The position numbers and the translations under genes were made by a program. 58,540 bases of DNA, from the NCBI GenBank assembly GCA_021838005.1, contig JAKCEK010000001.1, positions 1 to 58,540 of the forward strand. The letters run 5' to 3'. How positions within the stretch are numbered: position 1 is the stretch's first letter; each line of letters opens with the position of its first letter. The notes below the pieces were generated by a model. That model was not told the DNA's origin and made no database searches. It saw only the letters and a list, made by a program, of their open reading frames with translations. Source of the stretch: Actinomycetes bacterium. GTDB lineage: Bacteria; Actinomycetota; Acidimicrobiia; Acidimicrobiales; RAAP-2. This document shows, in pieces, positions 1 through 58,540 of this stretch.

Positions 1-1
1 G

Positions 2-217
2 ACGATCAACCAGACCCAGCTGCTCCGCGAGGCGCTGCGCGCCCACCACTTCGGGCTCGCCGAGACCGTGGAGATCCTTCGGCGCACCTGGCACGTGGAC
101 GGTCGTTCGGTTCGGCCCGACCACCGGATGGTCGCCCACACCGGCTTTCTCACCTCGGCCCGACGACTCGTCGCGACCGGCTACTCCTCACCCGAGGAGG
201 GCTCCCCCGCCGGCTGA
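2..217 (+). CDS. trmI: tRNA (adenine-58-N1)-methyltransferase, C-terminal fragment (5' part outside window)
   Basis: Frame 2 reads ...ETVEILRRTWHVDGRSVRPDHRMVAHTGFLTSARRL..., the typical actinobacterial TrmI C-terminus; stop TGA 215-217; trmI normally lies upstream of arc. Confidence 0.85.
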   Translation, partial: TINQTQLLREALRAHHFGLAETVEILRRTWHVDGRSVRPDHRMVAHTGFLTSARRLVATGYSSPEEGSPAG

Positions 218-309
218 CGGGTTATCGTCGACCCCGTCGGACCACCCGAAGCCGTCACCGCCTAGGTGCAGGGGCGGACCACCCACCCAGCGGGTCGCGG
301 TCGACGGCG

Positions 310-546
310 TCAGTCTCGAACGATGAAAATGCACTCGCCGGGACACTCCTCAGAGGCCTCGACGACGGCGTCTTCGTACTCCGCGGGCACCTCGGCCACG
401 CCCTCGGCACCGCCGGGGTTGCTCTTCACCGCGCCGTCTTGCTTGACGTAGGCGAGTCCGTCATCGAGCAGGGTGAACACCGACGGGCAGATCTCCTCAC
501 ACAGACCGTCGCCCGTGCACAGGTCCTGATCAATCCACACCTTCAT
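310..546 (-). CDS. Single-cluster ferredoxin (3Fe-4S/4Fe-4S)
   Basis: MKVWIDQDLCTGDGLCEEICP...EECPGECI; CxxDxxC plus distal CP; GGAGGA RBS before ATG at 546. Confidence 0.9.
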   Translation of the reverse strand: MKVWIDQDLCTGDGLCEEICPSVFTLLDDGLAYVKQDGAVKSNPGGAEGVAEVPAEYEDAVVEASEECPGECIFIVRD

Positions 547-643
547 CGGCTCGTCCTCCGTGGCTCCTCGCGAGGTCACTCTAGTGGCCCTCGGGGAGTA
601 TTTGTGCCCTTGACAGCGCCGGACTCTCCCCTAGGGTGAGGTC

Positions 644-2374
644 ATGGAAGGCGCACGCGGTCACGGCGGTGGCGGCTCCCAAGAACACGGATCCGGGGAG
701 CACGACTTCGTCCTAAGCGACCTCGATCAGGCCAACCGACGCGTCGAGCTGCTCGAGGAGAAACTGCTCGAAGCGCGCGGACAGTTAGCCCAGAGCCGCT
801 CGAACAACGAGAAGCTCACCATCACGATCCAGCAGACCCGAGACCAGATCGCGGCCCTGCGCGACGAGGTGGAGAAGCTCACCCAGCCGCCGGCCGTCTA
901 CGGCACCTTCATCGGCTTCAACGACGACGGGACCGTCGACATCTTCGCCTCTGGGCGCAAGATGCGCGTCGCCCTGCACCCCGGCATCGACCCCGGACAG
1001 ATGGCGTGCGGTGACGAGGTGGTGCTCAACGAGTCCTTCAGCGTGATCGGCGTGCGCCCGACCGATGGCCAGGGCGAGGTCGTGACGGTCAAGGAGGTCC
1101 TCGACGAGCGCCGAGTCCTCGTCTACGGGCGCGCGGACGAGGAACGGGTCGTCGAGCTCGCCGAGGCGCTCCGCACGATCAAGTTGCGCAGCGGCGACGC
1201 CGTGCTGCTCGACCTGCGCTCGAACTTGCTCATCGAGAAGCTCATCCGCCAAGAGGCCGAGGAGCTGATTCTCGAGGAGGTCCCCGACATCTCCTACGCG
1301 GACGTGGGCGGTTTGGACCGCCAGATCGAGGCGATCACCGACGCCGTCGAGCTGCCCTACCTGCACCGGGCGCTCTTCAACGAGTACGACCTGCCGGCCC
1401 CCAAGGGCATCCTGCTCTACGGTCCTCCGGGCTGCGGCAAGACCCTGATCGCCAAGGCCGTCGCGAACTCGCTCTCCCAGAAGGTGGCCGAGCTCACCGG
1501 AAACCGTAACGTGCGCTCGTACTTCCTCAACATCAAGGGACCCGAGCTGTTGAACAAGTACGTCGGCGAGACCGAGCGCCAGATCCGGGTGGTTTTCCAG
1601 CGGGCCCGGGAGAAGGCCGAAGAAGGCGTGCCGGTCATCGTCTTCTTCGACGAGATGGACTCGCTCTTTCGCACTCGGGGGACGGGCATCTCCTCGGACA
1701 TGGAGTCGACCATCGTGCCCCAGCTCCTGGCCGAGATCGACGGCGTGGAGTCGCTGCGCGACGTGATCGTGATCGGCGCTACCAACCGCGAGGACCTGAT
1801 CGACCCGGCGATCCTGCGACCCGGCCGCTTGGACGTGAAGATCAAGATCGAGCGACCCGACGAGGAGGCCGCTAGCCAGATCTTCTCGCGCTACCTGCGG
1901 GCGGACCTTCCGATCGACGAGCACGAGGTGCGCGAGCTCGGCGGCGGCGACGCCGACAAGGCCGTCCAGGTGATGATCGAAGAGACGGTCGATCACATGT
2001 ACCGCATCGACGACGAGAACCGGTTCCTCGAGGTCACGTACCAGGGCGGGGACAAAGAGGTCCTCTACTTCAAGGACTTCGCCTCGGGCGCCATGATCGA
2101 GAACATCGTGCGCCGCGCGAAGAAGAGCGCGGTGAAGCGCGAGATCGCCGAGCAGGGGAGGGGGCTGCGCCGCAGCGACCTGGTCGAGTCGATTCGCCAG
2201 GAGTTCCGCGAGAACGAGGACCTGCCCAACACCACGAACCCCGACGACTGGGCGCGCATCTCGGGCAAGAAGGGCGAGAGGATCGTCTTCATCCGCACGC
2301 TCATCAACCGCGAGGAGCACGAGGTGAACGGCGGACGCTCGATCCAGCACGTGGGCACCGGGCAGTACCTCTAG
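644..2374 (+). CDS. arc: Proteasome AAA+ ATPase ARC/Mpa
   Basis: N-terminal coiled coil, Walker A GPPGCGKT, Walker [18 protein letters not shown]-terminal GQYL. Confidence 0.97.
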
Positions 2375-2378
2375 TCCC

Positions 2379-3866
2379 GTGGCCATCGCGAAAGTCGTCG
2401 GCATCGAGACCGAGTACGGCGTCGCCGGGGGACCGGACGGAGACCCGATCACCGCGTCGAGCCTCATCGTCAACGCCTATGCCCAGCAGGGGCGCACCCA
2501 CATCAACTGGGACTTCGAGGGCGAGACGCCCGACCTCGACGCCCGAGGCCGAGTGGATCTGACCTCGTTCGCACCGATCGTGGAGACCCACCTCGCCAAC
2601 ACCGTCCTCACCAACGGGGCCCGCCTCTACGTCGACCACGCCCACCCCGAGTACTCGGCCCCCGAATGCGTCTCGCCCTTCGAGGCGACCCTCTTCGATC
2701 AGGCCGGTGAGGAGGTGATGCGCCGCGCCCTCGCGATTGCGAACGACACCCTGGGCCCCGACGCCGCGATCTCCCTCTACAAGAACAACTCCGACGGCAA
2801 GGGCAACTCCTACGGCACCCACGAGAACTACCTCGTCGCCCGCGAGATCGAGTTCGCCCACCTCGTGCGCGCGATGGTGCCCCACCTGGTCTCTCGCCAG
2901 GTCATCGTCGGCGCGGGCAAGGTGGGCGCCGAGACCGAGGCCGCCGTCGACCTCGACGCGCCCTACCAGCTCTCTCAGCGCGCCGAGTTCTTCGAAGAGG
3001 TGGTGGGCCTCGAGACGACCCTGAAGCGTCCCATCGTGAACACCCGCGACGAGCCCCACAGCGACCCCGAGCGGTTCCGCCGACTCCACGTCATCATCGG
3101 CGACGCCAACCTGAGCCCCGTCGCCACCGTCGTCAAGCTGGGCTCGACGGCCCTGCTGCTGGCCGCGCTCGAGGACCTCGGCCCCGCGCTCTTCCCGGCG
3201 CCCCCGGTGGCCCCGGTGTCGGCGGTGCGCCGTTTCGCCCTGGATCTCACCCTCGCCCAGGGCGTCGACTGTGACGACGGGGTGTCACGCAGTGCGTGGG
3301 ACTTCCAGGACGAGCTGTGGCGCCTGGCCACGTTGTACGTCGATCGGACCGGAGGGAGCGCGGTCGGCCCCCCCGACCAGGTCCGCTTCGTGCTCGAACA
3401 GTGGCGCGAGATGCTCGACGGGGTCCGCGACGACCGCGACGCCGTGGCCGATCGCGTCGACTGGGTGGCGAAGTGGCGGATCGTCAACGGCTATCGCGAC
3501 CGCTACGGACTAGACCCGGGCGACGCCCGGCTCAAGGCCATCGACCTGCAGTACCACGACGTACGAACGACCCACTCACTGGCCCGACGGGTCGGGCTGC
3601 GACCGGTGGCCACCGAGGCCGCGATTCGTGAAGCCGTTCACAACCCCCCCGGCTCGACCAGGGCTTTTTTCCGTGGCCGCTGCGTGGAGCGCTACCCCGA
3701 AGAGATCGTCGCGGCCAACTGGGACTCGGTCGTCTTCGACCTCGGCGACGGCCCGCTCCAGCGCGTGCCCATGCTCGACCCCCTGAGGGGTACCCGTGCC
3801 CTGACCGAGGAGTTGCTAGAAACAAGTGCATCGGCCGCCGAACTTCTGGCGGCCCTGGACAGGTAG
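2379..3866 (+). CDS. dop: Pup deamidase/depupylase Dop
   Basis: GIETEYG, LTNGARLYVDHAHPEYS, KNNSDGKGNSYGTHENY, NTRDEPH; lies between arc and pup. Confidence 0.95.
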   Translation: MAIAKVVGIETEYGVAGGPDGDPITASSLIVNAYAQQGRTHINWDFEGETPDLDARGRVDLTSFAPIVETHLANTVLTNGARLYVDHAHPEYSAPECVSPFEATLFDQAGEEVMRRALAIANDTLGPDAAISLYKNNSDGKGNSYGTHENYLVAREIEFAHLVRAMVPHLVSRQVIVGAGKVGAETEAAVDLDAPYQLSQRAEFFEEVVGLETTLKRPIVNTRDEPHSDPERFRRLHVIIGDANLSPVATVVKLGSTALLLAALEDLGPALFPAPPVAPVSAVRRFALDLTLAQGVDCDDGVSRSAWDFQDELWRLATLYVDRTGGSAVGPPDQVRFVLEQWREMLDGVRDDRDAVADRVDWVAKWRIVNGYRDRYGLDPGDARLKAIDLQYHDVRTTHSLARRVGLRPVATEAAIREAVHNPPGSTRAFFRGRCVERYPEEIVAANWDSVVFDLGDGPLQRVPMLDPLRGTRALTEELLETSASAAELLAALDR

Positions 3867-3875
3867 AACGGAAGC

Positions 3876-4070
3876 ATGAGCGAGAGAGAGCAGATCCAGC
3901 GACAGCGCAGCGAACGCACCACCGAGGCGCCCAGCGAGATCAACGTCGACGCCACCAAGGGCGACCAGCTCAAGGCCGACCTGGATGAGCTGCTCGACGA
4001 GATCGACGAGGTGCTCGAGGAGAACGCCGAGGAGTTCGTGCGCAACTACGTCCAAAAGGGCGGCCAGTAG
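3876..4070 (+). CDS. pup: Prokaryotic ubiquitin-like protein Pup (Gln-terminated)
   Basis: 64 aa, DELLDEIDEVLEENAEEFVRNYVQKGGQ. Confidence 0.97.
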   Translation: MSEREQIQRQRSERTTEAPSEINVDATKGDQLKADLDELLDEIDEVLEENAEEFVRNYVQKGGQ

Positions 4071-4072
4071 AC

Positions 4073-4867
4073 GTGGGCCTTCCCCTGTTCCGGCCGACCC
4101 AAGACCCTGGACCCTCTTTCCTCGGACTGACCGAGGCGCTGGGCGTCACCCCGGCGTGGGGGCCGCCGGCGAGCGACGCCCCCCACGCCACCACCGTCAT
4201 CGCGGTCCGCTACACCCAGGGCGTCGTCATGGCCGGCGACCGTCAGGCATCCGGGGCCTACATCGCGAGCCGAGACGTGAAGAAGATCGGGGCGGCCGAC
4301 CGCTACACGGCGCTCGCGATCTCGGGCAGCGCCGCGCGCGGGATCGAACTCTTGAAGTTCGCCCAGCTCTCCTTCGAGCACTACGAAAAGATGACCGACA
4401 CCGCGCTCAGCCTCGAGGGAAAGGCCAACTACCTCTCGCCGATCATTCAGCGCAACAACCTCTCCTCGCCGCTGCCGGTGCTGCCGCTGCTCGCCGGCTA
4501 CGACCCGACCCAGCGGGTCGGTCGCATCTTCGAGTACGACGGGGCGGGCGGCTGCTACGAGCGCAACGACTTTGCCACGATCGGCTCGGGTTCGCCCTTC
4601 GCCGAAGGGGCCCTGCGCCTGGGATTTCGCGCCGACCTCGAACTCGAGGCCGGGTTGGAGCTCGCCGCCCTCGCGCTCTACGAAGCCGGTGACAACGACC
4701 CCAGCACGGGTGGGCCCGACTTCGTGCGCGGGATCTTTCCGATGATGGTCGTGCTCGATGCGGCCGGCTTCCGGGAGCTCGCCGCCGACGAGGTGGGCGA
4801 GCGCTTCCGCCGGATCAACGAGCGCCGGGCGGAGTCCCGGGGCGTGGCCGGCGGTGCCCTGCGGTGA
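4073..4867 (+). CDS. prcB: 20S proteasome beta subunit
   Basis: Propeptide then PHA-TTVIAV, MAGDRQA, GSGS, DNDPSTGGPD; follows pup. Confidence 0.93.
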   Translation: MGLPLFRPTQDPGPSFLGLTEALGVTPAWGPPASDAPHATTVIAVRYTQGVVMAGDRQASGAYIASRDVKKIGAADRYTALAISGSAARGIELLKFAQLSFEHYEKMTDTALSLEGKANYLSPIIQRNNLSSPLPVLPLLAGYDPTQRVGRIFEYDGAGGCYERNDFATIGSGSPFAEGALRLGFRADLELEAGLELAALALYEAGDNDPSTGGPDFVRGIFPMMVVLDAAGFRELAADEVGERFRRINERRAESRGVAGGALR

Positions 4868-5547
4868 GCAACTACTTCTACGTCTCGCCCGAGCAGCTCA
4901 TCAAGGACCGGGCGGAGTTCGCCCAGAAGGGCATCGCTCGGGGACGTTCGATCGTCGCCTCGCTCTACGACGTGGGTGTGGTGATGGTAGCCGAGAACCC
5001 TTCGGCCTCTCTCAACAAGGTCTCGGAGATCTACGACCGGATCGCCTTCGCCGGGGCCGGGAAGTACAACGAGTACGACCGGCTGCGAGAGGCCGGGGTG
5101 CGCTGGGCTGACTCGATGGGTTTCACCTACGCCCGCAACGACGTCGACGCGCGGGCCCTGGCGAATTACTACGCCCAGCACTTGGGCGACTTGTTCACCG
5201 AAGGTCAAAAGCCCCTGGAGGTGGAGGTCTTGGTGGCCCAACTGGGCAGCGACCTGCGCCCCACGAAGCTCTTCCGGATCCTCTACGAGGGCACGATCGC
5301 CGACGAACCTCGGTTCTCGGTGATCGGCGGCGACGCCGAGGTGATCCGCGAACGCTTCGCCCAAGCCGTGCCCGAGGTCGTCGACCTCGCCACCACCCTG
5401 CGACAGGCCGTGACCGCCCTCGCCGGGCCCCAGCGCTCGATCCCGATCTCTGACCTCGAGGTGGGCATCCTGGAGGACCGCGGCGAGCGCCGGACCTTCA
5501 CGCGACTCTCGGCCGACCGCATCGCGGAGTTGCTGGGCGAGGGGTAG
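4864..5547 (+). CDS. prcA: 20S proteasome alpha subunit
   Basis: FYVSPEQLIKDRAEFAQKGIARGRS, KVSEIYDRIAFAGAGKYNE. Confidence 0.95.
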   Translation: MSNYFYVSPEQLIKDRAEFAQKGIARGRSIVASLYDVGVVMVAENPSASLNKVSEIYDRIAFAGAGKYNEYDRLREAGVRWADSMGFTYARNDVDARALANYYAQHLGDLFTEGQKPLEVEVLVAQLGSDLRPTKLFRILYEGTIADEPRFSVIGGDAEVIRERFAQAVPEVVDLATTLRQAVTALAGPQRSIPISDLEVGILEDRGERRTFTRLSADRIAELLGEG

Positions 5548-5549
5548 GC

Positions 5550-6920
5550 ATGCTCCGTCGCATCTACGGCGTGGAGACCGAGTACGGCATCACCTTCTCG
5601 CTGCGGGGTCAACGCCGCCTCAGCCCCGATGAGGTCTCGCGGTTCTTGTTCCGCAAGGTCGTGGCCTGGGGACGCTCGTCAAACGTCTTCTTAGAGAACG
5701 GCAGCCGCCTCTACCTCGACGTCGGCTCGCACCCTGAGTACGCGACGGCCGAGTGCGACACGCTCGTCGACCTCGTCGCCCAGGACAAGGCCGGCGAGGC
5801 GATCTTGCGCGAGCTCGTCAGCTACGCCCAGTCCCAGCTGGCCGACGAGGGCATTCGCGGCGACATCTACCTCTTCAAGAACAACACCGACTCCACGGGG
5901 AACTCCTACGGCTGCCACGAGAACTACTGCATCGAGCGCATCGAGGACCTGAGCCGGCTGGAGAACGTCTTCATCCCGTTCCTCATCAGCCGCCAGATCT
6001 TCGCCGGCGCCGGCAAGGTGGTGACCAACGCGCGCGGGACCACCTACGCCATGAGCCAGCGTGCCGAGCACATCTGGGAGTCGATCTCCTCGGCAACCAC
6101 GCGCAGCCGGCCGATCATCAACACCCGTGACGAGCCCCACGCTGATCCCGAGAAGTTCCGGCGGCTCCACGTGATCGTCGGAGACTCGAACATGAACGAG
6201 TTCGCGACCTATCTCAAAGTCGGCACCGCCGCGGTCGTGCTCGCGATGATCGAGGACCGCCACACGGTGCTGCGCGACTACCAGATGGCCTCGCCGATCA
6301 ACGCATTGCGTGACATCTCCTACGATCTGTGGAGCAAGGAGCCGGTCAAGCTCGTCAACGGCCGTGACCTGACGGCCCTCGAAATCCAAGAGGACCTCTG
6401 CGAGCGGGCCCACCTGTTCGTCGAGACCCACGACGTGCCGGACGACCAGCGGCGCGTCGTCGGGCTGTGGCGCGAGGTGATCGAGCTCTACCGCACCGAC
6501 CCCATGGCCCTCGCGGACCGGGTCGACTGGATCGCCAAGCTCCAGATCATCGAGCGCGAGCGCGAGCGCCACGGTGTCGACCTGGCCGACCCCCGCGTAG
6601 GGCTCATCGACCTGCTCTACCACGACACGAACGTCGAGCGCGGTCTGTTCTATCGGCGGGCCGCGCGCGGCCACGTCCGCACCGTCGTCACGCCCGAGCA
6701 GGTCTTCGAGGCGACCTCGACGCCGCCCGCGACCACCCGCGCACACATGCGCGGGACCTTCATCCGCGCCGCCAAGCGCCACCGACGTGACTACACCGTC
6801 GACTGGGTGCACCTCAAGCTCAACGACGAGATGCAGCGCACGGTGCTCTTGAAGGACCCCTTCAAGAGCCACGACGACCGCTTCGCCAAGCTGCTGGCGA
6901 GCCTCGAGCGCCGGGCCTAG
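5550..6920 (+). CDS. pafA: Pup-protein ligase PafA
   Basis: RRIYGVETEYG, NGSRLYLDVGSHPEYATAEC, TVDWVHLKLND. Confidence 0.96.
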   Translation: MLRRIYGVETEYGITFSLRGQRRLSPDEVSRFLFRKVVAWGRSSNVFLENGSRLYLDVGSHPEYATAECDTLVDLVAQDKAGEAILRELVSYAQSQLADEGIRGDIYLFKNNTDSTGNSYGCHENYCIERIEDLSRLENVFIPFLISRQIFAGAGKVVTNARGTTYAMSQRAEHIWESISSATTRSRPIINTRDEPHADPEKFRRLHVIVGDSNMNEFATYLKVGTAAVVLAMIEDRHTVLRDYQMASPINALRDISYDLWSKEPVKLVNGRDLTALEIQEDLCERAHLFVETHDVPDDQRRVVGLWREVIELYRTDPMALADRVDWIAKLQIIERERERHGVDLADPRVGLIDLLYHDTNVERGLFYRRAARGHVRTVVTPEQVFEATSTPPATTRAHMRGTFIRAAKRHRRDYTVDWVHLKLNDEMQRTVLLKDPFKSHDDRFAKLLASLERRA

Positions 6921-6948
6921 CCCCGAGCCCCGGGCCTACAATGGCCCC

Positions 6949-7347
6949 ATGTTCGATCTGAGCCCGCTCAAGATCCTGATCATCGTGGCGGTGATCATGC
7001 TGGTCATGGGGCCCGACAAGCTCCCCGAGGTCGCCCAGCGCCTCGGAGCCGGCTGGCGCACGCTCAAGGGCATCCAGCAGCGGGTCGAGACCGAGGTCCG
7101 CGAGGCCATCCCGGATCTGCCGACCGCCTCAGAGCTCGCCCGGCTCGCCCGTAGCCCCGTCAGCCTGCTCAATCAGCTGGCCGACCGGGTGGCCCCGCCC
7201 GAGCCCGAGGACGAGCCCGCGGCCCCATCCGCCTCGGTCGCGGCAACGGAAGATGACGTGCCCCTCCTCGCCCCCGAGATCCGACCGAGCCCCCCGCCCC
7301 CCTCGGCCGCCGACTGGGGCAGCGTGCCGGACCCCTCGCTCAACTAG
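6949..7347 (+). CDS. tatB: Twin-arginine translocase TatB/TatA-family subunit
   Basis: MFDLSPLKILIIVAVIMLVMGPDKLPE: N-terminal TM helix, GPxxLP hinge, amphipathic helix; precedes tatC. Confidence 0.8.
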   Translation: MFDLSPLKILIIVAVIMLVMGPDKLPEVAQRLGAGWRTLKGIQQRVETEVREAIPDLPTASELARLARSPVSLLNQLADRVAPPEPEDEPAAPSASVAATEDDVPLLAPEIRPSPPPPSAADWGSVPDPSLN

Positions 7348-7353
7348 CCCGTT

Positions 7354-8082
7354 GTGTCCCGATACAGCCACGCCCAGAGTGGCATGACACTGGCCGAGCA
7401 CCTAAAAGAGCTCCGCTACCGATTCATGGTCATGGCGACGGCGGTCTTTGTCATCGGGGTCCTCGGCTTCGTCTTCTACGGCCATCTGCTCGACATCCTC
7501 CAACACCCCTACTGCGCCGCGGTGCCCGACCACTGCAAGTTCCTCGTCACTAACCCCCTCGACGGGCTGACTCTGCGGGTGAAGATCGCCCTGTTCACCG
7601 GCTTCGTGGTCGCCTCGCCGGTCATCCTCTGGCAGACGTGGCGATTCATCACCCCCGGGCTGAAGTCCAGGGAGAAGCGCTACATCGTGCCCTTCGTCAC
7701 CGCGTCGATCGTCTTCTTCGCCGCCGGGGTCGTCGTGGCCTACTTCAGCTTCGCCCACGCCATCGCCTTCTTGAAGTCCATCGGCGGTTCCTCGCTCATC
7801 ACCGAGTACAACCCGAACCAGTACCTCACGCTCTTCTTGCTGATGATGTTCATCTTCGGGCTGACCTTCCTCTTCCCGGTTGTGTTGGTCGCCCTGGAAC
7901 TCGTCAACATCGTCAACCCTCGTCAGCTCCTCAAGGGCTGGCGGATCGCCGTCATCGCGATCACCGTGGCGTCGGCCGTCTTCACTCCGAGCGGCGACCC
8001 GCTCTCGATGCTCGCCCTGGCGGTACCCCTCGTCGTCTTCTACTTCCTCGCGATCGGCGTCGGTAAGTTGCTCAAGAAGTGA
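7354..8082 (+). CDS. tatC: Twin-arginine translocase TatC
   Basis: MTLAEHLKELRYR, WRFITPGLKSREK, TPSGDPLSM; multiple TM segments (start may be ATG 7384). Confidence 0.95.
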   Translation: MSRYSHAQSGMTLAEHLKELRYRFMVMATAVFVIGVLGFVFYGHLLDILQHPYCAAVPDHCKFLVTNPLDGLTLRVKIALFTGFVVASPVILWQTWRFITPGLKSREKRYIVPFVTASIVFFAAGVVVAYFSFAHAIAFLKSIGGSSLITEYNPNQYLTLFLLMMFIFGLTFLFPVVLVALELVNIVNPRQLLKGWRIAVIAITVASAVFTPSGDPLSMLALAVPLVVFYFLAIGVGKLLKK

Positions 8083-10214
8083 CCGACTACCGCACCCACT
8101 TCCTCGGCGGGCTCGGCTTCGGCGTCGACGACTTTCAGGTGGCCGCCCTCGACGCGCTCGACACCGGCGCCACCGTCCTCGTGAGCGCGCCCACCGGCTC
8201 CGGCAAGACCCTGGTGGCCAACTACGCCATCGGCCTGGAGCTGGCGCGCCAGCGACGCTCCTTCTACACGACCCCCCTCAAGGCCTTGTCGAACCAGAAG
8301 TTCCACGAGCTCGGTCGCCTCTACGGCCGCGACGCCGTAGGGCTGCTCACCGGGGACGTGTCGGTCAACCGGGACGCCGCGGTCATCGTGATGACGACCG
8401 AGGTGCTTCGTAACATGCTGCTCACCGACTCCGACCAGCTGGCCAACCTCGGCCTCGTCGTCCTCGACGAGGTCCACTACCTCCAGGACCCCTTCCGCGG
8501 CGGGGTCTGGGAGGAGGTGATCATTCTGACGCCGCCCGAGGTGCGCTTCGTTGCGCTCTCGGCGACGATCGGCAACGCGCCGGCGCTGGGGGAGTGGCTG
8601 AGCGAGGTGCGCGGGGCGACCGAGGTGGTCGTCGAGACCGAACGCCCCATCGCACTGCGCCAGCACGTCGCCCTGGTGCGCCGGGGCCAGACCCAGGCGG
8701 AGGTCATCGAGCTCATCGACGAAGGGCACCTCGCCGAGGGCGCCCGGAGGGTGGACAACGCCCTGCGTGCAACGCGCAAGTTCCGCCCCGGGCCGCGCTG
8801 GCACGGGCCGCGCTCGTCGGCCCCGCCACCGCCTTTTCGAGCGCCGCGGCGCTCCGAGCTCATGCGGGCCCTCGAGGTCGAGGACCTCCTACCGGTGATC
8901 GTCTTCATCTTCTCCCGCGCGGCGTGCGACGACGCCGTGCATCAGCTGCGCCGCGACGGCCTGCGCTTCACGAGCCGCGAGGAGAGCCGTCGCATCGAGG
9001 CCATCGCCGAGGCGCGCCTGGCCGAGTTCAGCGATGAGGACCTCGCGGCCCTGGAGTACGCGGAGTTCCTCGACGCGCTCTGTCGGGGGATCACCAGCCA
9101 CCACGCCGGCATGGTGCCGGCCTTCCGCGAGATCGTGGAGGCGTGCTTCGAAGAGGACCTCCTCGCGGTCGTGTTCGCAACCGAGACCCTGGCTCTGGGC
9201 ATCAACATGCCGGCTCGCACGGTGGCTATCGAGCGTTTCTCGAAGTACTCCGACGCGGGACGTCAGTTCCTCACCAGTGCCGAGTACGCCCAGATGACCG
9301 GTCGGGCCGGTCGACGCGGTCTCGACGAGGAGGGCCACGCGGTCGTCTGCTTCGCTACCGACCTCTCCCTCGCCGACGTGGCCCGGGTGGCCCTCGCGCC
9401 CCCCGCCGAGCTCCACTCCTCGTTCCGGCCGACCTACAATCTCACGGCCAACCTGGTCGACCACTTCGACCGCGAGACGGCCCTCGAGGTGGTTCGACGA
9501 AGCTACGCGCAGTTCGAGAACGTACGGCGGCCCGCGGGGCGCCGACGACCCCTTGACGAGATGCTCGCGGCCCGTCACGCCGTTCTCGGCGACCTCGGCT
9601 ACGCCGAGGGCTGGCGGCTGACCGAGGCCGGACAGCTTCTGCGCTCGCTGTACCACGAGTGCGACCTGCTCATCGCCGAGACCATCGCGGCCGGGCTCCT
9701 CGATGGGCTCGAAGCGGCACCCCTCGCCGGGGTCCTGAGCTGCTTCAGCTACGAGGGCCGCCGCGCCCCGCGGGCCCACAGCGCCGCCAAGGGCGTCGCC
9801 TCGAAGAACCGGCGCTCGACTCAGGACCGGCTCGGTCCCGTCCGGCGCACCGCCATGGCCGACCGTCTCCGCGAGGTGCAGGCGCTCTACGCCGCGACCT
9901 GCGCCGCCGAGGACCACCACGGCGTGCCCCACGCCAAAGAGCCCGACGGCGCGTTTGCCACCGTCATCGCCGCCTGGGCTCGGGGCGTCGCCCTCGGCCC
10001 GGTGCTCGACCTCGCCGACGCCGAGCTCGGCCACACCTCGCCCGGGGACTTCGTCCGCCAGGTCAAGCAGGTGGCCGACCTCTGCGAGCAGATCGCCCGA
10101 CTCGGCCACCTCGGTCCCCTCTCGCGGGTTGCCGCCGAGGCCCGCGAGGCGCTGGTGCGCAGTGTGGTCGCCGGCGCGGCCAGCGTCCACCCCTACCGAG
10201 ACGGCGGGCTCTAG
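8079..10214 (+). CDS. helY: Ski2-like DEAD/DEAH helicase (HelY family)
   Basis: APTGSGKT, DEVHY, LSAT, HHAG, QMTGRAGRRG, C-terminal GDFVR (DSHCT); usual position after tatC. Confidence 0.9.
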   Translation: MTDYRTHFLGGLGFGVDDFQVAALDALDTGATVLVSAPTGSGKTLVANYAIGLELARQRRSFYTTPLKALSNQKFHELGRLYGRDAVGLLTGDVSVNRDAAVIVMTTEVLRNMLLTDSDQLANLGLVVLDEVHYLQDPFRGGVWEEVIILTPPEVRFVALSATIGNAPALGEWLSEVRGATEVVVETERPIALRQHVALVRRGQTQAEVIELIDEGHLAEGARRVDNALRATRKFRPGPRWHGPRSSAPPPPFRAPRRSELMRALEVEDLLPVIVFIFSRAACDDAVHQLRRDGLRFTSREESRRIEAIAEARLAEFSDEDLAALEYAEFLDALCRGITSHHAGMVPAFREIVEACFEEDLLAVVFATETLALGINMPARTVAIERFSKYSDAGRQFLTSAEYAQMTGRAGRRGLDEEGHAVVCFATDLSLADVARVALAPPAELHSSFRPTYNLTANLVDHFDRETALEVVRRSYAQFENVRRPAGRRRPLDEMLAARHAVLGDLGYAEGWRLTEAGQLLRSLYHECDLLIAETIAAGLLDGLEAAPLAGVLSCFSYEGRRAPRAHSAAKGVASKNRRSTQDRLGPVRRTAMADRLREVQALYAATCAAEDHHGVPHAKEPDGAFATVIAAWARGVALGPVLDLADAELGHTSPGDFVRQVKQVADLCEQIARLGHLGPLSRVAAEAREALVRSVVAGAASVHPYRDGGL

Positions 10215-10226
10215 TCTCGGTAACCC

Positions 10227-11831
10227 ATGCACCCCTACGTCGTCGAGGAGTTCTCCGAGGACGAGCGCGCGGTGCTGCGCCGGTACTTCACCAACCTCGA
10301 GGGACCGGTGTTCGCCCTGGTCAACCTGCCCGAGGTGGTCAAGGGCGCCCTCTTCGCGCGCTACTCGCGCTCCTCGAAAAGTCTCCGGCGGCTCTTCTTG
10401 GACGAGTTCGTCGGCGACCTCGATCTGTCCGGCGACGCAACGGTGGACGCGACCGTGGGCCTCGCGCGCGCCGACGAACTGTACCAGCGGATCTTCGTCG
10501 AGTACGGGGACGACTCGGTGGCCCAGCTCGGGGGAGTGCACCTGGCGTGCGAGCAGGCGAGCAACCTGCTCACCAAGGTCCTCGAGCACGGCCGGCTGAT
10601 GAGCTACCTCGAGCAGTCGACCCGCTACATCGGCTACGACCGACGCCTCGCCAACGGCCACTACCGGTTCTACCGCGACCACGACCTGCTCGAGTCGCGG
10701 CTGGGCGCGCGCTACGTCGGCGAGATGGACCGGATGTTCGACACCTACCGGGAGCTCCTGCCCCGGCTCACCGACTGGCTGGCCCGCCGCTACCCCAAGA
10801 CCGCCGAGGACACCGACTTCGTCTATCGCCAGGCCATCCGCGCCAAGGCACTCGACGGGCTCAGGGGCCTGCTCCCGGCGAGCGCTCTGTCGAATCTCGG
10901 GATCTACGCCTCCGGCCAGGCCTACGAGGCCCTGCTCCTGCGCATGCGCGCGAACGGCCTGCCCGAGGCGCGCCACTACGCCGAACTCATGCGTGTCGAA
11001 CTGGAGAAGGTCATCCCGTCGTTCCTGCGCCGCGTCGACGTGCCCGAGCGCGGAGGCGCGTGGGTGGAGTACCTCGAGTTGACGGAACGCCAGAGCACGG
11101 CGGCGGTCGAGGGCCTGCGCCTCGACCGCCCGGCCGAGGCGGCCGACGTCGTGCATCTCGTCTCGTTCGACCTCGCCGGGGAGGACCGCGTGCTCGAGGC
11201 AATCATCTTCGAGCGCTCCCGGGCCACCCACGCCGAGGCCGCCGCACGGGTCGCCCGACTGAGCGAGGCGGAGCGTGACGCCCTGTTCGACGCCTACGTG
11301 GGCGAGAGGAAGAATCGCCGCCATCGTCCGGGCCGGGCCTTCGAGCGGACCGACTACCGCTTCGAGGTCGTGAGCGACTACGGCGCCTTCCGCGACCTCC
11401 AGCGCCACCGTCTCCTCACCATCGAGTGGCAGGGCCTCGGGGTCGACCTCGGCTACGCCGTGCCCGAGGTCGTGGTCGACGCCGGCCTCGAGGAACCCTA
11501 CCGCCAGAGCCTGGATCGCTCCGGCGAGCTCTACGAGGCCGTGGCGGCCGAACTCCCCGAGCAGGCCCGCTACTGCGTGGCCCTGGCCTTTCGGATGCGC
11601 TTCGCGATGCAGATGAACGCGCGCGAGGCGATGCACGTGATCGAACTGCGCTCGGGCCCCCAGGGTCACCCCAATTACCGCCGCGTAGCCCAAGAGATGG
11701 GCCGGCTCATCGCCCATCAGGCCGGACACACCCGGATCGCCCGCGCGATGCACTTCGTCGACTACTCCGACGTCGACCTCGAGCGACTCGAGGCCGAACG
11801 CGCCGCTGAGCGCAACCGCGCGGCCCGCTAG
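10227..11831 (+). CDS. thyX: FAD-dependent thymidylate synthase, tandem two-domain ThyX type
   Basis: ARYSRS, YGDDSVAQL, YLEQSTRY in the N-half; FRDLQRHR and HVIELRS in the C-half; 534 aa. Confidence 0.8.
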   Translation: MHPYVVEEFSEDERAVLRRYFTNLEGPVFALVNLPEVVKGALFARYSRSSKSLRRLFLDEFVGDLDLSGDATVDATVGLARADELYQRIFVEYGDDSVAQLGGVHLACEQASNLLTKVLEHGRLMSYLEQSTRYIGYDRRLANGHYRFYRDHDLLESRLGARYVGEMDRMFDTYRELLPRLTDWLARRYPKTAEDTDFVYRQAIRAKALDGLRGLLPASALSNLGIYASGQAYEALLLRMRANGLPEARHYAELMRVELEKVIPSFLRRVDVPERGGAWVEYLELTERQSTAAVEGLRLDRPAEAADVVHLVSFDLAGEDRVLEAIIFERSRATHAEAAARVARLSEAERDALFDAYVGERKNRRHRPGRAFERTDYRFEVVSDYGAFRDLQRHRLLTIEWQGLGVDLGYAVPEVVVDAGLEEPYRQSLDRSGELYEAVAAELPEQARYCVALAFRMRFAMQMNAREAMHVIELRSGPQGHPNYRRVAQEMGRLIAHQAGHTRIARAMHFVDYSDVDLERLEAERAAERNRAAR

Positions 11832-11857
11832 GGTCGACGCTTCGTCGGCGGCCGCCC

Positions 11858-11873
11858 GGGGACCAAGGTCCCC
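11858..11873. promoter_or_regulatory. Inverted repeat GGGGACC-AA-GGTCCCC resembling a DosR/DevR box
   Basis: Palindrome seen directly; fits GGGAC-N4-GTCCC; about 50 bp upstream of TACAAT (11922-11927). Confidence 0.4.
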
Positions 11874-11950
11874 TTCGGCCAAAAGGCCTCGGAATGGACG
11901 TCACGGGGCAGCGCCAGGCCCTACAATGCCTGCGCCTGAAGAGAGGACAT

Positions 11951-12427
11951 ATGGCCAAGGACGCAGAGAACGAGGACGTGCTCGACGAGGATGAGCTCGC
12001 TGACGGCTTTGACGAGGATGGCGAGGACACCGACGAGATCGACGACGAACTCGTTCTCGTGGACGCGGAAGACGAGGACGAGGTCGTCGGCACCGGTGAC
12101 GTTGAGCCCGTGGAGGACGTGGAGGACGTCGACGAGTCCAACGAGGGGGCCGGCCCGACGGCCATCCCCGTTCAGGACGAGGACGACCTCATCGACGACA
12201 CCGACGTCGAGCTCGCCCTCGACGAGGTGTTGGCCGAGACGATCCTGCGCAAGGTCGTGCCCGACGACGACGAGGACACGGTCGTCGAAATCGACGGAAC
12301 CCTCGAGAGCACCGAGGTCATCCTGCCCAAGCAAGACGACGAGTTTCGCTGCCGGTCTTGCCGACTCTTGAAGAAGATGAGCCAACTCGCGGACGCGACG
12401 AACATGCTCTGTCGGGACTGCGTCTAG
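11951..12427 (+). CDS. DUF4193-like protein with long acidic N-terminal region and C-terminal CxxC...CxxC
   Basis: ILPKQDDEFRCRSCRLLKKMSQLA...LCRDCV; AGAGGA RBS before ATG 11951. Confidence 0.75.
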   Translation: MAKDAENEDVLDEDELADGFDEDGEDTDEIDDELVLVDAEDEDEVVGTGDVEPVEDVEDVDESNEGAGPTAIPVQDEDDLIDDTDVELALDEVLAETILRKVVPDDDEDTVVEIDGTLESTEVILPKQDDEFRCRSCRLLKKMSQLADATNMLCRDCV

Positions 12428-12430
12428 CGA

Positions 12431-12850
12431 GTGACGGTTCTCGTCCGCCTCGCCGTGCCGCCCGACGCCGACGCGCTGGCCGGGCTGTGGGACGACGCCG
12501 TGCGAGAGTGCGCCCAGCACCGCGGCGGTGGGGCGCTCCTGGTGGACCTCCGTCGTGGTCGCGACGACGCCGAGACGCTGCGCGACGCACTCGCCGCCGG
12601 CGAGCTCTGGGTATCGCTGGAGGCGGGTGTGCCCGTGGGCTACGCCTGGTCGCGTGGGGGGGTCATCGCGGCCCTCTACGTATCGCGGGCGCGCCGGCGG
12701 CGCGGCCACGCTCGGTCACTGGTCCGTGCCCTACTCGCCGAACCCCACCCGCCGACCGACGGCTACGCCCTCCCGGGCGATCGCGCGTCGAAGTCGCTCT
12801 ACGAGTCGATCGGCTGGAAGGCCCGACTCCTCACGATGCGCGCCGGCTGA
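12431..12850 (+). CDS. GNAT family N-acetyltransferase
   Basis: LYVSRARRRRGHARSL acetyl-CoA motif; KSLYESIGW. Confidence 0.7.
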   Translation: MTVLVRLAVPPDADALAGLWDDAVRECAQHRGGGALLVDLRRGRDDAETLRDALAAGELWVSLEAGVPVGYAWSRGGVIAALYVSRARRRRGHARSLVRALLAEPHPPTDGYALPGDRASKSLYESIGWKARLLTMRAG

Positions 12851-14204
12851 CCGCGCGACGCACGTTCTTCGCCGGTGGCGGGGGAGGAGGAACCTTCATG
12901 CCGAGGAGTTTCGCGAGCTCGGGGATTGCCCCGGCGTTGTGGATCGCGACGGCCCGACTGGCCTCGTCGTCGGGAATGCCCGAGGGCTTCACGTTTCGCC
13001 GGATCGAGGTGTCGACCGCCAGTTCGACGACGGCCCGCCACTGCCCAGGGTCCTGATCGGCCCGAAGGAACTCCGAGGTCAGCGCGACGACCTTTACTGC
13101 CGCCTCGGCGCTTACGCGCGTCGACACGTCCGGGGGCCGACCCACCAGGGTCAGCGCCTCGGTGACGTCACCGGTCTCGATGGCCCGATCGAGCTTCTCG
13201 CTCCACTGGACCCGCAAGGCCTCCACCCGATCGTGCAACGCGCCCTGGAGCTCTTTGAGTTGGGCTCGCGCCTCGTCATCCAGCGAAACCGTCTTGGCCG
13301 AGGTGACGATGGCGCGCAGATCGCGCAGGCGCAACTCCTTGCCGGCCCCGACGCCCCCAGCCGCGCGGTCCTTCCACACCGCAAGGTTGGTCCGAGCGAG
13401 CAGGTCCTCAGCGATGCGCTCGATCGTCGCCGGGTCCACCGTGGGTCGGCCCTGGGCCGAGGCGTTCTTGTTCTGGGTCTCGACGGCGGCCCGCACGGAG
13501 GGCATCCCGCCGCGCAGGAGTTGCTCGGCGACGGGCAGCTGCTCGGGCGACAGCGTTGCGAGCAGGGCGTTGCGGTGTGCGGTCGTCATGGGCGGGGTGA
13601 CGGGCCCACGGCGCTCGGTGCGCCCCTCCCGTGGACGCCCCCCCTCGGGACGACCCGTCCGCACCGGCCGGTCACCCGGCCGCCGGGCCGAGCGTTCTCC
13701 CTCGCGCCGGGGGACGCGCTCGCCCTCGCGCCGGCTGGAGCGCTCTCCCTCGCGCCGGGGGGGCCGCTCGCCCTCGCGCCGGCTGGAGCGCTCTCCCTCG
13801 CGCCGAGGGGGACGCTCGCCCTCGCGCCGGCTGGAGCGCTCTCCCTCGCGCCGGGGGGGCCGCTCGCCCTCGCGCCGGCTGGAGCGCTCTCCCTCGCGCC
13901 GGGGGGAGCGACCCTTGGGCGCGTAGGTGACCGTTACGTCCGGCCCCTTCGCGTCGCGGGCGATGAGCTCGAGCTTCTCGTGGCGGGGATCCAGCGGCGA
14001 CGCCGTCTTGGGCGGGGCGACCGAGAGGACCTCGAAGCCCTCCATGAACTGTTCCACGTCGGCGCGATACACGCCCCCGACCACCGGCCCGCCCGGCACC
14101 AGCGAGGCGGCGACGACACCCTTGGGCAGCTTGGCACCGGCGGCGCGCCACGTGGCGACCTCGCCGTTCAGGCTGGTGATTTCGATGTCGATCCGCCGAG
14201 ACAT
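12831..14204 (-). CDS. Hypothetical protein with internal RREGERxx repeat tract
   Basis: 457-aa ORF with natural-looking globular N- and C-terminal parts around a low-complexity repeat. Confidence 0.75.
   Translation of the reverse strand: MSRRIDIEITSLNGEVATWRAAGAKLPKGVVAASLVPGGPVVGGVYRADVEQFMEGFEVLSVAPPKTASPLDPRHEKLELIARDAKGPDVTVTYAPKGRSPRREGERSSRREGERPPRREGERSSRREGERPPRREGERSSRREGERPPRREGERSSRREGERVPRREGERSARRPGDRPVRTGRPEGGRPREGRTERRGPVTPPMTTAHRNALLATLSPEQLPVAEQLLRGGMPSVRAAVETQNKNASAQGRPTVDPATIERIAEDLLARTNLAVWKDRAAGGVGAGKELRLRDLRAIVTSAKTVSLDDEARAQLKELQGALHDRVEALRVQWSEKLDRAIETGDVTEALTLVGRPPDVSTRVSAEAAVKVVALTSEFLRADQDPGQWRAVVELAVDTSIRRNVKPSGIPDDEASRAVAIHNAGAIPELAKLLGMKVPPPPPPAKNVRRAVSRRAS
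13686..13901 (-). repeat. Coding tandem repeat, 9 x 24 bp with a 48-bp higher-order unit (RREGERSS/RREGERPP)
   Basis: Alternating near-identical units such as ccctcgcgccggctggagcgctct read directly. Confidence 0.95.
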
Positions 14205-14289
14205 AGGTCATCAACAGTACTCGGTCACCGGAATGGCCACGGTCGCTGGTCCCTAGTCGTCTCTTAGATTCGCCCCCTAGCATGGGCCG

Positions 14290-15642
<1,353 letters not shown>

Positions 15643-15658
15643 CCCGCGGGTTCGCGGC

Positions 15659-16426
15659 TCAGCGCAACGTCGCGATCCCGCCGTCCACCGGCAGGATCAC
15701 TCCGGTGACGTAGGCGGCGGCGGGGGAGGCGAGGAAGATCGCGGCCCCGGCCATATCCGTGGACCGCCCGATGCGCTTCATCGGTGCGGCGGCGGCGATC
15801 TCGTCGCCGAACGCCTCGAGGGTCGCGTGCATCATTTTGGACTCGAAGGGACCCGGCGCGATGGCGTTCACCGTCACCCTCGGGGCGAGGTACTTCGCGA
15901 GATGGCGGGTCAACTGGTGCACCGCGGCCTTCGAGGCCGAGTACGCGTAGGTCTCCATCGCCGGCACCCGGATCCCGTCGATCGACCCGATGTTGATGAC
16001 CCGGGCGGGGGACTCCGCGGTGCCCGACGCCTCGAGGAGGGGCCGCAGGAACTTCGTCAGGTGGAAGACTCCCTTCACGTTCAGCGAGAGGACCCGCTCG
16101 AAGGCCGCCTCGTCGTAGTCGGTCATCGGAGCACCCCAGGTCGCCCCGGCGTTGTTCACGAGGACGTCGAGGCGCGCCTCGCGCCCGGCGATCGCCTCAG
16201 CGAGGGTGCGGCATCCCGACTCGGTGCTGAGGTTCGCCTCGAGGAACGTGCAGGGGCCGAGCGCGGCCAACTCCGCGGCCCTCGCGTCGCCGACGTCGGC
16301 CTTGCGCGAGGAGATGTAGACCGTAGCCCCGGCCTCGAGGAAGCCCCGGGCGATCATCTCGCCGATGCCCCGGGTCCCACCGGTCACCAGCACCGTCTTG
16401 CCGCTCACGTCGAAGAGTCCGCTCAT
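15659..16426 (-). CDS. Short-chain dehydrogenase/reductase
   Basis: TGGTRGIG, NNAG, YSASK. Confidence 0.92.
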   Translation of the reverse strand: MSGLFDVSGKTVLVTGGTRGIGEMIARGFLEAGATVYISSRKADVGDARAAELAALGPCTFLEANLSTESGCRTLAEAIAGREARLDVLVNNAGATWGAPMTDYDEAAFERVLSLNVKGVFHLTKFLRPLLEASGTAESPARVINIGSIDGIRVPAMETYAYSASKAAVHQLTRHLAKYLAPRVTVNAIAPGPFESKMMHATLEAFGDEIAAAAPMKRIGRSTDMAGAAIFLASPAAAYVTGVILPVDGGIATLR

Positions 16427-16471
16427 CGGGCGAAGTGTAGACGTGGTCCCCCGGCGGGGAAGTGGTCTCCC

Positions 16472-16885
16472 CTAGTTCGAGACGCGCAGGACCGTCTGAG
16501 AGGCGACCACCGCGGCGTCGTGGGTCGTCGGCGCCCACTCCGCACGAATCCGCCACACCCCCGCCACCGTGAAGCTGAACGCGCACTCCACCTGACCCAG
16601 GCGCACCGCCTGGAAGCCGCACACGAGGTTCGAGCTGGACGAGCTCGCCGGGGCGATGGCCACCATCCGCACCACGCCACCGGAGTCGCCGGTCAGCGAC
16701 AAGACGTCCGCCGTGATGTTGAAGCCGTTGTTTGAGACGCTCGCGGGCTGGCTGTTGTCGCTGAAGTCAAAGGCCAGGATCACCGGTGCGTCGGTGGCCG
16801 AGCGGGCCGCCTGGGCACCGGCCGTGCCTCCCAGCAGGCCGAGCGGGACCAGGGCGAGCAGGGTCGCAGCCACCATCCGACGCAT
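16472..16885 (-). CDS. Secreted hypothetical protein
   Basis: MRRMVAATLLALVPLGLLGGTAGAQA signal peptide; TATCAT -10 element 6 nt before the ATG. Confidence 0.65.
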   Translation of the reverse strand: MRRMVAATLLALVPLGLLGGTAGAQAARSATDAPVILAFDFSDNSQPASVSNNGFNITADVLSLTGDSGGVVRMVAIAPASSSSSNLVCGFQAVRLGQVECAFSFTVAGVWRIRAEWAPTTHDAAVVASQTVLRVSN

Positions 16886-17012
16886 GGGCCGATGATACCA
16901 GGGCTTTCCCCCCATCACGCCGATAATAGCCGTTATGTCAAGTAACGTCGACGGACCGAGACCGCGTCCACGTCGCCACTCTCGCCTATCGCCCTCGGTA
17001 GCGTCTAGGTCC

Positions 17013-17465
17013 GTGCACCCCCACGTCACGCTGTCGCCGCGCCGGCTCGCGGCGGCGGTCCTCGGAGCGCTGGTGGCGGGAGCCGCGGGCACGCTCATCC
17101 GTTACGGGCTGACCGCCCTCGAGCACCCGCCGGCCGACACCGTGGCGACGGCCACCTGGACGGCCTTCATCCCGTGGTGGCTGCTCGTGATCAACGCGCT
17201 GGGCACGGGCGTCGCCGCGTTCGCCCTGTGGGGGCCGCTGCGCCGCCACGACCCGAACGACCTGACCCGGGTCGTGATCGTCACCGGCTTCCTCGGGGGG
17301 CTCACGTCGTACTCGACGCTCTACCTGGACCTCGGAGAGCTCTGGCACGTCTCGTGGGTCGCCGGCCTGCTGGTGAGCGCGGCGGCCCTCGCCAGCGGCG
17401 TCCTCCTCGCCGCGGTGGGCGTGCGGGTGGCTCGCCACTGGAGCCACCGGCGGCGGCCCGCGTGA
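17013..17465 (+). CDS. crcB: Fluoride channel Fluc/CrcB, subunit 1
   Basis: GTLIRY, LLVINALG, TGFLGGLTSYST. Confidence 0.8.
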   Translation: MHPHVTLSPRRLAAAVLGALVAGAAGTLIRYGLTALEHPPADTVATATWTAFIPWWLLVINALGTGVAAFALWGPLRRHDPNDLTRVVIVTGFLGGLTSYSTLYLDLGELWHVSWVAGLLVSAAALASGVLLAAVGVRVARHWSHRRRPA

Positions 17466-17821
17466 CGGTCCTGCTCGTCGGACTCTTCGGGGGCCTCGGG
17501 GCGGTCGCGCGCTACCTGGCCGAGTACGCCGTGCGCGCCCGCCACCCTAAAGACCGCCCTTGGGCGACCGTCGCGGTGAACGCCCTCGGGTGCGGGATCG
17601 CCGCCTACGTCGGCTATCGGTTCAGCGGCGCCCTCGACGCGCACGTGCGCGACCTCGTCATCACGGGGTTCTGCGGGGGGCTCACGACGTTCTCCTCGGC
17701 CTTCGCCGTCCCGGCCGTCTTGTCGCGCGAGCACCACTGGGTCTACTCGGCCGCGCTCCTCGTCTCGACGCCCCTCGCCTGCCTGGCGCTCTATCAACTG
17801 GGGATGCTCCTCGCGCGCTGA
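17462..17821 (+). CDS. crcB: Fluoride channel Fluc/CrcB, subunit 2
   Basis: GGLGAVARY, PWATVAVNALG, TGFCGGLTTFSS; GTGA overlap with subunit 1. Confidence 0.88.
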   Translation: MTVLLVGLFGGLGAVARYLAEYAVRARHPKDRPWATVAVNALGCGIAAYVGYRFSGALDAHVRDLVITGFCGGLTTFSSAFAVPAVLSREHHWVYSAALLVSTPLACLALYQLGMLLAR

Positions 17822-17928
17822 GCGCGACTGCCCGCCCCTGGGCGCCGCTCGCCGGCGAGTAGTAGCGTTCGACGCGCCACAGTCGCGGGGGCGGATTACT
17901 ACAACACGTGGAATCCAAGGGGGTAGGT

Positions 17929-18339
17929 ATGACACCGTTCTCGCGCATCTTCGCGCTTCGCCACTGGGGGATGCTCATCGCGTCACTCGTCGTTGCGTCG
18001 ACACTGACCGTGGCGACCCCCGCGAGCGCGGGCCAGAGTCCCTTTTGCAGGACACTCCTCGCGTTTCATCCCCACGCCCCTCAGAACTCACAGGACTGGA
18101 AGTCCTACCGGGCGTTCGCACGCACCGTCCTTCCCACGTTCAAGAAGTTGGCGGCAACCGCCCCCAACAGTGCGACCAGGGAACTCATGGATCAGTTGGT
18201 GGCCCAGCTGACTTTTGACACCCAAGCGAACAGCGTTAACGCTTTCAAGGGTTACTGGACCTCGCACCTGCGCCACTGGGAATACGACTGGCAACAGTTC
18301 GCCGCCGCCGAGCTGACCTGCGTGAAGGCGCTCTATTAG
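17929..18339 (+). CDS. Secreted hypothetical protein, visibly lower GC than its neighbours
   Basis: Signal peptide ending ATPASA, two Cys; purine-rich RBS before ATG 17929. Confidence 0.6.
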   Translation: MTPFSRIFALRHWGMLIASLVVASTLTVATPASAGQSPFCRTLLAFHPHAPQNSQDWKSYRAFARTVLPTFKKLAATAPNSATRELMDQLVAQLTFDTQANSVNAFKGYWTSHLRHWEYDWQQFAAAELTCVKALY

Positions 18340-18752
18340 AGGTGCGTGCTCGGCGCGACGAAGGGCCTCTCACGCCACGTCACTTGGTCGCGCGTGACAC
18401 GCGAGGCGAGTCCGTCCGCCCGATCCCGACAGAGGTCCTCGGGCGCGACTCGGGTGCCGAGGGGGCCCATCGGACCGGCGGGTGGATTCACCAACACGGG
18501 TGGGGTTCCTCGGGGCCGCGTCACTCTCTTCGAGCCCACGCGCTACTCGGCTCGGGTCGATCTCGCCGCGTGGCCGGTGACTCGCCACCTTGGGGGCCCG
18601 GACCGAGCCCGGCAGCTCCCCCCGACCGGCGACACCGGGCGTCCTCGGTAACGTCGACACCGCAGACGTGGTCGAACTCGTTCCCCACGAGCGTTGCGTC
18701 GCGGCGCAGACGTCGGCACAACGACAGCCCCGCACACCTTCTCGTGGCCCGT

Positions 18753-18777
18753 GACTCACGGATGCGTCGCGTGGGTC
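18753..18777 (-). terminator. Hairpin just downstream of the APC permease stop
   Basis: gactcacg...cgtgggtc 8-bp stem with one G-U pair; no clear U tract. Confidence 0.3.
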
Positions 18778-20256
18778 CTAGATCTTGACGGGACCCCGTT
18801 CGGACGCCGCGAGGTCGGAGAAGTCGGCACTGCCCCGCGGCGCCGAGGGCATCAGGGCGGCCGCGACGAGGCCGACGACGAGAATCACCACCGCCGTCCA
18901 GGGCGCCCAGATCGTCGGTGCGGTGACCTTGTAGATCGCCCCGAAGATCGCGGCGGCGGTCACCAGGAAACCCACCAGGCACGCGAGCGCCAGCTGCGAG
19001 GACTTACCGCTTTGCCGGAGCCCCCGCACCGCCCCCACCGCGATGAGCAGGTAGATGACCGCAATCGCGAAGCCCCCGAAGGTTGACATCCACGAGAACA
19101 TCGAGACGTACTCGGGCGTCTTGGGCAGCGCGAAGGCGCTCGAGTGCACCGCCAGCACGATCACGACCGCGTAGGCGAGCAGGACGAACACACTCGCCCC
19201 GAAGGGCGTGCCGTGGCGCGAGATCGACGTCAGGGGCCGGGGCATCTTGCCGTCACGCGCCAGGGCGAAGAAACCGCGCGACCCCGAGACCGCGCACCCG
19301 ATCAGCACCGCGATCATGTCGAAGACCACGACGAGCTCGACCAGTCGGCGGATGCCCACTCCGGCGAATCCCCCGGTGGCCTTCGGGCCGGCCAGGGTGA
19401 AGAGGGGCGCGCCGGCGTTCTTGCCGATCGCCGAAAGACTGAAGTGGAACCCCGCCACCTGGGCGAAGGACCCGATGACGTAGAACCCGGCGATCACCAG
19501 CACGGAGGTGAGCACGGCGCGCGGGATGTTGTGCTCGGGTCGCTCCGCCTCCTCGGCCAGGTTCGCCGAGGTCTCGAACCCCGTGAAGAGCAGGACCCCG
19601 TACAGGACCCCGAAGAGGATGCCCGTCCAGTGGGTGGGCGAGCCGCTCGGCGAGAAGCCCGAGGCGATGTGGTGCAGGCCCGAGCTCTTCACGATCACGT
19701 AGATCGAATAGACCAAGACGACGCTCACCGAGATCGCGGCCAGGGTCAGTTGGACGCGGGTCGACAAGGCGACCCCCAGGTAGATGATGGTCCCGACCAG
19801 CAGGAACAGAAGCACGTCCCACGCCCAGTACGGCAGGGGCGTCACGTTGAACTCACCCTGGATCGAGTCGTGGATGGTCCCGCCGATCATCGGCAGGATC
19901 CCCGCGCCCAGGGCCAGGATCCCCGCGTAGTAGAGCCACCCCGCCGCTGAACCGACGCGCCCGCCCAAGCCGTCGGTCACGTAGTCGTAGAGCGACCCGG
20001 CCGCCTGAATCTTTCGGGTGTACTCCGCGATGATCCAGCCCAGGCCCAGCACGCCGATGGCCGCGATGACCACGGCGAGGGGCGCCGCCGTGCCCGCTCC
20101 CTTGCCCGACGCGCTCACGATGCCCACAACCAGTGGCACCAAGAACGCGATCGAGAAGACGGGCCCCATCAGCCCAACCGACTGGGCCACCGTATCGATG
20201 AGGGTCAGGCGGCGCCGACCACCGAGCTCGGTTCGCTTCGTCGTGTCCGACGCCAT
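18778..20256 (-). CDS. APC family amino acid/amine permease
   Basis: About 12 hydrophobic segments, AGSLYDY, FTGFETSANLAEE, SRGFFALARDG. Confidence 0.9.
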   Translation of the reverse strand: MASDTTKRTELGGRRRLTLIDTVAQSVGLMGPVFSIAFLVPLVVGIVSASGKGAGTAAPLAVVIAAIGVLGLGWIIAEYTRKIQAAGSLYDYVTDGLGGRVGSAAGWLYYAGILALGAGILPMIGGTIHDSIQGEFNVTPLPYWAWDVLLFLLVGTIIYLGVALSTRVQLTLAAISVSVVLVYSIYVIVKSSGLHHIASGFSPSGSPTHWTGILFGVLYGVLLFTGFETSANLAEEAERPEHNIPRAVLTSVLVIAGFYVIGSFAQVAGFHFSLSAIGKNAGAPLFTLAGPKATGGFAGVGIRRLVELVVVFDMIAVLIGCAVSGSRGFFALARDGKMPRPLTSISRHGTPFGASVFVLLAYAVVIVLAVHSSAFALPKTPEYVSMFSWMSTFGGFAIAVIYLLIAVGAVRGLRQSGKSSQLALACLVGFLVTAAAIFGAIYKVTAPTIWAPWTAVVILVVGLVAAALMPSAPRGSADFSDLAASERGPVKI

Positions 20257-20303
20257 CGCTCCCCCTTGACGACGCGCCTCCCCCGGGCACGCACAATCGC
20301 ACG

Positions 20304-20332
20304 ACCGTAAGGGGTCAAACGAGCCCTGTCAA
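20304..20332 (-). promoter_or_regulatory. Sigma70-type promoter of the permease (TTGACA-N17-TACGGT) overlapped by an operator-like site at 20305-20322
   Basis: Minus strand reads TTGACA gggctcgtttgacccct TACGGT; plus strand CCGTAAG-GGGT-CAAACGA. Confidence 0.65.
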
Positions 20333-20337
20333 GGAAA

Positions 20338-21063
20338 CTACCTGAGACGACGCTGTGCCTCGCCCACGACCCAGCGGAACGCCGGGTCGGGAGCGTCGAG
20401 CAGCTCCGGGTGCCACTGGACCGCCAGGACCTCGCCGTCGGCGCTCTCGAGACCCTCGATAACCCCGTCGGGCGCCTTCGCGGAGACCACGAGCCCCTCC
20501 CCCACGCGCTCAACCACCTGGTGGTGGAGGGAGTTGACCTCGAGCGCGAGCGGGTAGAGGTCGGAGAGCCGCGTTCCTTCGACGACCGACACGTCGTGAG
20601 TCCGCAGTCGGCCGTCGCTGGAGAAGCGGGGATGGCCCGCGCCCTCGTCGAGCGGGACGTCCTGGACCAGCGTCCCGCCGCGGGCCACGTTCACGAGCTG
20701 GAGCCCCCGGCAGATCGCCAGGACCGGTAGGGCGCGTCGCTGGGCCGCCTCGAAGAGCGCGAGCTCCCAGGCGTCGCGATCGGGCTCCACGTCACCCAAG
20801 CCGGGCTCGGGGACGGCCCCGTAGCGCGCCGGTTCGACGTCCGCGCCACCCGAGAGCACGAGGCCGTCGAGTCGGGCGACGACCGCGTCGACGTCGGCGT
20901 CGCGCGACAACTCCACCGGCAGGCCGCCCGCCAGGGCGATCGAGCGCGTGTAGTCGGCGAAGTGAAGATCAAAGAACAGGCCGCGCATCGCCGGGGGCAC
21001 GTGATCGCCGAGGTAGGCGGCGGGCCAGCGGCGACCCGTGACGCCGATGAGCGGACGACTCAT
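20338..21063 (-). CDS. Gamma-glutamyl-gamma-aminobutyrate hydrolase family (PuuD-like, peptidase C26)
   Basis: MSRPLIGVT, LVLSGGADV, AICRGLQ, VNSLHHQ, AVQWHPE; it is the 3' end of the listed 1427-aa ORF. Confidence 0.9.
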   Translation of the reverse strand: MSRPLIGVTGRRWPAAYLGDHVPPAMRGLFFDLHFADYTRSIALAGGLPVELSRDADVDAVVARLDGLVLSGGADVEPARYGAVPEPGLGDVEPDRDAWELALFEAAQRRALPVLAICRGLQLVNVARGGTLVQDVPLDEGAGHPRFSSDGRLRTHDVSVVEGTRLSDLYPLALEVNSLHHQVVERVGEGLVVSAKAPDGVIEGLESADGEVLAVQWHPELLDAPDPAFRWVVGEAQRRLR

Positions 21064-21105
21064 CCAGCCAGTGTAGGGCCCGGCTCGTGTGGTGTAATGA
21101 TCGCG

Positions 21106-21123
21106 TCGTTTGGTAGCAAACAT
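21106..21123. promoter_or_regulatory. Operator-like palindrome TCGTTTG-GTAG-CAAACAT between the divergent hydrolase and P450 genes
   Basis: Inverted repeat GTTTG-N4-CAAAC; related copies at 20305 and 36075. Confidence 0.6.
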
Positions 21124-21138
21124 CCTGCTGGGGGTCCC

Positions 21139-22380
21139 ATGGCCGACGCGCTCGCCGACATCGTCTCGCACGACACGTACGTTGACGGCGTCCCTCACGC
21201 GACGTTCGCGCACCTGCGCACCCACGACCCGGTGCACTGGACCGAGGAGACCGGGGGCCGGGGCTTCTGGAGCCTGACCACGTACGACGACGTGTTGCTC
21301 GCCAGCCGCTCCACCGACGTCTACTCGAGCCGCTTCGGCATCCGCCTCGAGGACATGACCCCCGAAGAGACCGAGGCGCGCCGGACCCTCATGGAGATGG
21401 ACCCGCCCGAGCACACCCGTCTGCGACGACTCGTCAGCCGTCCCTTCGCCCCGAAGTCGGTGAACGCGTACGAGTCCGTCGTGCGCACTCTGGCCGGCGA
21501 GGTCCTCGACGCGCTCGACGGCGCGCTCGAGTTCGATTTCGTCTCGCGCGTTGCGCGCGAACTGCCCATGCGCATGCTCGGCCGACTCCTCGGCCTGCCC
21601 GACGAGGACCTCGACTGGCTCGTCCGGCGGGGCGACGCCCTCATCGGCAACTCCGACCCCGACTTCACCGACTACGTCGTCGACCGCGTCGACACCTCGG
21701 ACTACCGCTTCCTCCCCTTCCGTAGCCCCGTCTCCCTGGAGCTCTTCGCCTACGCCGAGACCGCCCTCGCCGAGCGTCGGCTCCACCCCAGCCACGACAT
21801 CCTGTCGGCCCTCCTCGAGCCCACCACCGACGGCGAGTCCCTCGACGAGCTCGCGCTCAAGAACTTCTTCACCCTGATGGTGGCGGCCGGCAACGACACC
21901 ACCCGCTACACCATGACCGGGGGCCTTCAGGTCCTCATCGACCGGCCCGAGCTCCTCGCGCGCATCCCGTCGATGACCCTCGAGGAGAGGAAGCTCCTCA
22001 CCGACGAGGTCCTGCGCTTTACGACCGTGACGATGCACTTCCGCCGCACCCTGACCCAGGACGTGACCCTGCGGGGCACGCCCATGAAGGTGGGCGACAA
22101 GGTCGTCCTGTGGTACGCGTCGGCCAACTTCGACGAGGGCCACTTCGACGCGCCCGAGGAGTTCCGCGCGGACCGCACGCCCAACGACCACGTCTCGTTC
22201 GGCCTGCACAGCCCCCACCTGTGCCTGGGCTCGCACCTCGCGCGCCTCGAGATCCGAGTCCTGCTCGAAGAGATCGCCCGTCGCTGGACGCGCGTCGAGA
22301 ACGCCGCCCCACCCGAGCGCCTCCGCTCGAACTTCATCAGCGGGGTGAAGCGGCTCCCGGTGCGCGTCGACTGGCGCTAA
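21139..22380 (+). CDS. Cytochrome P450
   Basis: MDPPEHTRLR, I-helix AAGNDTT, EVLR (ExxR), heme motif FGLHSPHLCLG. Confidence 0.95.
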   Translation: MADALADIVSHDTYVDGVPHATFAHLRTHDPVHWTEETGGRGFWSLTTYDDVLLASRSTDVYSSRFGIRLEDMTPEETEARRTLMEMDPPEHTRLRRLVSRPFAPKSVNAYESVVRTLAGEVLDALDGALEFDFVSRVARELPMRMLGRLLGLPDEDLDWLVRRGDALIGNSDPDFTDYVVDRVDTSDYRFLPFRSPVSLELFAYAETALAERRLHPSHDILSALLEPTTDGESLDELALKNFFTLMVAAGNDTTRYTMTGGLQVLIDRPELLARIPSMTLEERKLLTDEVLRFTTVTMHFRRTLTQDVTLRGTPMKVGDKVVLWYASANFDEGHFDAPEEFRADRTPNDHVSFGLHSPHLCLGSHLARLEIRVLLEEIARRWTRVENAAPPERLRSNFISGVKRLPVRVDWR

Positions 22381-22452
22381 GTCGATCGCCCGCCGCCGCT
22401 CGAGCCGGCGCGAGATACCATGAGCCATGGCCGTCGCCCCCACGCCGGTGCC

Positions 22453-24402
22453 GTGACGACGCCCCTCTGGACGCCCTCGCCCGAGCGCGCGGCTCGCTCG
22501 CACCTGGCGGCCCTGCTCGACGCCCACCACTTCGCCGACTACGACGCGGCGTGGGCCTGGTCGACCGATCCGGCGACGATGGGCGACTTCTGGGGAGCCG
22601 TCGCCGCCGACACCGGGGTCGTCTTCCACTCTCCCGCCGCGGTCCCGCTCGAGCGCGATCCCACGTCGGTGACCGGCGCGCGCTGGTTCCCCGGCGCGAC
22701 GCTCAACTACGCCGAACACGCCCTGCGCCGCCGGGGCCCGGCGACGGCCGTCATCTCCCACGACGACGCCCGCGGGGACCGCGCGGTGAGCTGGGACGAG
22801 CTCGCCCGGCTGGTCGGCGGGCTCCAGCGGGGCCTCGCGGCCCGAGGGGTCGGCCCGGGCGACGTCGTCGCGGCCTACCTGCCCAACGTGGTCGAGACCC
22901 TCGCCCTGATGCTCGCCACGACCGGTCTCGGAGCGACCTGGACGTGCTGCGCGCCCGAGACCGGCGTCGACGGCGTCCTCGACCGCCTCCAGCAGACCAG
23001 CCCACGAGTCTTCGTTGCCGTCGACGGCTACCGCTACGGCGAACGGACGCGCGACTCGCGGGAGGACGCCGCGACGGTGCGGGCCGAGCTCGCGAGCGTG
23101 CGCCACGCCGTGATGCTCGACCTGCTCGCCCTGGAGCGCCCCGCGGGCTTCGACGCCTGGGCCGACCTCGCCGGGGACCCGACGGAGCCGACCTTCGAAG
23201 CCGTGCCCTTCGACCACCCTCTGTACGTCCTCTACTCCTCGGGCACCACCGGCAAGCCCAAGGCCATCGTCCACGGCCACGGCGGGATCCTCCTCGAGCA
23301 CGCCAAGGCCCTGCGCTACCACTTCGACCTCGACGCCGACGACCGCTTCTTCTGGTACACGACGACGGGGTGGATGATGTGGAACTTCTGCGTCTCGGGC
23401 CTGGTCGTCGGCGCGACCGTGACGCTGTTCGACGGGAACCCCAGCGCGCCCGACGCCGACCGTCTCTGGTCGTTCATGGCCGAACACTCGATCACGGTCG
23501 CCGGCGTGGGTGCCGCGTACCTGGTCGCCTGCGCCAAGGCCGATCTCGTCCCCCGACTCGAGCACGACCTCGCCGCGCTCGAGACCCTCGGGGCGACGGG
23601 TTCGCCGCTGCCGGGATCGGCCGCTGCGTGGGTGTACCGCGACGTGAAAGACGACCTCCTCGTCGCCTCCTTTAGCGGCGGCACGGACGTGTGCACCGGC
23701 TTCGTGGGCGCCAGCCCCCTGCACCCCGTCTGGCCCGGCGAGATCTCGTGCCGATGCCTCGGGGTCGCCCTCGAGGTCTACGACGACCAAGGGGCGACCG
23801 TGCGCGACGTCGAGGGCGAACTCGTTGTCACCCAGCCGATGCCCTCGATGCCGGTCGGTTTCTTGAACGACCCCGGGGACGACCGCTACCGGGCCGCCTA
23901 CTACGGTCGCTACCCCGGGATCTGGGTCCACGGGGACCGCGCCACGCTGACCTCCCACGGCTCGGTCGTCATCACCGGTCGATCCGACGGGACCCTGAAC
24001 CGCGGCGGGGTGCGCATGGGCACCGCCGAGTTCTACAACGTCGTCGAAGCCCTCCCCGAAGTCACCGACAGCCTCGTCGTGCACCTGGAGGACCACGGGG
24101 GCGGGCCCGGCGAGCTCTGGCTCTTCGTGGTGGCCCCGGGCGCGGATCGCGAGACGCTCGTCGAGAGGATTCGCACCGAGGTACGCACGCGGCTGTCGCC
24201 GCGGCACGTGCCCGACCACGTGGTCGTCGTCGACGCCGTACCGCGCACACTCACCGGCAAGAAGCTCGAAGTTCCCGTCAAGCGCATCCTCGCCGGCGCC
24301 GACCCCGCCACCGTGGCGGCCGTCTCGTCGGTCGCGAACCCCGAGAGTCTCGACACCTTCGTCGCCCTGGCGGGGTCGCGCCGCCCCGCCCCCGACGCCT
24401 GA
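22453..24402 (+). CDS. Acetoacetate--CoA ligase (acetoacetyl-CoA synthetase)
   Basis: WFPGATLNYAEH, YSSGTTGKPKAIVH, TTTGWMMWN, SGGTDVC, GRSDGTLN, TGKKLEVPVK; start is GTG 22453 or ATG 22420. Confidence 0.9.
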   Translation: MTTPLWTPSPERAARSHLAALLDAHHFADYDAAWAWSTDPATMGDFWGAVAADTGVVFHSPAAVPLERDPTSVTGARWFPGATLNYAEHALRRRGPATAVISHDDARGDRAVSWDELARLVGGLQRGLAARGVGPGDVVAAYLPNVVETLALMLATTGLGATWTCCAPETGVDGVLDRLQQTSPRVFVAVDGYRYGERTRDSREDAATVRAELASVRHAVMLDLLALERPAGFDAWADLAGDPTEPTFEAVPFDHPLYVLYSSGTTGKPKAIVHGHGGILLEHAKALRYHFDLDADDRFFWYTTTGWMMWNFCVSGLVVGATVTLFDGNPSAPDADRLWSFMAEHSITVAGVGAAYLVACAKADLVPRLEHDLAALETLGATGSPLPGSAAAWVYRDVKDDLLVASFSGGTDVCTGFVGASPLHPVWPGEISCRCLGVALEVYDDQGATVRDVEGELVVTQPMPSMPVGFLNDPGDDRYRAAYYGRYPGIWVHGDRATLTSHGSVVITGRSDGTLNRGGVRMGTAEFYNVVEALPEVTDSLVVHLEDHGGGPGELWLFVVAPGADRETLVERIRTEVRTRLSPRHVPDHVVVVDAVPRTLTGKKLEVPVKRILAGADPATVAAVSSVANPESLDTFVALAGSRRPAPDA

Positions 24403-24612
24403 GCCACGGCGCGAGGCGTTCGGGCCTCGTGATCGTCGCGTTCCCCCGGGCGTGTCGAGGGGGCACCTTCGGTGCGACGACTGCGGCCCGAGGAGTGTCA
24501 CGACCACCGCCACCGACCTACCCCCACCGCAACGACACGGCCGCCCACACCAAGAACCCGACCCTCGCGCTCGTGGAGCCCCTCCTCCTCGTCGCGGGCC
24601 CCGCGAACTAGG

Positions 24613-24635
24613 GCCCACCATAACCCCTGGTGGGC
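24613..24635. terminator. GC-rich hairpin gcccacca-taacccc-tggtgggc
   Basis: Perfect 8-bp stem in intergenic DNA. Confidence 0.4.
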
Positions 24636-24756
24636 ACCGTCACCGTCCCCGCGAGGTGAGAGAGTCGCCGGCGCTGAGGTGACTTTGGTCCCTAGGACCA
24701 CGGGGGTCTCAACGGGTCAGCGTGGAGGCGTCGAAAGAGGACCGAGGAGGGTCACG

Positions 24757-25050
24757 ATGACGACGGTGGTCCACCACTCCCCCACCCACGCGGGTCCCGC
24801 ACACCGCGCGCGCCACAACGAGACCACCCGCGACCGCGTCGTCCGGATCGTGGTGGGCGCTGCGGCCGTGATCGCGGGCGCGGTCCTCCTCACTACCCGG
24901 GACGCGGTCCTCGCCTACCGGCTGGAGTCCCTCCTAGTCTTAGTCGGGCTGGTCCTCGCCGTGACGGGTGTCACCGGCTACTGCCCGCTCTACGCCCTCT
25001 GTGGCCACGTGCCCGAGTCCCTGCGGGCCGAGGACGGTCCGCGCCCCTAG
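24757..25050 (+). CDS. DUF2892 (YgaP-like) membrane protein
   Basis: HNETTRDRVVRIVVG...TGVTGYCPLYALCG; GAGGAGG RBS. Confidence 0.8.
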   Translation: MTTVVHHSPTHAGPAHRARHNETTRDRVVRIVVGAAAVIAGAVLLTTRDAVLAYRLESLLVLVGLVLAVTGVTGYCPLYALCGHVPESLRAEDGPRP

Positions 25051-26582
25051 GGCTGGGACACCGCCGCCGCGAGGTCGCGCAGGCGGACCTTGTCGACCTT
25101 GCCCACGGGATTGCGGGGAAGTTCGGCTACGACCACCAAGCGCGTGGGCACCTTGTAGCCCGCGAGGCGAACCCGGCAGTGGGCCTCGAGGGCGTCGAGG
25201 TCGACGGGGCTCGCCGGATCGACCTCCAGGTACGCGACCCCGGTCTCGCCCCAACGGGAGTGGTCGACCCCTACGACCGCGGCGCACAGCACGCCGGGGA
25301 ACGAGGTCAGGACGTTCTCGACCTCGACCGGATAGACGTTCTCACCCCCCGAGACGAACATCTCCTTGAGCCGCCCAGCGATGGAGTAGAACCCGTCGCG
25401 GTCGCGGTGGGCGATGTCCCCAGTGCGTAGCCACCCGTCGACCAAGACGGCGGACGTCGCCGCCTCGTCCCGCCAGTAGCCCGGGAAGACGCCCGGACCC
25501 CGCACGTGGAGCTCACCTTCCCCCGATCCCTCGACGCACGCGCCGGTCAGGGGGTCGACGAGCGCGACGTCCACGAACGGGTACGGGTGGCCGACCGTGC
25601 AGGGGTGCGCGGGCGCGTCGCGCGCGTCGAGGCAGAACACGTTGGGGCCGGCCTCGGTGAGGCCGTACCCCTGGTGCAGGGCCACGCCCCGCTCACTCCA
25701 GCGCGCCGCGACGGTCGCCGGCATGGCCGCCCCGCCGACGACCACGTGGCGCAGACTCGACAGGTCGGCCGTGGCGAAGCGGGGGTGCTCCCCCACCATC
25801 AAGAAGGTCGTGGGAACCCCGGCCATCGTGGTCACGCGCTCGCGCTCGATCAGATCGAGCACGCGCCCCGCGTCGAACGACGTCTCCAACAGCACCGTGG
25901 CGCCCTTCAGCCAGGCCTGCATCGGTTGCACGTTCCAGCCCCCGATGTGGAATTGGGGCAGGACCTGTAAGACCACGTCGGTGTCGAGGATCGGGGCGAC
26001 GAAGTCGAGGCTCAGATTGGTCCAGAAGAAGTTCGCGTGGGTGAGCAGCACCCCCTTTGGCCTTCCCGTCGTGCCCGAGGTGGCGATCACGACCAGTCCC
26101 GCGTCCTGCTCGACGGCGGGCAGCCCCCACCCCTCACCCTCGACGGCAAGTTCGCTCAGCAGCCACTCGAGGCGTTCGGGTCGGCCCCCGAGGTCGGTGA
26201 GCGACCCGTCGACGCGCGCGCGCTGACTTTCCGAACCGACCCACAGCCGGGGCGTCATCAGATCGAGTTGGGGCGCGAGTTCGGCGTTGGTCAGCCGCCA
26301 GTTCATCGGGAAGAGAATCGCCCCAGCCTTCGCGCACGCGAAGAGCAGGACCACGACCTCGGGGCGGTTCTCGCTGAGGACCGCCACCCGCTCCCCCGGA
26401 CCCACGCCGCGGGCGACGAGGCCGCGGGCGACCGCGCTCGACAGCTCGTCGAGTTCGCGGTAGGTGTAGCGCTGCTCCGCCCCCACCAGGGCCACGCTGT
26501 CGGGCGCCAGTCGAGCGCGCTCCCTCACCCAACGGCCCACCACGGTCGGCTCGAGTGACTCGCGCGCGTCGAGGCGACTCAT
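25047..26582 (-). CDS. AMP-dependent acyl-CoA synthetase (MenE/FadD-like)
   Basis: TSGTTGRPKG, GYGLTE, WLRTGD, SGGENVYP, GKVDK. Confidence 0.9.
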   Translation of the reverse strand: MSRLDARESLEPTVVGRWVRERARLAPDSVALVGAEQRYTYRELDELSSAVARGLVARGVGPGERVAVLSENRPEVVVLLFACAKAGAILFPMNWRLTNAELAPQLDLMTPRLWVGSESQRARVDGSLTDLGGRPERLEWLLSELAVEGEGWGLPAVEQDAGLVVIATSGTTGRPKGVLLTHANFFWTNLSLDFVAPILDTDVVLQVLPQFHIGGWNVQPMQAWLKGATVLLETSFDAGRVLDLIERERVTTMAGVPTTFLMVGEHPRFATADLSSLRHVVVGGAAMPATVAARWSERGVALHQGYGLTEAGPNVFCLDARDAPAHPCTVGHPYPFVDVALVDPLTGACVEGSGEGELHVRGPGVFPGYWRDEAATSAVLVDGWLRTGDIAHRDRDGFYSIAGRLKEMFVSGGENVYPVEVENVLTSFPGVLCAAVVGVDHSRWGETGVAYLEVDPASPVDLDALEAHCRVRLAGYKVPTRLVVVAELPRNPVGKVDKVRLRDLAAAVSQP

Positions 26583-27256
26583 ACCGGTTCCTCGTCGGTG
26601 ACCTCGCGCTCGACGCCCAGCATCCTCGAGACGATCACCATCATCTGTTCGAACACGGCCGGGGGAACCTCGCGCTCCTCGTTCCAGAGGATCCAGCGCA
26701 GACCGATCATCTCGCCGATGGCCGCCAGCGACCACGCCAGGACCATCGGGTCGGTCGGGGTGATCTCACCCGACGCCATCGCCTCGCGCAGGTACGGCGC
26801 GTAGTTTCCGATGATCGTCTCGTAGTGGTGGCGCAGCGCTCGCGGCGAGACGAACTCGGCCTGGCGGATCACCCGGTACAGCGCCGGGTGTTCGGCGGTG
26901 AAGCGGAAGAATCCCGCGAACCCGAGCCGTTCGGCCTCGAGTCGGTTGGTCGCCGCGCGCGACGCCTCGCTCATGGCGTGTCGCACCCGCTGGTTGAGGT
27001 CCGCCACCACCTCCTCGAAGACCTCGAGCTTGCTCGCGAAGTAGAGGTAGAACGTGCCCTGGGCGACGTCGGCCGCCTCGGTGATCTTGACGATGGAGGC
27101 GTCGTGGTAGCCGACGGCGGCGAAGACCTGCTCGGCGGCGTCGATGATCTTGCGACGGGTCCGCTGCCCCTTCGGCCGCCGTGGGCTCGCCGGCGCCGTG
27201 GTGCCGAGGTCCGGCGGCCCCACGGCACCCGACGGTGCGCTCGGAGTCTCGCTCAC
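26579..27256 (-). CDS. TetR/AcrR family transcriptional regulator
   Basis: TRRKIIDAAEQVF...ITEAADVAQGTFYLYFASK helix-turn-helix; GGAGGAGG RBS. Confidence 0.9.
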   Translation of the reverse strand: MSETPSAPSGAVGPPDLGTTAPASPRRPKGQRTRRKIIDAAEQVFAAVGYHDASIVKITEAADVAQGTFYLYFASKLEVFEEVVADLNQRVRHAMSEASRAATNRLEAERLGFAGFFRFTAEHPALYRVIRQAEFVSPRALRHHYETIIGNYAPYLREAMASGEITPTDPMVLAWSLAAIGEMIGLRWILWNEEREVPPAVFEQMMVIVSRMLGVEREVTDEEPV

Positions 27257-27294
27257 CACTCCTCCTCCCGCCGACGTCGTCCGGCGACGCGACG

Positions 27295-28530
27295 CTACCC
27301 CAGCATCGCCGCGTACACGAGCTGCTGGAGCGCTCGCCGCCACGGGTAGCTCGTGCTCGGCAGCAACTGGGCGTACAGGGCGACCGCGAGTCCCTGTGCA
27401 CGGTCCACCCAGAAGAACGTTGAGGCCGCCCCACCCCATGAGATCGAACCCGGTGAGACCAGGCTGCGATTGGCGACCGGGTCCACCATGGTCGCCACCC
27501 CCAGGCCGAAGCCAACCCCGGCCTGGCCGACCTCGCTGAAGGTGTCGCGGGACATCGCCTCGAGCGTGCCCCCGCTCGGCAGGAAGTTCGCACCCATCAG
27601 GTCCACCGTGCGCGCGGTGAGGTAGCGCACGCCGTCGCGCGCGCCCCCCCCCACGAGCATCGCCATGAAGCGCTCGTAGTCGGCTGCGGTCGAGAGCAGC
27701 CCTCCACCACCCGTGAACAGCGTCGGCGGCTTGGTCGCGGCCTCGGCGAGGTCGGGCACCGCCACGGCCCGACCCTCCCAGTTGACGTACAGCATGGCGA
27801 GACGGTCGCGATCCTCCTCCCGGCAGGACCAGGTGGTGTCGACCATGCCCAGGGGTTCGAGGATCCGTCGGGCGATGAAGGCGTCGAGCCGCTCGCCGCT
27901 CCAGATCTCGACGAGCCGACCGAGCACGTCGATCGCGACCGAGTAGTTCCAGGCCGAACCCGGGTCGAACAGCAGTGGGGCGCTCGACCAGTCGCGGACC
28001 GCGCCCTCCAGGTCGATCCCCTCGGGGAAGACCCAGCGCGTCTCGTCGTAACCCATGGCGCGGTACAGCGCGTCCACGGGGTTCGCGTTCTGGAAGCCGT
28101 AGGTGAGACCGGCGGTGTGGGTGAAGAGGTGGTGGACCCGGATGGGCGCCGAGGCGGGACGCGTCCTCAGGGCACCCACGGGACCGCCCACGTAGACCCG
28201 CGGATCCGCGAACTCGGGGATCCATCGTCCAACCTCGTCGTTGAGGTCGAAGGCCCCCTCCTCGTAGAGCATCATCGCGGCGACCGCGGTCACCGGCTTG
28301 GTCATCGAGTAGAGCCGCCAGATGGTGTCATCTTCGACGGCCAGTCCCCGTTCGCGATCTCGATGCCCGCCCCGCGCGCACCAGACGAGGCTGCCCCCCC
28401 GGCTCACGGTCGCGAGCCAGCCGGCGACCCGGCCCGACTCCACGAACCCGTCGAAGTAGGTCCGGACGCGCTCGAGGCGCGACGGCTCGAAGCCGGCTTC
28501 GGTCGGCTCACCGCGCGGTACCAACGCCAC
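27295..28530 (-). CDS. Serine hydrolase (beta-lactamase-fold, family VIII esterase)
   Basis: SMTK (SxxK), LFTHTAGL, WNYS, GGGGLLST, WGGAAST. Confidence 0.88.
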   Translation of the reverse strand: MALVPRGEPTEAGFEPSRLERVRTYFDGFVESGRVAGWLATVSRGGSLVWCARGGHRDRERGLAVEDDTIWRLYSMTKPVTAVAAMMLYEEGAFDLNDEVGRWIPEFADPRVYVGGPVGALRTRPASAPIRVHHLFTHTAGLTYGFQNANPVDALYRAMGYDETRWVFPEGIDLEGAVRDWSSAPLLFDPGSAWNYSVAIDVLGRLVEIWSGERLDAFIARRILEPLGMVDTTWSCREEDRDRLAMLYVNWEGRAVAVPDLAEAATKPPTLFTGGGGLLSTAADYERFMAMLVGGGARDGVRYLTARTVDLMGANFLPSGGTLEAMSRDTFSEVGQAGVGFGLGVATMVDPVANRSLVSPGSISWGGAASTFFWVDRAQGLAVALYAQLLPSTSYPWRRALQQLVYAAMLG

Positions 28531-28586
28531 CTTGGCCCCCTCCCCTCGGCCCAGTCTGGGTCGCCCCGTGGAGAGTAGCGCAAATA

Positions 28587-28607
28587 TGAGAGCCGATTCA
28601 CTTGACA
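28587..28607. promoter_or_regulatory. Divergent promoter region: TGA-N8-TCA site next to TTGACA, candidate TetR operator
   Basis: AT-richer intergenic stretch tgagagccgattcacttgaca between the esterase and the ABC binding protein. Confidence 0.3.
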
Positions 28608-28669
28608 TTTCTGACCGACTCTGCTTGACTTCGCCTGCCGTGCCCGTGGGGGACACGGGGGGAGGACCT

Positions 28670-29875
28670 ATGAGGAAGATCACTCGTTGGGTGGCGGGAC
28701 CGCTGGCCCTGGCCACCGCGACCTTGGGCGTCGCGCTCGTCGCGGGGCCCACCGCCGGCGCCGCGAAGGCCGCGCCCTACAAGCTCGGGATCGTGACCGA
28801 GAAGACCGGTATCTACTCGGCCTACGTGCAGGAGTGGCTCCAGGGCATGCAGATCGGCCTGCAGTACGCCACCAAGGGCACCATGGCGGTCAACGGTCAC
28901 CCGATCAAGCTGACCATCGACGACAACCAGGACAACCCCACCACGGCCGCGACCGACTTCAAGAGCCTCGTCGGGGCCGGCTACAAGATCATCGGGGGCA
29001 CGGCCGACTCGGGCATCGCCGACGAGCTCGCTCCCCTGGCTGCCCAGAACAAGGTCCTCTACATCTCGGGGGCCGCCGCCGACGACCAGCTCACCGGCAT
29101 CAACCGTTACACCTTCCGCTCCGGGCGCCAGGCCTACCAGGACGTCACCGCCTCCGAGGGCTACATCAAGGCGCTCGGCAAGGGCAAGAACGTCGTCGTG
29201 CTCGCCCAGGACTACGCCTTCGGCCAGTCCTACATCGCCGACGCGACCAAGGCCTTCCAGGCCATGGGCGACACCGTGACCCCGATCGCGGTGCCGCTCA
29301 CCACGACCGACTTCACGCCGGTGGCGCTGCAAGTCGCCCAGGACAAGCCCGACGTCGTCTTCCTGGCGTGGGCCGGAACGACCGGTGCGGCGCTCGCCCA
29401 GTCCCTCGACCAGGCCGGCGTCTTCACGAGCGCGGCGGTGATCACCGGGCTCGCGAACATTGCGACATACAAGTTCTACGGGACCGCGGGGCTCAAGTTC
29501 CACTACATCTCTTTGTACAACTACCAGTCCCCGCACAATGCGGTGAACAACTTCCTCATCTCGCGCGAGCGCGCCCAGTACCACACGGTGCCCGACCTGT
29601 TCGCGGCCGACGGCTTCGTCTGGTCCGAGATGGCCGTCCACGCACTCGCCGCCGGCAACGGCACGAACGTCGCCAAGATGATCAAGGCGCTCGAGGGCTG
29701 GACGTTCCAGGCCCCCAAGGGGACCCAGACCATCCGCAAGTCGGACCACGCCATGCTCCAGCCGATGTTCCTCGTGACCCTCGTCCAGTCGGTCACCGGC
29801 GACTACGTGCCGGTCACCACCGCGACCTTGTCGGCGACCACGACCGCGCCGCCGATCTCGGCGCACTTCGGCTGA
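28670..29875 (+). CDS. Branched-chain-type (HAAT) ABC transporter substrate-binding protein
   Basis: Signal peptide, NRYTFRSGR, AQDYAFG, IRKSDHAMLQPMF; GGAGGA RBS. Confidence 0.9.
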   Translation: MRKITRWVAGPLALATATLGVALVAGPTAGAAKAAPYKLGIVTEKTGIYSAYVQEWLQGMQIGLQYATKGTMAVNGHPIKLTIDDNQDNPTTAATDFKSLVGAGYKIIGGTADSGIADELAPLAAQNKVLYISGAAADDQLTGINRYTFRSGRQAYQDVTASEGYIKALGKGKNVVVLAQDYAFGQSYIADATKAFQAMGDTVTPIAVPLTTTDFTPVALQVAQDKPDVVFLAWAGTTGAALAQSLDQAGVFTSAAVITGLANIATYKFYGTAGLKFHYISLYNYQSPHNAVNNFLISRERAQYHTVPDLFAADGFVWSEMAVHALAAGNGTNVAKMIKALEGWTFQAPKGTQTIRKSDHAMLQPMFLVTLVQSVTGDYVPVTTATLSATTTAPPISAHFG

Positions 29876-29903
29876 TCCCGGGAGAATCTGGAATCATCGA
29901 GCC

Positions 29904-30674
29904 ATGACGGCGCGCGACGAGCCCCAGGCCCCGGCCATCACCACCCGGGGCCTGGGGCTCCGCGTCGGCGGCGCCGAGATCCTCTGCGACGTCGACCTCG
30001 TCGTGCCCGCGGGGCACTGTCTCGGCGTCATCGGGCCCAACGGAGCGGGAAAGTCGACCCTGCTCAACCTCCTCAGCGGGATCCTGCGCCCGAGCGCCGG
30101 GACGATCGAGTTCGCGGGCGACGACGTCACCGCCCTCGGCGCGGTCGCCCGGGCCCGTCTGGGCGTCGGGCGGACCTTCCAGACCTCGAGCCTCTTTGGA
30201 ACCCTGAGCGTCCTGGAGAACGCGCGACTCGCGGCGGAGGCACGTCGGGGGGGCAGTCGCCGGTTCTGGCACCGCCCCGGCCCGAAAGACGAGGCGACGC
30301 GCGTGGCGAGCGACGCGCTGGCCGCGGTCGGGCTCGAGTCCCTCGCTCGGCGGCCGGCCGGGGCCCTCTCTCACGGGGACAAGCGCAAGCTCGAACTCGC
30401 GATCCTCATCGCCTCCGACGCCCGCACCCTTCTCCTCGACGAGCCGATGGCCGGGGTGAACACCGAAGACGTCGGGCCGCTCACCGACCTGATCGCCGGC
30501 CTGAGTCGCGAGGGCCGCACCGTCGTGCTGATCGAGCACCACATGTCGGTCGTCGTCGGCCTGGCCGAGACGATCGCCGTGCTCGACTCGGGACGACTCC
30601 TCGCCCACGGAACCCCCGACGAGGTCATCGCCAACGACGAGGTTCAGCGGGCCTACCTGGGTCAGCCCCTATGA
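29904..30674 (+). CDS. HAAT ABC transporter ATP-binding protein (LivG-like)
   Basis: GPNGAGKST, RTFQ, LSHGDKRKLE, LLDEP, IEH, VQRAYLG. Confidence 0.92.
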   Translation: MTARDEPQAPAITTRGLGLRVGGAEILCDVDLVVPAGHCLGVIGPNGAGKSTLLNLLSGILRPSAGTIEFAGDDVTALGAVARARLGVGRTFQTSSLFGTLSVLENARLAAEARRGGSRRFWHRPGPKDEATRVASDALAAVGLESLARRPAGALSHGDKRKLELAILIASDARTLLLDEPMAGVNTEDVGPLTDLIAGLSREGRTVVLIEHHMSVVVGLAETIAVLDSGRLLAHGTPDEVIANDEVQRAYLGQPL

Positions 30675-31369
30675 CCGTCGCGGTCGAGCTCGACGACGTC
30701 CACGTCAGCCTCGCGGGCTCCCACGTGCTCCAGGGCGTCACCTTCACCGTGCCCACCGGCGGGGTCACCGCGCTCCTCGGGCGCAACGGCGTGGGCAAGA
30801 CCACGACGCTGCGGGCGATCATGGGTCTCGTCACGCATACCGGCACCGTGCGGGTCCTCGGCCACGACACTCGAGGGCTCGCGGTGCACCGAGTCGCCCG
30901 CCTCGGGGTCGGCTACGTGCCCGAGGACCGTGACGTCTAGCCCGGGCTCAGCGTCGGCGAGAACCTCCGACTGGCCGAGCGCGTCGAGGCACCGGCCTAC
31001 GACGACGCGTTCGCCCTCTTCCCCGACCTGGCGACAAGGGTCCGCCAGCGAGCGGGCTCGCTCTCGGGGGGCCAGCAGCAGATGCTCGCGATCGCCCGAG
31101 TCCTGCTGAATCGGTGGCCCCTGCTCGTGGTGGACGAGCCCTCCAAAGGGCTCGCCCCCAAGTTGGTCGGCGAGGTCACCGACGCCCTGGCCCGGGTCGC
31201 CACGACCTCGACCATCCTGCTCGTAGAGCAGAACCTCGCGGTGGTGCGTCGCTTGGCCGAGCGCGTGGTCGTGCTCGACCACGGCCGGGTCGTCCACGAG
31301 GGGTCCGTCGGCGACCTCGACGACGTCGACCTCGCCCGCCAGCTGCTCGGGGTCACGGCGGGACGATGA
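30671..31369 (+). pseudogene. HAAT ABC ATP-binding protein (LivF-like) interrupted by an in-frame TAG at 30938-30940
   Basis: GRNGVGKTT...YVPEDRDV*PGLSVGENL...LSGGQQQMLAIAR...VDEPSKGLAP...VEQN, all in one frame. Confidence 0.85.
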
Positions 31370-32271
31370 CGACGTTCCTCTCGCTCACCTTCGCCGGGCT
31401 CTCGCTGGGCGCCGTCTACTTCCTCGCCGCCTCGGGGCTGTCGCTCATCTACGGGCTCATGGACATCCTCAACTTCGCCCACGGGATGTTCATGACCCTG
31501 GGCGCCTACGCCGGCTGGGACCTGGCCACCCACCTCCCCTCGAACACGCCGTCGGTCCTCACCTTCGCCCTCGAGGTCCTGGCCGCCGTGGTCGGCGGGG
31601 CGCTCGCGGCCCTCCTCACCGAGGTCGTCTTCATCCGCCCCCTCTACGGTAAGCCCCTCAGCCAGGTCCTGGTGACGATCGGGCTCGACCTCGCGGTGGT
31701 CGCACTCCTGCTCGGGGGCTTCGGTGCCAACTCGCTCTCGCTGCCCGTCCCCCTCTGGTTCCTCGAGGCCACCCACGCCGGATCCGTCCTGTTGCCCAAC
31801 GCCGACTTCGTCGCCCTCGTCGGGGGGGTCGTCGTGCTCCTGGGACTCGAGTGGTTCCTGCGGCGCACCCGCTTCGGCATCGTCATTCGGGCGGGCGTGG
31901 AGAACCGCGAGATGGTGAGCGCCCTGGGGGTCGACGTCGGACGAGCCTTCACGCTGGTCTTCGTCATCGGCGGGGCGATGGCCGGGCTCGCCGGGCTGCT
32001 CTACACGGCGGTCTTCACCGGTGACCTGCTCTCTCCCCTCCAGGGTGACGGCCTCTTGATCTTCGCCTTCATCGTCGTGGTGATCGGCGGCCTCGGGTCG
32101 ATCCGGGGGTCGGCGATCGCGGCCGTCGTCGTCGGCCTCTTGCAGGACTACGCCAACTACTACGGCGGACAGCACCCCGGCTTCTCCGAGATCGGCAACC
32201 TCTCGACGGTCCTGCTGCTCGCCCTCGTACTCGAGATCCGACCACGCGGCCTCCTCGGGAGGGCGACGTGA
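31366..32271 (+). CDS. HAAT ABC permease (LivH-like)
   Basis: GLSLIYGLMDILNFAHG, RAGVEN, VVVIGGLGS, RPRGLLG. Confidence 0.92.
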   Translation: MTTFLSLTFAGLSLGAVYFLAASGLSLIYGLMDILNFAHGMFMTLGAYAGWDLATHLPSNTPSVLTFALEVLAAVVGGALAALLTEVVFIRPLYGKPLSQVLVTIGLDLAVVALLLGGFGANSLSLPVPLWFLEATHAGSVLLPNADFVALVGGVVVLLGLEWFLRRTRFGIVIRAGVENREMVSALGVDVGRAFTLVFVIGGAMAGLAGLLYTAVFTGDLLSPLQGDGLLIFAFIVVVIGGLGSIRGSAIAAVVVGLLQDYANYYGGQHPGFSEIGNLSTVLLLALVLEIRPRGLLGRAT

Positions 32272-33398
32272 GGGCGCCGCGCCTCGGGCTCGCCGTCGGC
32301 GCCGCCCTCGTCGTCCTGGCCGCCCTCTTGCCCTACGTCGGGGTCAGCGTTCCCGCGGTGCTGCCCGGGACCGTGGACGTGCTCAACTCGGCCGGCAACC
32401 TCTCGATCCTCGCGATCTGCTTCGTCTTTGGTGCGGTGGCCCTGGGCTACGACGTCTTGTTCGGCTACACCGGATTGCTCTCGCTCGGGGTCGTGCTGCA
32501 TTTCGCCGCGGGCGTCTACGTCTTCGACATCGCCCTCACCGACTGGCACTGGTCCCTGGGCGCCTCCCTCGCGGTCACCGCCGGCGCCGGCCTCGGCCTC
32601 GCGCTGGTGGTGGGTGCGGTGAGCCTGCGGGTGACGGGCATCGCCTTCACCATGGTCACCCTGGCCTTCGCCCAGGCCTTCTACTTCTTGATCCAGGACA
32701 ACCCCCACGGGCTCACCGGCGGCCAGGACGGCCTCGCCCTCTCCTCGACCCGGCTCCCGTCGATCCTGTCGGGGGCCGTCTCGAACACCCGCTCCCTCTA
32801 CTGGCTGGCCCTCGCCTTCCTCGTCGTCGCCGGCGCCGTCGTCTGGGTCTTCATCGAGTCCTCCGTCGGCCACGTGCTGGTCGCCGTGCGCGACAACGAG
32901 GCCCGCGCCGAAGTCCTTGGGCTGCGGCCCTTCGGCTTCAAGCTCGCCGCCTACACCCTCTCCTCGCTCGTGGCGACGGGGGCCGGGGTCGTCTACCTCC
33001 TGCTCATCGGCACTGCCGTGCCCGACGCCGTCGCCACCACCACCTTGACCCTGGCCATCGTCGTGATGGTCATGCTCGGAGGGGCGGCGTCGCGCGGGGG
33101 TGCGGTCACCGGCGGCATCCTCTACTGGTACCTCGAGTCCCTGCTCGTCAAGGTGTCCGGCCAGTCGTCCTTCGCCCGCCTGCCCGCAGTCGTGCGCGTC
33201 CCCCTCTCCCAGCCCCAGTTCCTGTTCGGGGCGATCTTCATCCTCTTCGTGTTCTTCGTGCCCGGCGGGCTCGCCGGGGCGGTCGCGCGCCTGCGCGCCC
33301 GGCGCGTCGGGGGGCACTTCGAGCCGGGCGCCCCCGTGACGGCGCAGACCCTCGTCGCCCGACTCATCCCTCCAAGGAGCGAGAAGGAGGCACCGTGA
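32268..33398 (+). CDS. HAAT ABC permease (LivM-like)
   Basis: GYTGLLSLG, FTMVTLAFAQ, TGGQDG, AVRDNEARA, MLGG. Confidence 0.92.
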   Translation: MRAPRLGLAVGAALVVLAALLPYVGVSVPAVLPGTVDVLNSAGNLSILAICFVFGAVALGYDVLFGYTGLLSLGVVLHFAAGVYVFDIALTDWHWSLGASLAVTAGAGLGLALVVGAVSLRVTGIAFTMVTLAFAQAFYFLIQDNPHGLTGGQDGLALSSTRLPSILSGAVSNTRSLYWLALAFLVVAGAVVWVFIESSVGHVLVAVRDNEARAEVLGLRPFGFKLAAYTLSSLVATGAGVVYLLLIGTAVPDAVATTTLTLAIVVMVMLGGAASRGGAVTGGILYWYLESLLVKVSGQSSFARLPAVVRVPLSQPQFLFGAIFILFVFFVPGGLAGAVARLRARRVGGHFEPGAPVTAQTLVARLIPPRSEKEAP

Positions 33399-34180
33399 CC
33401 CTCGTGGGACGACACGCCCTCGTCACCGGATCGACGAGCGGGATCGGCTGGGGCGTCGCGCGCGCCCTGGCGCGCGCCGGGGCCGACGTGATGCTCAACG
33501 GCTTCGGCGACCCCGACGACGTGGACCAGCGCCGCCGCGCGCTCGCCGCGGAGTTCGGCGTCGCGGTCGACTACGACCCGGCCGACCTCACGAGCGCCCA
33601 GGGCGTCGCGGGCCTCGTCGAGCGCACCCAGGCGGCCCTCGGCTCGCTCGACGTGCTCGTGAACAACGCCGGCATCCAGCACGTCGCCCCCCTCGAGGAG
33701 TTCCCCGTGGAGCGCTGGGACGCGGTGATCGCACTGAACCTCTCGGCCGTGTTCCACGGGATGCGCTGCGCGATTCCCCAGATGCGCGAGCGCGGATGGG
33801 GCCGCATCGTCAACATCGCCTCGGCCCACGGACTGGTGGCGAGCACCCAGAAGGTCGCCTACGTCGCGGCCAAGCACGGCGTGGTCGGCGCCACCAAGGT
33901 CGCGGCCCTCGAGCTCGCCAACACCGGGGTCACCGTGAACGCCGTCTGCCCCGGCTGGGTCCTCACCCCGCTCGTCGAGCGTCAGATCGCCGCGCGCGCC
34001 GCGGCCAACGGAACCACGGTGGCCGAGGAGTCGCTCGCCTTGCTCGCCGAGAAGCAGCCGATGCTCACCTTTACCACTCCCGAGCAGATAGGCGACCTCG
34101 TGGTCTTCCTCTGCTCTGACGCGGCCTCGACCATGACCGGCGCGCCCCTGTCGATCGACGGGGGCTGGACCTCGCAGTGA
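33395..34180 (+). CDS. bdhA: D-3-hydroxybutyrate dehydrogenase
   Basis: TGSTSGIG, NNAGIQHVAP, ASAHGLVAS, YVAAKHG, CPGWVLTPLV, EKQP. Confidence 0.9.
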   Translation: MTLVGRHALVTGSTSGIGWGVARALARAGADVMLNGFGDPDDVDQRRRALAAEFGVAVDYDPADLTSAQGVAGLVERTQAALGSLDVLVNNAGIQHVAPLEEFPVERWDAVIALNLSAVFHGMRCAIPQMRERGWGRIVNIASAHGLVASTQKVAYVAAKHGVVGATKVAALELANTGVTVNAVCPGWVLTPLVERQIAARAAANGTTVAEESLALLAEKQPMLTFTTPEQIGDLVVFLCSDAASTMTGAPLSIDGGWTSQ

Positions 34181-34207
34181 CCCGCGGGCCCCTCCGGGTG
34201 CGCCCGC

Positions 34208-34711
34208 TCACCCTCGACGCCAGAGGTCGTAGCCGTCGGCCGCGCCGGCCCTGGCGAAACCGAGACGAGCGAGCACCCGGGCCGACGCCTCGTTCTCGGG
34301 GCGGGCGCGCGCCGTGAGCCCGTGCACGCCCTCGTGCGCCTCGGCCCAGGCGCAGAGCCGGCCCGCGGCCTCGGTGGCGTAGCCCCGTCCCCGCCAGTCC
34401 GGCGCGAGCGCGTAGCCGATCTCGAGCCGCCCGGCGGAGTCGGGCGGACCGTGGAATCCGACGTCGCCGATGAGGGTGCGCTCCACCTGTTCGATCACGA
34501 CCCACACGCCGAAACGCGGGTCAGTCTCACCACCGGTGAATCCCTCCACGAAGCGCTGGCGCACGACGGGCGCGGGCCACTCGGGCGCACTCGCGAGCCC
34601 GAGGCTCACGGCGAAGGCCACCGGGTCGCGACCGAGGGCGGCCGCCTCGGTGGGTGAGAGGTTCCGCAGCCGGACCCGCGCGGCCGAGAGCTCGGTCGGG
34701 TCCTCGCCCAC
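34208..34711 (-). CDS. GNAT family (RimJ/RimL-like) N-acetyltransferase
   Basis: IGDVGFHGPP, EIGY, RGRGYATEA, NEASARVLARLGF. Confidence 0.88.
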   Translation of the reverse strand: MGEDPTELSAARVRLRNLSPTEAAALGRDPVAFAVSLGLASAPEWPAPVVRQRFVEGFTGGETDPRFGVWVVIEQVERTLIGDVGFHGPPDSAGRLEIGYALAPDWRGRGYATEAAGRLCAWAEAHEGVHGLTARARPENEASARVLARLGFARAGAADGYDLWRRG

Positions 34712-34717
34712 CCGCGC

Positions 34718-36007
34718 CTAGAGGAAGGGGAGGTACTCGCGCATCTCCCAGTCGGTCGTCGCGGCACAGTAGCGCTCCCACTCCGAGCGCTTCACCGCGA
34801 GGTGCTGGGCGACGAGCTCGGTGCCCACGGCCTCGACGAGGTCGGCGTCGGCCTCGAGCTCGCCCAGCGCCTCGGCGAGTGAGTGGGGCACCCCGATCGT
34901 CGCCTCGATGGTGTCAAGACCGTTGCCCGCCTCGGGTGGCCCGGGGTCGGCTCCGTGCAGGACGCCCAGGCGCGCCGCCTGCAAGACAGCGGCGATGGCG
35001 GTGTGCACGACGGCGGCCCCGTCGCTGAGGCGGTGCTCGAGGCGGGTACCCTCGCCCCTCGCCCCGGGCACCCGGATCGTCGCGCCCCGGTGGTCGTAGC
35101 CCCAGTTGGCCCAGTAACCCGAGAGCGACGCCGGTCGCAGCCGCTTGTAGGCGTTGACCGTCGGGGCGCACAGGCCGGCGAGGGCGCGGTGGTGGGCGAT
35201 CAGCCCGCCGATGGCGTGGCGGGCGGCCGCCGAGAGCCCGTCGGCGCTCGACGCGTCGGCGAAGGCGTTGAGGCCCGCGTCGTCGCGCAGCGAGAAGTTG
35301 ACGTGCAGTCCCGAGCCGCCCCGGTCCGAGAGGGGCTTGCCCATGAAGGTGAGCAGCAGTCCGAGGCGGTGGGCGACCTCGCGCGCGAGGACCTTGAACA
35401 AGAAGGCGTCGTCGGCGGCCCGCAGGGCGTCGCTGTAGCGCAGGGTGAACTCGAACTGGGGAGAGTCGTACTCGGAGTTGACCGACTCGAGGGGCAGCCC
35501 CGCCTCGCGGCAGGCGCTCCAGATGGCGTCGACGAGCCCGTCCGGGTCGACGGCGGGACCGGTGCCGTAGACGAAGGCACCGGGTGTGTCGCGGGGCCGC
35601 CAGCCGCCCTGGCCGTCGGGGGCGAAGACGAACGCCTCGAACTCGATCCCGACGTAGGGTGCGAGGCCCAGCGCGCGCCAGTCCTCGACCGCCTTGGCGA
35701 GGGAGGTGCGGGGCGACACGGCGAGCGGCGCGCCGTCGCGGGTGAGCTGGGCCACCACCACGCGGGTGCGCGGCTCCCACGACGGGCGCAGGTCGGCGGC
35801 CTCGAAGACGGCCTCGAAGTCGGGGAGTCCCTCGTTCCATCCGCTGCCCGGCGTATAGGGGGTCATCGTGCGGTCGTAGGAGAGGGCCCACGTTCCCGTG
35901 CAGTGACGAGCCCCGTCCCCGGCCATCTCGGCGGGGATGTACTTGCCCCGCGCGAGGCCGAGGTGATCGGGCCACAGGACCCGCACGCGATCGAAGTCTT
36001 CGGCCAT
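34718..36007 (-). CDS. Glutamine synthetase-like gamma-glutamyl-amine ligase (PuuA/GlnA2-4 type)
   Basis: DHLGLARGK, GIEFE, EYDSPQFE, FMGKP, GSGLHVNFS, NAYKRL, WGYDHR, RLEHR; divergent from true GSI. Confidence 0.85.
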   Translation of the reverse strand: MAEDFDRVRVLWPDHLGLARGKYIPAEMAGDGARHCTGTWALSYDRTMTPYTPGSGWNEGLPDFEAVFEAADLRPSWEPRTRVVVAQLTRDGAPLAVSPRTSLAKAVEDWRALGLAPYVGIEFEAFVFAPDGQGGWRPRDTPGAFVYGTGPAVDPDGLVDAIWSACREAGLPLESVNSEYDSPQFEFTLRYSDALRAADDAFLFKVLAREVAHRLGLLLTFMGKPLSDRGGSGLHVNFSLRDDAGLNAFADASSADGLSAAARHAIGGLIAHHRALAGLCAPTVNAYKRLRPASLSGYWANWGYDHRGATIRVPGARGEGTRLEHRLSDGAAVVHTAIAAVLQAARLGVLHGADPGPPEAGNGLDTIEATIGVPHSLAEALGELEADADLVEAVGTELVAQHLAVKRSEWERYCAATTDWEMREYLPFL

Positions 36008-36074
36008 CACGCCTCCTCGAGTGACGGGGTGAACGTAGCACGCCCACTCGAGCGCGGTTTGTAGTGTGGGGGAA

Positions 36075-36092
36075 TCATTCGTACGCAAACGA
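36075..36092. promoter_or_regulatory. Operator-like palindrome TCATTCG-TACG-CAAACGA between the divergent GS-like and FAH genes
   Basis: Two mismatches to TCGTTTG-N4-CAAACGA; 13 nt before the FAH start codon. Confidence 0.6.
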
Positions 36093-36105
36093 CCTCGGAG
36101 GACTG

Positions 36106-36999
36106 GTGGAGTTCCGACGCATCCTGCTGGAGGGCAACGAGGTCGAGGTGATCCGCGAGGGCGCGACCCTCGTGGCGGCCGACGGACGCCGCGTCGAGGC
36201 GGAGAGCGCCGTCCACCTGCCCCCGGTGAGGCCGACGAAGATCCTGTGCTGCCACCTCAACCACGTCTCGCGCGTGCGCGAGTTCGGGGTCGGCCTGCCG
36301 CCGGCGCCCACCTGGTTCCAGAAGCCCGTGTCGGCGCTCAACGCCCACGGGGGTGCCGTCGTACGCCCCGCGAACTGCCGCTACCTCAACTACGAGGGCG
36401 AGGTCGCGATCGTGATCGGGCGCACCGCGCGCAACATCGCCCTCGCCGACGCCGCCGAGTACATCCACGGCTACACCGTCGCCAACGACTTCGGCCTGCA
36501 CGATTTCCGCGATACCGACGCCGGCTCGATGCTGCGGGTCAAGGGCGCCGACACGCTCTGCCCCATCGGACCCGGGCTCGTCACCGACTGGTCGTTCACG
36601 GGCAAGGCCCTACGCACGAGTGTCAACGGCGAGGTCCGACAGGACGGCTCGACCGACGAGATGGCCTGGGACATGCACTACCTGGTGACCGACCTGGCTC
36701 GGCTGATCACCCTGGTACCCGGCGACGTCATCCTGACCGGCACGCCGGCGTTCTCGCGACCCGTCGAGCCCGGCGACGTCGTCACCGTCGAGGTCGAGGG
36801 CCTCGGGGCCCTCACCAACCACGTCGTCGCCGGACCGGCCCCGGTCAGCGACGAGGTCGGCGCCCAGCCCACGGCCACCGAGGAGGTGCTCTCCACCGCG
36901 CTCGGCGGCGACTGGCCCTTGCGCGGAGAGCGTCGTCCCGTCGCGACGGACCGCTCCCAGCTCCCCCACCCTCGCGTGCGACCCCGGTACGAGGCGTGA
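36106..36999 (+). CDS. Fumarylacetoacetate hydrolase family protein (HpaG-like isomerase/decarboxylase)
   Basis: FQKP, YEGEVAIVIG, GYTVAND, KGADTLCPIGP, PGDVILTGTP; GGAGGA RBS. Confidence 0.88.
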   Translation: MEFRRILLEGNEVEVIREGATLVAADGRRVEAESAVHLPPVRPTKILCCHLNHVSRVREFGVGLPPAPTWFQKPVSALNAHGGAVVRPANCRYLNYEGEVAIVIGRTARNIALADAAEYIHGYTVANDFGLHDFRDTDAGSMLRVKGADTLCPIGPGLVTDWSFTGKALRTSVNGEVRQDGSTDEMAWDMHYLVTDLARLITLVPGDVILTGTPAFSRPVEPGDVVTVEVEGLGALTNHVVAGPAPVSDEVGAQPTATEEVLSTALGGDWPLRGERRPVATDRSQLPHPRVRPRYEA

Positions 37000-38459
37000 G
37001 CGCCCGGGTCGACGTCGCGGGCGTCTCGGTCGCCACGGGCCACTTCATCGCCAACGAGCGCGTCGACTCGGCCACGACCTTCGTCGACCGCAGCCCTCTC
37101 GACTGGTCGCTCACCCTGGCCGAGGTGTCGCGCGGCTCGGCCGCGGACGCCGCCGCCGCCGTGGCCGCGGCGTCCGACGCCTTCCCCGCCTGGGCCGCGC
37201 TCGCCCCGGCCGAGCGCGGCGCCTACCTGCACCGCCTGGCTGACCTCATCGACGCGAACGTCGAGCCCCTCGCCCGGGTCGAGTGCCTCGACATGGCCAT
37301 GCTCGAAGAGAGCCTGCGCCGGCGGGTCATTGGGCGCGGCGCGCGCAACTTCCGCGCCTACGCCGACCTGGCCGCGATCTACGAGGGTCGGACCTGGACC
37401 AGCCACGGCACCGAGAACCACGTCCAGCGCATGCCCGCGGGACCCACCGTGGTGATCACCCCCTGGAACGCCCCCTTCATGCTCTCGACCTGGAAGTGCG
37501 CGCCGGCGCTCGCGGCCGGCGATACCGTCGTGCTGAAGCCGGCGGAGTGGTCGCCCCTGTCGTGCTCGCTCTTGATGGACCTCGTCGCCGAGGCGGGCCT
37601 GCCGTCCGGGGTCTTCAACCTGGTTCAGGGGGTCGGTGAGGAGGTCGGCGCCGCCCTCGTCGCCGACCCGCGGGTCCGGAGGATCTCCTTCACCGGCTCG
37701 CCCGAGACGGGTCGGGCCATCGGCCTCGCCGCGGCCGCCAACCTCGTGCCCTTCACGGGTGAGCTCGGGGGCAAGGGTCCCTTTGTCGTCTTCGCCGACG
37801 CCGACCTCGACCTCGCGCTCGAGCGGGCCTCGGCGATGTACGACGACGCCGGTCAGGTCTGTCTCGCCGGTACACGGCTGATCGTCGAGGCGCCGGTCTA
37901 CGACGAGTTCCGCGACCGGCTCGTCGAGCGGGCCCGCGCCCACGTGCTCGGCGACAGCCGCGACCCGGCCACTACGGTCTCACCCCTCATCCACCCCGAC
38001 CACCTGACGCGCGTCGAGGGCTTCGTCGAGCGCGCCCGCGCCGCGGGCCACCGGGTCCTCACCGGGGGGAGGCGTTGGCGTCAGGACGGTCTGTGGTACG
38101 AGCCGACGGTCGTCGAGCCCCTCGACAACGACGCCGAGATCGTCCAACGCGAGGTCTTCGGCCCGGTGCTCACCCTGCAGCGCTTCTCGGGCGAGGACGA
38201 GGCGGTCGCCCTGGCCAACTCGACGCCCTACGGCCTCTCGGCCATGGTCTTCACCCGGGACCGGGCCCGCGCCGACCGCGTCGGGGCGCGCGTGCGCGCC
38301 GGGACGATCTGGGTCAACTGCTTCTTGGTCCGCGACCTCACCGCGCCCTTCGGGGGGACGGGCATCTCGGGCATCGGGCGTGAGGGCGGCGACTACGCCC
38401 TCGACTTCTACAGCGACCTCAAGACCTATCAGGTGAAGGAGGGGACCACCCATGGGTGA
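36996..38459 (+). CDS. Aldehyde dehydrogenase, HpaE-like hydroxymuconic semialdehyde dehydrogenase
   Basis: ITPWNAPFMLSTWK, KPAEWSP, FTGS, ELGGK, GQVCLAG, EVFGP, GIGREGG. Confidence 0.88.
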   Translation: MSARVDVAGVSVATGHFIANERVDSATTFVDRSPLDWSLTLAEVSRGSAADAAAAVAAASDAFPAWAALAPAERGAYLHRLADLIDANVEPLARVECLDMAMLEESLRRRVIGRGARNFRAYADLAAIYEGRTWTSHGTENHVQRMPAGPTVVITPWNAPFMLSTWKCAPALAAGDTVVLKPAEWSPLSCSLLMDLVAEAGLPSGVFNLVQGVGEEVGAALVADPRVRRISFTGSPETGRAIGLAAAANLVPFTGELGGKGPFVVFADADLDLALERASAMYDDAGQVCLAGTRLIVEAPVYDEFRDRLVERARAHVLGDSRDPATTVSPLIHPDHLTRVEGFVERARAAGHRVLTGGRRWRQDGLWYEPTVVEPLDNDAEIVQREVFGPVLTLQRFSGEDEAVALANSTPYGLSAMVFTRDRARADRVGARVRAGTIWVNCFLVRDLTAPFGGTGISGIGREGGDYALDFYSDLKTYQVKEGTTHG

Positions 38460-39333
38460 GATCGTCGGGGCGGGGTTCTTGGCCCACGTGCCCACCATCG
38501 TCCTGCCCGACGAGGAGCGTCGGGCCCTCAACCACGGCCGCGAGAGCACTCTCTACACGGGCCTGCGCCAGCTGCGCCGTGAGGTCTTCGACGTGCTGCG
38601 ACCCGACCTCGTCGTCGTCTTCGACAGCCACTGGTTCACCACCGTCGAGTTCGTCGTCACCGCGGCCGAGCGGCGCCACGGCCTTTTCACCTCCGAGGAG
38701 CTACCCCGCGGGATGTCGAGCGTGCCCTACGACGTGAAGGGCGACCCGGCCTTCGCCAAGCTCGTCGGCGAGATCGCCCTCGCGACCCCCGAGTGCTGGA
38801 TCACCCCGATCGACAACGAGCACCTCCCCATCACCTACGCCACGACGAACTTCCTCGGCTTCCTCCAGGGCGACGAGGCCTGGATCTCGGTGAGCGTCTG
38901 CCAGACGGCCGAGCCCGAGGACTTCGCGACCGTGGGACGCGTCCTCGCCGACGCCGTCGCCCACAGCGACCGGCGGGTCGTGCTCATCGCCTCGGGGGCG
39001 CTGAGCCACACCTTCCACCCGCTTCGCCAACTGCGCGACCACGAGGCGGCCGACGAAGAACACATCTTCTCGGCGACCGCGCGCGAGTGGGACCACCGCA
39101 TCCTCGAGGCGTGGCGGCGCGGCGACCACGCCTTCGTCGTCGACCACTTTGGCGAGTTCGCGGCCGTCAAGCCCGAGGGGCGCTTCGGCCACTACCAGAT
39201 GATGGTCGCGGCCCTCGGCGGGCGCGACTGCGTGGCGCCGGGCCGGCTCTACTCGGACTACGAGAACGCCATCGGCACGGGCCAGGTCCACGTCTGGTTC
39301 GACCGGCCCGCGACCGGTTGGAGCCGCTCGTGA
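38452..39333 (+). CDS. Extradiol ring-cleavage dioxygenase, LigB/HpaD (homoprotocatechuate 2,3-dioxygenase)-like
   Basis: HVPTI, VVFDSHW, ASGALSHTF, GTGQVHVWF, similar to E. coli HpaD motifs. Confidence 0.85.
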   Translation: MGEIVGAGFLAHVPTIVLPDEERRALNHGRESTLYTGLRQLRREVFDVLRPDLVVVFDSHWFTTVEFVVTAAERRHGLFTSEELPRGMSSVPYDVKGDPAFAKLVGEIALATPECWITPIDNEHLPITYATTNFLGFLQGDEAWISVSVCQTAEPEDFATVGRVLADAVAHSDRRVVLIASGALSHTFHPLRQLRDHEAADEEHIFSATAREWDHRILEAWRRGDHAFVVDHFGEFAAVKPEGRFGHYQMMVAALGGRDCVAPGRLYSDYENAIGTGQVHVWFDRPATGWSRS

Positions 39334-40127
39334 ACCTCGTCGGCCTGCCCTTCCCGCGCACCGCGACGGGCCGGGCCTCGCTGTTGCCCCCACCCCCGTG
39401 GCACTACTCGGGCGACCTGCTCACCGTCGAGTACCGCACCGACCCCGCCGCGATCGCCCGCCTCCTGCCCGAGGGGGTCTCGCTCCCCCGCGACGACGAG
39501 GACCCCGGTGCGGTCGCCTTCATCTGGGCCGACTGGCAGAGCTGCGGCGACGACGGGGCCGAGCTGCTCGACCCGGTGCGCAGCCAGTACCGGGAGGCCT
39601 TCGTCGTGGTGCGCTGTCGCTACCGGGGACAGCTCTACAGCCGGTGCCTCTTCATCTGGGTCGACGCCGACTTCGCCCTCGTGCGCGGCTACATCCAGGG
39701 CTACCCCAAGAAGCTCGGCTCGATCCACCAGACCCGGCCGGTCAGCGTCGGGCGAGCCGGGCCGCGGGTCGGCCCCGGCGGGCGCTTCGGGATGACCCTC
39801 GCCGCGGCCGACCGCCGCCTCGCCGAGGGCACGGTGACCCTGGAGGAGGCCGCGCCCAGCGCCGGCTTCGTGAACGGACACCCCATGCTCCACCATCGCG
39901 TCTTCCCGCGTATCGAACTCGACGGCTCCGACGCCCTCGACGAGGTCGTCACCATGGCCGGGGTCGACGTCGAGCTCGGGCCGGCCTGGCGGGGCACGGC
40001 GACCCTCGAGCTCTTCGAGTCGCCTACCGAGGAGCTCACCTCGATCGCCCCGCGCGAGTTCATCGCCGGCTACTACCGGGCCGTGGGCACCACGTTCGCG
40101 GGGGGGACGACCCTCGAGGTCCGATGA
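39330..40127 (+). CDS. Acetoacetate decarboxylase-like superfamily protein (MppR/family V-like)
   Basis: PPPWHYSGD, FIWVD, Schiff-base motif RGYIQGYPKKLG. Confidence 0.82.
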   Translation: MNLVGLPFPRTATGRASLLPPPPWHYSGDLLTVEYRTDPAAIARLLPEGVSLPRDDEDPGAVAFIWADWQSCGDDGAELLDPVRSQYREAFVVVRCRYRGQLYSRCLFIWVDADFALVRGYIQGYPKKLGSIHQTRPVSVGRAGPRVGPGGRFGMTLAAADRRLAEGTVTLEEAAPSAGFVNGHPMLHHRVFPRIELDGSDALDEVVTMAGVDVELGPAWRGTATLELFESPTEELTSIAPREFIAGYYRAVGTTFAGGTTLEVR

Positions 40128-40657
40128 GCCGACGGATCTCGAGCAGCGAATCGGCCGTCGTCTCGCGGGCCGAGCGCGACATCCGCTCCCGCCTCGAGGG
40201 CTACGAGCTGGACTTCCGCTCGATGAGCGCCGTGTCGAACATCTACCGAGCCGGCTCGGCCGTGCGCAACCACATGGAGCGCACCGTGCTCTCCGACCAC
40301 GACCTGAGCTGGGTGGCCTTCACGGTCCTGTGGGTCCTGTGGATCTGGGGCGACCAGGAGACCGGCCACGTCGCCGCCGAGGCCGGGGTCACCAAGGGCA
40401 CCCTCACCGGGGTCATCAAGACGCTCCAGGGACGACGGCTCATCCGACGCCTCCCCCACCGCGACGACCGGCGCCGGGTCTCGATCGGGCTCACGCGGGC
40501 CGGGACCCGTCTCATCGAGTCCGTCTTCCCCGAGTTCAACCGCCACGAGACCCTCGCCGTCAACGGCCTGACGCGCGCCGAGCAGGACGAGCTCGCCCGC
40601 CTCCTGCGCAAGGTGCTCGCCACGATGAGCGCCGACGACTCGTCGGGCGACGACTAG
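40124..40657 (+). CDS. MarR family transcriptional regulator
   Basis: DLSWVAFTVLWVL, GVTKGTLTGVIKTL, DDRRRVSIGLTRAG. Confidence 0.9.
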   Translation: MSRRISSSESAVVSRAERDIRSRLEGYELDFRSMSAVSNIYRAGSAVRNHMERTVLSDHDLSWVAFTVLWVLWIWGDQETGHVAAEAGVTKGTLTGVIKTLQGRRLIRRLPHRDDRRRVSIGLTRAGTRLIESVFPEFNRHETLAVNGLTRAEQDELARLLRKVLATMSADDSSGDD

Positions 40658-40748
40658 GTCGCCGGGGACCTCCCTCGTCTCAGGGTGGGACCATCGTCGG
40701 TAGCCGGGACCCGTCGCGACCTGGTGAGATGGCTCCGAGAGGAGCCCC

Positions 40749-41765
40749 GTGACCCAGCTAGCCGCGGCCGACACCGTCGCCTCGACGCGGGGCGCGGTCA
40801 CCATCGACGTCGCCGGGCTCGCCAAGCGCTTCGGGGACACCCGGGCCGTCGACGGCGTCACCTTCGAGGTGCGCCCGGGCGAGGTCTTCGCCTTCCTCGG
40901 GCCCAACGGGGCGGGCAAGTCGACGACGATCAACATGCTCTGCACGCTCACCCGGCCCACCGGCGGGTTCGCGCGCATCGACGGCTACGACGTCTTGACC
41001 CAGCCCGACGAGGTGCGCGCGCGCATCGGCCTCGTCTTCCAAGAGCAGACCCTCGACGACCAGCTGACGGCCGAGGAGAACCTGCGCTTCCACGCCGTCC
41101 TCTACGGCGTCGCGCGCGCCGAGCGCCGCGCCCGCATCGAGCGGGTCCTCGAGCTGGTGAAACTCTCGGCGCGCGCGAAGGACCTCGTCTCGACCTTCTC
41201 GGGCGGGATGGCCCGTCGACTGGAGATCGCCCGCGGCATGCTCCACACCCCGGCCGTTCTCTTCCTCGACGAGCCCACCATTGGCCTCGACCCCCAGACC
41301 CGGGCCCTCATGTGGGACGACGTCGCCACGATGCGCCGCGAGGAGGGCGTGACGGTCTTTCTCACGACCCACTACATGGACGAGGCCGAGATCGCCGATC
41401 GCATCGCGATCATCGACCACGGCCGGATCGTGGCCCTCGACAGCCCCGAAGCGCTCAAGGCGGTCATCGGCGCCGACACCGTCGACCTGCACACCGACGA
41501 CGACGACCGGGCGCTCGGCCGACTGCGTGACGCCGGCTACCGCGCCGAGCGGGTCGGAGAGGGTGTGCGGATCTTCACCGCCGACGGCGAGGGCCAGGTG
41601 CCCCGACTGCTCGAGACGGTGGCCGGGGGCGTCTCCTCGGTCCACGTCCACCGCCCCACGCTCGAGGACGTGTTCTTGCACTACACCGGACGCGAGATCC
41701 GCGAAAACGACGGCGAGCCCACGTCCAGCGGATGGATGCGCGCCCGGCGGGCGGCCCGGCGATGA
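40749..41765 (+). CDS. ABC-2 exporter ATP-binding subunit (DrrA-like)
   Basis: GPNGAGKST, FSGGMARRLE, LDEPTIGLDPQ, TTHYMDEAE, PTLEDVF. Confidence 0.92.
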   Translation: MTQLAAADTVASTRGAVTIDVAGLAKRFGDTRAVDGVTFEVRPGEVFAFLGPNGAGKSTTINMLCTLTRPTGGFARIDGYDVLTQPDEVRARIGLVFQEQTLDDQLTAEENLRFHAVLYGVARAERRARIERVLELVKLSARAKDLVSTFSGGMARRLEIARGMLHTPAVLFLDEPTIGLDPQTRALMWDDVATMRREEGVTVFLTTHYMDEAEIADRIAIIDHGRIVALDSPEALKAVIGADTVDLHTDDDDRALGRLRDAGYRAERVGEGVRIFTADGEGQVPRLLETVAGGVSSVHVHRPTLEDVFLHYTGREIRENDGEPTSSGWMRARRAARR

Positions 41766-42616
41766 GAACGCTACCCGCGCCCGCGGCGCGCGTCGCCGAG
41801 CGGCCGCGCTGGCACGAGCTGCGCACCGTGCTCATGGTCTGGGAGCGCGAGCTCATCCGCTTCGAGCGCAACCGCACCCGCATCGTGACGAGCCTCTCCC
41901 AGCCCCTCTTGTTCTTGTTCGTGCTGGGCTACGGCATGTCCACGCTGGTGGGCTCGACCGCGGGCTTCGACTTCAAGAAGTTCCTCTTTCCGGGCATCGT
42001 GGCCATGAGCGTGGTCTCGACGGCCATCTTCAGCGCGATCTCCATCGTCTGGGACCGGGAGTTCGGATTCCTGCGCGAGATGCTCGTGGCCCCCGCGAGC
42101 CGCGCGAGCCTGGTGACGGGCAAGACCCTCGGCGGGGCGACGGTCGCCGCGCTGCAGGGGACCATCATGCTGGCGCTGGCGCCGCTCATCGGCGTGCACC
42201 TCACCGTCGCGCTCGTCTTCGAGGTGATCGGACTGGAGCTGGTGATGGCGATCGCCCTCACGTCCTTCGGCGTCTTCGTGGCCAGTCGAATCAACCGTAT
42301 CGAGGGTTTCCAGGTCGTCATGCAGCTCGTCCTCTTCCCGATGCTCTTCCTCTCCGGGGCGCTCTTCCCCCTCTCGGGGCTGCCGACGTGGCTCACCGTC
42401 CTCACGCGGCTCAACCCCCTCACCTACGCCGTCGCCCCGCTGCGCCAGGTGGTCTTCGCGGTCCAGAACGTCCCGCCGCTGGCCGCCGCGCGCTTCTCGG
42501 CGACGGTGACGCTCTTCGGCTACGTGTTACCGGTGTGGCTCGAGCTGGTGATGGTCGCGGCCTTCGCCCTCATCTTCTTCGTCCTGGCCATCCAGGGCTT
42601 CTCGCGGCGGGACTGA
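41762..42616 (+). CDS. ABC-2 exporter permease
   Basis: WDREFGFLREMLVAP, FLSGALFP, NPLTYAV. Confidence 0.92.
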   Translation: MRTLPAPAARVAERPRWHELRTVLMVWERELIRFERNRTRIVTSLSQPLLFLFVLGYGMSTLVGSTAGFDFKKFLFPGIVAMSVVSTAIFSAISIVWDREFGFLREMLVAPASRASLVTGKTLGGATVAALQGTIMLALAPLIGVHLTVALVFEVIGLELVMAIALTSFGVFVASRINRIEGFQVVMQLVLFPMLFLSGALFPLSGLPTWLTVLTRLNPLTYAVAPLRQVVFAVQNVPPLAAARFSATVTLFGYVLPVWLELVMVAAFALIFFVLAIQGFSRRD

Positions 42617-42618
42617 GG

Positions 42619-44127
42619 CTACAGGGGCCGCGGCGTGTCGGCCGTCGCCACGAGGTGGCGCGCGGCGCGCGCCTCGTCCACCCGGGCCACGGGCGTCGTC
42701 TGGGGGGCGCGACGCATCCCCTCGGGGTCGGTGGCGGCCCGCTCGGCAATGCGCTCGATCGCCTGGGCCAGGGCCTCGAGGGTCTGGGGGCTCTCGGTCT
42801 CGGTCGGCTCGAACATGAGGGCCTCCTCGACGATGAGCGGGAAGTAGACGGTGGGGGCGTGGAAGCCCTCCTCGAGGAGGGTCTTGGCGACGTCGAGGGC
42901 CCGCACGCCGTAGCGCTCCTTGAGCAGGGTCGCCTGGAGGGTGCACTCGTGCATGCACATCCGGTCGTGCGCCGCGGGCAGGATCTCGCCCACGCGTCGG
43001 CGCAGCCAGTTGGCGTTCAGGACGGCGTGCTGGGCCACCCGGGTGAGGCCCTCGGCCCCGTGGACGTCGATGTACGCGAGGGCTCGGGCGAGCACCAGCG
43101 CGTTGCCGTGCCAGCCGTGGACCCGCCCGATCGAGCGCGCCGGCGTCGCCCAGGCGAGTCGGCCGCCGTCGCGCACCGCGCGCGGCCCGGGTAAGAAGTC
43201 GACGAGGTGGGCGGCCACGGCCACGGGACCCGCGCCCGGGCCCCCGCCGCCGTGGGGCGTGGCGAAGGTCTTGTGCAGGTTCATGTGCACGATGTCAAAG
43301 CCCATGTCGCCGGGGCGCACGACCCCGAGGATGGCGTTCAGGTTGGCCCCGTCGTAGTAGAGGAGGCCGCCCACGTCGTGCACGGCGGCGGCGATCTCGA
43401 CGATCTCCTCTTCGAAGAGCCCGAGCGTGTTGGGGTTCGTGAGCATGATGCCCGCCACGTCGGGCCCGAGCACGCGCCGTAGCGCCTCGAGGTCGACGAG
43501 ACCCCGGTCGTTCGAGGGGACCGTCGTGACCTCGTAGCCGCCGAGGGTCACCGAGGCGGGGTTGGTGCCGTGGGCCGAGTCGGGGATGACGACGCGCCGA
43601 CGCACGTCGCCGCGACTCGCGTGGTAGGCCCGCATGAGGAGCAGCCCGGTGAGCTCGCCGGCCGCCCCGGCCGCCGGCTGCAGCGTGGCCGCCGCCATGC
43701 CGGTGATCGCGCAGAGCCGCTCTTCCAGGTTCACCAGGATCTCCAGCCAGCCCTGGGTGAGCTCGGCCGGCGCGGCCGGGTGCACGCTCGCCAGGGCCGG
43801 GTCGGCCGCCACCGCGTCGCAGAACTTGGGGTTGTACTTCATCGTGCACGAGCCCAGGGGGTACATGCCCAGGTCGACCGAGAACTGACGGTGGCTGAGC
43901 CGGGTCACGTGGGCCACCAGGTCGCGCTCGGAGACCTCCGCGACGGCCACGGGCGCCTCGGCGAGGTGGGCGGCCGGCACCAGGTCCTCGAGCGCCCGGG
44001 CCGGAACGTCGGTCGTGCGCAGCTGGTAGGCCCGTCGCCCGGGCACGGAGATCTCGAAGAGGGTGGGCTCGGCGTCGCGCCCCATGAGGGGGGCCGACGA
44101 CGCCCGTCCGGCGGGGCTCGCGGTCAC
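42619..44127 (-). CDS. gcvPB: Glycine dehydrogenase (decarboxylating) subunit 2
   Basis: YPLGSCTMKYNP, SAHGTNPAS, NLHKTFATPHGGGGPG, EPTETES. Confidence 0.96.
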   Translation of the reverse strand: MTASPAGRASSAPLMGRDAEPTLFEISVPGRRAYQLRTTDVPARALEDLVPAAHLAEAPVAVAEVSERDLVAHVTRLSHRQFSVDLGMYPLGSCTMKYNPKFCDAVAADPALASVHPAAPAELTQGWLEILVNLEERLCAITGMAAATLQPAAGAAGELTGLLLMRAYHASRGDVRRRVVIPDSAHGTNPASVTLGGYEVTTVPSNDRGLVDLEALRRVLGPDVAGIMLTNPNTLGLFEEEIVEIAAAVHDVGGLLYYDGANLNAILGVVRPGDMGFDIVHMNLHKTFATPHGGGGPGAGPVAVAAHLVDFLPGPRAVRDGGRLAWATPARSIGRVHGWHGNALVLARALAYIDVHGAEGLTRVAQHAVLNANWLRRRVGEILPAAHDRMCMHECTLQATLLKERYGVRALDVAKTLLEEGFHAPTVYFPLIVEEALMFEPTETESPQTLEALAQAIERIAERAATDPEGMRRAPQTTPVARVDEARAARHLVATADTPRPL

Positions 44128-45485
44128 CTCAGGGCTCCTCTCAGCGCGCGCACGTAGTGGTCGAGCTCGGCCCGGGTCCGCCGCTCGGTGACCGCGACGA
44201 GCAGCACCTCGTCGGGCGCGTCGGCCGAGGGGTCCTCCGGCCCGCCCAGCGCGTCCAGGGCGACCCCGGCGAGGATTCCCTCGGCGGCCATCAGGGCCAC
44301 GACCTCACGGGCCGGCCGGCGCAGGCGCAGCGCGAACTCCCGGAAGAACGGCGCCGACGTGACCGGGGCCACCCCGTCCACGGCGGCGAGCTGGTCGTAG
44401 AGGTAGTGGGCCCCCTGGGCGCAGCGCGTCGCGACCTCGCGCAGCCCCTGGGTCCCCAGCCAGCCCAACTGGACGGCCGCGGCCACCGCCATCAGGGTCT
44501 GGTTGGTGCACACGTTCGAGGTCGCCTTCTCGCGGCGGATGTCCTGTTCGCGTGCCCGTAGCGTCGTGACGTAGGCGCGGCGCCCCTCGGTGTCGACGGT
44601 CTCGCCCACGATCCGCCCGGGGAGCCGGCGCACCTGGGCGTCGCTGCAGGCGAAGAGTCCGAGGTAGGGGCCGCCGAAGGAGAGCGCCGTGCCGAAGGGC
44701 TGGCCCTCACCGACAAAGACGTCGGCCCCCCACGCACCGGCCGAGCGCAAGACGCCCGCGGCGACCGGGTCGCCCGCCACGACGAGGAGACCCCCCGTCG
44801 CCGCGGCGAGCGCCTTCGCCGCGCCGGGGTCCTCGAGCACCCCGAGGTAGTTGGGGTAGGCCACCACGACGGCGGCGACCCCTGCGGTGTCGACGCCCGA
44901 CCAGTCGGTGAGCCCCCCGACCAGGGGCACCTCGTCGACCACGTGGCCGGTGCCGGCGGCAAAGGTGCGGGCGACCGCCCGCCAGTGCGGGTGCACCCCC
45001 GACGAGACCAACATGCGCGAGCGCCCGGTGGCCCCGTGGGCCATGTTGAGGGCCTCGACGAGCGCCGTCGCCCCGTCGTAGAGGGAGGCGTTGGCGATAG
45101 GCAGGCCCGAAAGGCGCGCCACCAGGGTCTGGTACTCGAAGATCGCCTGGAGGACGCCCTGGGCGACCTCGGGCTGGTAGGGCGTGTAGGCCGTGACGAA
45201 CTCGCTGCGCCCCGCGAGGGCGCGCACCACGGGTGGGACCTCGTGGTCGTAGGCGCCGGCGCCGGCGAAGCAGACCAGCTCGCTCGCGCGTGCGCCGTTG
45301 CGCGACCCGTAGCCCGCCACGACGGCCGCCGCGTCGGGCTCGGTCATCCCCGCCGGCAGGTCCAGTCCCCCGGCCAGGCGCACCGCGGCCGGGACGTGGG
45401 CGTACAGGCCCTCGAGCGAGTCGACCCCGACGAAGGCGAGCATCGCGGCCACCTCCTCGGGGGTGTGGGGCAGGTAGTCGGCCAT
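44124..45485 (-). CDS. gcvPA: Glycine dehydrogenase (decarboxylating) subunit 1
   Basis: TAYTPYQPEVAQG, NASLYDG, REQDIRREKATSNVCTNQ. Confidence 0.96.
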   Translation of the reverse strand: MADYLPHTPEEVAAMLAFVGVDSLEGLYAHVPAAVRLAGGLDLPAGMTEPDAAAVVAGYGSRNGARASELVCFAGAGAYDHEVPPVVRALAGRSEFVTAYTPYQPEVAQGVLQAIFEYQTLVARLSGLPIANASLYDGATALVEALNMAHGATGRSRMLVSSGVHPHWRAVARTFAAGTGHVVDEVPLVGGLTDWSGVDTAGVAAVVVAYPNYLGVLEDPGAAKALAAATGGLLVVAGDPVAAGVLRSAGAWGADVFVGEGQPFGTALSFGGPYLGLFACSDAQVRRLPGRIVGETVDTEGRRAYVTTLRAREQDIRREKATSNVCTNQTLMAVAAAVQLGWLGTQGLREVATRCAQGAHYLYDQLAAVDGVAPVTSAPFFREFALRLRRPAREVVALMAAEGILAGVALDALGGPEDPSADAPDEVLLVAVTERRTRAELDHYVRALRGALR

Positions 45486-46537
45486 CACGACTCCTTGGCG
45501 ACGAAGGGCAGCGCGGCCACGCTCGCCGAGACCTCCCGGCCCCGCAGGGCGACGGTGACGGGCTCGCCGACGACGAACCCCGGGGTGAGCAGCCCCATGC
45601 CGATCCCGCGCTCGAGGACCGGCGAGTAGTTGCCCGAGGACAAGAACCCCACCGGGCGGCCGCCGGCGAGGACGTCGGCCCCCTCGCGCAGGGGCTGGCG
45701 CCCCGCCGAGACGAGCCCCACCAGGCGTCGACGCGGGCCGCTCGCGCGCTCGCGCTCAACGGCGGCTCGGCCCCGGAAGGTTGGCTTGTTCCAGCCGAGC
45801 ACCCAGCCCAGTCCGGCCTCGAGGGTCGTCGAGGTGAGCGAGAGCTCGTGGCCGTAGAGGGGGAGACCCGCCTCGAGGCGCAGGGTGTCGCGGGCGCCGA
45901 GGCCCGCCGGGGTCACCCCGACCGCCACGAGCGCCCGCCACAGCGCCTCAGCCGCCTCGTTGGGGACCGCGATCTCCACCCCGGGCTCGCCGGTGTAGCC
46001 GGTGCCGGCGACGCGCACCTCGACGCCCCCGTAGTCGAGGCGCACCACCCGGTTGCGCGCGACCTCGCCGAAACGCGGGTCGACGCGCGCCGCGCGCTCA
46101 CGCGCGCGCGGACCCTGCACGGCGAGCACGCTGCGCCCGCCCGTGACGTCGATCCCCGGCAGGGCCTCGAGCACCCCCGAGGTGTTCGAGGCGTTGGGCA
46201 TGACGTCAAAGGAGTCCTCGTCAACCCACCAGACGATGATGTCGTCGACGACGAAGCCGTCCTCGGTGAGCAGGTGGGTGTACTGGGCGCGGCCCGGACT
46301 GACCTTGGCGAGGTCGTTGGTCAGGGTCGCCTGCAGGGCGTCGAAGGCCCCGGGCCCCTCGCAGCGCACCGTGCCGAGGTGGCTCACGTCGAACACCACC
46401 GCGTCGCGTCGGCACGCCAGGTGCTCGGCGACGGTGCCCGTGGGGTACGCGAGCGGCATCAGCCAGCCGCCGAAGGGGACCACCTTGGCCCCGAGCTCGA
46501 CGTGCACGTCGTAGAGATGGCTGCGCCGCTCGTCCAC
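45485..46537 (-). CDS. gcvT: Glycine cleavage aminomethyltransferase T
   Basis: FGGWLMPLAY, FDVSHLG, TGYTGEPG, GLGARDTLRLEAGLPLYG. Confidence 0.96.
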   Translation of the reverse strand: MDERRSHLYDVHVELGAKVVPFGGWLMPLAYPTGTVAEHLACRRDAVVFDVSHLGTVRCEGPGAFDALQATLTNDLAKVSPGRAQYTHLLTEDGFVVDDIIVWWVDEDSFDVMPNASNTSGVLEALPGIDVTGGRSVLAVQGPRARERAARVDPRFGEVARNRVVRLDYGGVEVRVAGTGYTGEPGVEIAVPNEAAEALWRALVAVGVTPAGLGARDTLRLEAGLPLYGHELSLTSTTLEAGLGWVLGWNKPTFRGRAAVERERASGPRRRLVGLVSAGRQPLREGADVLAGGRPVGFLSSGNYSPVLERGIGMGLLTPGFVVGEPVTVALRGREVSASVAALPFVAKES

Positions 46538-46935
46538 TACGCGACCTCCTCGAGGGGGGTGGTGAGGCGCGCGCGCTCCAAGAGCCGCTCGAAGTCGCGT
46601 CGGTACACCACCACCAGGGGCACCTCGGGGTAGAGGTCACGGAACCGGCGGACCTTCTGGTTCTTGCGCGTCACGAGGCGCTGGGCGAGCACCGTCAGCT
46701 CGACAAACACGCCCGGCTCGGCGAGGTAGAAGTCGGGCCGGAAGGCTCGCGTGGGCGTACCGTCGGGTCCCCACTCGAGCGGGAACTCCACCGGCTCGTA
46801 GACCCAGTCGTACCCCGACACCGTGAGGAGTCGGGCGAAGAGGGCCTCGGAGGGGTGCGCGAAAGTCCCCTCGACCGGGGTCACGGCACTGGGGTGGCGG
46901 CGACGGGGGTCCCCGCCACGCTGGGGCGAGCTCAC
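46537..46935 (-). CDS. Hypothetical protein with PD-(D/E)xK nuclease-like motifs
   Basis: FAHPSE...WVYEP...FRPDFYL...FVELT...TRKNQK; overlaps the merR stop and the gcvT start. Confidence 0.6.
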   Translation of the reverse strand: MSSPQRGGDPRRRHPSAVTPVEGTFAHPSEALFARLLTVSGYDWVYEPVEFPLEWGPDGTPTRAFRPDFYLAEPGVFVELTVLAQRLVTRKNQKVRRFRDLYPEVPLVVVYRRDFERLLERARLTTPLEEVA

Positions 46936-47387
46936 GCCGTGACGGCCCCCTTCTCCGACGTCGAGGGATCCTCGCGGAGGGTGGTCGAGAGCTCGGCGAC
47001 CACCGTGGCGAGCGGGACGATGTTAAAGACGCCCTGTCCGCCGCGCAGCAGGTCAACGAGCTCGCCGTCGTCGTGGGCGAGAACCGAGCCGGCGTCGGAG
47101 AGCACGAGGCTCGCCGCGGCGAGGTCGGCCCCGAGCGCGCGCCGCAGGCACTCCACGGCCTGGCGGGCGCGCGCCAGCGACACCCCGGCGTCGAGCAGGC
47201 GTTTGATGACCTTCACCTCGAGGATGTCGGCGTAGCCGTAGCGCCGCTTCGAACCGCTGCCCCGCGCGACGGCGATCGTGGGGGTCACGAGGCCCGTGCG
47301 CGCCCAGTAGTCGAGCTGACGGTAGGTCACGCCGGTGAGCCGGCACACGGTGGATGCGCTGAATCCGAAGTCGCTGTCGCCGCTCAC
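46932..47387 (-). CDS. MerR family regulator (Rv1830-like)
   Basis: GVTYRQLDYWARTGLV, GSGSKRRY, LLRGGQGVF. Confidence 0.92.
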   Translation of the reverse strand: MSGDSDFGFSASTVCRLTGVTYRQLDYWARTGLVTPTIAVARGSGSKRRYGYADILEVKVIKRLLDAGVSLARARQAVECLRRALGADLAAASLVLSDAGSVLAHDDGELVDLLRGGQGVFNIVPLATVVAELSTTLREDPSTSEKGAVTA

Positions 47388-47425
47388 GCTCCCCCTCCCG
47401 ACCGAGGCGCCCGGGAATGGCCCGG

Positions 47426-47448
47426 ACTACACGAGTGTAGTTAACCCC
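47426..47448 (-). promoter_or_regulatory. merR promoter: palindrome ACTACAC-GA-GTGTAGT overlapping GGGGTTAAC-TACACT (-10)
   Basis: Inverted repeat with 7-bp arms seen directly; the same GGGGTTAACTAnnCT motif occurs at 54366-54380. Confidence 0.55.
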
Positions 47449-47451
47449 GGG

Positions 47452-48231
47452 CTACTCGGCAAACAGGTCGGGGCGCCCGAGCGCGCTCGAGGAGGCCTCG
47501 GCGTAGAGCCGCGGCGGGATCCGTCCGGCCCGGCGGGCGAGCCGCCCGGCCCGCACGGCCCCGGCGACCGCCTCGCCCATGGCCACCGGGTCGAGGGCAC
47601 GGTTGATGGCCGAGGCGACCAGCACCCCGGCGCAGCCCAACTCCATCGCGAGGGCGGCGTCCGAGGCCGTCCCCACCCCGGCGTCGAGCAGGACCGGCGC
47701 GCCGACCCGCTCGCAGATGAGGGCCACGGCGTGGGGGTTGCGCACGCCGAGCCCCGAGCCGATGGGCGAGCCCAGGGGCATCACCGCCACGCACCCCGCC
47801 TGCTCGAGCCGCTGGGCCACGACGAGGTCGTCGTTGGTGTAAGCCCACACCTCGAAGCCGTCGGCGACCAACTCCTCGGCCGCCGCGAGGGTCTCGACCA
47901 CGTCGGGCAACAGGGTGCGGTCGTCGCCGATGACCTCGAGCTTGACCCGGTCGGTGTCGAAGGCCTCGCGGGCGAGCCGGGCCGTCGCGACCGCCTCGCG
48001 GGCGCTGTAGCAGCCGGCCGTGTTGGGCAGGAGCGCCACCTTGTTGCGCTCGAGGACGTCGTAGAGCGAGCCCTCGACCGAGGGGTCGACCCGACGCAGG
48101 GCGACCGTCGCGATCGTGACCTGGGCGGCCTCGAGGGTCGCCTCGAGGACCTCGAGGGACCGGAAACCGCCCGTGCCAAAGACCAGGCGCGAGGCCGACT
48201 CGTACGAGCCGACGGTCAGCAGCTCTTCCAC
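47452..48231 (-). CDS. thiG: Thiazole synthase
   Basis: [45 protein letters not shown]. Confidence 0.96.
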
Positions 48232-48274
48232 CGCGCCCAGCGTAGTTGCGCCGTGGCGAAACTAGGGTTGGGGT

Positions 48275-49084
48275 GTGCAGCCCGCGGTCGCTCTGACCAT
48301 CGCCGGCTCGGACTCGGGCGGGGGGGCCGGGGTCCAGGCCGACCTCAAGACCTTCGCCGCCCTCGGGGTCTTCGGTACCTCGGCCCTGACCGCCGTGACG
48401 GCCCAGAACACCCTCGGGGTCGAGGCGGTGGCCGTGCTCACCCCCGACGAGGTCGAGGCCCAGGTGCGCGCGGTCACCGGGGACTTCGCGGTCGCCGCCG
48501 CCAAGACCGGCATGCTGGCCACGCCCGAAGTGGTCGGGCGGGTCGCCACGCTCGCCGAAGTCGGTCTGCTCCCCCAGCTCGTGGTCGATCCCGTGCTCGT
48601 CGCCACGAGTGGCGACCTCCTCATGAAAGACGGCGGGGTCCAGGCCTACCGGGAGCGCCTCGTGCCCCTGGCCACCGTCGTCACCCCCAACCTCGCCGAG
48701 GCGGCCGCCCTCGTCGAGGTCGACCCCCGCGACGTGCGCACCTTGGAGGACCTGGTCGCCCTGGCCCGGCGCGTCAGCGCCCTCGGAGCGGCCGCCACCC
48801 TCGTCAAGGGCGGCCACCTGCGCGAACTCGACCGCTCCCCCGACGTGCTCATCGTCGAGGGCACCGTACGCGTGCTCGACGGCGCCCGGGTCGCCACCGA
48901 GAACGACCACGGCACCGGGTGCACCCTCTCGGCCGCGATCACCGCCGGCCTCGCGCGGGGCCGCTCGATCCCCGAGGCCGTCGCCGAGGCGAAGGCCTAC
49001 GTGGGCGCGGCCCTCGAGGGCGCGGCGACCTGGCGGCTCGGTCGGGGCCGTGGGCCGATCGACCACCTCGGATGGGGACGGTGA
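48275..49084 (+). CDS. thiD: Hydroxymethylpyrimidine/phosphomethylpyrimidine kinase
   Basis: [42 protein letters not shown]. Confidence 0.96.
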
Positions 49085-49650
49085 AGGACTCCCCTCGACC
49101 GCCGCTCACCACGACGACGAGCATCTGGCCCGCCGCGACCATCGCCCTCCTCGGGATCGCGCTGCTCGCCACCTTCCTCATCGTGGACTGGGTGACGGCC
49201 CGACCGGTCGTCTCACCCGGTGGCCCGGCACCCGTGGTGGTTGGCGGCCTCGCGGTCGAGAGGCCGCTGGTTGCTGGTCTCGCCTACTGCGACCAGCCCC
49301 TCGAGGTCCCACGCGACCTCGTCAGCGGCTTCGTCTACCCGGTCGGCACGACGCCCCGTCCCGGCTCGACCACGCCCAACCTCGGAGCCGGCGACTTCGA
49401 CTGCGTGGAGCGCCTCGCCACGGCGCGCGCCACGAGTGGCCAGGTCCTCGGCTTCTACCGGGCCCACCTGCCGGCCCTCGGCTGGACCCTCTTTTCGACG
49501 AGTCCCTCGCCGACCGGCCACCCCCAGTACCTCTTCCAGCGCTCCTCGAGTGACGGCTTCTACTGGGAGATCGGCGTCACCGTCCTCTCCACCCCGGCGC
49601 GCCGGGTGGAGTGGAGTTTCACCCTCTTCCAGAACTCCCAGACGGTCTAG
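49081..49650 (+). CDS. Membrane-anchored hypothetical protein
   Basis: GTGA overlap with thiD; N-terminal TM segment IWPAATIALLGIALLATFLIV; natural-looking C-terminal domain. Confidence 0.65.
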   Translation: MKDSPRPPLTTTTSIWPAATIALLGIALLATFLIVDWVTARPVVSPGGPAPVVVGGLAVERPLVAGLAYCDQPLEVPRDLVSGFVYPVGTTPRPGSTTPNLGAGDFDCVERLATARATSGQVLGFYRAHLPALGWTLFSTSPSPTGHPQYLFQRSSSDGFYWEIGVTVLSTPARRVEWSFTLFQNSQTV

Positions 49651-50915
49651 ACGGCGACCGCGACGAGCTCGGGCTCTTCGATCGACGCGCGCCGGGTGAT
49701 CGTCGACCACAGGGCGAGGTTCAGCGGGTAGATCACGTAGCCGATTCGGGTCGCCGAGGCCACGCAGATCACGACGGCGAAGGCCACCGCGAGCACCGCG
49801 AGGAGCTGGCTGAGGGTGAGCGGGTGGTGACGGCGCAGGTAGCGGGCGAAGAACGCCCCGCCCACTACGAAGGTCACCGGGGCCAGCACGTGGCCGAGCA
49901 CCGGCTCCCAGGTCGTGAGGACGTGACCGGGCAGGGCGCTCGCGGCGGGCGAGGTCACCCCGGCGAGACCGAGCGGGAAGGCGAAGACGTTCGACATGAA
50001 GGCGACCGGGTCGCGCAGCGCGAAGGGCAGCGTCGTGGCGAGCACGATCACGCCCACCCACGCGAGGACCCGCGGCCAGCTCGCGCGACCCCCTCGGTCG
50101 CGCGCGACGAGCAGGGCGCCCGCGGCGAGCGGCCACGCCGTGAGCTTCATCGCCGCCGCGAGGCCGAGGGCGAGACCCGTCAGGTTGGCCTGGCGGCGCT
50201 GCAGCGCGGCGACCGCGAGCAGGCTAAGCGCGAGGATCGGCATGTCGTCCCCGCCGGTCGAGAGGAAGAGCGCCCCGGTCGGCAGGGCGATGAGCACCTG
50301 GGCGACGCGCAGCTTCTGGTCAGCGCGCGCGCGCAGCAGCGCCAGCGCCGCGGCGCTCGTCACGAGGGTCATCAGCGTCATGATGATGCGCGCGTCGGTC
50401 AGCCCGTCGGCCTCGTGGGTCGTCGCCGAGGGCAGCCCGAAGACGCCCATGAGCGGGAAGTACGGGAAGAACGACTCGAAGGCCGGCAGACCCTTAATCT
50501 CGCCGACCACCTTGCCGTTGTGGTCGTAGGCGCGATACGGCGTATGGTCCTTCGAGAGCGCCTGACCGGCCCGGGTGATCACCCCGACCTCGGGCTGGGC
50601 GTGGTGCCAGTGGGCCTCGAGCCCGAGGGGCACCGCGACCACGCCGATCCCCACCGCCACGAGCAGCACGACCCGGGCCAGGTGGACCCGTCGGCGCACC
50701 CGTCGCGAGAGGAGCAGGGCCACGATCCCGACGAGCGCGTAGGGGCCGATGGCCAGGTAGCCCCACTGCCACTGGGCGCCCTGGGTCGAGAAGACCCCGA
50801 GCAGGGTCGCGAAGACGGCCGAGGCCAGGTAGAGCACGCCGTCACCCGCGAGCCCCCCGAGGCGGGCCCACCGGGAGGCGGCGGCGTCGCGAAGCCTCAC
50901 CAGGCGAGCCACCAC
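49647..50915 (-). CDS. GT-C fold membrane glycosyltransferase (GT87/DUF2029-like)
   Basis: Many TM segments, FPYFP, GGDDMP, AAAMKLTAWP; TACACT -10 element 6 nt before GTG 50915. Confidence 0.7.
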   Translation of the reverse strand: MVARLVRLRDAAASRWARLGGLAGDGVLYLASAVFATLLGVFSTQGAQWQWGYLAIGPYALVGIVALLLSRRVRRRVHLARVVLLVAVGIGVVAVPLGLEAHWHHAQPEVGVITRAGQALSKDHTPYRAYDHNGKVVGEIKGLPAFESFFPYFPLMGVFGLPSATTHEADGLTDARIIMTLMTLVTSAAALALLRARADQKLRVAQVLIALPTGALFLSTGGDDMPILALSLLAVAALQRRQANLTGLALGLAAAMKLTAWPLAAGALLVARDRGGRASWPRVLAWVGVIVLATTLPFALRDPVAFMSNVFAFPLGLAGVTSPAASALPGHVLTTWEPVLGHVLAPVTFVVGGAFFARYLRRHHPLTLSQLLAVLAVAFAVVICVASATRIGYVIYPLNLALWSTITRRASIEEPELVAVAV

Positions 50916-50977
50916 CGCCCAAGTGTACCGACCAACCCCGCCGCTCACCCGGTTCCTCGCACCTAGGCTCGGGGCCC

Positions 50978-51958
50978 GTGCGAGCCCTGGTCATTACCGA
51001 GTCCGACGACGACGTGACGCTGCGCGTCGAGGAGGTCGCCCCCCACGGCTTCGACGAGGACGACGCGCACGTGCTCGTCGAGTACTCCGGGGTGAACTAC
51101 AAAGACGCGATGGTCGCCGAGGCGCGAAGCCGCGTGCGACGCACGCCGCGCGTCGTCGGCGGGGTGGACGCGGCGGGCACCCTGGCCGAGCCCTTCGGGG
51201 ACCTCGCCGCCGGAACGGCCGTCGCCGTGCACGGCGGAGCGCTCGGGGTCGAGCGTGACGGCGGCTTCGCCACCGAGGTGCGCGCGCCCGCCCGCTGGAT
51301 CTCGCCCCTGCCCGAGGGGCTGACCCCCCGAGCCGCGATGATCGTCGGCACGGCCGGCTGGACCGCGATGGCGAGCGTCCTCGCCCTCGAGCACCTCGGC
51401 CTCGCCCCGAACGCCGAGGTCGTGGTCACCGGGGCGACCGGCGGGGTCGGCTCGCAGGCGGTCTTCTACCTCGCGCGTCGGGGCTACCGTCCCGTCGCCT
51501 CGACGGGCACGCCCGGCGCGGCCGAGTGGCTCCACGGGCTCGGCGCGGCCGCGGTGATCGGACGCGAGGACCTGAGCGACCGGCCCGGCCGGGTCCTGGG
51601 GAGCGAACGCTGGGACGGGGCGATCGACTGCGTGGGCGGGCCGACCCTGGCCCAGGTCCTGCGGGCCCTGCGCCACGGCGCGGCCGTCGCGGCGAGCGGG
51701 CTCGTGGCGAGCGCCGAACTCGCCACGACCGTCTACCCCTTTATCACCCGCGCGGTGAGCCTCCTCGGCGTCGACGCGGTCGAGGCGCCCACGCTCCAGC
51801 GCGCGCGGGTCTGGCGCGAGGTCGCGCGCACGGCGCGCGAGGCCGACCTCGAGGCCTTCGTCGACCGCGAGGTCGGCCTGGCCGGCCTGGCCCCGGCGTT
51901 CGAGGACCTGCGCCACGGCCGCACGCGCGGCCGGATCCTGGTCGACCCTCGCCGCTAG
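50978..51958 (+). CDS. Acryloyl-CoA reductase AcuI/YhdH family oxidoreductase
   Basis: YSGVNYKD, GVDAAG, GTAGWTA, VTGATGGVGS, DCVGG, TVYPFITRAV. Confidence 0.88.
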   Translation: MRALVITESDDDVTLRVEEVAPHGFDEDDAHVLVEYSGVNYKDAMVAEARSRVRRTPRVVGGVDAAGTLAEPFGDLAAGTAVAVHGGALGVERDGGFATEVRAPARWISPLPEGLTPRAAMIVGTAGWTAMASVLALEHLGLAPNAEVVVTGATGGVGSQAVFYLARRGYRPVASTGTPGAAEWLHGLGAAAVIGREDLSDRPGRVLGSERWDGAIDCVGGPTLAQVLRALRHGAAVAASGLVASAELATTVYPFITRAVSLLGVDAVEAPTLQRARVWREVARTAREADLEAFVDREVGLAGLAPAFEDLRHGRTRGRILVDPRR

Positions 51959-52569
51959 GCCCCGGCGCCGGCGAAGAACGGTGACACCGTGAGGGTGCCG
52001 TTGCACGCCTGGACGGGTGGGGCGGCCGTCACCGCCACTTCGGCCGCGCCGCCGGGGAGCTGCACGCTCACGGTGACGGCGTTGGGACAGCTCGAGCCCA
52101 CCGAGACGTCGGAGTAGATCAGGTCGAAGGTCGCCGACTGGTTGTTCCCGAGGGTCAGGGAGCGCGGGGGCTGGTTGGCCTGGGGCGGGGAGAGGAACGC
52201 GCCCGAGGTCGTGGCGTTCGGCGCGTCGGTCGCCGTCGACGCGATGAGCCCGCCCTGGCCGTCGAGCAGCGTGAGGCGCGGCCACCCCTTCAACGTGCAG
52301 AGCCCCGGGGTGGCCTTGGTGAGCGTGACGCTGGCGTAGACGTCGCCGCCCGCGCCCTGGCCCTGGTTGAAGCGCCCGGTGAAGTCCGCGGCCGCGCACG
52401 CCACCGGCCCCGGCGCGGTCGTCGTCGTCACCGCCGGCACGCTCGTCGTCGTGCTCGGTGACGACGTCGTGGTCGTCGAATTCGAGTGGGCGTCGATCGC
52501 GTGACGGCTGATCGTGTAGATGACGACAAAGGCGAAGAAGAGGGCGAGTCCCTTGAGTGCCCGGCTCAC
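51955..52569 (-). CDS. DUF4232-like exported protein
   Basis: N-terminal TM segment, Thr-rich linker, CAAADF...CTLKGWP...TVSPF. Confidence 0.7.
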   Translation of the reverse strand: MSRALKGLALFFAFVVIYTISRHAIDAHSNSTTTTSSPSTTTSVPAVTTTTAPGPVACAAADFTGRFNQGQGAGGDVYASVTLTKATPGLCTLKGWPRLTLLDGQGGLIASTATDAPNATTSGAFLSPPQANQPPRSLTLGNNQSATFDLIYSDVSVGSSCPNAVTVSVQLPGGAAEVAVTAAPPVQACNGTLTVSPFFAGAGA

Positions 52570-53081
52570 TTACCGAAGTCCTCGGGGTCCACCCGGTCGA
52601 GGAACGCGCGCAACTCGGCCACCAGGTCGGCCTCGTCGGCGACGTCGAGGATTGGGGCCTCCTCGTCCTCCTCATCGGAGAGGTCCATGACGCGCCCCTC
52701 ACTCGCCATCAGGGCGTCGCTGACGAGGATCGGGGCCCCCACCCGCAGCGCGAGCGCGACGGCGTCGCTCGGGCGGGCGCTCACCACGACCTCCTCGCTT
52801 CCGCGCAGCATCCGCAGGTTCGCGTAGAACGTCCCGGCGACGAGCTCGGTGATCTCCACCGAGAACAGACGCGCGCCGAGCGCGGTGATGACGTGACCCA
52901 TGAGGTCGTGGCTCATCGGGCGTGGCGCCTCCACCCCCTGGAGGGCGTAGGCGATGGCCGCCGCCTCGGGGGTGCCCACGAAGATCGGCAGCACGCGGTC
53001 GCCGGCGACCTCCTCGAGGAGCAAGAGGGGCGTGGCCGAGCCGACGTCGACGCGCACCGCCCTCAGCACGACCTCGATCAC
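52566..53081 (-). CDS. Bifunctional nuclease family protein (DUF151, Rv1829-like)
   Basis: LPIFVGTPEAAAI, PRPMSHDL, ARPSDAVALA, FLDRVDPEDF. Confidence 0.92.
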   Translation of the reverse strand: MIEVVLRAVRVDVGSATPLLLLEEVAGDRVLPIFVGTPEAAAIAYALQGVEAPRPMSHDLMGHVITALGARLFSVEITELVAGTFYANLRMLRGSEEVVVSARPSDAVALALRVGAPILVSDALMASEGRVMDLSDEEDEEAPILDVADEADLVAELRAFLDRVDPEDFGK

Positions 53082-53090
53082 GGGTCCAGC

Positions 53091-53897
53091 CTAGGTCGCG
53101 TATGGACCGAGGGCGCGGGCGGCGACCTCGCGCTCGAGCTCGCGCGCCACCAGTTCGGCACGCAGCGCCGCGACCTGGCCGGCCACCTCGACGAGCCGCT
53201 CGCCGGGGGCCTCCGGGTGGGCCCACGGGGGCCCAGCGATCTCGGCGACCACGCCGACCTCGCGCTCGGCCACCCGTCCGAGGGCGCGCACCTGGCGCGG
53301 GTCGGCCCCGCGCGCGAGCAGGTCGCGCACCACGCGCACCACGCGCACGTCGCGGTCGTCGTAGCGGGCCTGTCCGTCGACGACCGTCGGGGTGAGCACC
53401 CCGAGGGCCAGCACCTGGTTGAGCTCGTCGGGCGTGAGCCCGCTCTCGACGAGCAGCTCGGCGACCGAGCGAGAATCGATCGCGACGACGTCCGCGTCCC
53501 CGCCCTCGGAGCCGTCCTCGGTCTCGGGCTCGACCGGTCGCACCACCGTTAGAGAGCGCGGGGGGCCCGGGGCCGGGGCGACGACCACCGGGGCCAGCGC
53601 CTCGCGCGCCGCGACCCGGGTGGTGGCGACGGGACCGTCGGCGAGGAGACCCTGCTCGATGAGGCGAAGGCGCACCACCCGCAACGGCACGAACTCCTCC
53701 TGGGCGAGCCGGATGGCCTCGCGCAGGCAGGCCACGTCGCGCTCCGAGTAAAGCCGGTAGCCCTTGCGGCTGCGGCTCGGGCACACGAGGCCCTTGTCTT
53801 CGTAGTAGCGGATCTTGGAGAGTTCCAAGTCGGGAAAGTCGCGCCGCAGGCGCGCGTGAACCTCCCCGATGCGCATCGTTCCCTGCTCGAGGGTCAT
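53091..53897 (-). CDS. MerR family regulator (Rv1828/FtsR-like)
   Basis: MRIGEV...FPDLELSKIRYYEDKGLV...GYRLY, with a second HTH-like segment. Confidence 0.88.
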   Translation of the reverse strand: MTLEQGTMRIGEVHARLRRDFPDLELSKIRYYEDKGLVCPSRSRKGYRLYSERDVACLREAIRLAQEEFVPLRVVRLRLIEQGLLADGPVATTRVAAREALAPVVVAPAPGPPRSLTVVRPVEPETEDGSEGGDADVVAIDSRSVAELLVESGLTPDELNQVLALGVLTPTVVDGQARYDDRDVRVVRVVRDLLARGADPRQVRALGRVAEREVGVVAEIAGPPWAHPEAPGERLVEVAGQVAALRAELVARELEREVAARALGPYAT

Positions 53898-54358
53898 GAG
53901 TTTGCCTCCCAGAACACGAGCTTGAACTTCCCGATCTGGATCTCGTCGGCCGAGTGGAGCGTGGTCTCTTCCACGCGGCGGCCGTTGACGTAGGTGCCGT
54001 TGAGCGAGTTGAGGTCACGCAGGGTGATCCGCCCGCTCGCGGTTCGCGTGAAGACGGCGTGGTGGCGCGAGACCGAGACGTCGTCGAGCAGAATCTCGCT
54101 CGACTCGTGGCGCCCGACGGCGGAGACGTCGCCCCCGAGCTCGATGCGCTCGCCCGCCTCGGGCCCGGCCGCGATCACGAGCTCGTCGCCGTGCTCCCCA
54201 CCGGGTCCGCGCCACGCTTCGGGGTGCAGGGTGTCGGGCGCGTGCACCACGGGCACGGCCACCGTCTCGGGTGAGGAGGTCGAATGCTGGGGCGCGCCGC
54301 AGGCCCAACAGAAGTTGGCGTTGGCGTTGAGGATCTCGCCACAGCGACGGCAGTTCAC
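53894..54358 (-). CDS. Zinc-ribbon + FHA domain protein (GarA/OdhI-like)
   Basis: CRRCG...FCWACG; GRHESSEILLDDVSVSRHHA, SLNGTYVN, QIGKFKL; follows gcvH. Confidence 0.88.
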   Translation of the reverse strand: MNCRRCGEILNANANFCWACGAPQHSTSSPETVAVPVVHAPDTLHPEAWRGPGGEHGDELVIAAGPEAGERIELGGDVSAVGRHESSEILLDDVSVSRHHAVFTRTASGRITLRDLNSLNGTYVNGRRVEETTLHSADEIQIGKFKLVFWEANS

Positions 54359-54412
54359 GGCGCCCAGACTAGTTAACCCCCGCCCGGCTCGCCGGGGCCG
54401 AGGGCCGTCCGC

Positions 54413-54793
54413 TCAGTGGCCGGTCAGCGCCCCGTAGCCGGCCGCGTCGAGCAGCCCGTCGAACTCCGCACTCGAGGCGACCTCGATCTCGCAGAGCCAG
54501 CCCTCACCGTAGGGGTCGGCGTTGACGAGCTCGGGCGACTGGCGTAGCGCCTCGTTCACGGCGCGCACCGTCCCACTCACCGGGGCGTAGACCTCCGAGA
54601 CCGATTTGGTCGACTCGACCTCGCCGAGCGTGCCACCCACGCCCACCGCGTCACCGACCTCGGGCAGGTCGACGAAGACCACGTCGCCCAGGGCGTCCTG
54701 GGCGTAGTCGGTGATGCCCACGCGCACGACGGCACCCTCCTTCCTCGCCCACTCGTGGTCGTTCGAGTAACGGAGGTCGCTCGGGATCTGCAC
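54413..54793 (-). CDS. gcvH: Glycine cleavage system H protein
   Basis: HEW, GITDYAQDALGDVV, lipoyl motif VESTKSVSE, DPYGEGW. Confidence 0.97.
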   Translation of the reverse strand: MQIPSDLRYSNDHEWARKEGAVVRVGITDYAQDALGDVVFVDLPEVGDAVGVGGTLGEVESTKSVSEVYAPVSGTVRAVNEALRQSPELVNADPYGEGWLCEIEVASSAEFDGLLDAAGYGALTGH

Positions 54794-54802
54794 GGCGCCA
54801 AC

Positions 54803-55423
54803 TTACACAACCCGGCTGGCGCGAGCGGCCCGACCCTCGGCGAGGGCTCGTCGGGCCGGGCCGACGTAGCCGGCCGCGACCACCCAGGCCAACGCCAGGC
54901 CGACTCCCCCGACGACGTAGCCGGCGACCCGCCCGTCGCGCTGCCAGCCGGCCAGGGCGACGTGGTGGGGGTTGGAGCACAGCAAGAAGAGTGGAAAGGT
55001 TGTCATCAGGGCAAACGTGGACACCTTGCCCCACCACAGGACGTCGATGCGCCGGGCGCCCCGCGCGGCGATCACCAGGGTCACGCCCGAGACGATCACC
55101 TCGCGCGCGAGGGTCACTCCGGCGAACCACCACGGCACCGCGCCCACCACGGCGACCGACACCAGGCCCGAGACCACGAGGATCCGGTCGGCCGTGGGGT
55201 CGAGGACCTTGCCGAGAGCCGAGACCTGGTGGAGACGCCGGGCGAGGTACCCGTCGACCCAGTCGCTCGCTCCGAGCACGCCGAGCAGCCACGCCGCGAT
55301 CGCGCGGTGGTTGGTGGCGAGCACCAGGTAGAGGTACACCGGAATCGCGAACAGGCGCACCGCCGTGACGGCGTTGGGCCAGGTGGCCCAGCCCCGCTCG
55401 CTTCCCTCGTCGGCCGGCGTCAC
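54803..55423 (-). CDS. CDP-alcohol phosphatidyltransferase (PgsA2-like)
   Basis: PNAVTAVR, SDWVDGYLARR, GKVLDPTADR. Confidence 0.92.
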   Translation of the reverse strand: MTPADEGSERGWATWPNAVTAVRLFAIPVYLYLVLATNHRAIAAWLLGVLGASDWVDGYLARRLHQVSALGKVLDPTADRILVVSGLVSVAVVGAVPWWFAGVTLAREVIVSGVTLVIAARGARRIDVLWWGKVSTFALMTTFPLFLLCSNPHHVALAGWQRDGRVAGYVVGGVGLALAWVVAAGYVGPARRALAEGRAARASRVV

Positions 55424-56473
55424 CTAGGCGACGGTGACCGACCCGTCCAGGTAGACGTCCTGGACGGTGCGGATGAGCTCGGCGCCTTCGGCGAGCGGCC
55501 GCTGGAAGGCCTTGCGTCCGACGATCAATCCCTGGCCCCCCGCGCGCTTGTTGATCACCGCGGTGCGCACGGCGTCGACGAGGTCGTCGACGCCCTTGGA
55601 CTCCCCACCGGAGTTGATCAGCCCGACGCGTCCGGCGTAGCAGTTGACCACCTGCCAGCGCGTGAGGTCGACCGGGTGGTCGGTCGTGAGCTCGCTGTAG
55701 ACGCGCGGGTCGGTCTTGCCGAACTTGAGCACGTTGTAGCCGCCGTTCACGGTGGGCTGCTTCTGCTTGATGACGTCGGCCTCGATCGTCACGCCCACGT
55801 GGTTGGCCTGGCCGGTGAGGTCCGCGGCCACCGCGTAGTCGACGCCGTCGTGCTTGAAGGCGTCGTTGCGCAGGTAGCACCACAACACCGTGAACAGCCC
55901 CGCACGATGGGCCTCGGCGAAGGCCGCCGACACCTCTTCGATCTGCCGGGCCGACTCGGACGAGCCGAAATACACCGTCGCGCCCACCCCCACCGCTCCG
56001 AGGTCCACGGCCTGGCCCACCGAGGCGAAGGGGCGCTGGTCGTAGGTGTTGGGGTAGCGCAGCAGGTCGTTGTGGTTGAGCTTGACGATGAAGGGGATCT
56101 TGTGCGCGTACCGGCGCGCGACGATCCCGAGGCCCCCGAGCGTCGTGGCGATGGCGTTGCACCCCGCCTCGATCGCCAGGTCGCACAGCCGCGCGGGGTC
56201 GAAGTACTCGGGGTTGGGCGAGAAGCTCGCGGCGGCCGAGTGCTCGATACCCTGGTCGACCGGGAGGATCGACACGTAGCCGGTGCCGGCGAGGCGGCCC
56301 TGGTTGTAGAGAGTCCCCAGGTTGCGCAGCACGGCGGGGCTCCGGTCGCTCGCGAGGAAGACCCGGTCGAGGAAGTCCGGACCCGGCAGGGTCAGGCGGT
56401 CCTTGGGAAAGGCCCTCGCCGTGTGGCCGAGGAGACCCTCGGCGTCGTCCCCGAGCAGTGACGCGATGTCCAT
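55424..56473 (-). CDS. fbaB: Class I fructose-bisphosphate aldolase
   Basis: [43 protein letters not shown]. Confidence 0.95.
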
Positions 56474-56529
56474 GGCACGAGACTACCGCCGGCTCGAATC
56501 GCCGTCGGGGGCTTCGGTACGCTGGCGCG

Positions 56530-57096
56530 ATGGACGACGCGTACCGCGACTCCCTCTCGCGGCGCCTGAGCGCCGTGCACCATCTCTACCGCGAGGCCTG
56601 CGCCACCATGAACCTTGCGCAGGTGAACGCCGTGACGGCGCCGACCACCCTGCCCATCGCCTTCTCCCTCGTCCACCAGCTCCTCATCGAGGACGCGAGC
56701 CGGGCCCTGTGCGGCGGCCCGGCGCCCCTGTGCGAACCGACCGCCCTCGAGCCCCTCGGGCTGGAGATCCCCGACCACGGCAAGGAGCGCCCGGTCGCCG
56801 AGATGATCGCCCAACGCATCGGCGACTACGACGCCTTCCGCACCCTCCAAGCGAGGGTGTTCGCCGCCACCGAGGCCTACGTGGCGACCGTCGCGTCCGC
56901 GGCGTTCGACGAGGTCCTCGTCGCCGCCCCCTACCCCGAGCGCCTCGCTCACACCTTCTCCGCCCTGGTGGGCGCCGAGCGGGGCATCACCCGCTCCGAC
57001 GCACTCGAGTGCTGGGTCTACCAGCACGCCCTGCGCCACCTCGGCGAGATCGAACACGCCCGCTCCCTCGTGGGGCTCGAGGGAATGACGAGCTAG
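56530..57096 (+). CDS. DinB/YfiT superfamily protein
   Basis: IAFSLVH...YQHALRHLGEI three-His metal motif; TACGCT -10 element 6 nt before the ATG. Confidence 0.7.
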   Translation: MDDAYRDSLSRRLSAVHHLYREACATMNLAQVNAVTAPTTLPIAFSLVHQLLIEDASRALCGGPAPLCEPTALEPLGLEIPDHGKERPVAEMIAQRIGDYDAFRTLQARVFAATEAYVATVASAAFDEVLVAAPYPERLAHTFSALVGAERGITRSDALECWVYQHALRHLGEIEHARSLVGLEGMTS

Positions 57097-58540
57097 TCGT
57101 CCCGGCGCTTGGTCGAGGTGGGCGTCGCGCGCCGCTTGCGGTTCTTGCGCACGCTGTGACCGACCTCACCCAGCCGCGCAGCCGCGTCGTAGGCCTCGGG
57201 CTCGACCGCCACGATGCGCGCGAAGAGCTCGCGCGCGTTGGCGGTGTCGCCCGCCCGGTCGTAGACGTCGGCCAGCGCGTACCACAGTCGCACGTGGCGA
57301 AAGGACGGGTTTCGCAGCTTCTTCGCCGCCCCGGCCTTGACGAGGAGGTCGATCGCCTCGGGGTAGCGCCGCTCGTCGGCCCACGCGCCCGCGAGCACGA
57401 TGCGCGCCTCGGCGAGCACGTCGGCCCCGGGTTCGGCCTCGAGGAGCTCCTCGTAGACTCGCTCGACCGCCCGCCCGTGGCGCAGGGCCCGCTCGGCGTC
57501 CATCACCAGCGCCAGGTGCTCGGCGTCCCCGGTGATCTCGAAGTGGGCGCGCAGCTGGGACCGTGCGATCACCCAGCGTTCGGCCCGGTAGGCCGCCAGC
57601 CCCGCGAGCTCGCGCACCGCACCGACCCCCGGTACGAGGTCGGCGACGGCACGCGCGTGACGAAGAGCCTCCTCGTAGCGGTGGCGGTCATAGGCCTCCG
57701 CGGCCTTGGTCAACTCGTCGACCGCTCGCTCACGAGCGTGGGCGGTGCCGATGAAGGCGCGGCGCACCTCGCTCGCGACGTCGCCGGGCAGCGCGTAGGG
57801 CGCCCGCGGCGGGCGAGGCTCGCTCGGACGCTCGTTGCGCGCGGCGTCCTCACGCACCCATTCGGCCATGGGCGGCGGCCCGGCGGCCTCCCCACGCCGC
57901 GGCGCCGACACCTCGGGGTCGCCCATGGCCGCCGCGCCACGACGGGCCAGGCCCCCCCAACCCTTGGCGCGCGCCGCGCGCTCGATCTCGTCACGGCGGC
58001 TCTCTTCGGGCGACACGGGCCTCGGGCGACGAGCTACCGGGCCGCTGCGCGCCCGCGTGGGGCGGAACTCCTCGCGCGTCGGACGTCCGCTTGGACGAAC
58101 GTCGAACTCCCCGTTCCTCGGTCGCACCGGACGCTCGGCGTCGCGGGGGGGCCGGGGGCGTCCCGCCGTGCGATCGCCGTAGGGGCGAGGGGGGCGGCCC
58201 TCGCGCGAGTCGTAGGGGCGCCGGGAGCCGCTCGAGGGGCGCTCGGGGCGCTCGGCGTCGCGGGGGGCCCGGGGGCGTCCCGCCGTGCGATCGCCGTAGG
58301 GGCGAGGGGGGCGGCCCTCGCGCGAGTCGTAGGGGCGCCGGGAGCCGCTCGAGGGGCGCTCGGGGCGCTCGGCGTCGCGGGGGGCCCGGGGGCGTCCCGC
58401 CGTGCGATCGCCGTAGGGGCGCGGGGGGCGGCCCTCGCGCGAGTCGTAGGGGCGCCGGGAGCCGCTCGAGGGGCGCTCGGGGCGCTCGGCGTCTCGGGGG
58501 GCCCGGGGGCGTCCCGCCGTGCGATCGCCGTAGGGGCGAG
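57093..58540 (-). CDS. TPR-repeat protein with long Arg/Pro-rich repetitive N-terminus (5' end outside window)
   Basis: Helical TPR-like C-terminus (VRELAGLAAY, RLWYALADVY); the frame stays open from 58538 through the repeats. Confidence 0.8.
   Translation of the reverse strand, partial: RPYGDRTAGRPRAPRDAERPERPSSGSRRPYDSREGRPPRPYGDRTAGRPRAPRDAERPERPSSGSRRPYDSREGRPPRPYGDRTAGRPRAPRDAERPERPSSGSRRPYDSREGRPPRPYGDRTAGRPRPPRDAERPVRPRNGEFDVRPSGRPTREEFRPTRARSGPVARRPRPVSPEESRRDEIERAARAKGWGGLARRGAAAMGDPEVSAPRRGEAAGPPPMAEWVREDAARNERPSEPRPPRAPYALPGDVASEVRRAFIGTAHARERAVDELTKAAEAYDRHRYEEALRHARAVADLVPGVGAVRELAGLAAYRAERWVIARSQLRAHFEITGDAEHLALVMDAERALRHGRAVERVYEELLEAEPGADVLAEARIVLAGAWADERRYPEAIDLLVKAGAAKKLRNPSFRHVRLWYALADVYDRAGDTANARELFARIVAVEPEAYDAAARLGEVGHSVRKNRKRRATPTSTKRRDD
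58132..58540 (-). repeat. Coding tandem repeat, 117-bp unit, at least 3.5 near-identical copies
   Basis: cgatcgccgtagggg recurs at 58171, 58288, 58405 and 58522; unit RPYGDRTAGRPRAPRDAERPERPSSGSRRPYDSREGRPP. Confidence 0.95.

Follow-up and report, generated by a model that had tools for sequence, protein, structure and literature searches.

A widespread gene set predicted to break down tyramine or dopamine with the amine nitrogen under a gamma-glutamyl cap

What substrate is served by a locus in which a glutamine-synthetase-like ligase and a PuuD-like hydrolase accompany a cytochrome P450 and genes for aromatic ring cleavage, and at what stage is the amine nitrogen released? A family profile scan of the window (the whole 58,540-nucleotide stretch of DNA analyzed) recovered a complete nine-gene set (Table 1), with genes and families placed as in an earlier note on this DNA. 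None of the 63 ORFs scanned belongs to the amine oxidase, HpaBC, or Rieske families, which that note had also reported as missing, or is a PuuB-type oxidase or polyamine aminotransferase; the scan likewise recovered no HpaF, HpaH, HpaI, ferredoxin, or reductase in the window and, again as the note had it, no PuuC-type dehydrogenase. Every score falls under the NCBIfam cut-off set for the corresponding E. coli-type enzyme (bits/cut-off: PuuD, 97/266; HpaE, 491/638; HpaD, 123/316; HpaG C-terminal, 200/276; MppR, 238/380; HpaR, 48/121; ligase against the PuuA family, 213/650), which makes the "-like" naming apt. A permease is present in 33/80 dioxygenase loci and 17/25 Actinomycetes loci, and the MarR gene in 56/80 dioxygenase loci.

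Table 1. Genes of the set, operator sites, and intervening insert, with positions in the window.
Feature	Position	Strand	Basis
APC-family permease, predicted amine importer	18778..20256	-	Pfam AA_permease; operator upstream
PuuD-like gamma-glutamyl hydrolase (Peptidase C26/Peptidase_C26)	20338..21063	-	Triad C118-H218-E220
Cytochrome P450, CYP124/125-like clade	21139..22380	+	Heme Cys362, D253-T254 pair
Glutamine-synthetase-like (GS-like) gamma-glutamylamide ligase, predicted	34718..36007	-	GS residues kept, ammonia motifs lost
FAH-family enzyme, predicted HpaG-like decarboxylase/tautomerase	36106..36999	+	Family profile; in 25/25 Actinomycetes loci
HpaE-like semialdehyde dehydrogenase (ALDH)	36996..38459	+	N158, E256, C289; best NCBIfam match HpaE, below cut-off
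LigB-type extradiol dioxygenase	38452..39333	+	Separate subfamily; about 30% identity to HpaD
ADC-superfamily enzyme, MppR/Sbi00515-like, predicted hydratase-aldolase	39330..40127	+	Lys127 in GYPKK motif
MarR regulator	40124..40657	+	Family profile
Operator site 1, upstream of permease	20305..20322	.	3 mismatches; kept in 13/25 relatives
Operator site 2, between divergent PuuD-like and P450 genes	21106..21123	.	27/32 relatives
Operator site 3, between divergent ligase and FAH genes	36075..36092	.	38-39/40 relatives
Lineage-specific insert, outside pathway	22420..34711	.	P450-ligase gap here vs overlapping ends in relatives

We consider it somewhat probable that the set breaks down tyramine or dopamine: glutamate would cap the amine, hydroxylation would follow, the ring would be opened while capped, and glutamate and GABA would be released. 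The permease would import the amine and the ligase would convert it to a gamma-glutamylamide; the P450 would likely add a second ring hydroxyl, a step that dopamine would skip, and the dioxygenase would open the catechol in the manner of HpaD. The dehydrogenase, FAH, and ADC-like enzymes would then give pyruvate and gamma-glutamyl-4-aminobutyraldehyde; a PuuC-like or household dehydrogenase may oxidize the latter, the PuuD-like hydrolase would release glutamate and GABA, and GabT with succinic semialdehyde dehydrogenase would complete the route. It is from gene content, catalytic motifs, the operator, and co-inheritance that we infer these substrates and reactions. As outlined in PMC11926856, ring-opened DOPA cyclizes by itself, which provides a rationale for the cap. 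That the cap stays on through both P450 hydroxylation and extradiol fission, the ring ending as pyruvate and GABA in a widespread and undescribed route, we regard as an even call; a literature search found no description of this route.

The ligase, with residues mapped by motif and alignment, keeps those for metal, ATP, and glutamate (E122, E124, E179, E186, H235, R307, R312, E324, R326). The FDGSS motif (D50) and E327 flap of true glutamine synthetase, as defined in PMC6529630, were not found in it; its flap reads SLSGYW, with Trp299. Loss of FDGSS together with a flap Trp is the pattern that the same source describes for PA5508 and GlnA4, and the protein fits the residue pattern of gamma-glutamylamide ligases generally (GoaS: PuuA, IpuC, AtdA1, PA5508, GmaS), suggesting a gamma-glutamylamide ligase acting on an amine rather than ammonia. 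A role as an ammonia-using glutamine synthetase was rejected, as the ammonia-binding motifs are lost; a true GlnII is encoded elsewhere in the window's genome.

The P450 and ligase genes are separated by 12,338 bases in the window, whereas their stop codons overlap in 23/28 related loci; the 12 kb between the halves is therefore read as an insert, common to the window and one relative (G001) and encoding an acetoacetate-CoA ligase, acyl-CoA ligase, TetR, serine hydrolase, Liv-type ABC transporter, 3-hydroxybutyrate dehydrogenase, and GNAT. With regard to the neighborhood co-occurrence check suggested in the earlier note, the halves abut in 23 of the 28 loci, and ligase and dioxygenase, each present in 26 of 401 randomly drawn Actinomycetes genomes, occur together in 25. 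Of 24 genomes in the window's genus, 14 carry ligase and dioxygenase, the two having identical sets of carriers; PuuD orthologues occur in members without the cluster as well. One dioxygenase locus (L238) has no ligase, which lies on another contig. The P450 adjoins the ligase in 69/80 ligase-anchored loci. The set is found, with many gene orders, in Actinomycetota and in Alpha- and Gammaproteobacteria (P450 in 8/401 Alphaproteobacteria genomes), and its carriers comprise many soil, lake, and sea bacteria, including Streptomyces canus NBC_00633, S. lunaelactis MM109, and Novosphingobium sp. EMRT-2. In total, 165 loci were compared, 103 with ring-cleavage genes and 25 with an aminotransferase; owing to relatedness among the loci and the short length of many, these counts are not independent, and L243 is a near duplicate of L112.

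The palindrome TCGTTTG-N4-CAAACGA occurs in all three promoter gaps of the set, with three matches (20305, 21106, and 36075; 2-3 mismatches), all intergenic, upholding the earlier note's single operator motif linking the halves. The pattern was built from the window's own three sites, making the shuffle figure (5/100 reach three hits) post hoc. Among related loci, an operator match with at most 3 mismatches precedes FAH in 38/40, P450 in 27/32, and permease in 13/25; the same threshold was reached in 2/293 upstream regions of unrelated genes and 0/130 coding windows. A matrix derived from the relatives ranks site 2 first in the whole genome, and sites are intergenic in 24 of the 25 Actinomycetes loci having both ligase and dioxygenase. 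The MarR regulator likely binds this palindrome. Comparative support is strong for the two halves forming a single unit that is regulated and inherited together.

The iron ligands and catalytic His of the dioxygenase (H12, H60, E242, H186) are invariant in 40 homologues; their LigB counterparts are given in PMC11926856 as H12/H61/E242/H195. Its fold is closest to DHPAO (8IQ8, TM 0.86), though at about 30% identity to HpaD it forms a separate subfamily tied to the ligase. The best solved relatives of the ADC-like protein are 4JM3 (MppR, 208 bits) and 4ZBO (Sbi00515, 187 bits), and it is predicted to replace HpaH and HpaI as a hydratase-aldolase. MppR is a biosynthetic protein, and Sbi00515 is an aldolase-dehydratase not known to belong to any pathway; the cluster would place this subfamily in a catabolic setting.

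Evidence on when the nitrogen leaves comes from a sister form, carried for example by Ruegeria sp. TM1040, in which a PRK07481 aminotransferase replaces the ring-cleavage genes and is grouped with a dehydrogenase and an amidotransferase. The aminotransferase and the ring-cleavage genes share 0/165 loci. The PuuD family occurs in 48/103 ring-cleavage loci as compared with 0/25 aminotransferase loci, although, of the 58 ring-cleavage loci spanning at least 16 kb, only 36 have PuuD or a second amidotransferase nearby, and Dongia-type and Arenicellales loci have neither. In L112, L113, and L115, as well as in 6/25 Actinomycetes loci, a PuuC-like dehydrogenase directly adjoins PuuD. In 2/25 loci (L238, L245), gabT scoring above cut-off adjoins the cluster, with an aminobutyraldehyde-dehydrogenase-like gene in L245; the window's genome also encodes GabT and aminobutyraldehyde dehydrogenase above cut-off, and a profile search of it found no copper amine oxidase or HpaB. 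Together with L113 of Streptomyces lunaelactis, discussed below, these patterns argue that nitrogen is kept through ring cleavage. The sister form, by comparison, likely follows the order cap, hydroxylate, uncap, and deaminate by the aminotransferase. It adjoins canonical hpa genes (L163, where hpaBC are missing, and L228) or paa genes (L114); in L228 and L229, it stands directly beside hpaB (above cut-off) and hpaC, so that a ring-hydroxylating P450 would be partly redundant there.

As to the substrate, a close homologue of DOPA decarboxylase 7XIN (754 bits) lies inside the operon in L105, L225, and L227; in another five loci, it is placed upstream of the P450. Independent recruitment of four further PLP decarboxylase lineages is seen, with about 30% identity for most pairs. 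With the hpa and paa neighbors of the sister form, these genes point to an arylethylamine. The DOPA decarboxylase homologue, PuuC-like dehydrogenase, gabT, and separate O-demethylases in relatives suggest tyramine or dopamine as input and GABA as output. The P450 step is the least certain, given the hpaBC adjoining the sister form in two genomes; the enzyme likely adds the second ring hydroxyl. Its nearest solved relatives are of CYP125/124 type, which we take to be methyl hydroxylases rather than phenol hydroxylases. Assignment of the core P450 as a GcoA/VanA-type O-demethylase was rejected on the basis of these relatives. Of the hydroxylation or O-demethylation offered in the earlier note, the latter is now less likely, as relatives add a separate GcoA-like second P450 and a VanA-like Rieske gene. 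For the note's central proposal, gamma-glutamyl-protected ring cleavage, co-inheritance, ligase motifs, and accessory genes add strong comparative support.

A doubtful alternative is that the cap assists deamination: the P450 would hydroxylate the carbon next to the amide nitrogen, giving glutamine and an arylacetaldehyde; the dioxygenase would act on ordinary homoprotocatechuate; and the PuuD-like protein would be a safety valve like AtdA2 or NpaA2, the latter being dispensable and likely reversing its ligase in the account of PMC11335346. This single reaction would explain every neighbor of the sister form, fits a DOPA decarboxylase gene immediately upstream of the P450, and accords with the PuuC-like genes, which also match phenylacetaldehyde dehydrogenase with a good score (486 against 568 bits). 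However, the sister form's own aminotransferase would be redundant, and L113, the sole P450-less locus with full context, keeps the ligase, PuuD, dioxygenase, and a decarboxylase without P450, ferredoxin, or reductase in a search that covered its plasmid. A plain homoprotocatechuate enzyme, moreover, need not be tied to a ligase; two different amidohydrolases occur in 15/25 Actinomycetes loci; and hpaB is in none of these 25. With the HpaB family likewise not found in the window's genome, 95% complete, only ready-made catechols would be usable under assisted deamination.

It is unlikely that the same strategy serves another amine, such as an indoleamine, a benzylamine (e.g., vanillylamine, giving beta-alanine), or an amine bearing an O-methyl or beta-hydroxyl group. 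Of the 25 Actinomycetes loci, 13 have add-ons resembling O-demethylases (VanA-like, GcoA-like, or a third P450), several with PurU, FolD, or GcvT-like genes; an F420-type LLM oxidoreductase is in 15/25; a methylmalonate-semialdehyde dehydrogenase gene adjoins L255; and a Pseudomonas DOPA decarboxylase is reported in PMC9048412 to be weakly active on 5-hydroxytryptophan. As the add-ons are optional and the window has none of them, we read them as funnels into the core, while the DOPA decarboxylase homologue, gabT, and hpa/paa neighbors indicate a two-carbon side chain. Quite unlikely is an order in which the amine is capped, hydroxylated, and uncapped, dopamine is deaminated by an unlinked aminotransferase or oxidase, and homoprotocatechuate or free dopamine is the substrate of the ring genes. 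Such an order is likely for the sister form and agrees with the Ipu pathway as given in PMC6776027, and a class III aminotransferase (PRK06541) is encoded elsewhere in the window's genome; however, 0/103 ring-cleavage loci have a PRK07481-type aminotransferase despite having recruited transporters, redox partners, and decarboxylases, and the window's hydrolase belongs to the PuuD family, never seen in the sister form. A chance juxtaposition of an ordinary hpa-like operon, unrelated polyamine genes, and a lipid P450, suggested by the 12 kb between the halves and by a P450 running on into the acetoacetate-CoA ligase gene, is hardly credible given that the halves adjoin in relatives, have a conserved operator in common, and are inherited together in different phyla, with gene orders shuffled.

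The closest precedent for capped breakdown of tyramine or dopamine is the Ipu isopropylamine pathway of Pseudomonas sp. KIE171 and Arthrobacter aurescens TC1, which, as outlined in PMC6776027, comprises a permease, a gamma-glutamylamide ligase, a P450 that, with its ferredoxin and reductase, acts on the amine in capped form, and an amidotransferase-like hydrolase. The earlier note named neither this precedent nor the sister form. By gene content, ligase, P450, amidohydrolase, and permease likewise stand together in the cluster; ferredoxin and reductase, absent from the window, occur in many of its relatives. Ipu, however, has a three-carbon alkylamine as its substrate, removes the cap immediately after hydroxylation, and lacks ring-cleavage genes, whose presence argues against an alkylamine substrate here. 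Puu/Pau systems resemble the set in their GS-like ligase, PuuD-family hydrolase, PuuC-like dehydrogenase (in relatives), and predicted gamma-Glu-GABA and GABA, but the cluster has no PuuB-type oxidase, its ligase and hydrolase score below the family cut-offs, and an aromatic ring would be the source of its four-carbon aldehyde. Aromatic amine breakdown by AtdA1-5, TdnQ/T, and NpaA1-5 also begins with a GS-like ligase and amidotransferase-like protein, as described in PMC11335346. Both proteins have counterparts in the cluster; in the Atd/Tdn/Npa systems, however, the nitrogen is on the ring and is removed before cleavage by a Rieske dioxygenase, whereas the window has no ring-hydroxylating Rieske enzyme. 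With hpa/hpc, whose meta-cleavage steps are ordered as in PMC12718150, the cluster shares a LigB-type DHPAO fold, HpaE-like and HpaG-like enzymes, and a MarR repressor; it differs in lacking HpaBC, HpaF, HpaH, and HpaI, in its MppR-like stand-in, and in a dioxygenase always tied to the ligase.

To our knowledge, bacterial routes for tyramine and dopamine remove nitrogen first; in Pseudomonas putida U, hpa/hpc meta-cleavage reportedly serves both amines after deamination. If the proposed route is correct, many bacteria would keep nitrogen capped through ring fission, avoiding self-cyclization of ring-opened catecholamines. It would also define a new subfamily of dioxygenases acting on N-capped catecholamines, a family of bacterial P450s making dopamine from capped tyramine, and a native catabolic role for MppR/Sbi00515-like enzymes. 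Public records label genes of the set as "glutamine synthetase," "catechol 1,2-dioxygenase," or "3,4-dihydroxyphenylacetate 2,3-dioxygenase," so functional profiles would misread them. Because named strains carry the set, the route is directly testable, and a P450 hydroxylating a capped aryl amine would be of interest to biocatalysis.

The two halves of the cluster form one unit. All nine genes named in the earlier note are present in the window with frames and catalytic motifs intact, and in a family profile search of the window each scores under the cut-off of the characterized family that it resembles. A scan of 63 window ORFs bore out the reported absence of an amine oxidase, HpaBC, a Rieske enzyme, and a PuuC-type dehydrogenase, and also returned no ferredoxin or reductase; no isomerase gene was found in the window. 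Named relatives at ~92% identity are metagenome bins of Acidimicrobiales or Actinomycetes.

Cluster genes, insert, and further features, in window coordinates unless a contig (C) of the window's genome or a locus (L) is named
Feature	Position	Strand	Remarks
Permease	18778-20256	-	
PuuD-like hydrolase	20338-21063	-	
P450	21139-22380	+	
GS-like ligase	34718-36007	-	
FAH, aldehyde dehydrogenase, LigB-type dioxygenase, ADC-like enzyme, MarR	36106-40657	+	overlapping run
Insert	22420-34711		above NCBIfam cut-off: acetoacetate-CoA ligase, 3-hydroxybutyrate dehydrogenase; also present: acyl-CoA ligase, TetR, serine hydrolase, Liv-type ABC transporter
livF-like ABC ATPase	30668-31369		
In-frame stop of livF-like gene	30938-30940		
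GNAT acetyltransferase	34208-34711	-	immediately behind ligase
Pup-proteasome and tat locus	644-11831		ordinary; next comes a ThyX-family gene containing two Thy1 stretches
Coding-like ORF	12831-14204	-	no Pfam match
Coding-like ORF	56458-57096	+	no Pfam match
Operator-like site (L215)	C103:868-885		
Operator match (L271)	C188:6981-6998		
420-515 aa protein, examples	L081:13428-14702; L244:14195-15709		no Pfam or NCBIfam match
Sister-form loci	L114, L127-L156, L160, L163-L165, L194, L196, L224, L228, L229		

Within the same genus, PuuD, P450, ligase, FAH, aldehyde dehydrogenase (ALDH), dioxygenase, ADC, and MarR make up a single block in 10 of 15 dioxygenase-centered stretches; of the other five, three are too short, one preserves the P450-ligase join at a contig edge, and one, from genome G001, carries the window's insert. 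Of 28 near loci, 23 have overlapping P450 and ligase stop codons; the gap in the window is 12,338 bases. Strong orthologs of ligase and dioxygenase occur in the identical 14 of 24 genus genomes, and the P450 in 13 of those 14 plus one other (G018).

The insert is common to the window and G001, and is shorter in one other locus (L032); its genes resemble those of ketone-body and acyl-CoA metabolism. Between the window and G001, the livF-like ABC ATPase aligns in one frame over 231 aa, and the window copy has an in-frame stop. Further GNATs lie within or close to L084, L115, L234, and L235. At L108/L218, the ligase gene is split by an insertion element that carries an integrase.

Among the best 80 of 408 dioxygenase relatives in GTDB, ALDH was counted at 70 loci, FAH at 64, ADC at 62, ligase at 60, P450 at 57, MarR at 56, and PuuD at 42, under stricter identity limits and with many of the loci short. 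Dioxygenase loci span Acidimicrobiia, Nocardioides, Nanopelagicales, Dongia, Rhodospirillaceae, and Arenicellales, and gene order varies widely. To counter bias towards near kin, 401 genomes of Actinomycetes (the class of the Nocardioides bin) were sampled; ligase and dioxygenase were found in 26 each and together in 25. The 25 new loci, three of which start at a contig edge, carry ALDH (25), FAH (25), core P450 (22), ligase (21), ADC (20), PuuD (18), and a second amidotransferase (17), with both hydrolases in 15. In five carrier genomes without a second amidotransferase at the locus, a search for one gave distant matches only, in two. The P450 was found in 8 of 401 genomes of Alphaproteobacteria, the class of the Dongia bin. 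As the carriers are related rather than independent, these occurrence counts serve as descriptions, not as tests.

A shared operator had also been claimed, and the palindrome TCGTTTG-N4-CAAACGA is indeed present in all three intergenic gaps. The pattern was found by inspecting these gaps; a generic repeat search yielded codon-driven noise only and was set aside. Because the pattern was built from the three window sites, it was tested by conservation in relatives. In near loci it precedes FAH in 38/40, ligase in 39/40, P450 in 27/32, and the permease in 13/25, and was absent upstream of the internal ALDH (0/43), dioxygenase (0/45), and ADC (0/43) genes; control upstream regions contained it in 2/293 cases. 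In distant loci, the operator tracks the start of every transcription unit. With a matrix from 58 related sites, the window sites rank first, second, and fifth in the genome, and intergenic sites were recovered in 24 of the 25 Actinomycetes loci. MarR is the predicted binder of the palindrome.

The genome's third-best match, on contig C188, lies upstream of a 359-aa gene on the minus strand. Another operator-like site, on contig C103, precedes a group II PLP decarboxylase diverging from a short gene that, by motif, presumably resembles prephenate dehydratase. This site scores >14 in 7 of 11 cluster-bearing versus 2 of 9 other genus genomes (two were too short to score), a link to the cluster that is suggestive only.

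Residues for metal, ATP, and glutamate are preserved in the ligase, which lacks an FDGSS motif and carries Trp299 in its flap; sections of PMC6529630 describe amine ligases as marked by missing D50 and E327, PA5508 carrying W296. Its best solved relative is glutamate-methylamine ligase, and a separate GlnII is present in the window's genome. A quick tree resolved two deep ligase types, with the same dioxygenase tied to both. Dioxygenase residues H12, H60, E242, and H186 are retained in 40 homologs and agree with the metal and catalytic residues of LigB, as given in part of PMC11926856. The dioxygenase model (pLDDT 94.5) is nearest DHPAO (TM 0.86), and the protein is 27-32% identical to six HpaD sequences compared. 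MppR and Sbi00515 are the closest relatives of the ADC-like enzyme. The core P450 has CYP125/124 as closest structures and was matched at 1e-100 by 3,822 of 7,995 protein clusters scored. Two paralogous core-type P450 genes per cluster were observed at L234, L235, L249, and L252, and could serve two successive oxidations. O-demethylase-like genes come as optional extras: of the 25 Actinomycetes loci, 13 carry a VanA-like enzyme, a GcoA-like P450, or a third P450. A role of the core P450 as O-demethylase was rated lower once the optional second P450 proved GcoA-like.

A homolog (754 bits) of 7XIN, which we take to be a Pseudomonas DOPA decarboxylase, lies between ADC and P450 within the operon at L105, L225, and L227, and precedes P450 in five short loci. 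A P. putida decarboxylase is highly specific for L-DOPA, according to portions of PMC9048412. Four more decarboxylase lineages, most pairs ~30% identical, occur at other loci; these separate lineages suggest an amino-acid-derived amine as the substrate. In nine marine loci, a sulfatase-family gene and a TTT transporter join the cluster. Sulfatase-family genes, mostly with a TTT transporter, were noted at marine loci L086, L090, L092, L093, L098, L100, L102, L104, L109, L134, L183, and L224, and would suggest sulfated amines. At L111 (Novosphingobium sp. EMRT-2), the cluster lacks PuuD and is flanked by genes for a CocE/NonD hydrolase, a TonB receptor, and feruloyl-esterase-family proteins, which would fit tyramine release from plant hydroxycinnamic amides. 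In 5 of the 25 Actinomycetes loci, and in three others, the gene after the reductase or decarboxylase encodes a 420-515 aa protein, and a TPP enzyme often comes next.

Ring cleavage of glutamyl-capped tyramine or dopamine is the mechanism towards which, from the gene context, we lean slightly. The hpa steps, run on gamma-glutamyl-dopamine, would give pyruvate and gamma-glutamyl-4-aminobutyraldehyde, for which the carbon count balances. Oxidation of this aldehyde would yield gamma-Glu-GABA, the substrate of PuuD in the Puu pathway. The order of the hpa steps follows the relevant portion of PMC12718150. The cap would block self-cyclization of the ring-opened catecholamine, as ring-opened DOPA is described to undergo in part of PMC11926856, and may keep the free amine off the P450 heme. 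Several features support this route. In Streptomyces canus, S. lunaelactis, and Embleya, PuuD has a PuuC-like gene as its immediate neighbor; at L238 and L245, gabT (above cut-off) adjoins the cluster; and the window's genome encodes GabT and an aminobutyraldehyde dehydrogenase, both above cut-off. Neither copper amine oxidase nor HpaB was found in this genome; of seven amine-oxidase family matches elsewhere in it, the three scanned best fit desaturases or protoporphyrinogen oxidase. Dopamine would skip the P450 step, and the S. lunaelactis locus is as expected in that case: P450, ferredoxin, and reductase are missing from it, ligase, PuuD, and dioxygenase remain, and a decarboxylase has been gained, though this is a single case in which the P450 search covered the plasmid only.

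A sister form of the cluster combines ligase, P450, ferredoxin, and a different amidotransferase with a PRK07481 aminotransferase, a PuuC-like dehydrogenase, a PRK02399-family protein, and a HAD hydrolase. Among the best 80 of 565 metagenome ligase relatives, P450 accompanies 69, ring-cleavage genes 19, the aminotransferase 24, and both of the latter none; across all 165 loci the figures are 103 for ring cleavage, 25 for aminotransferase, and 0 for both. PuuD occurs at 0 of 25 aminotransferase loci versus 48 of 103 ring-cleavage loci. The sister form adjoins canonical hpa genes at L228 and L163/L164 (one sequence twice; HpaD and HpaE above cut-off), and paa genes in the named strain Ruegeria sp. 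TM1040, whose ligase falls within the proteobacterial ring-cleavage clade (99 support). Whole-genome searches of five Alphaproteobacteria showed the cluster dioxygenase and no TIGR02295 HpaD in three, and the reverse in two.

At L228 and L229, the sister form adjoins hpaB and hpaC, so ring hydroxylation is not necessarily the role of the P450. It might instead cleave the C-N bond of the capped amine, releasing glutamine and an arylacetaldehyde; we consider this unlikely, though one such reaction would cover the paa, hpaBC, and hpa neighbors as well as the decarboxylase upstream of P450. For glutamyl-capped ring cleavage, the difficulties are that 22 of the 58 long ring-cleavage loci have no hydrolase, that PuuD orthologs are also present in cluster-free members of the genus, and that the window has neither an isomerase gene nor a redox partner.

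The front of the proposed pathway resembles the Ipu pathway (as outlined in part of PMC6776027), its middle hpa, and its end Puu; in membership tests, the cluster as a whole fell outside all three, each taken whole. Aniline and naphthylamine routes, in the passages of PMC11335346 that treat them, lose nitrogen before ring cleavage, whereas the present proposal keeps it. Distant ligase-amidotransferase-P450 triads with other neighbors were observed at L221 (Sagittula stellata E-37) and L223 (Novosphingobium sp. KACC 22771); from these, the Ipu-like module is putatively a wider family. A literature search, covering main texts and few subscription journals, found no published description of the cluster. 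The neighbors and mutual exclusion of the two forms argue that the ligase-P450 module feeds arylacetate pathways where the aminotransferase is present and is otherwise joined to its own ring-cleavage set. The cluster is a real, widespread, and apparently unstudied pathway variant.
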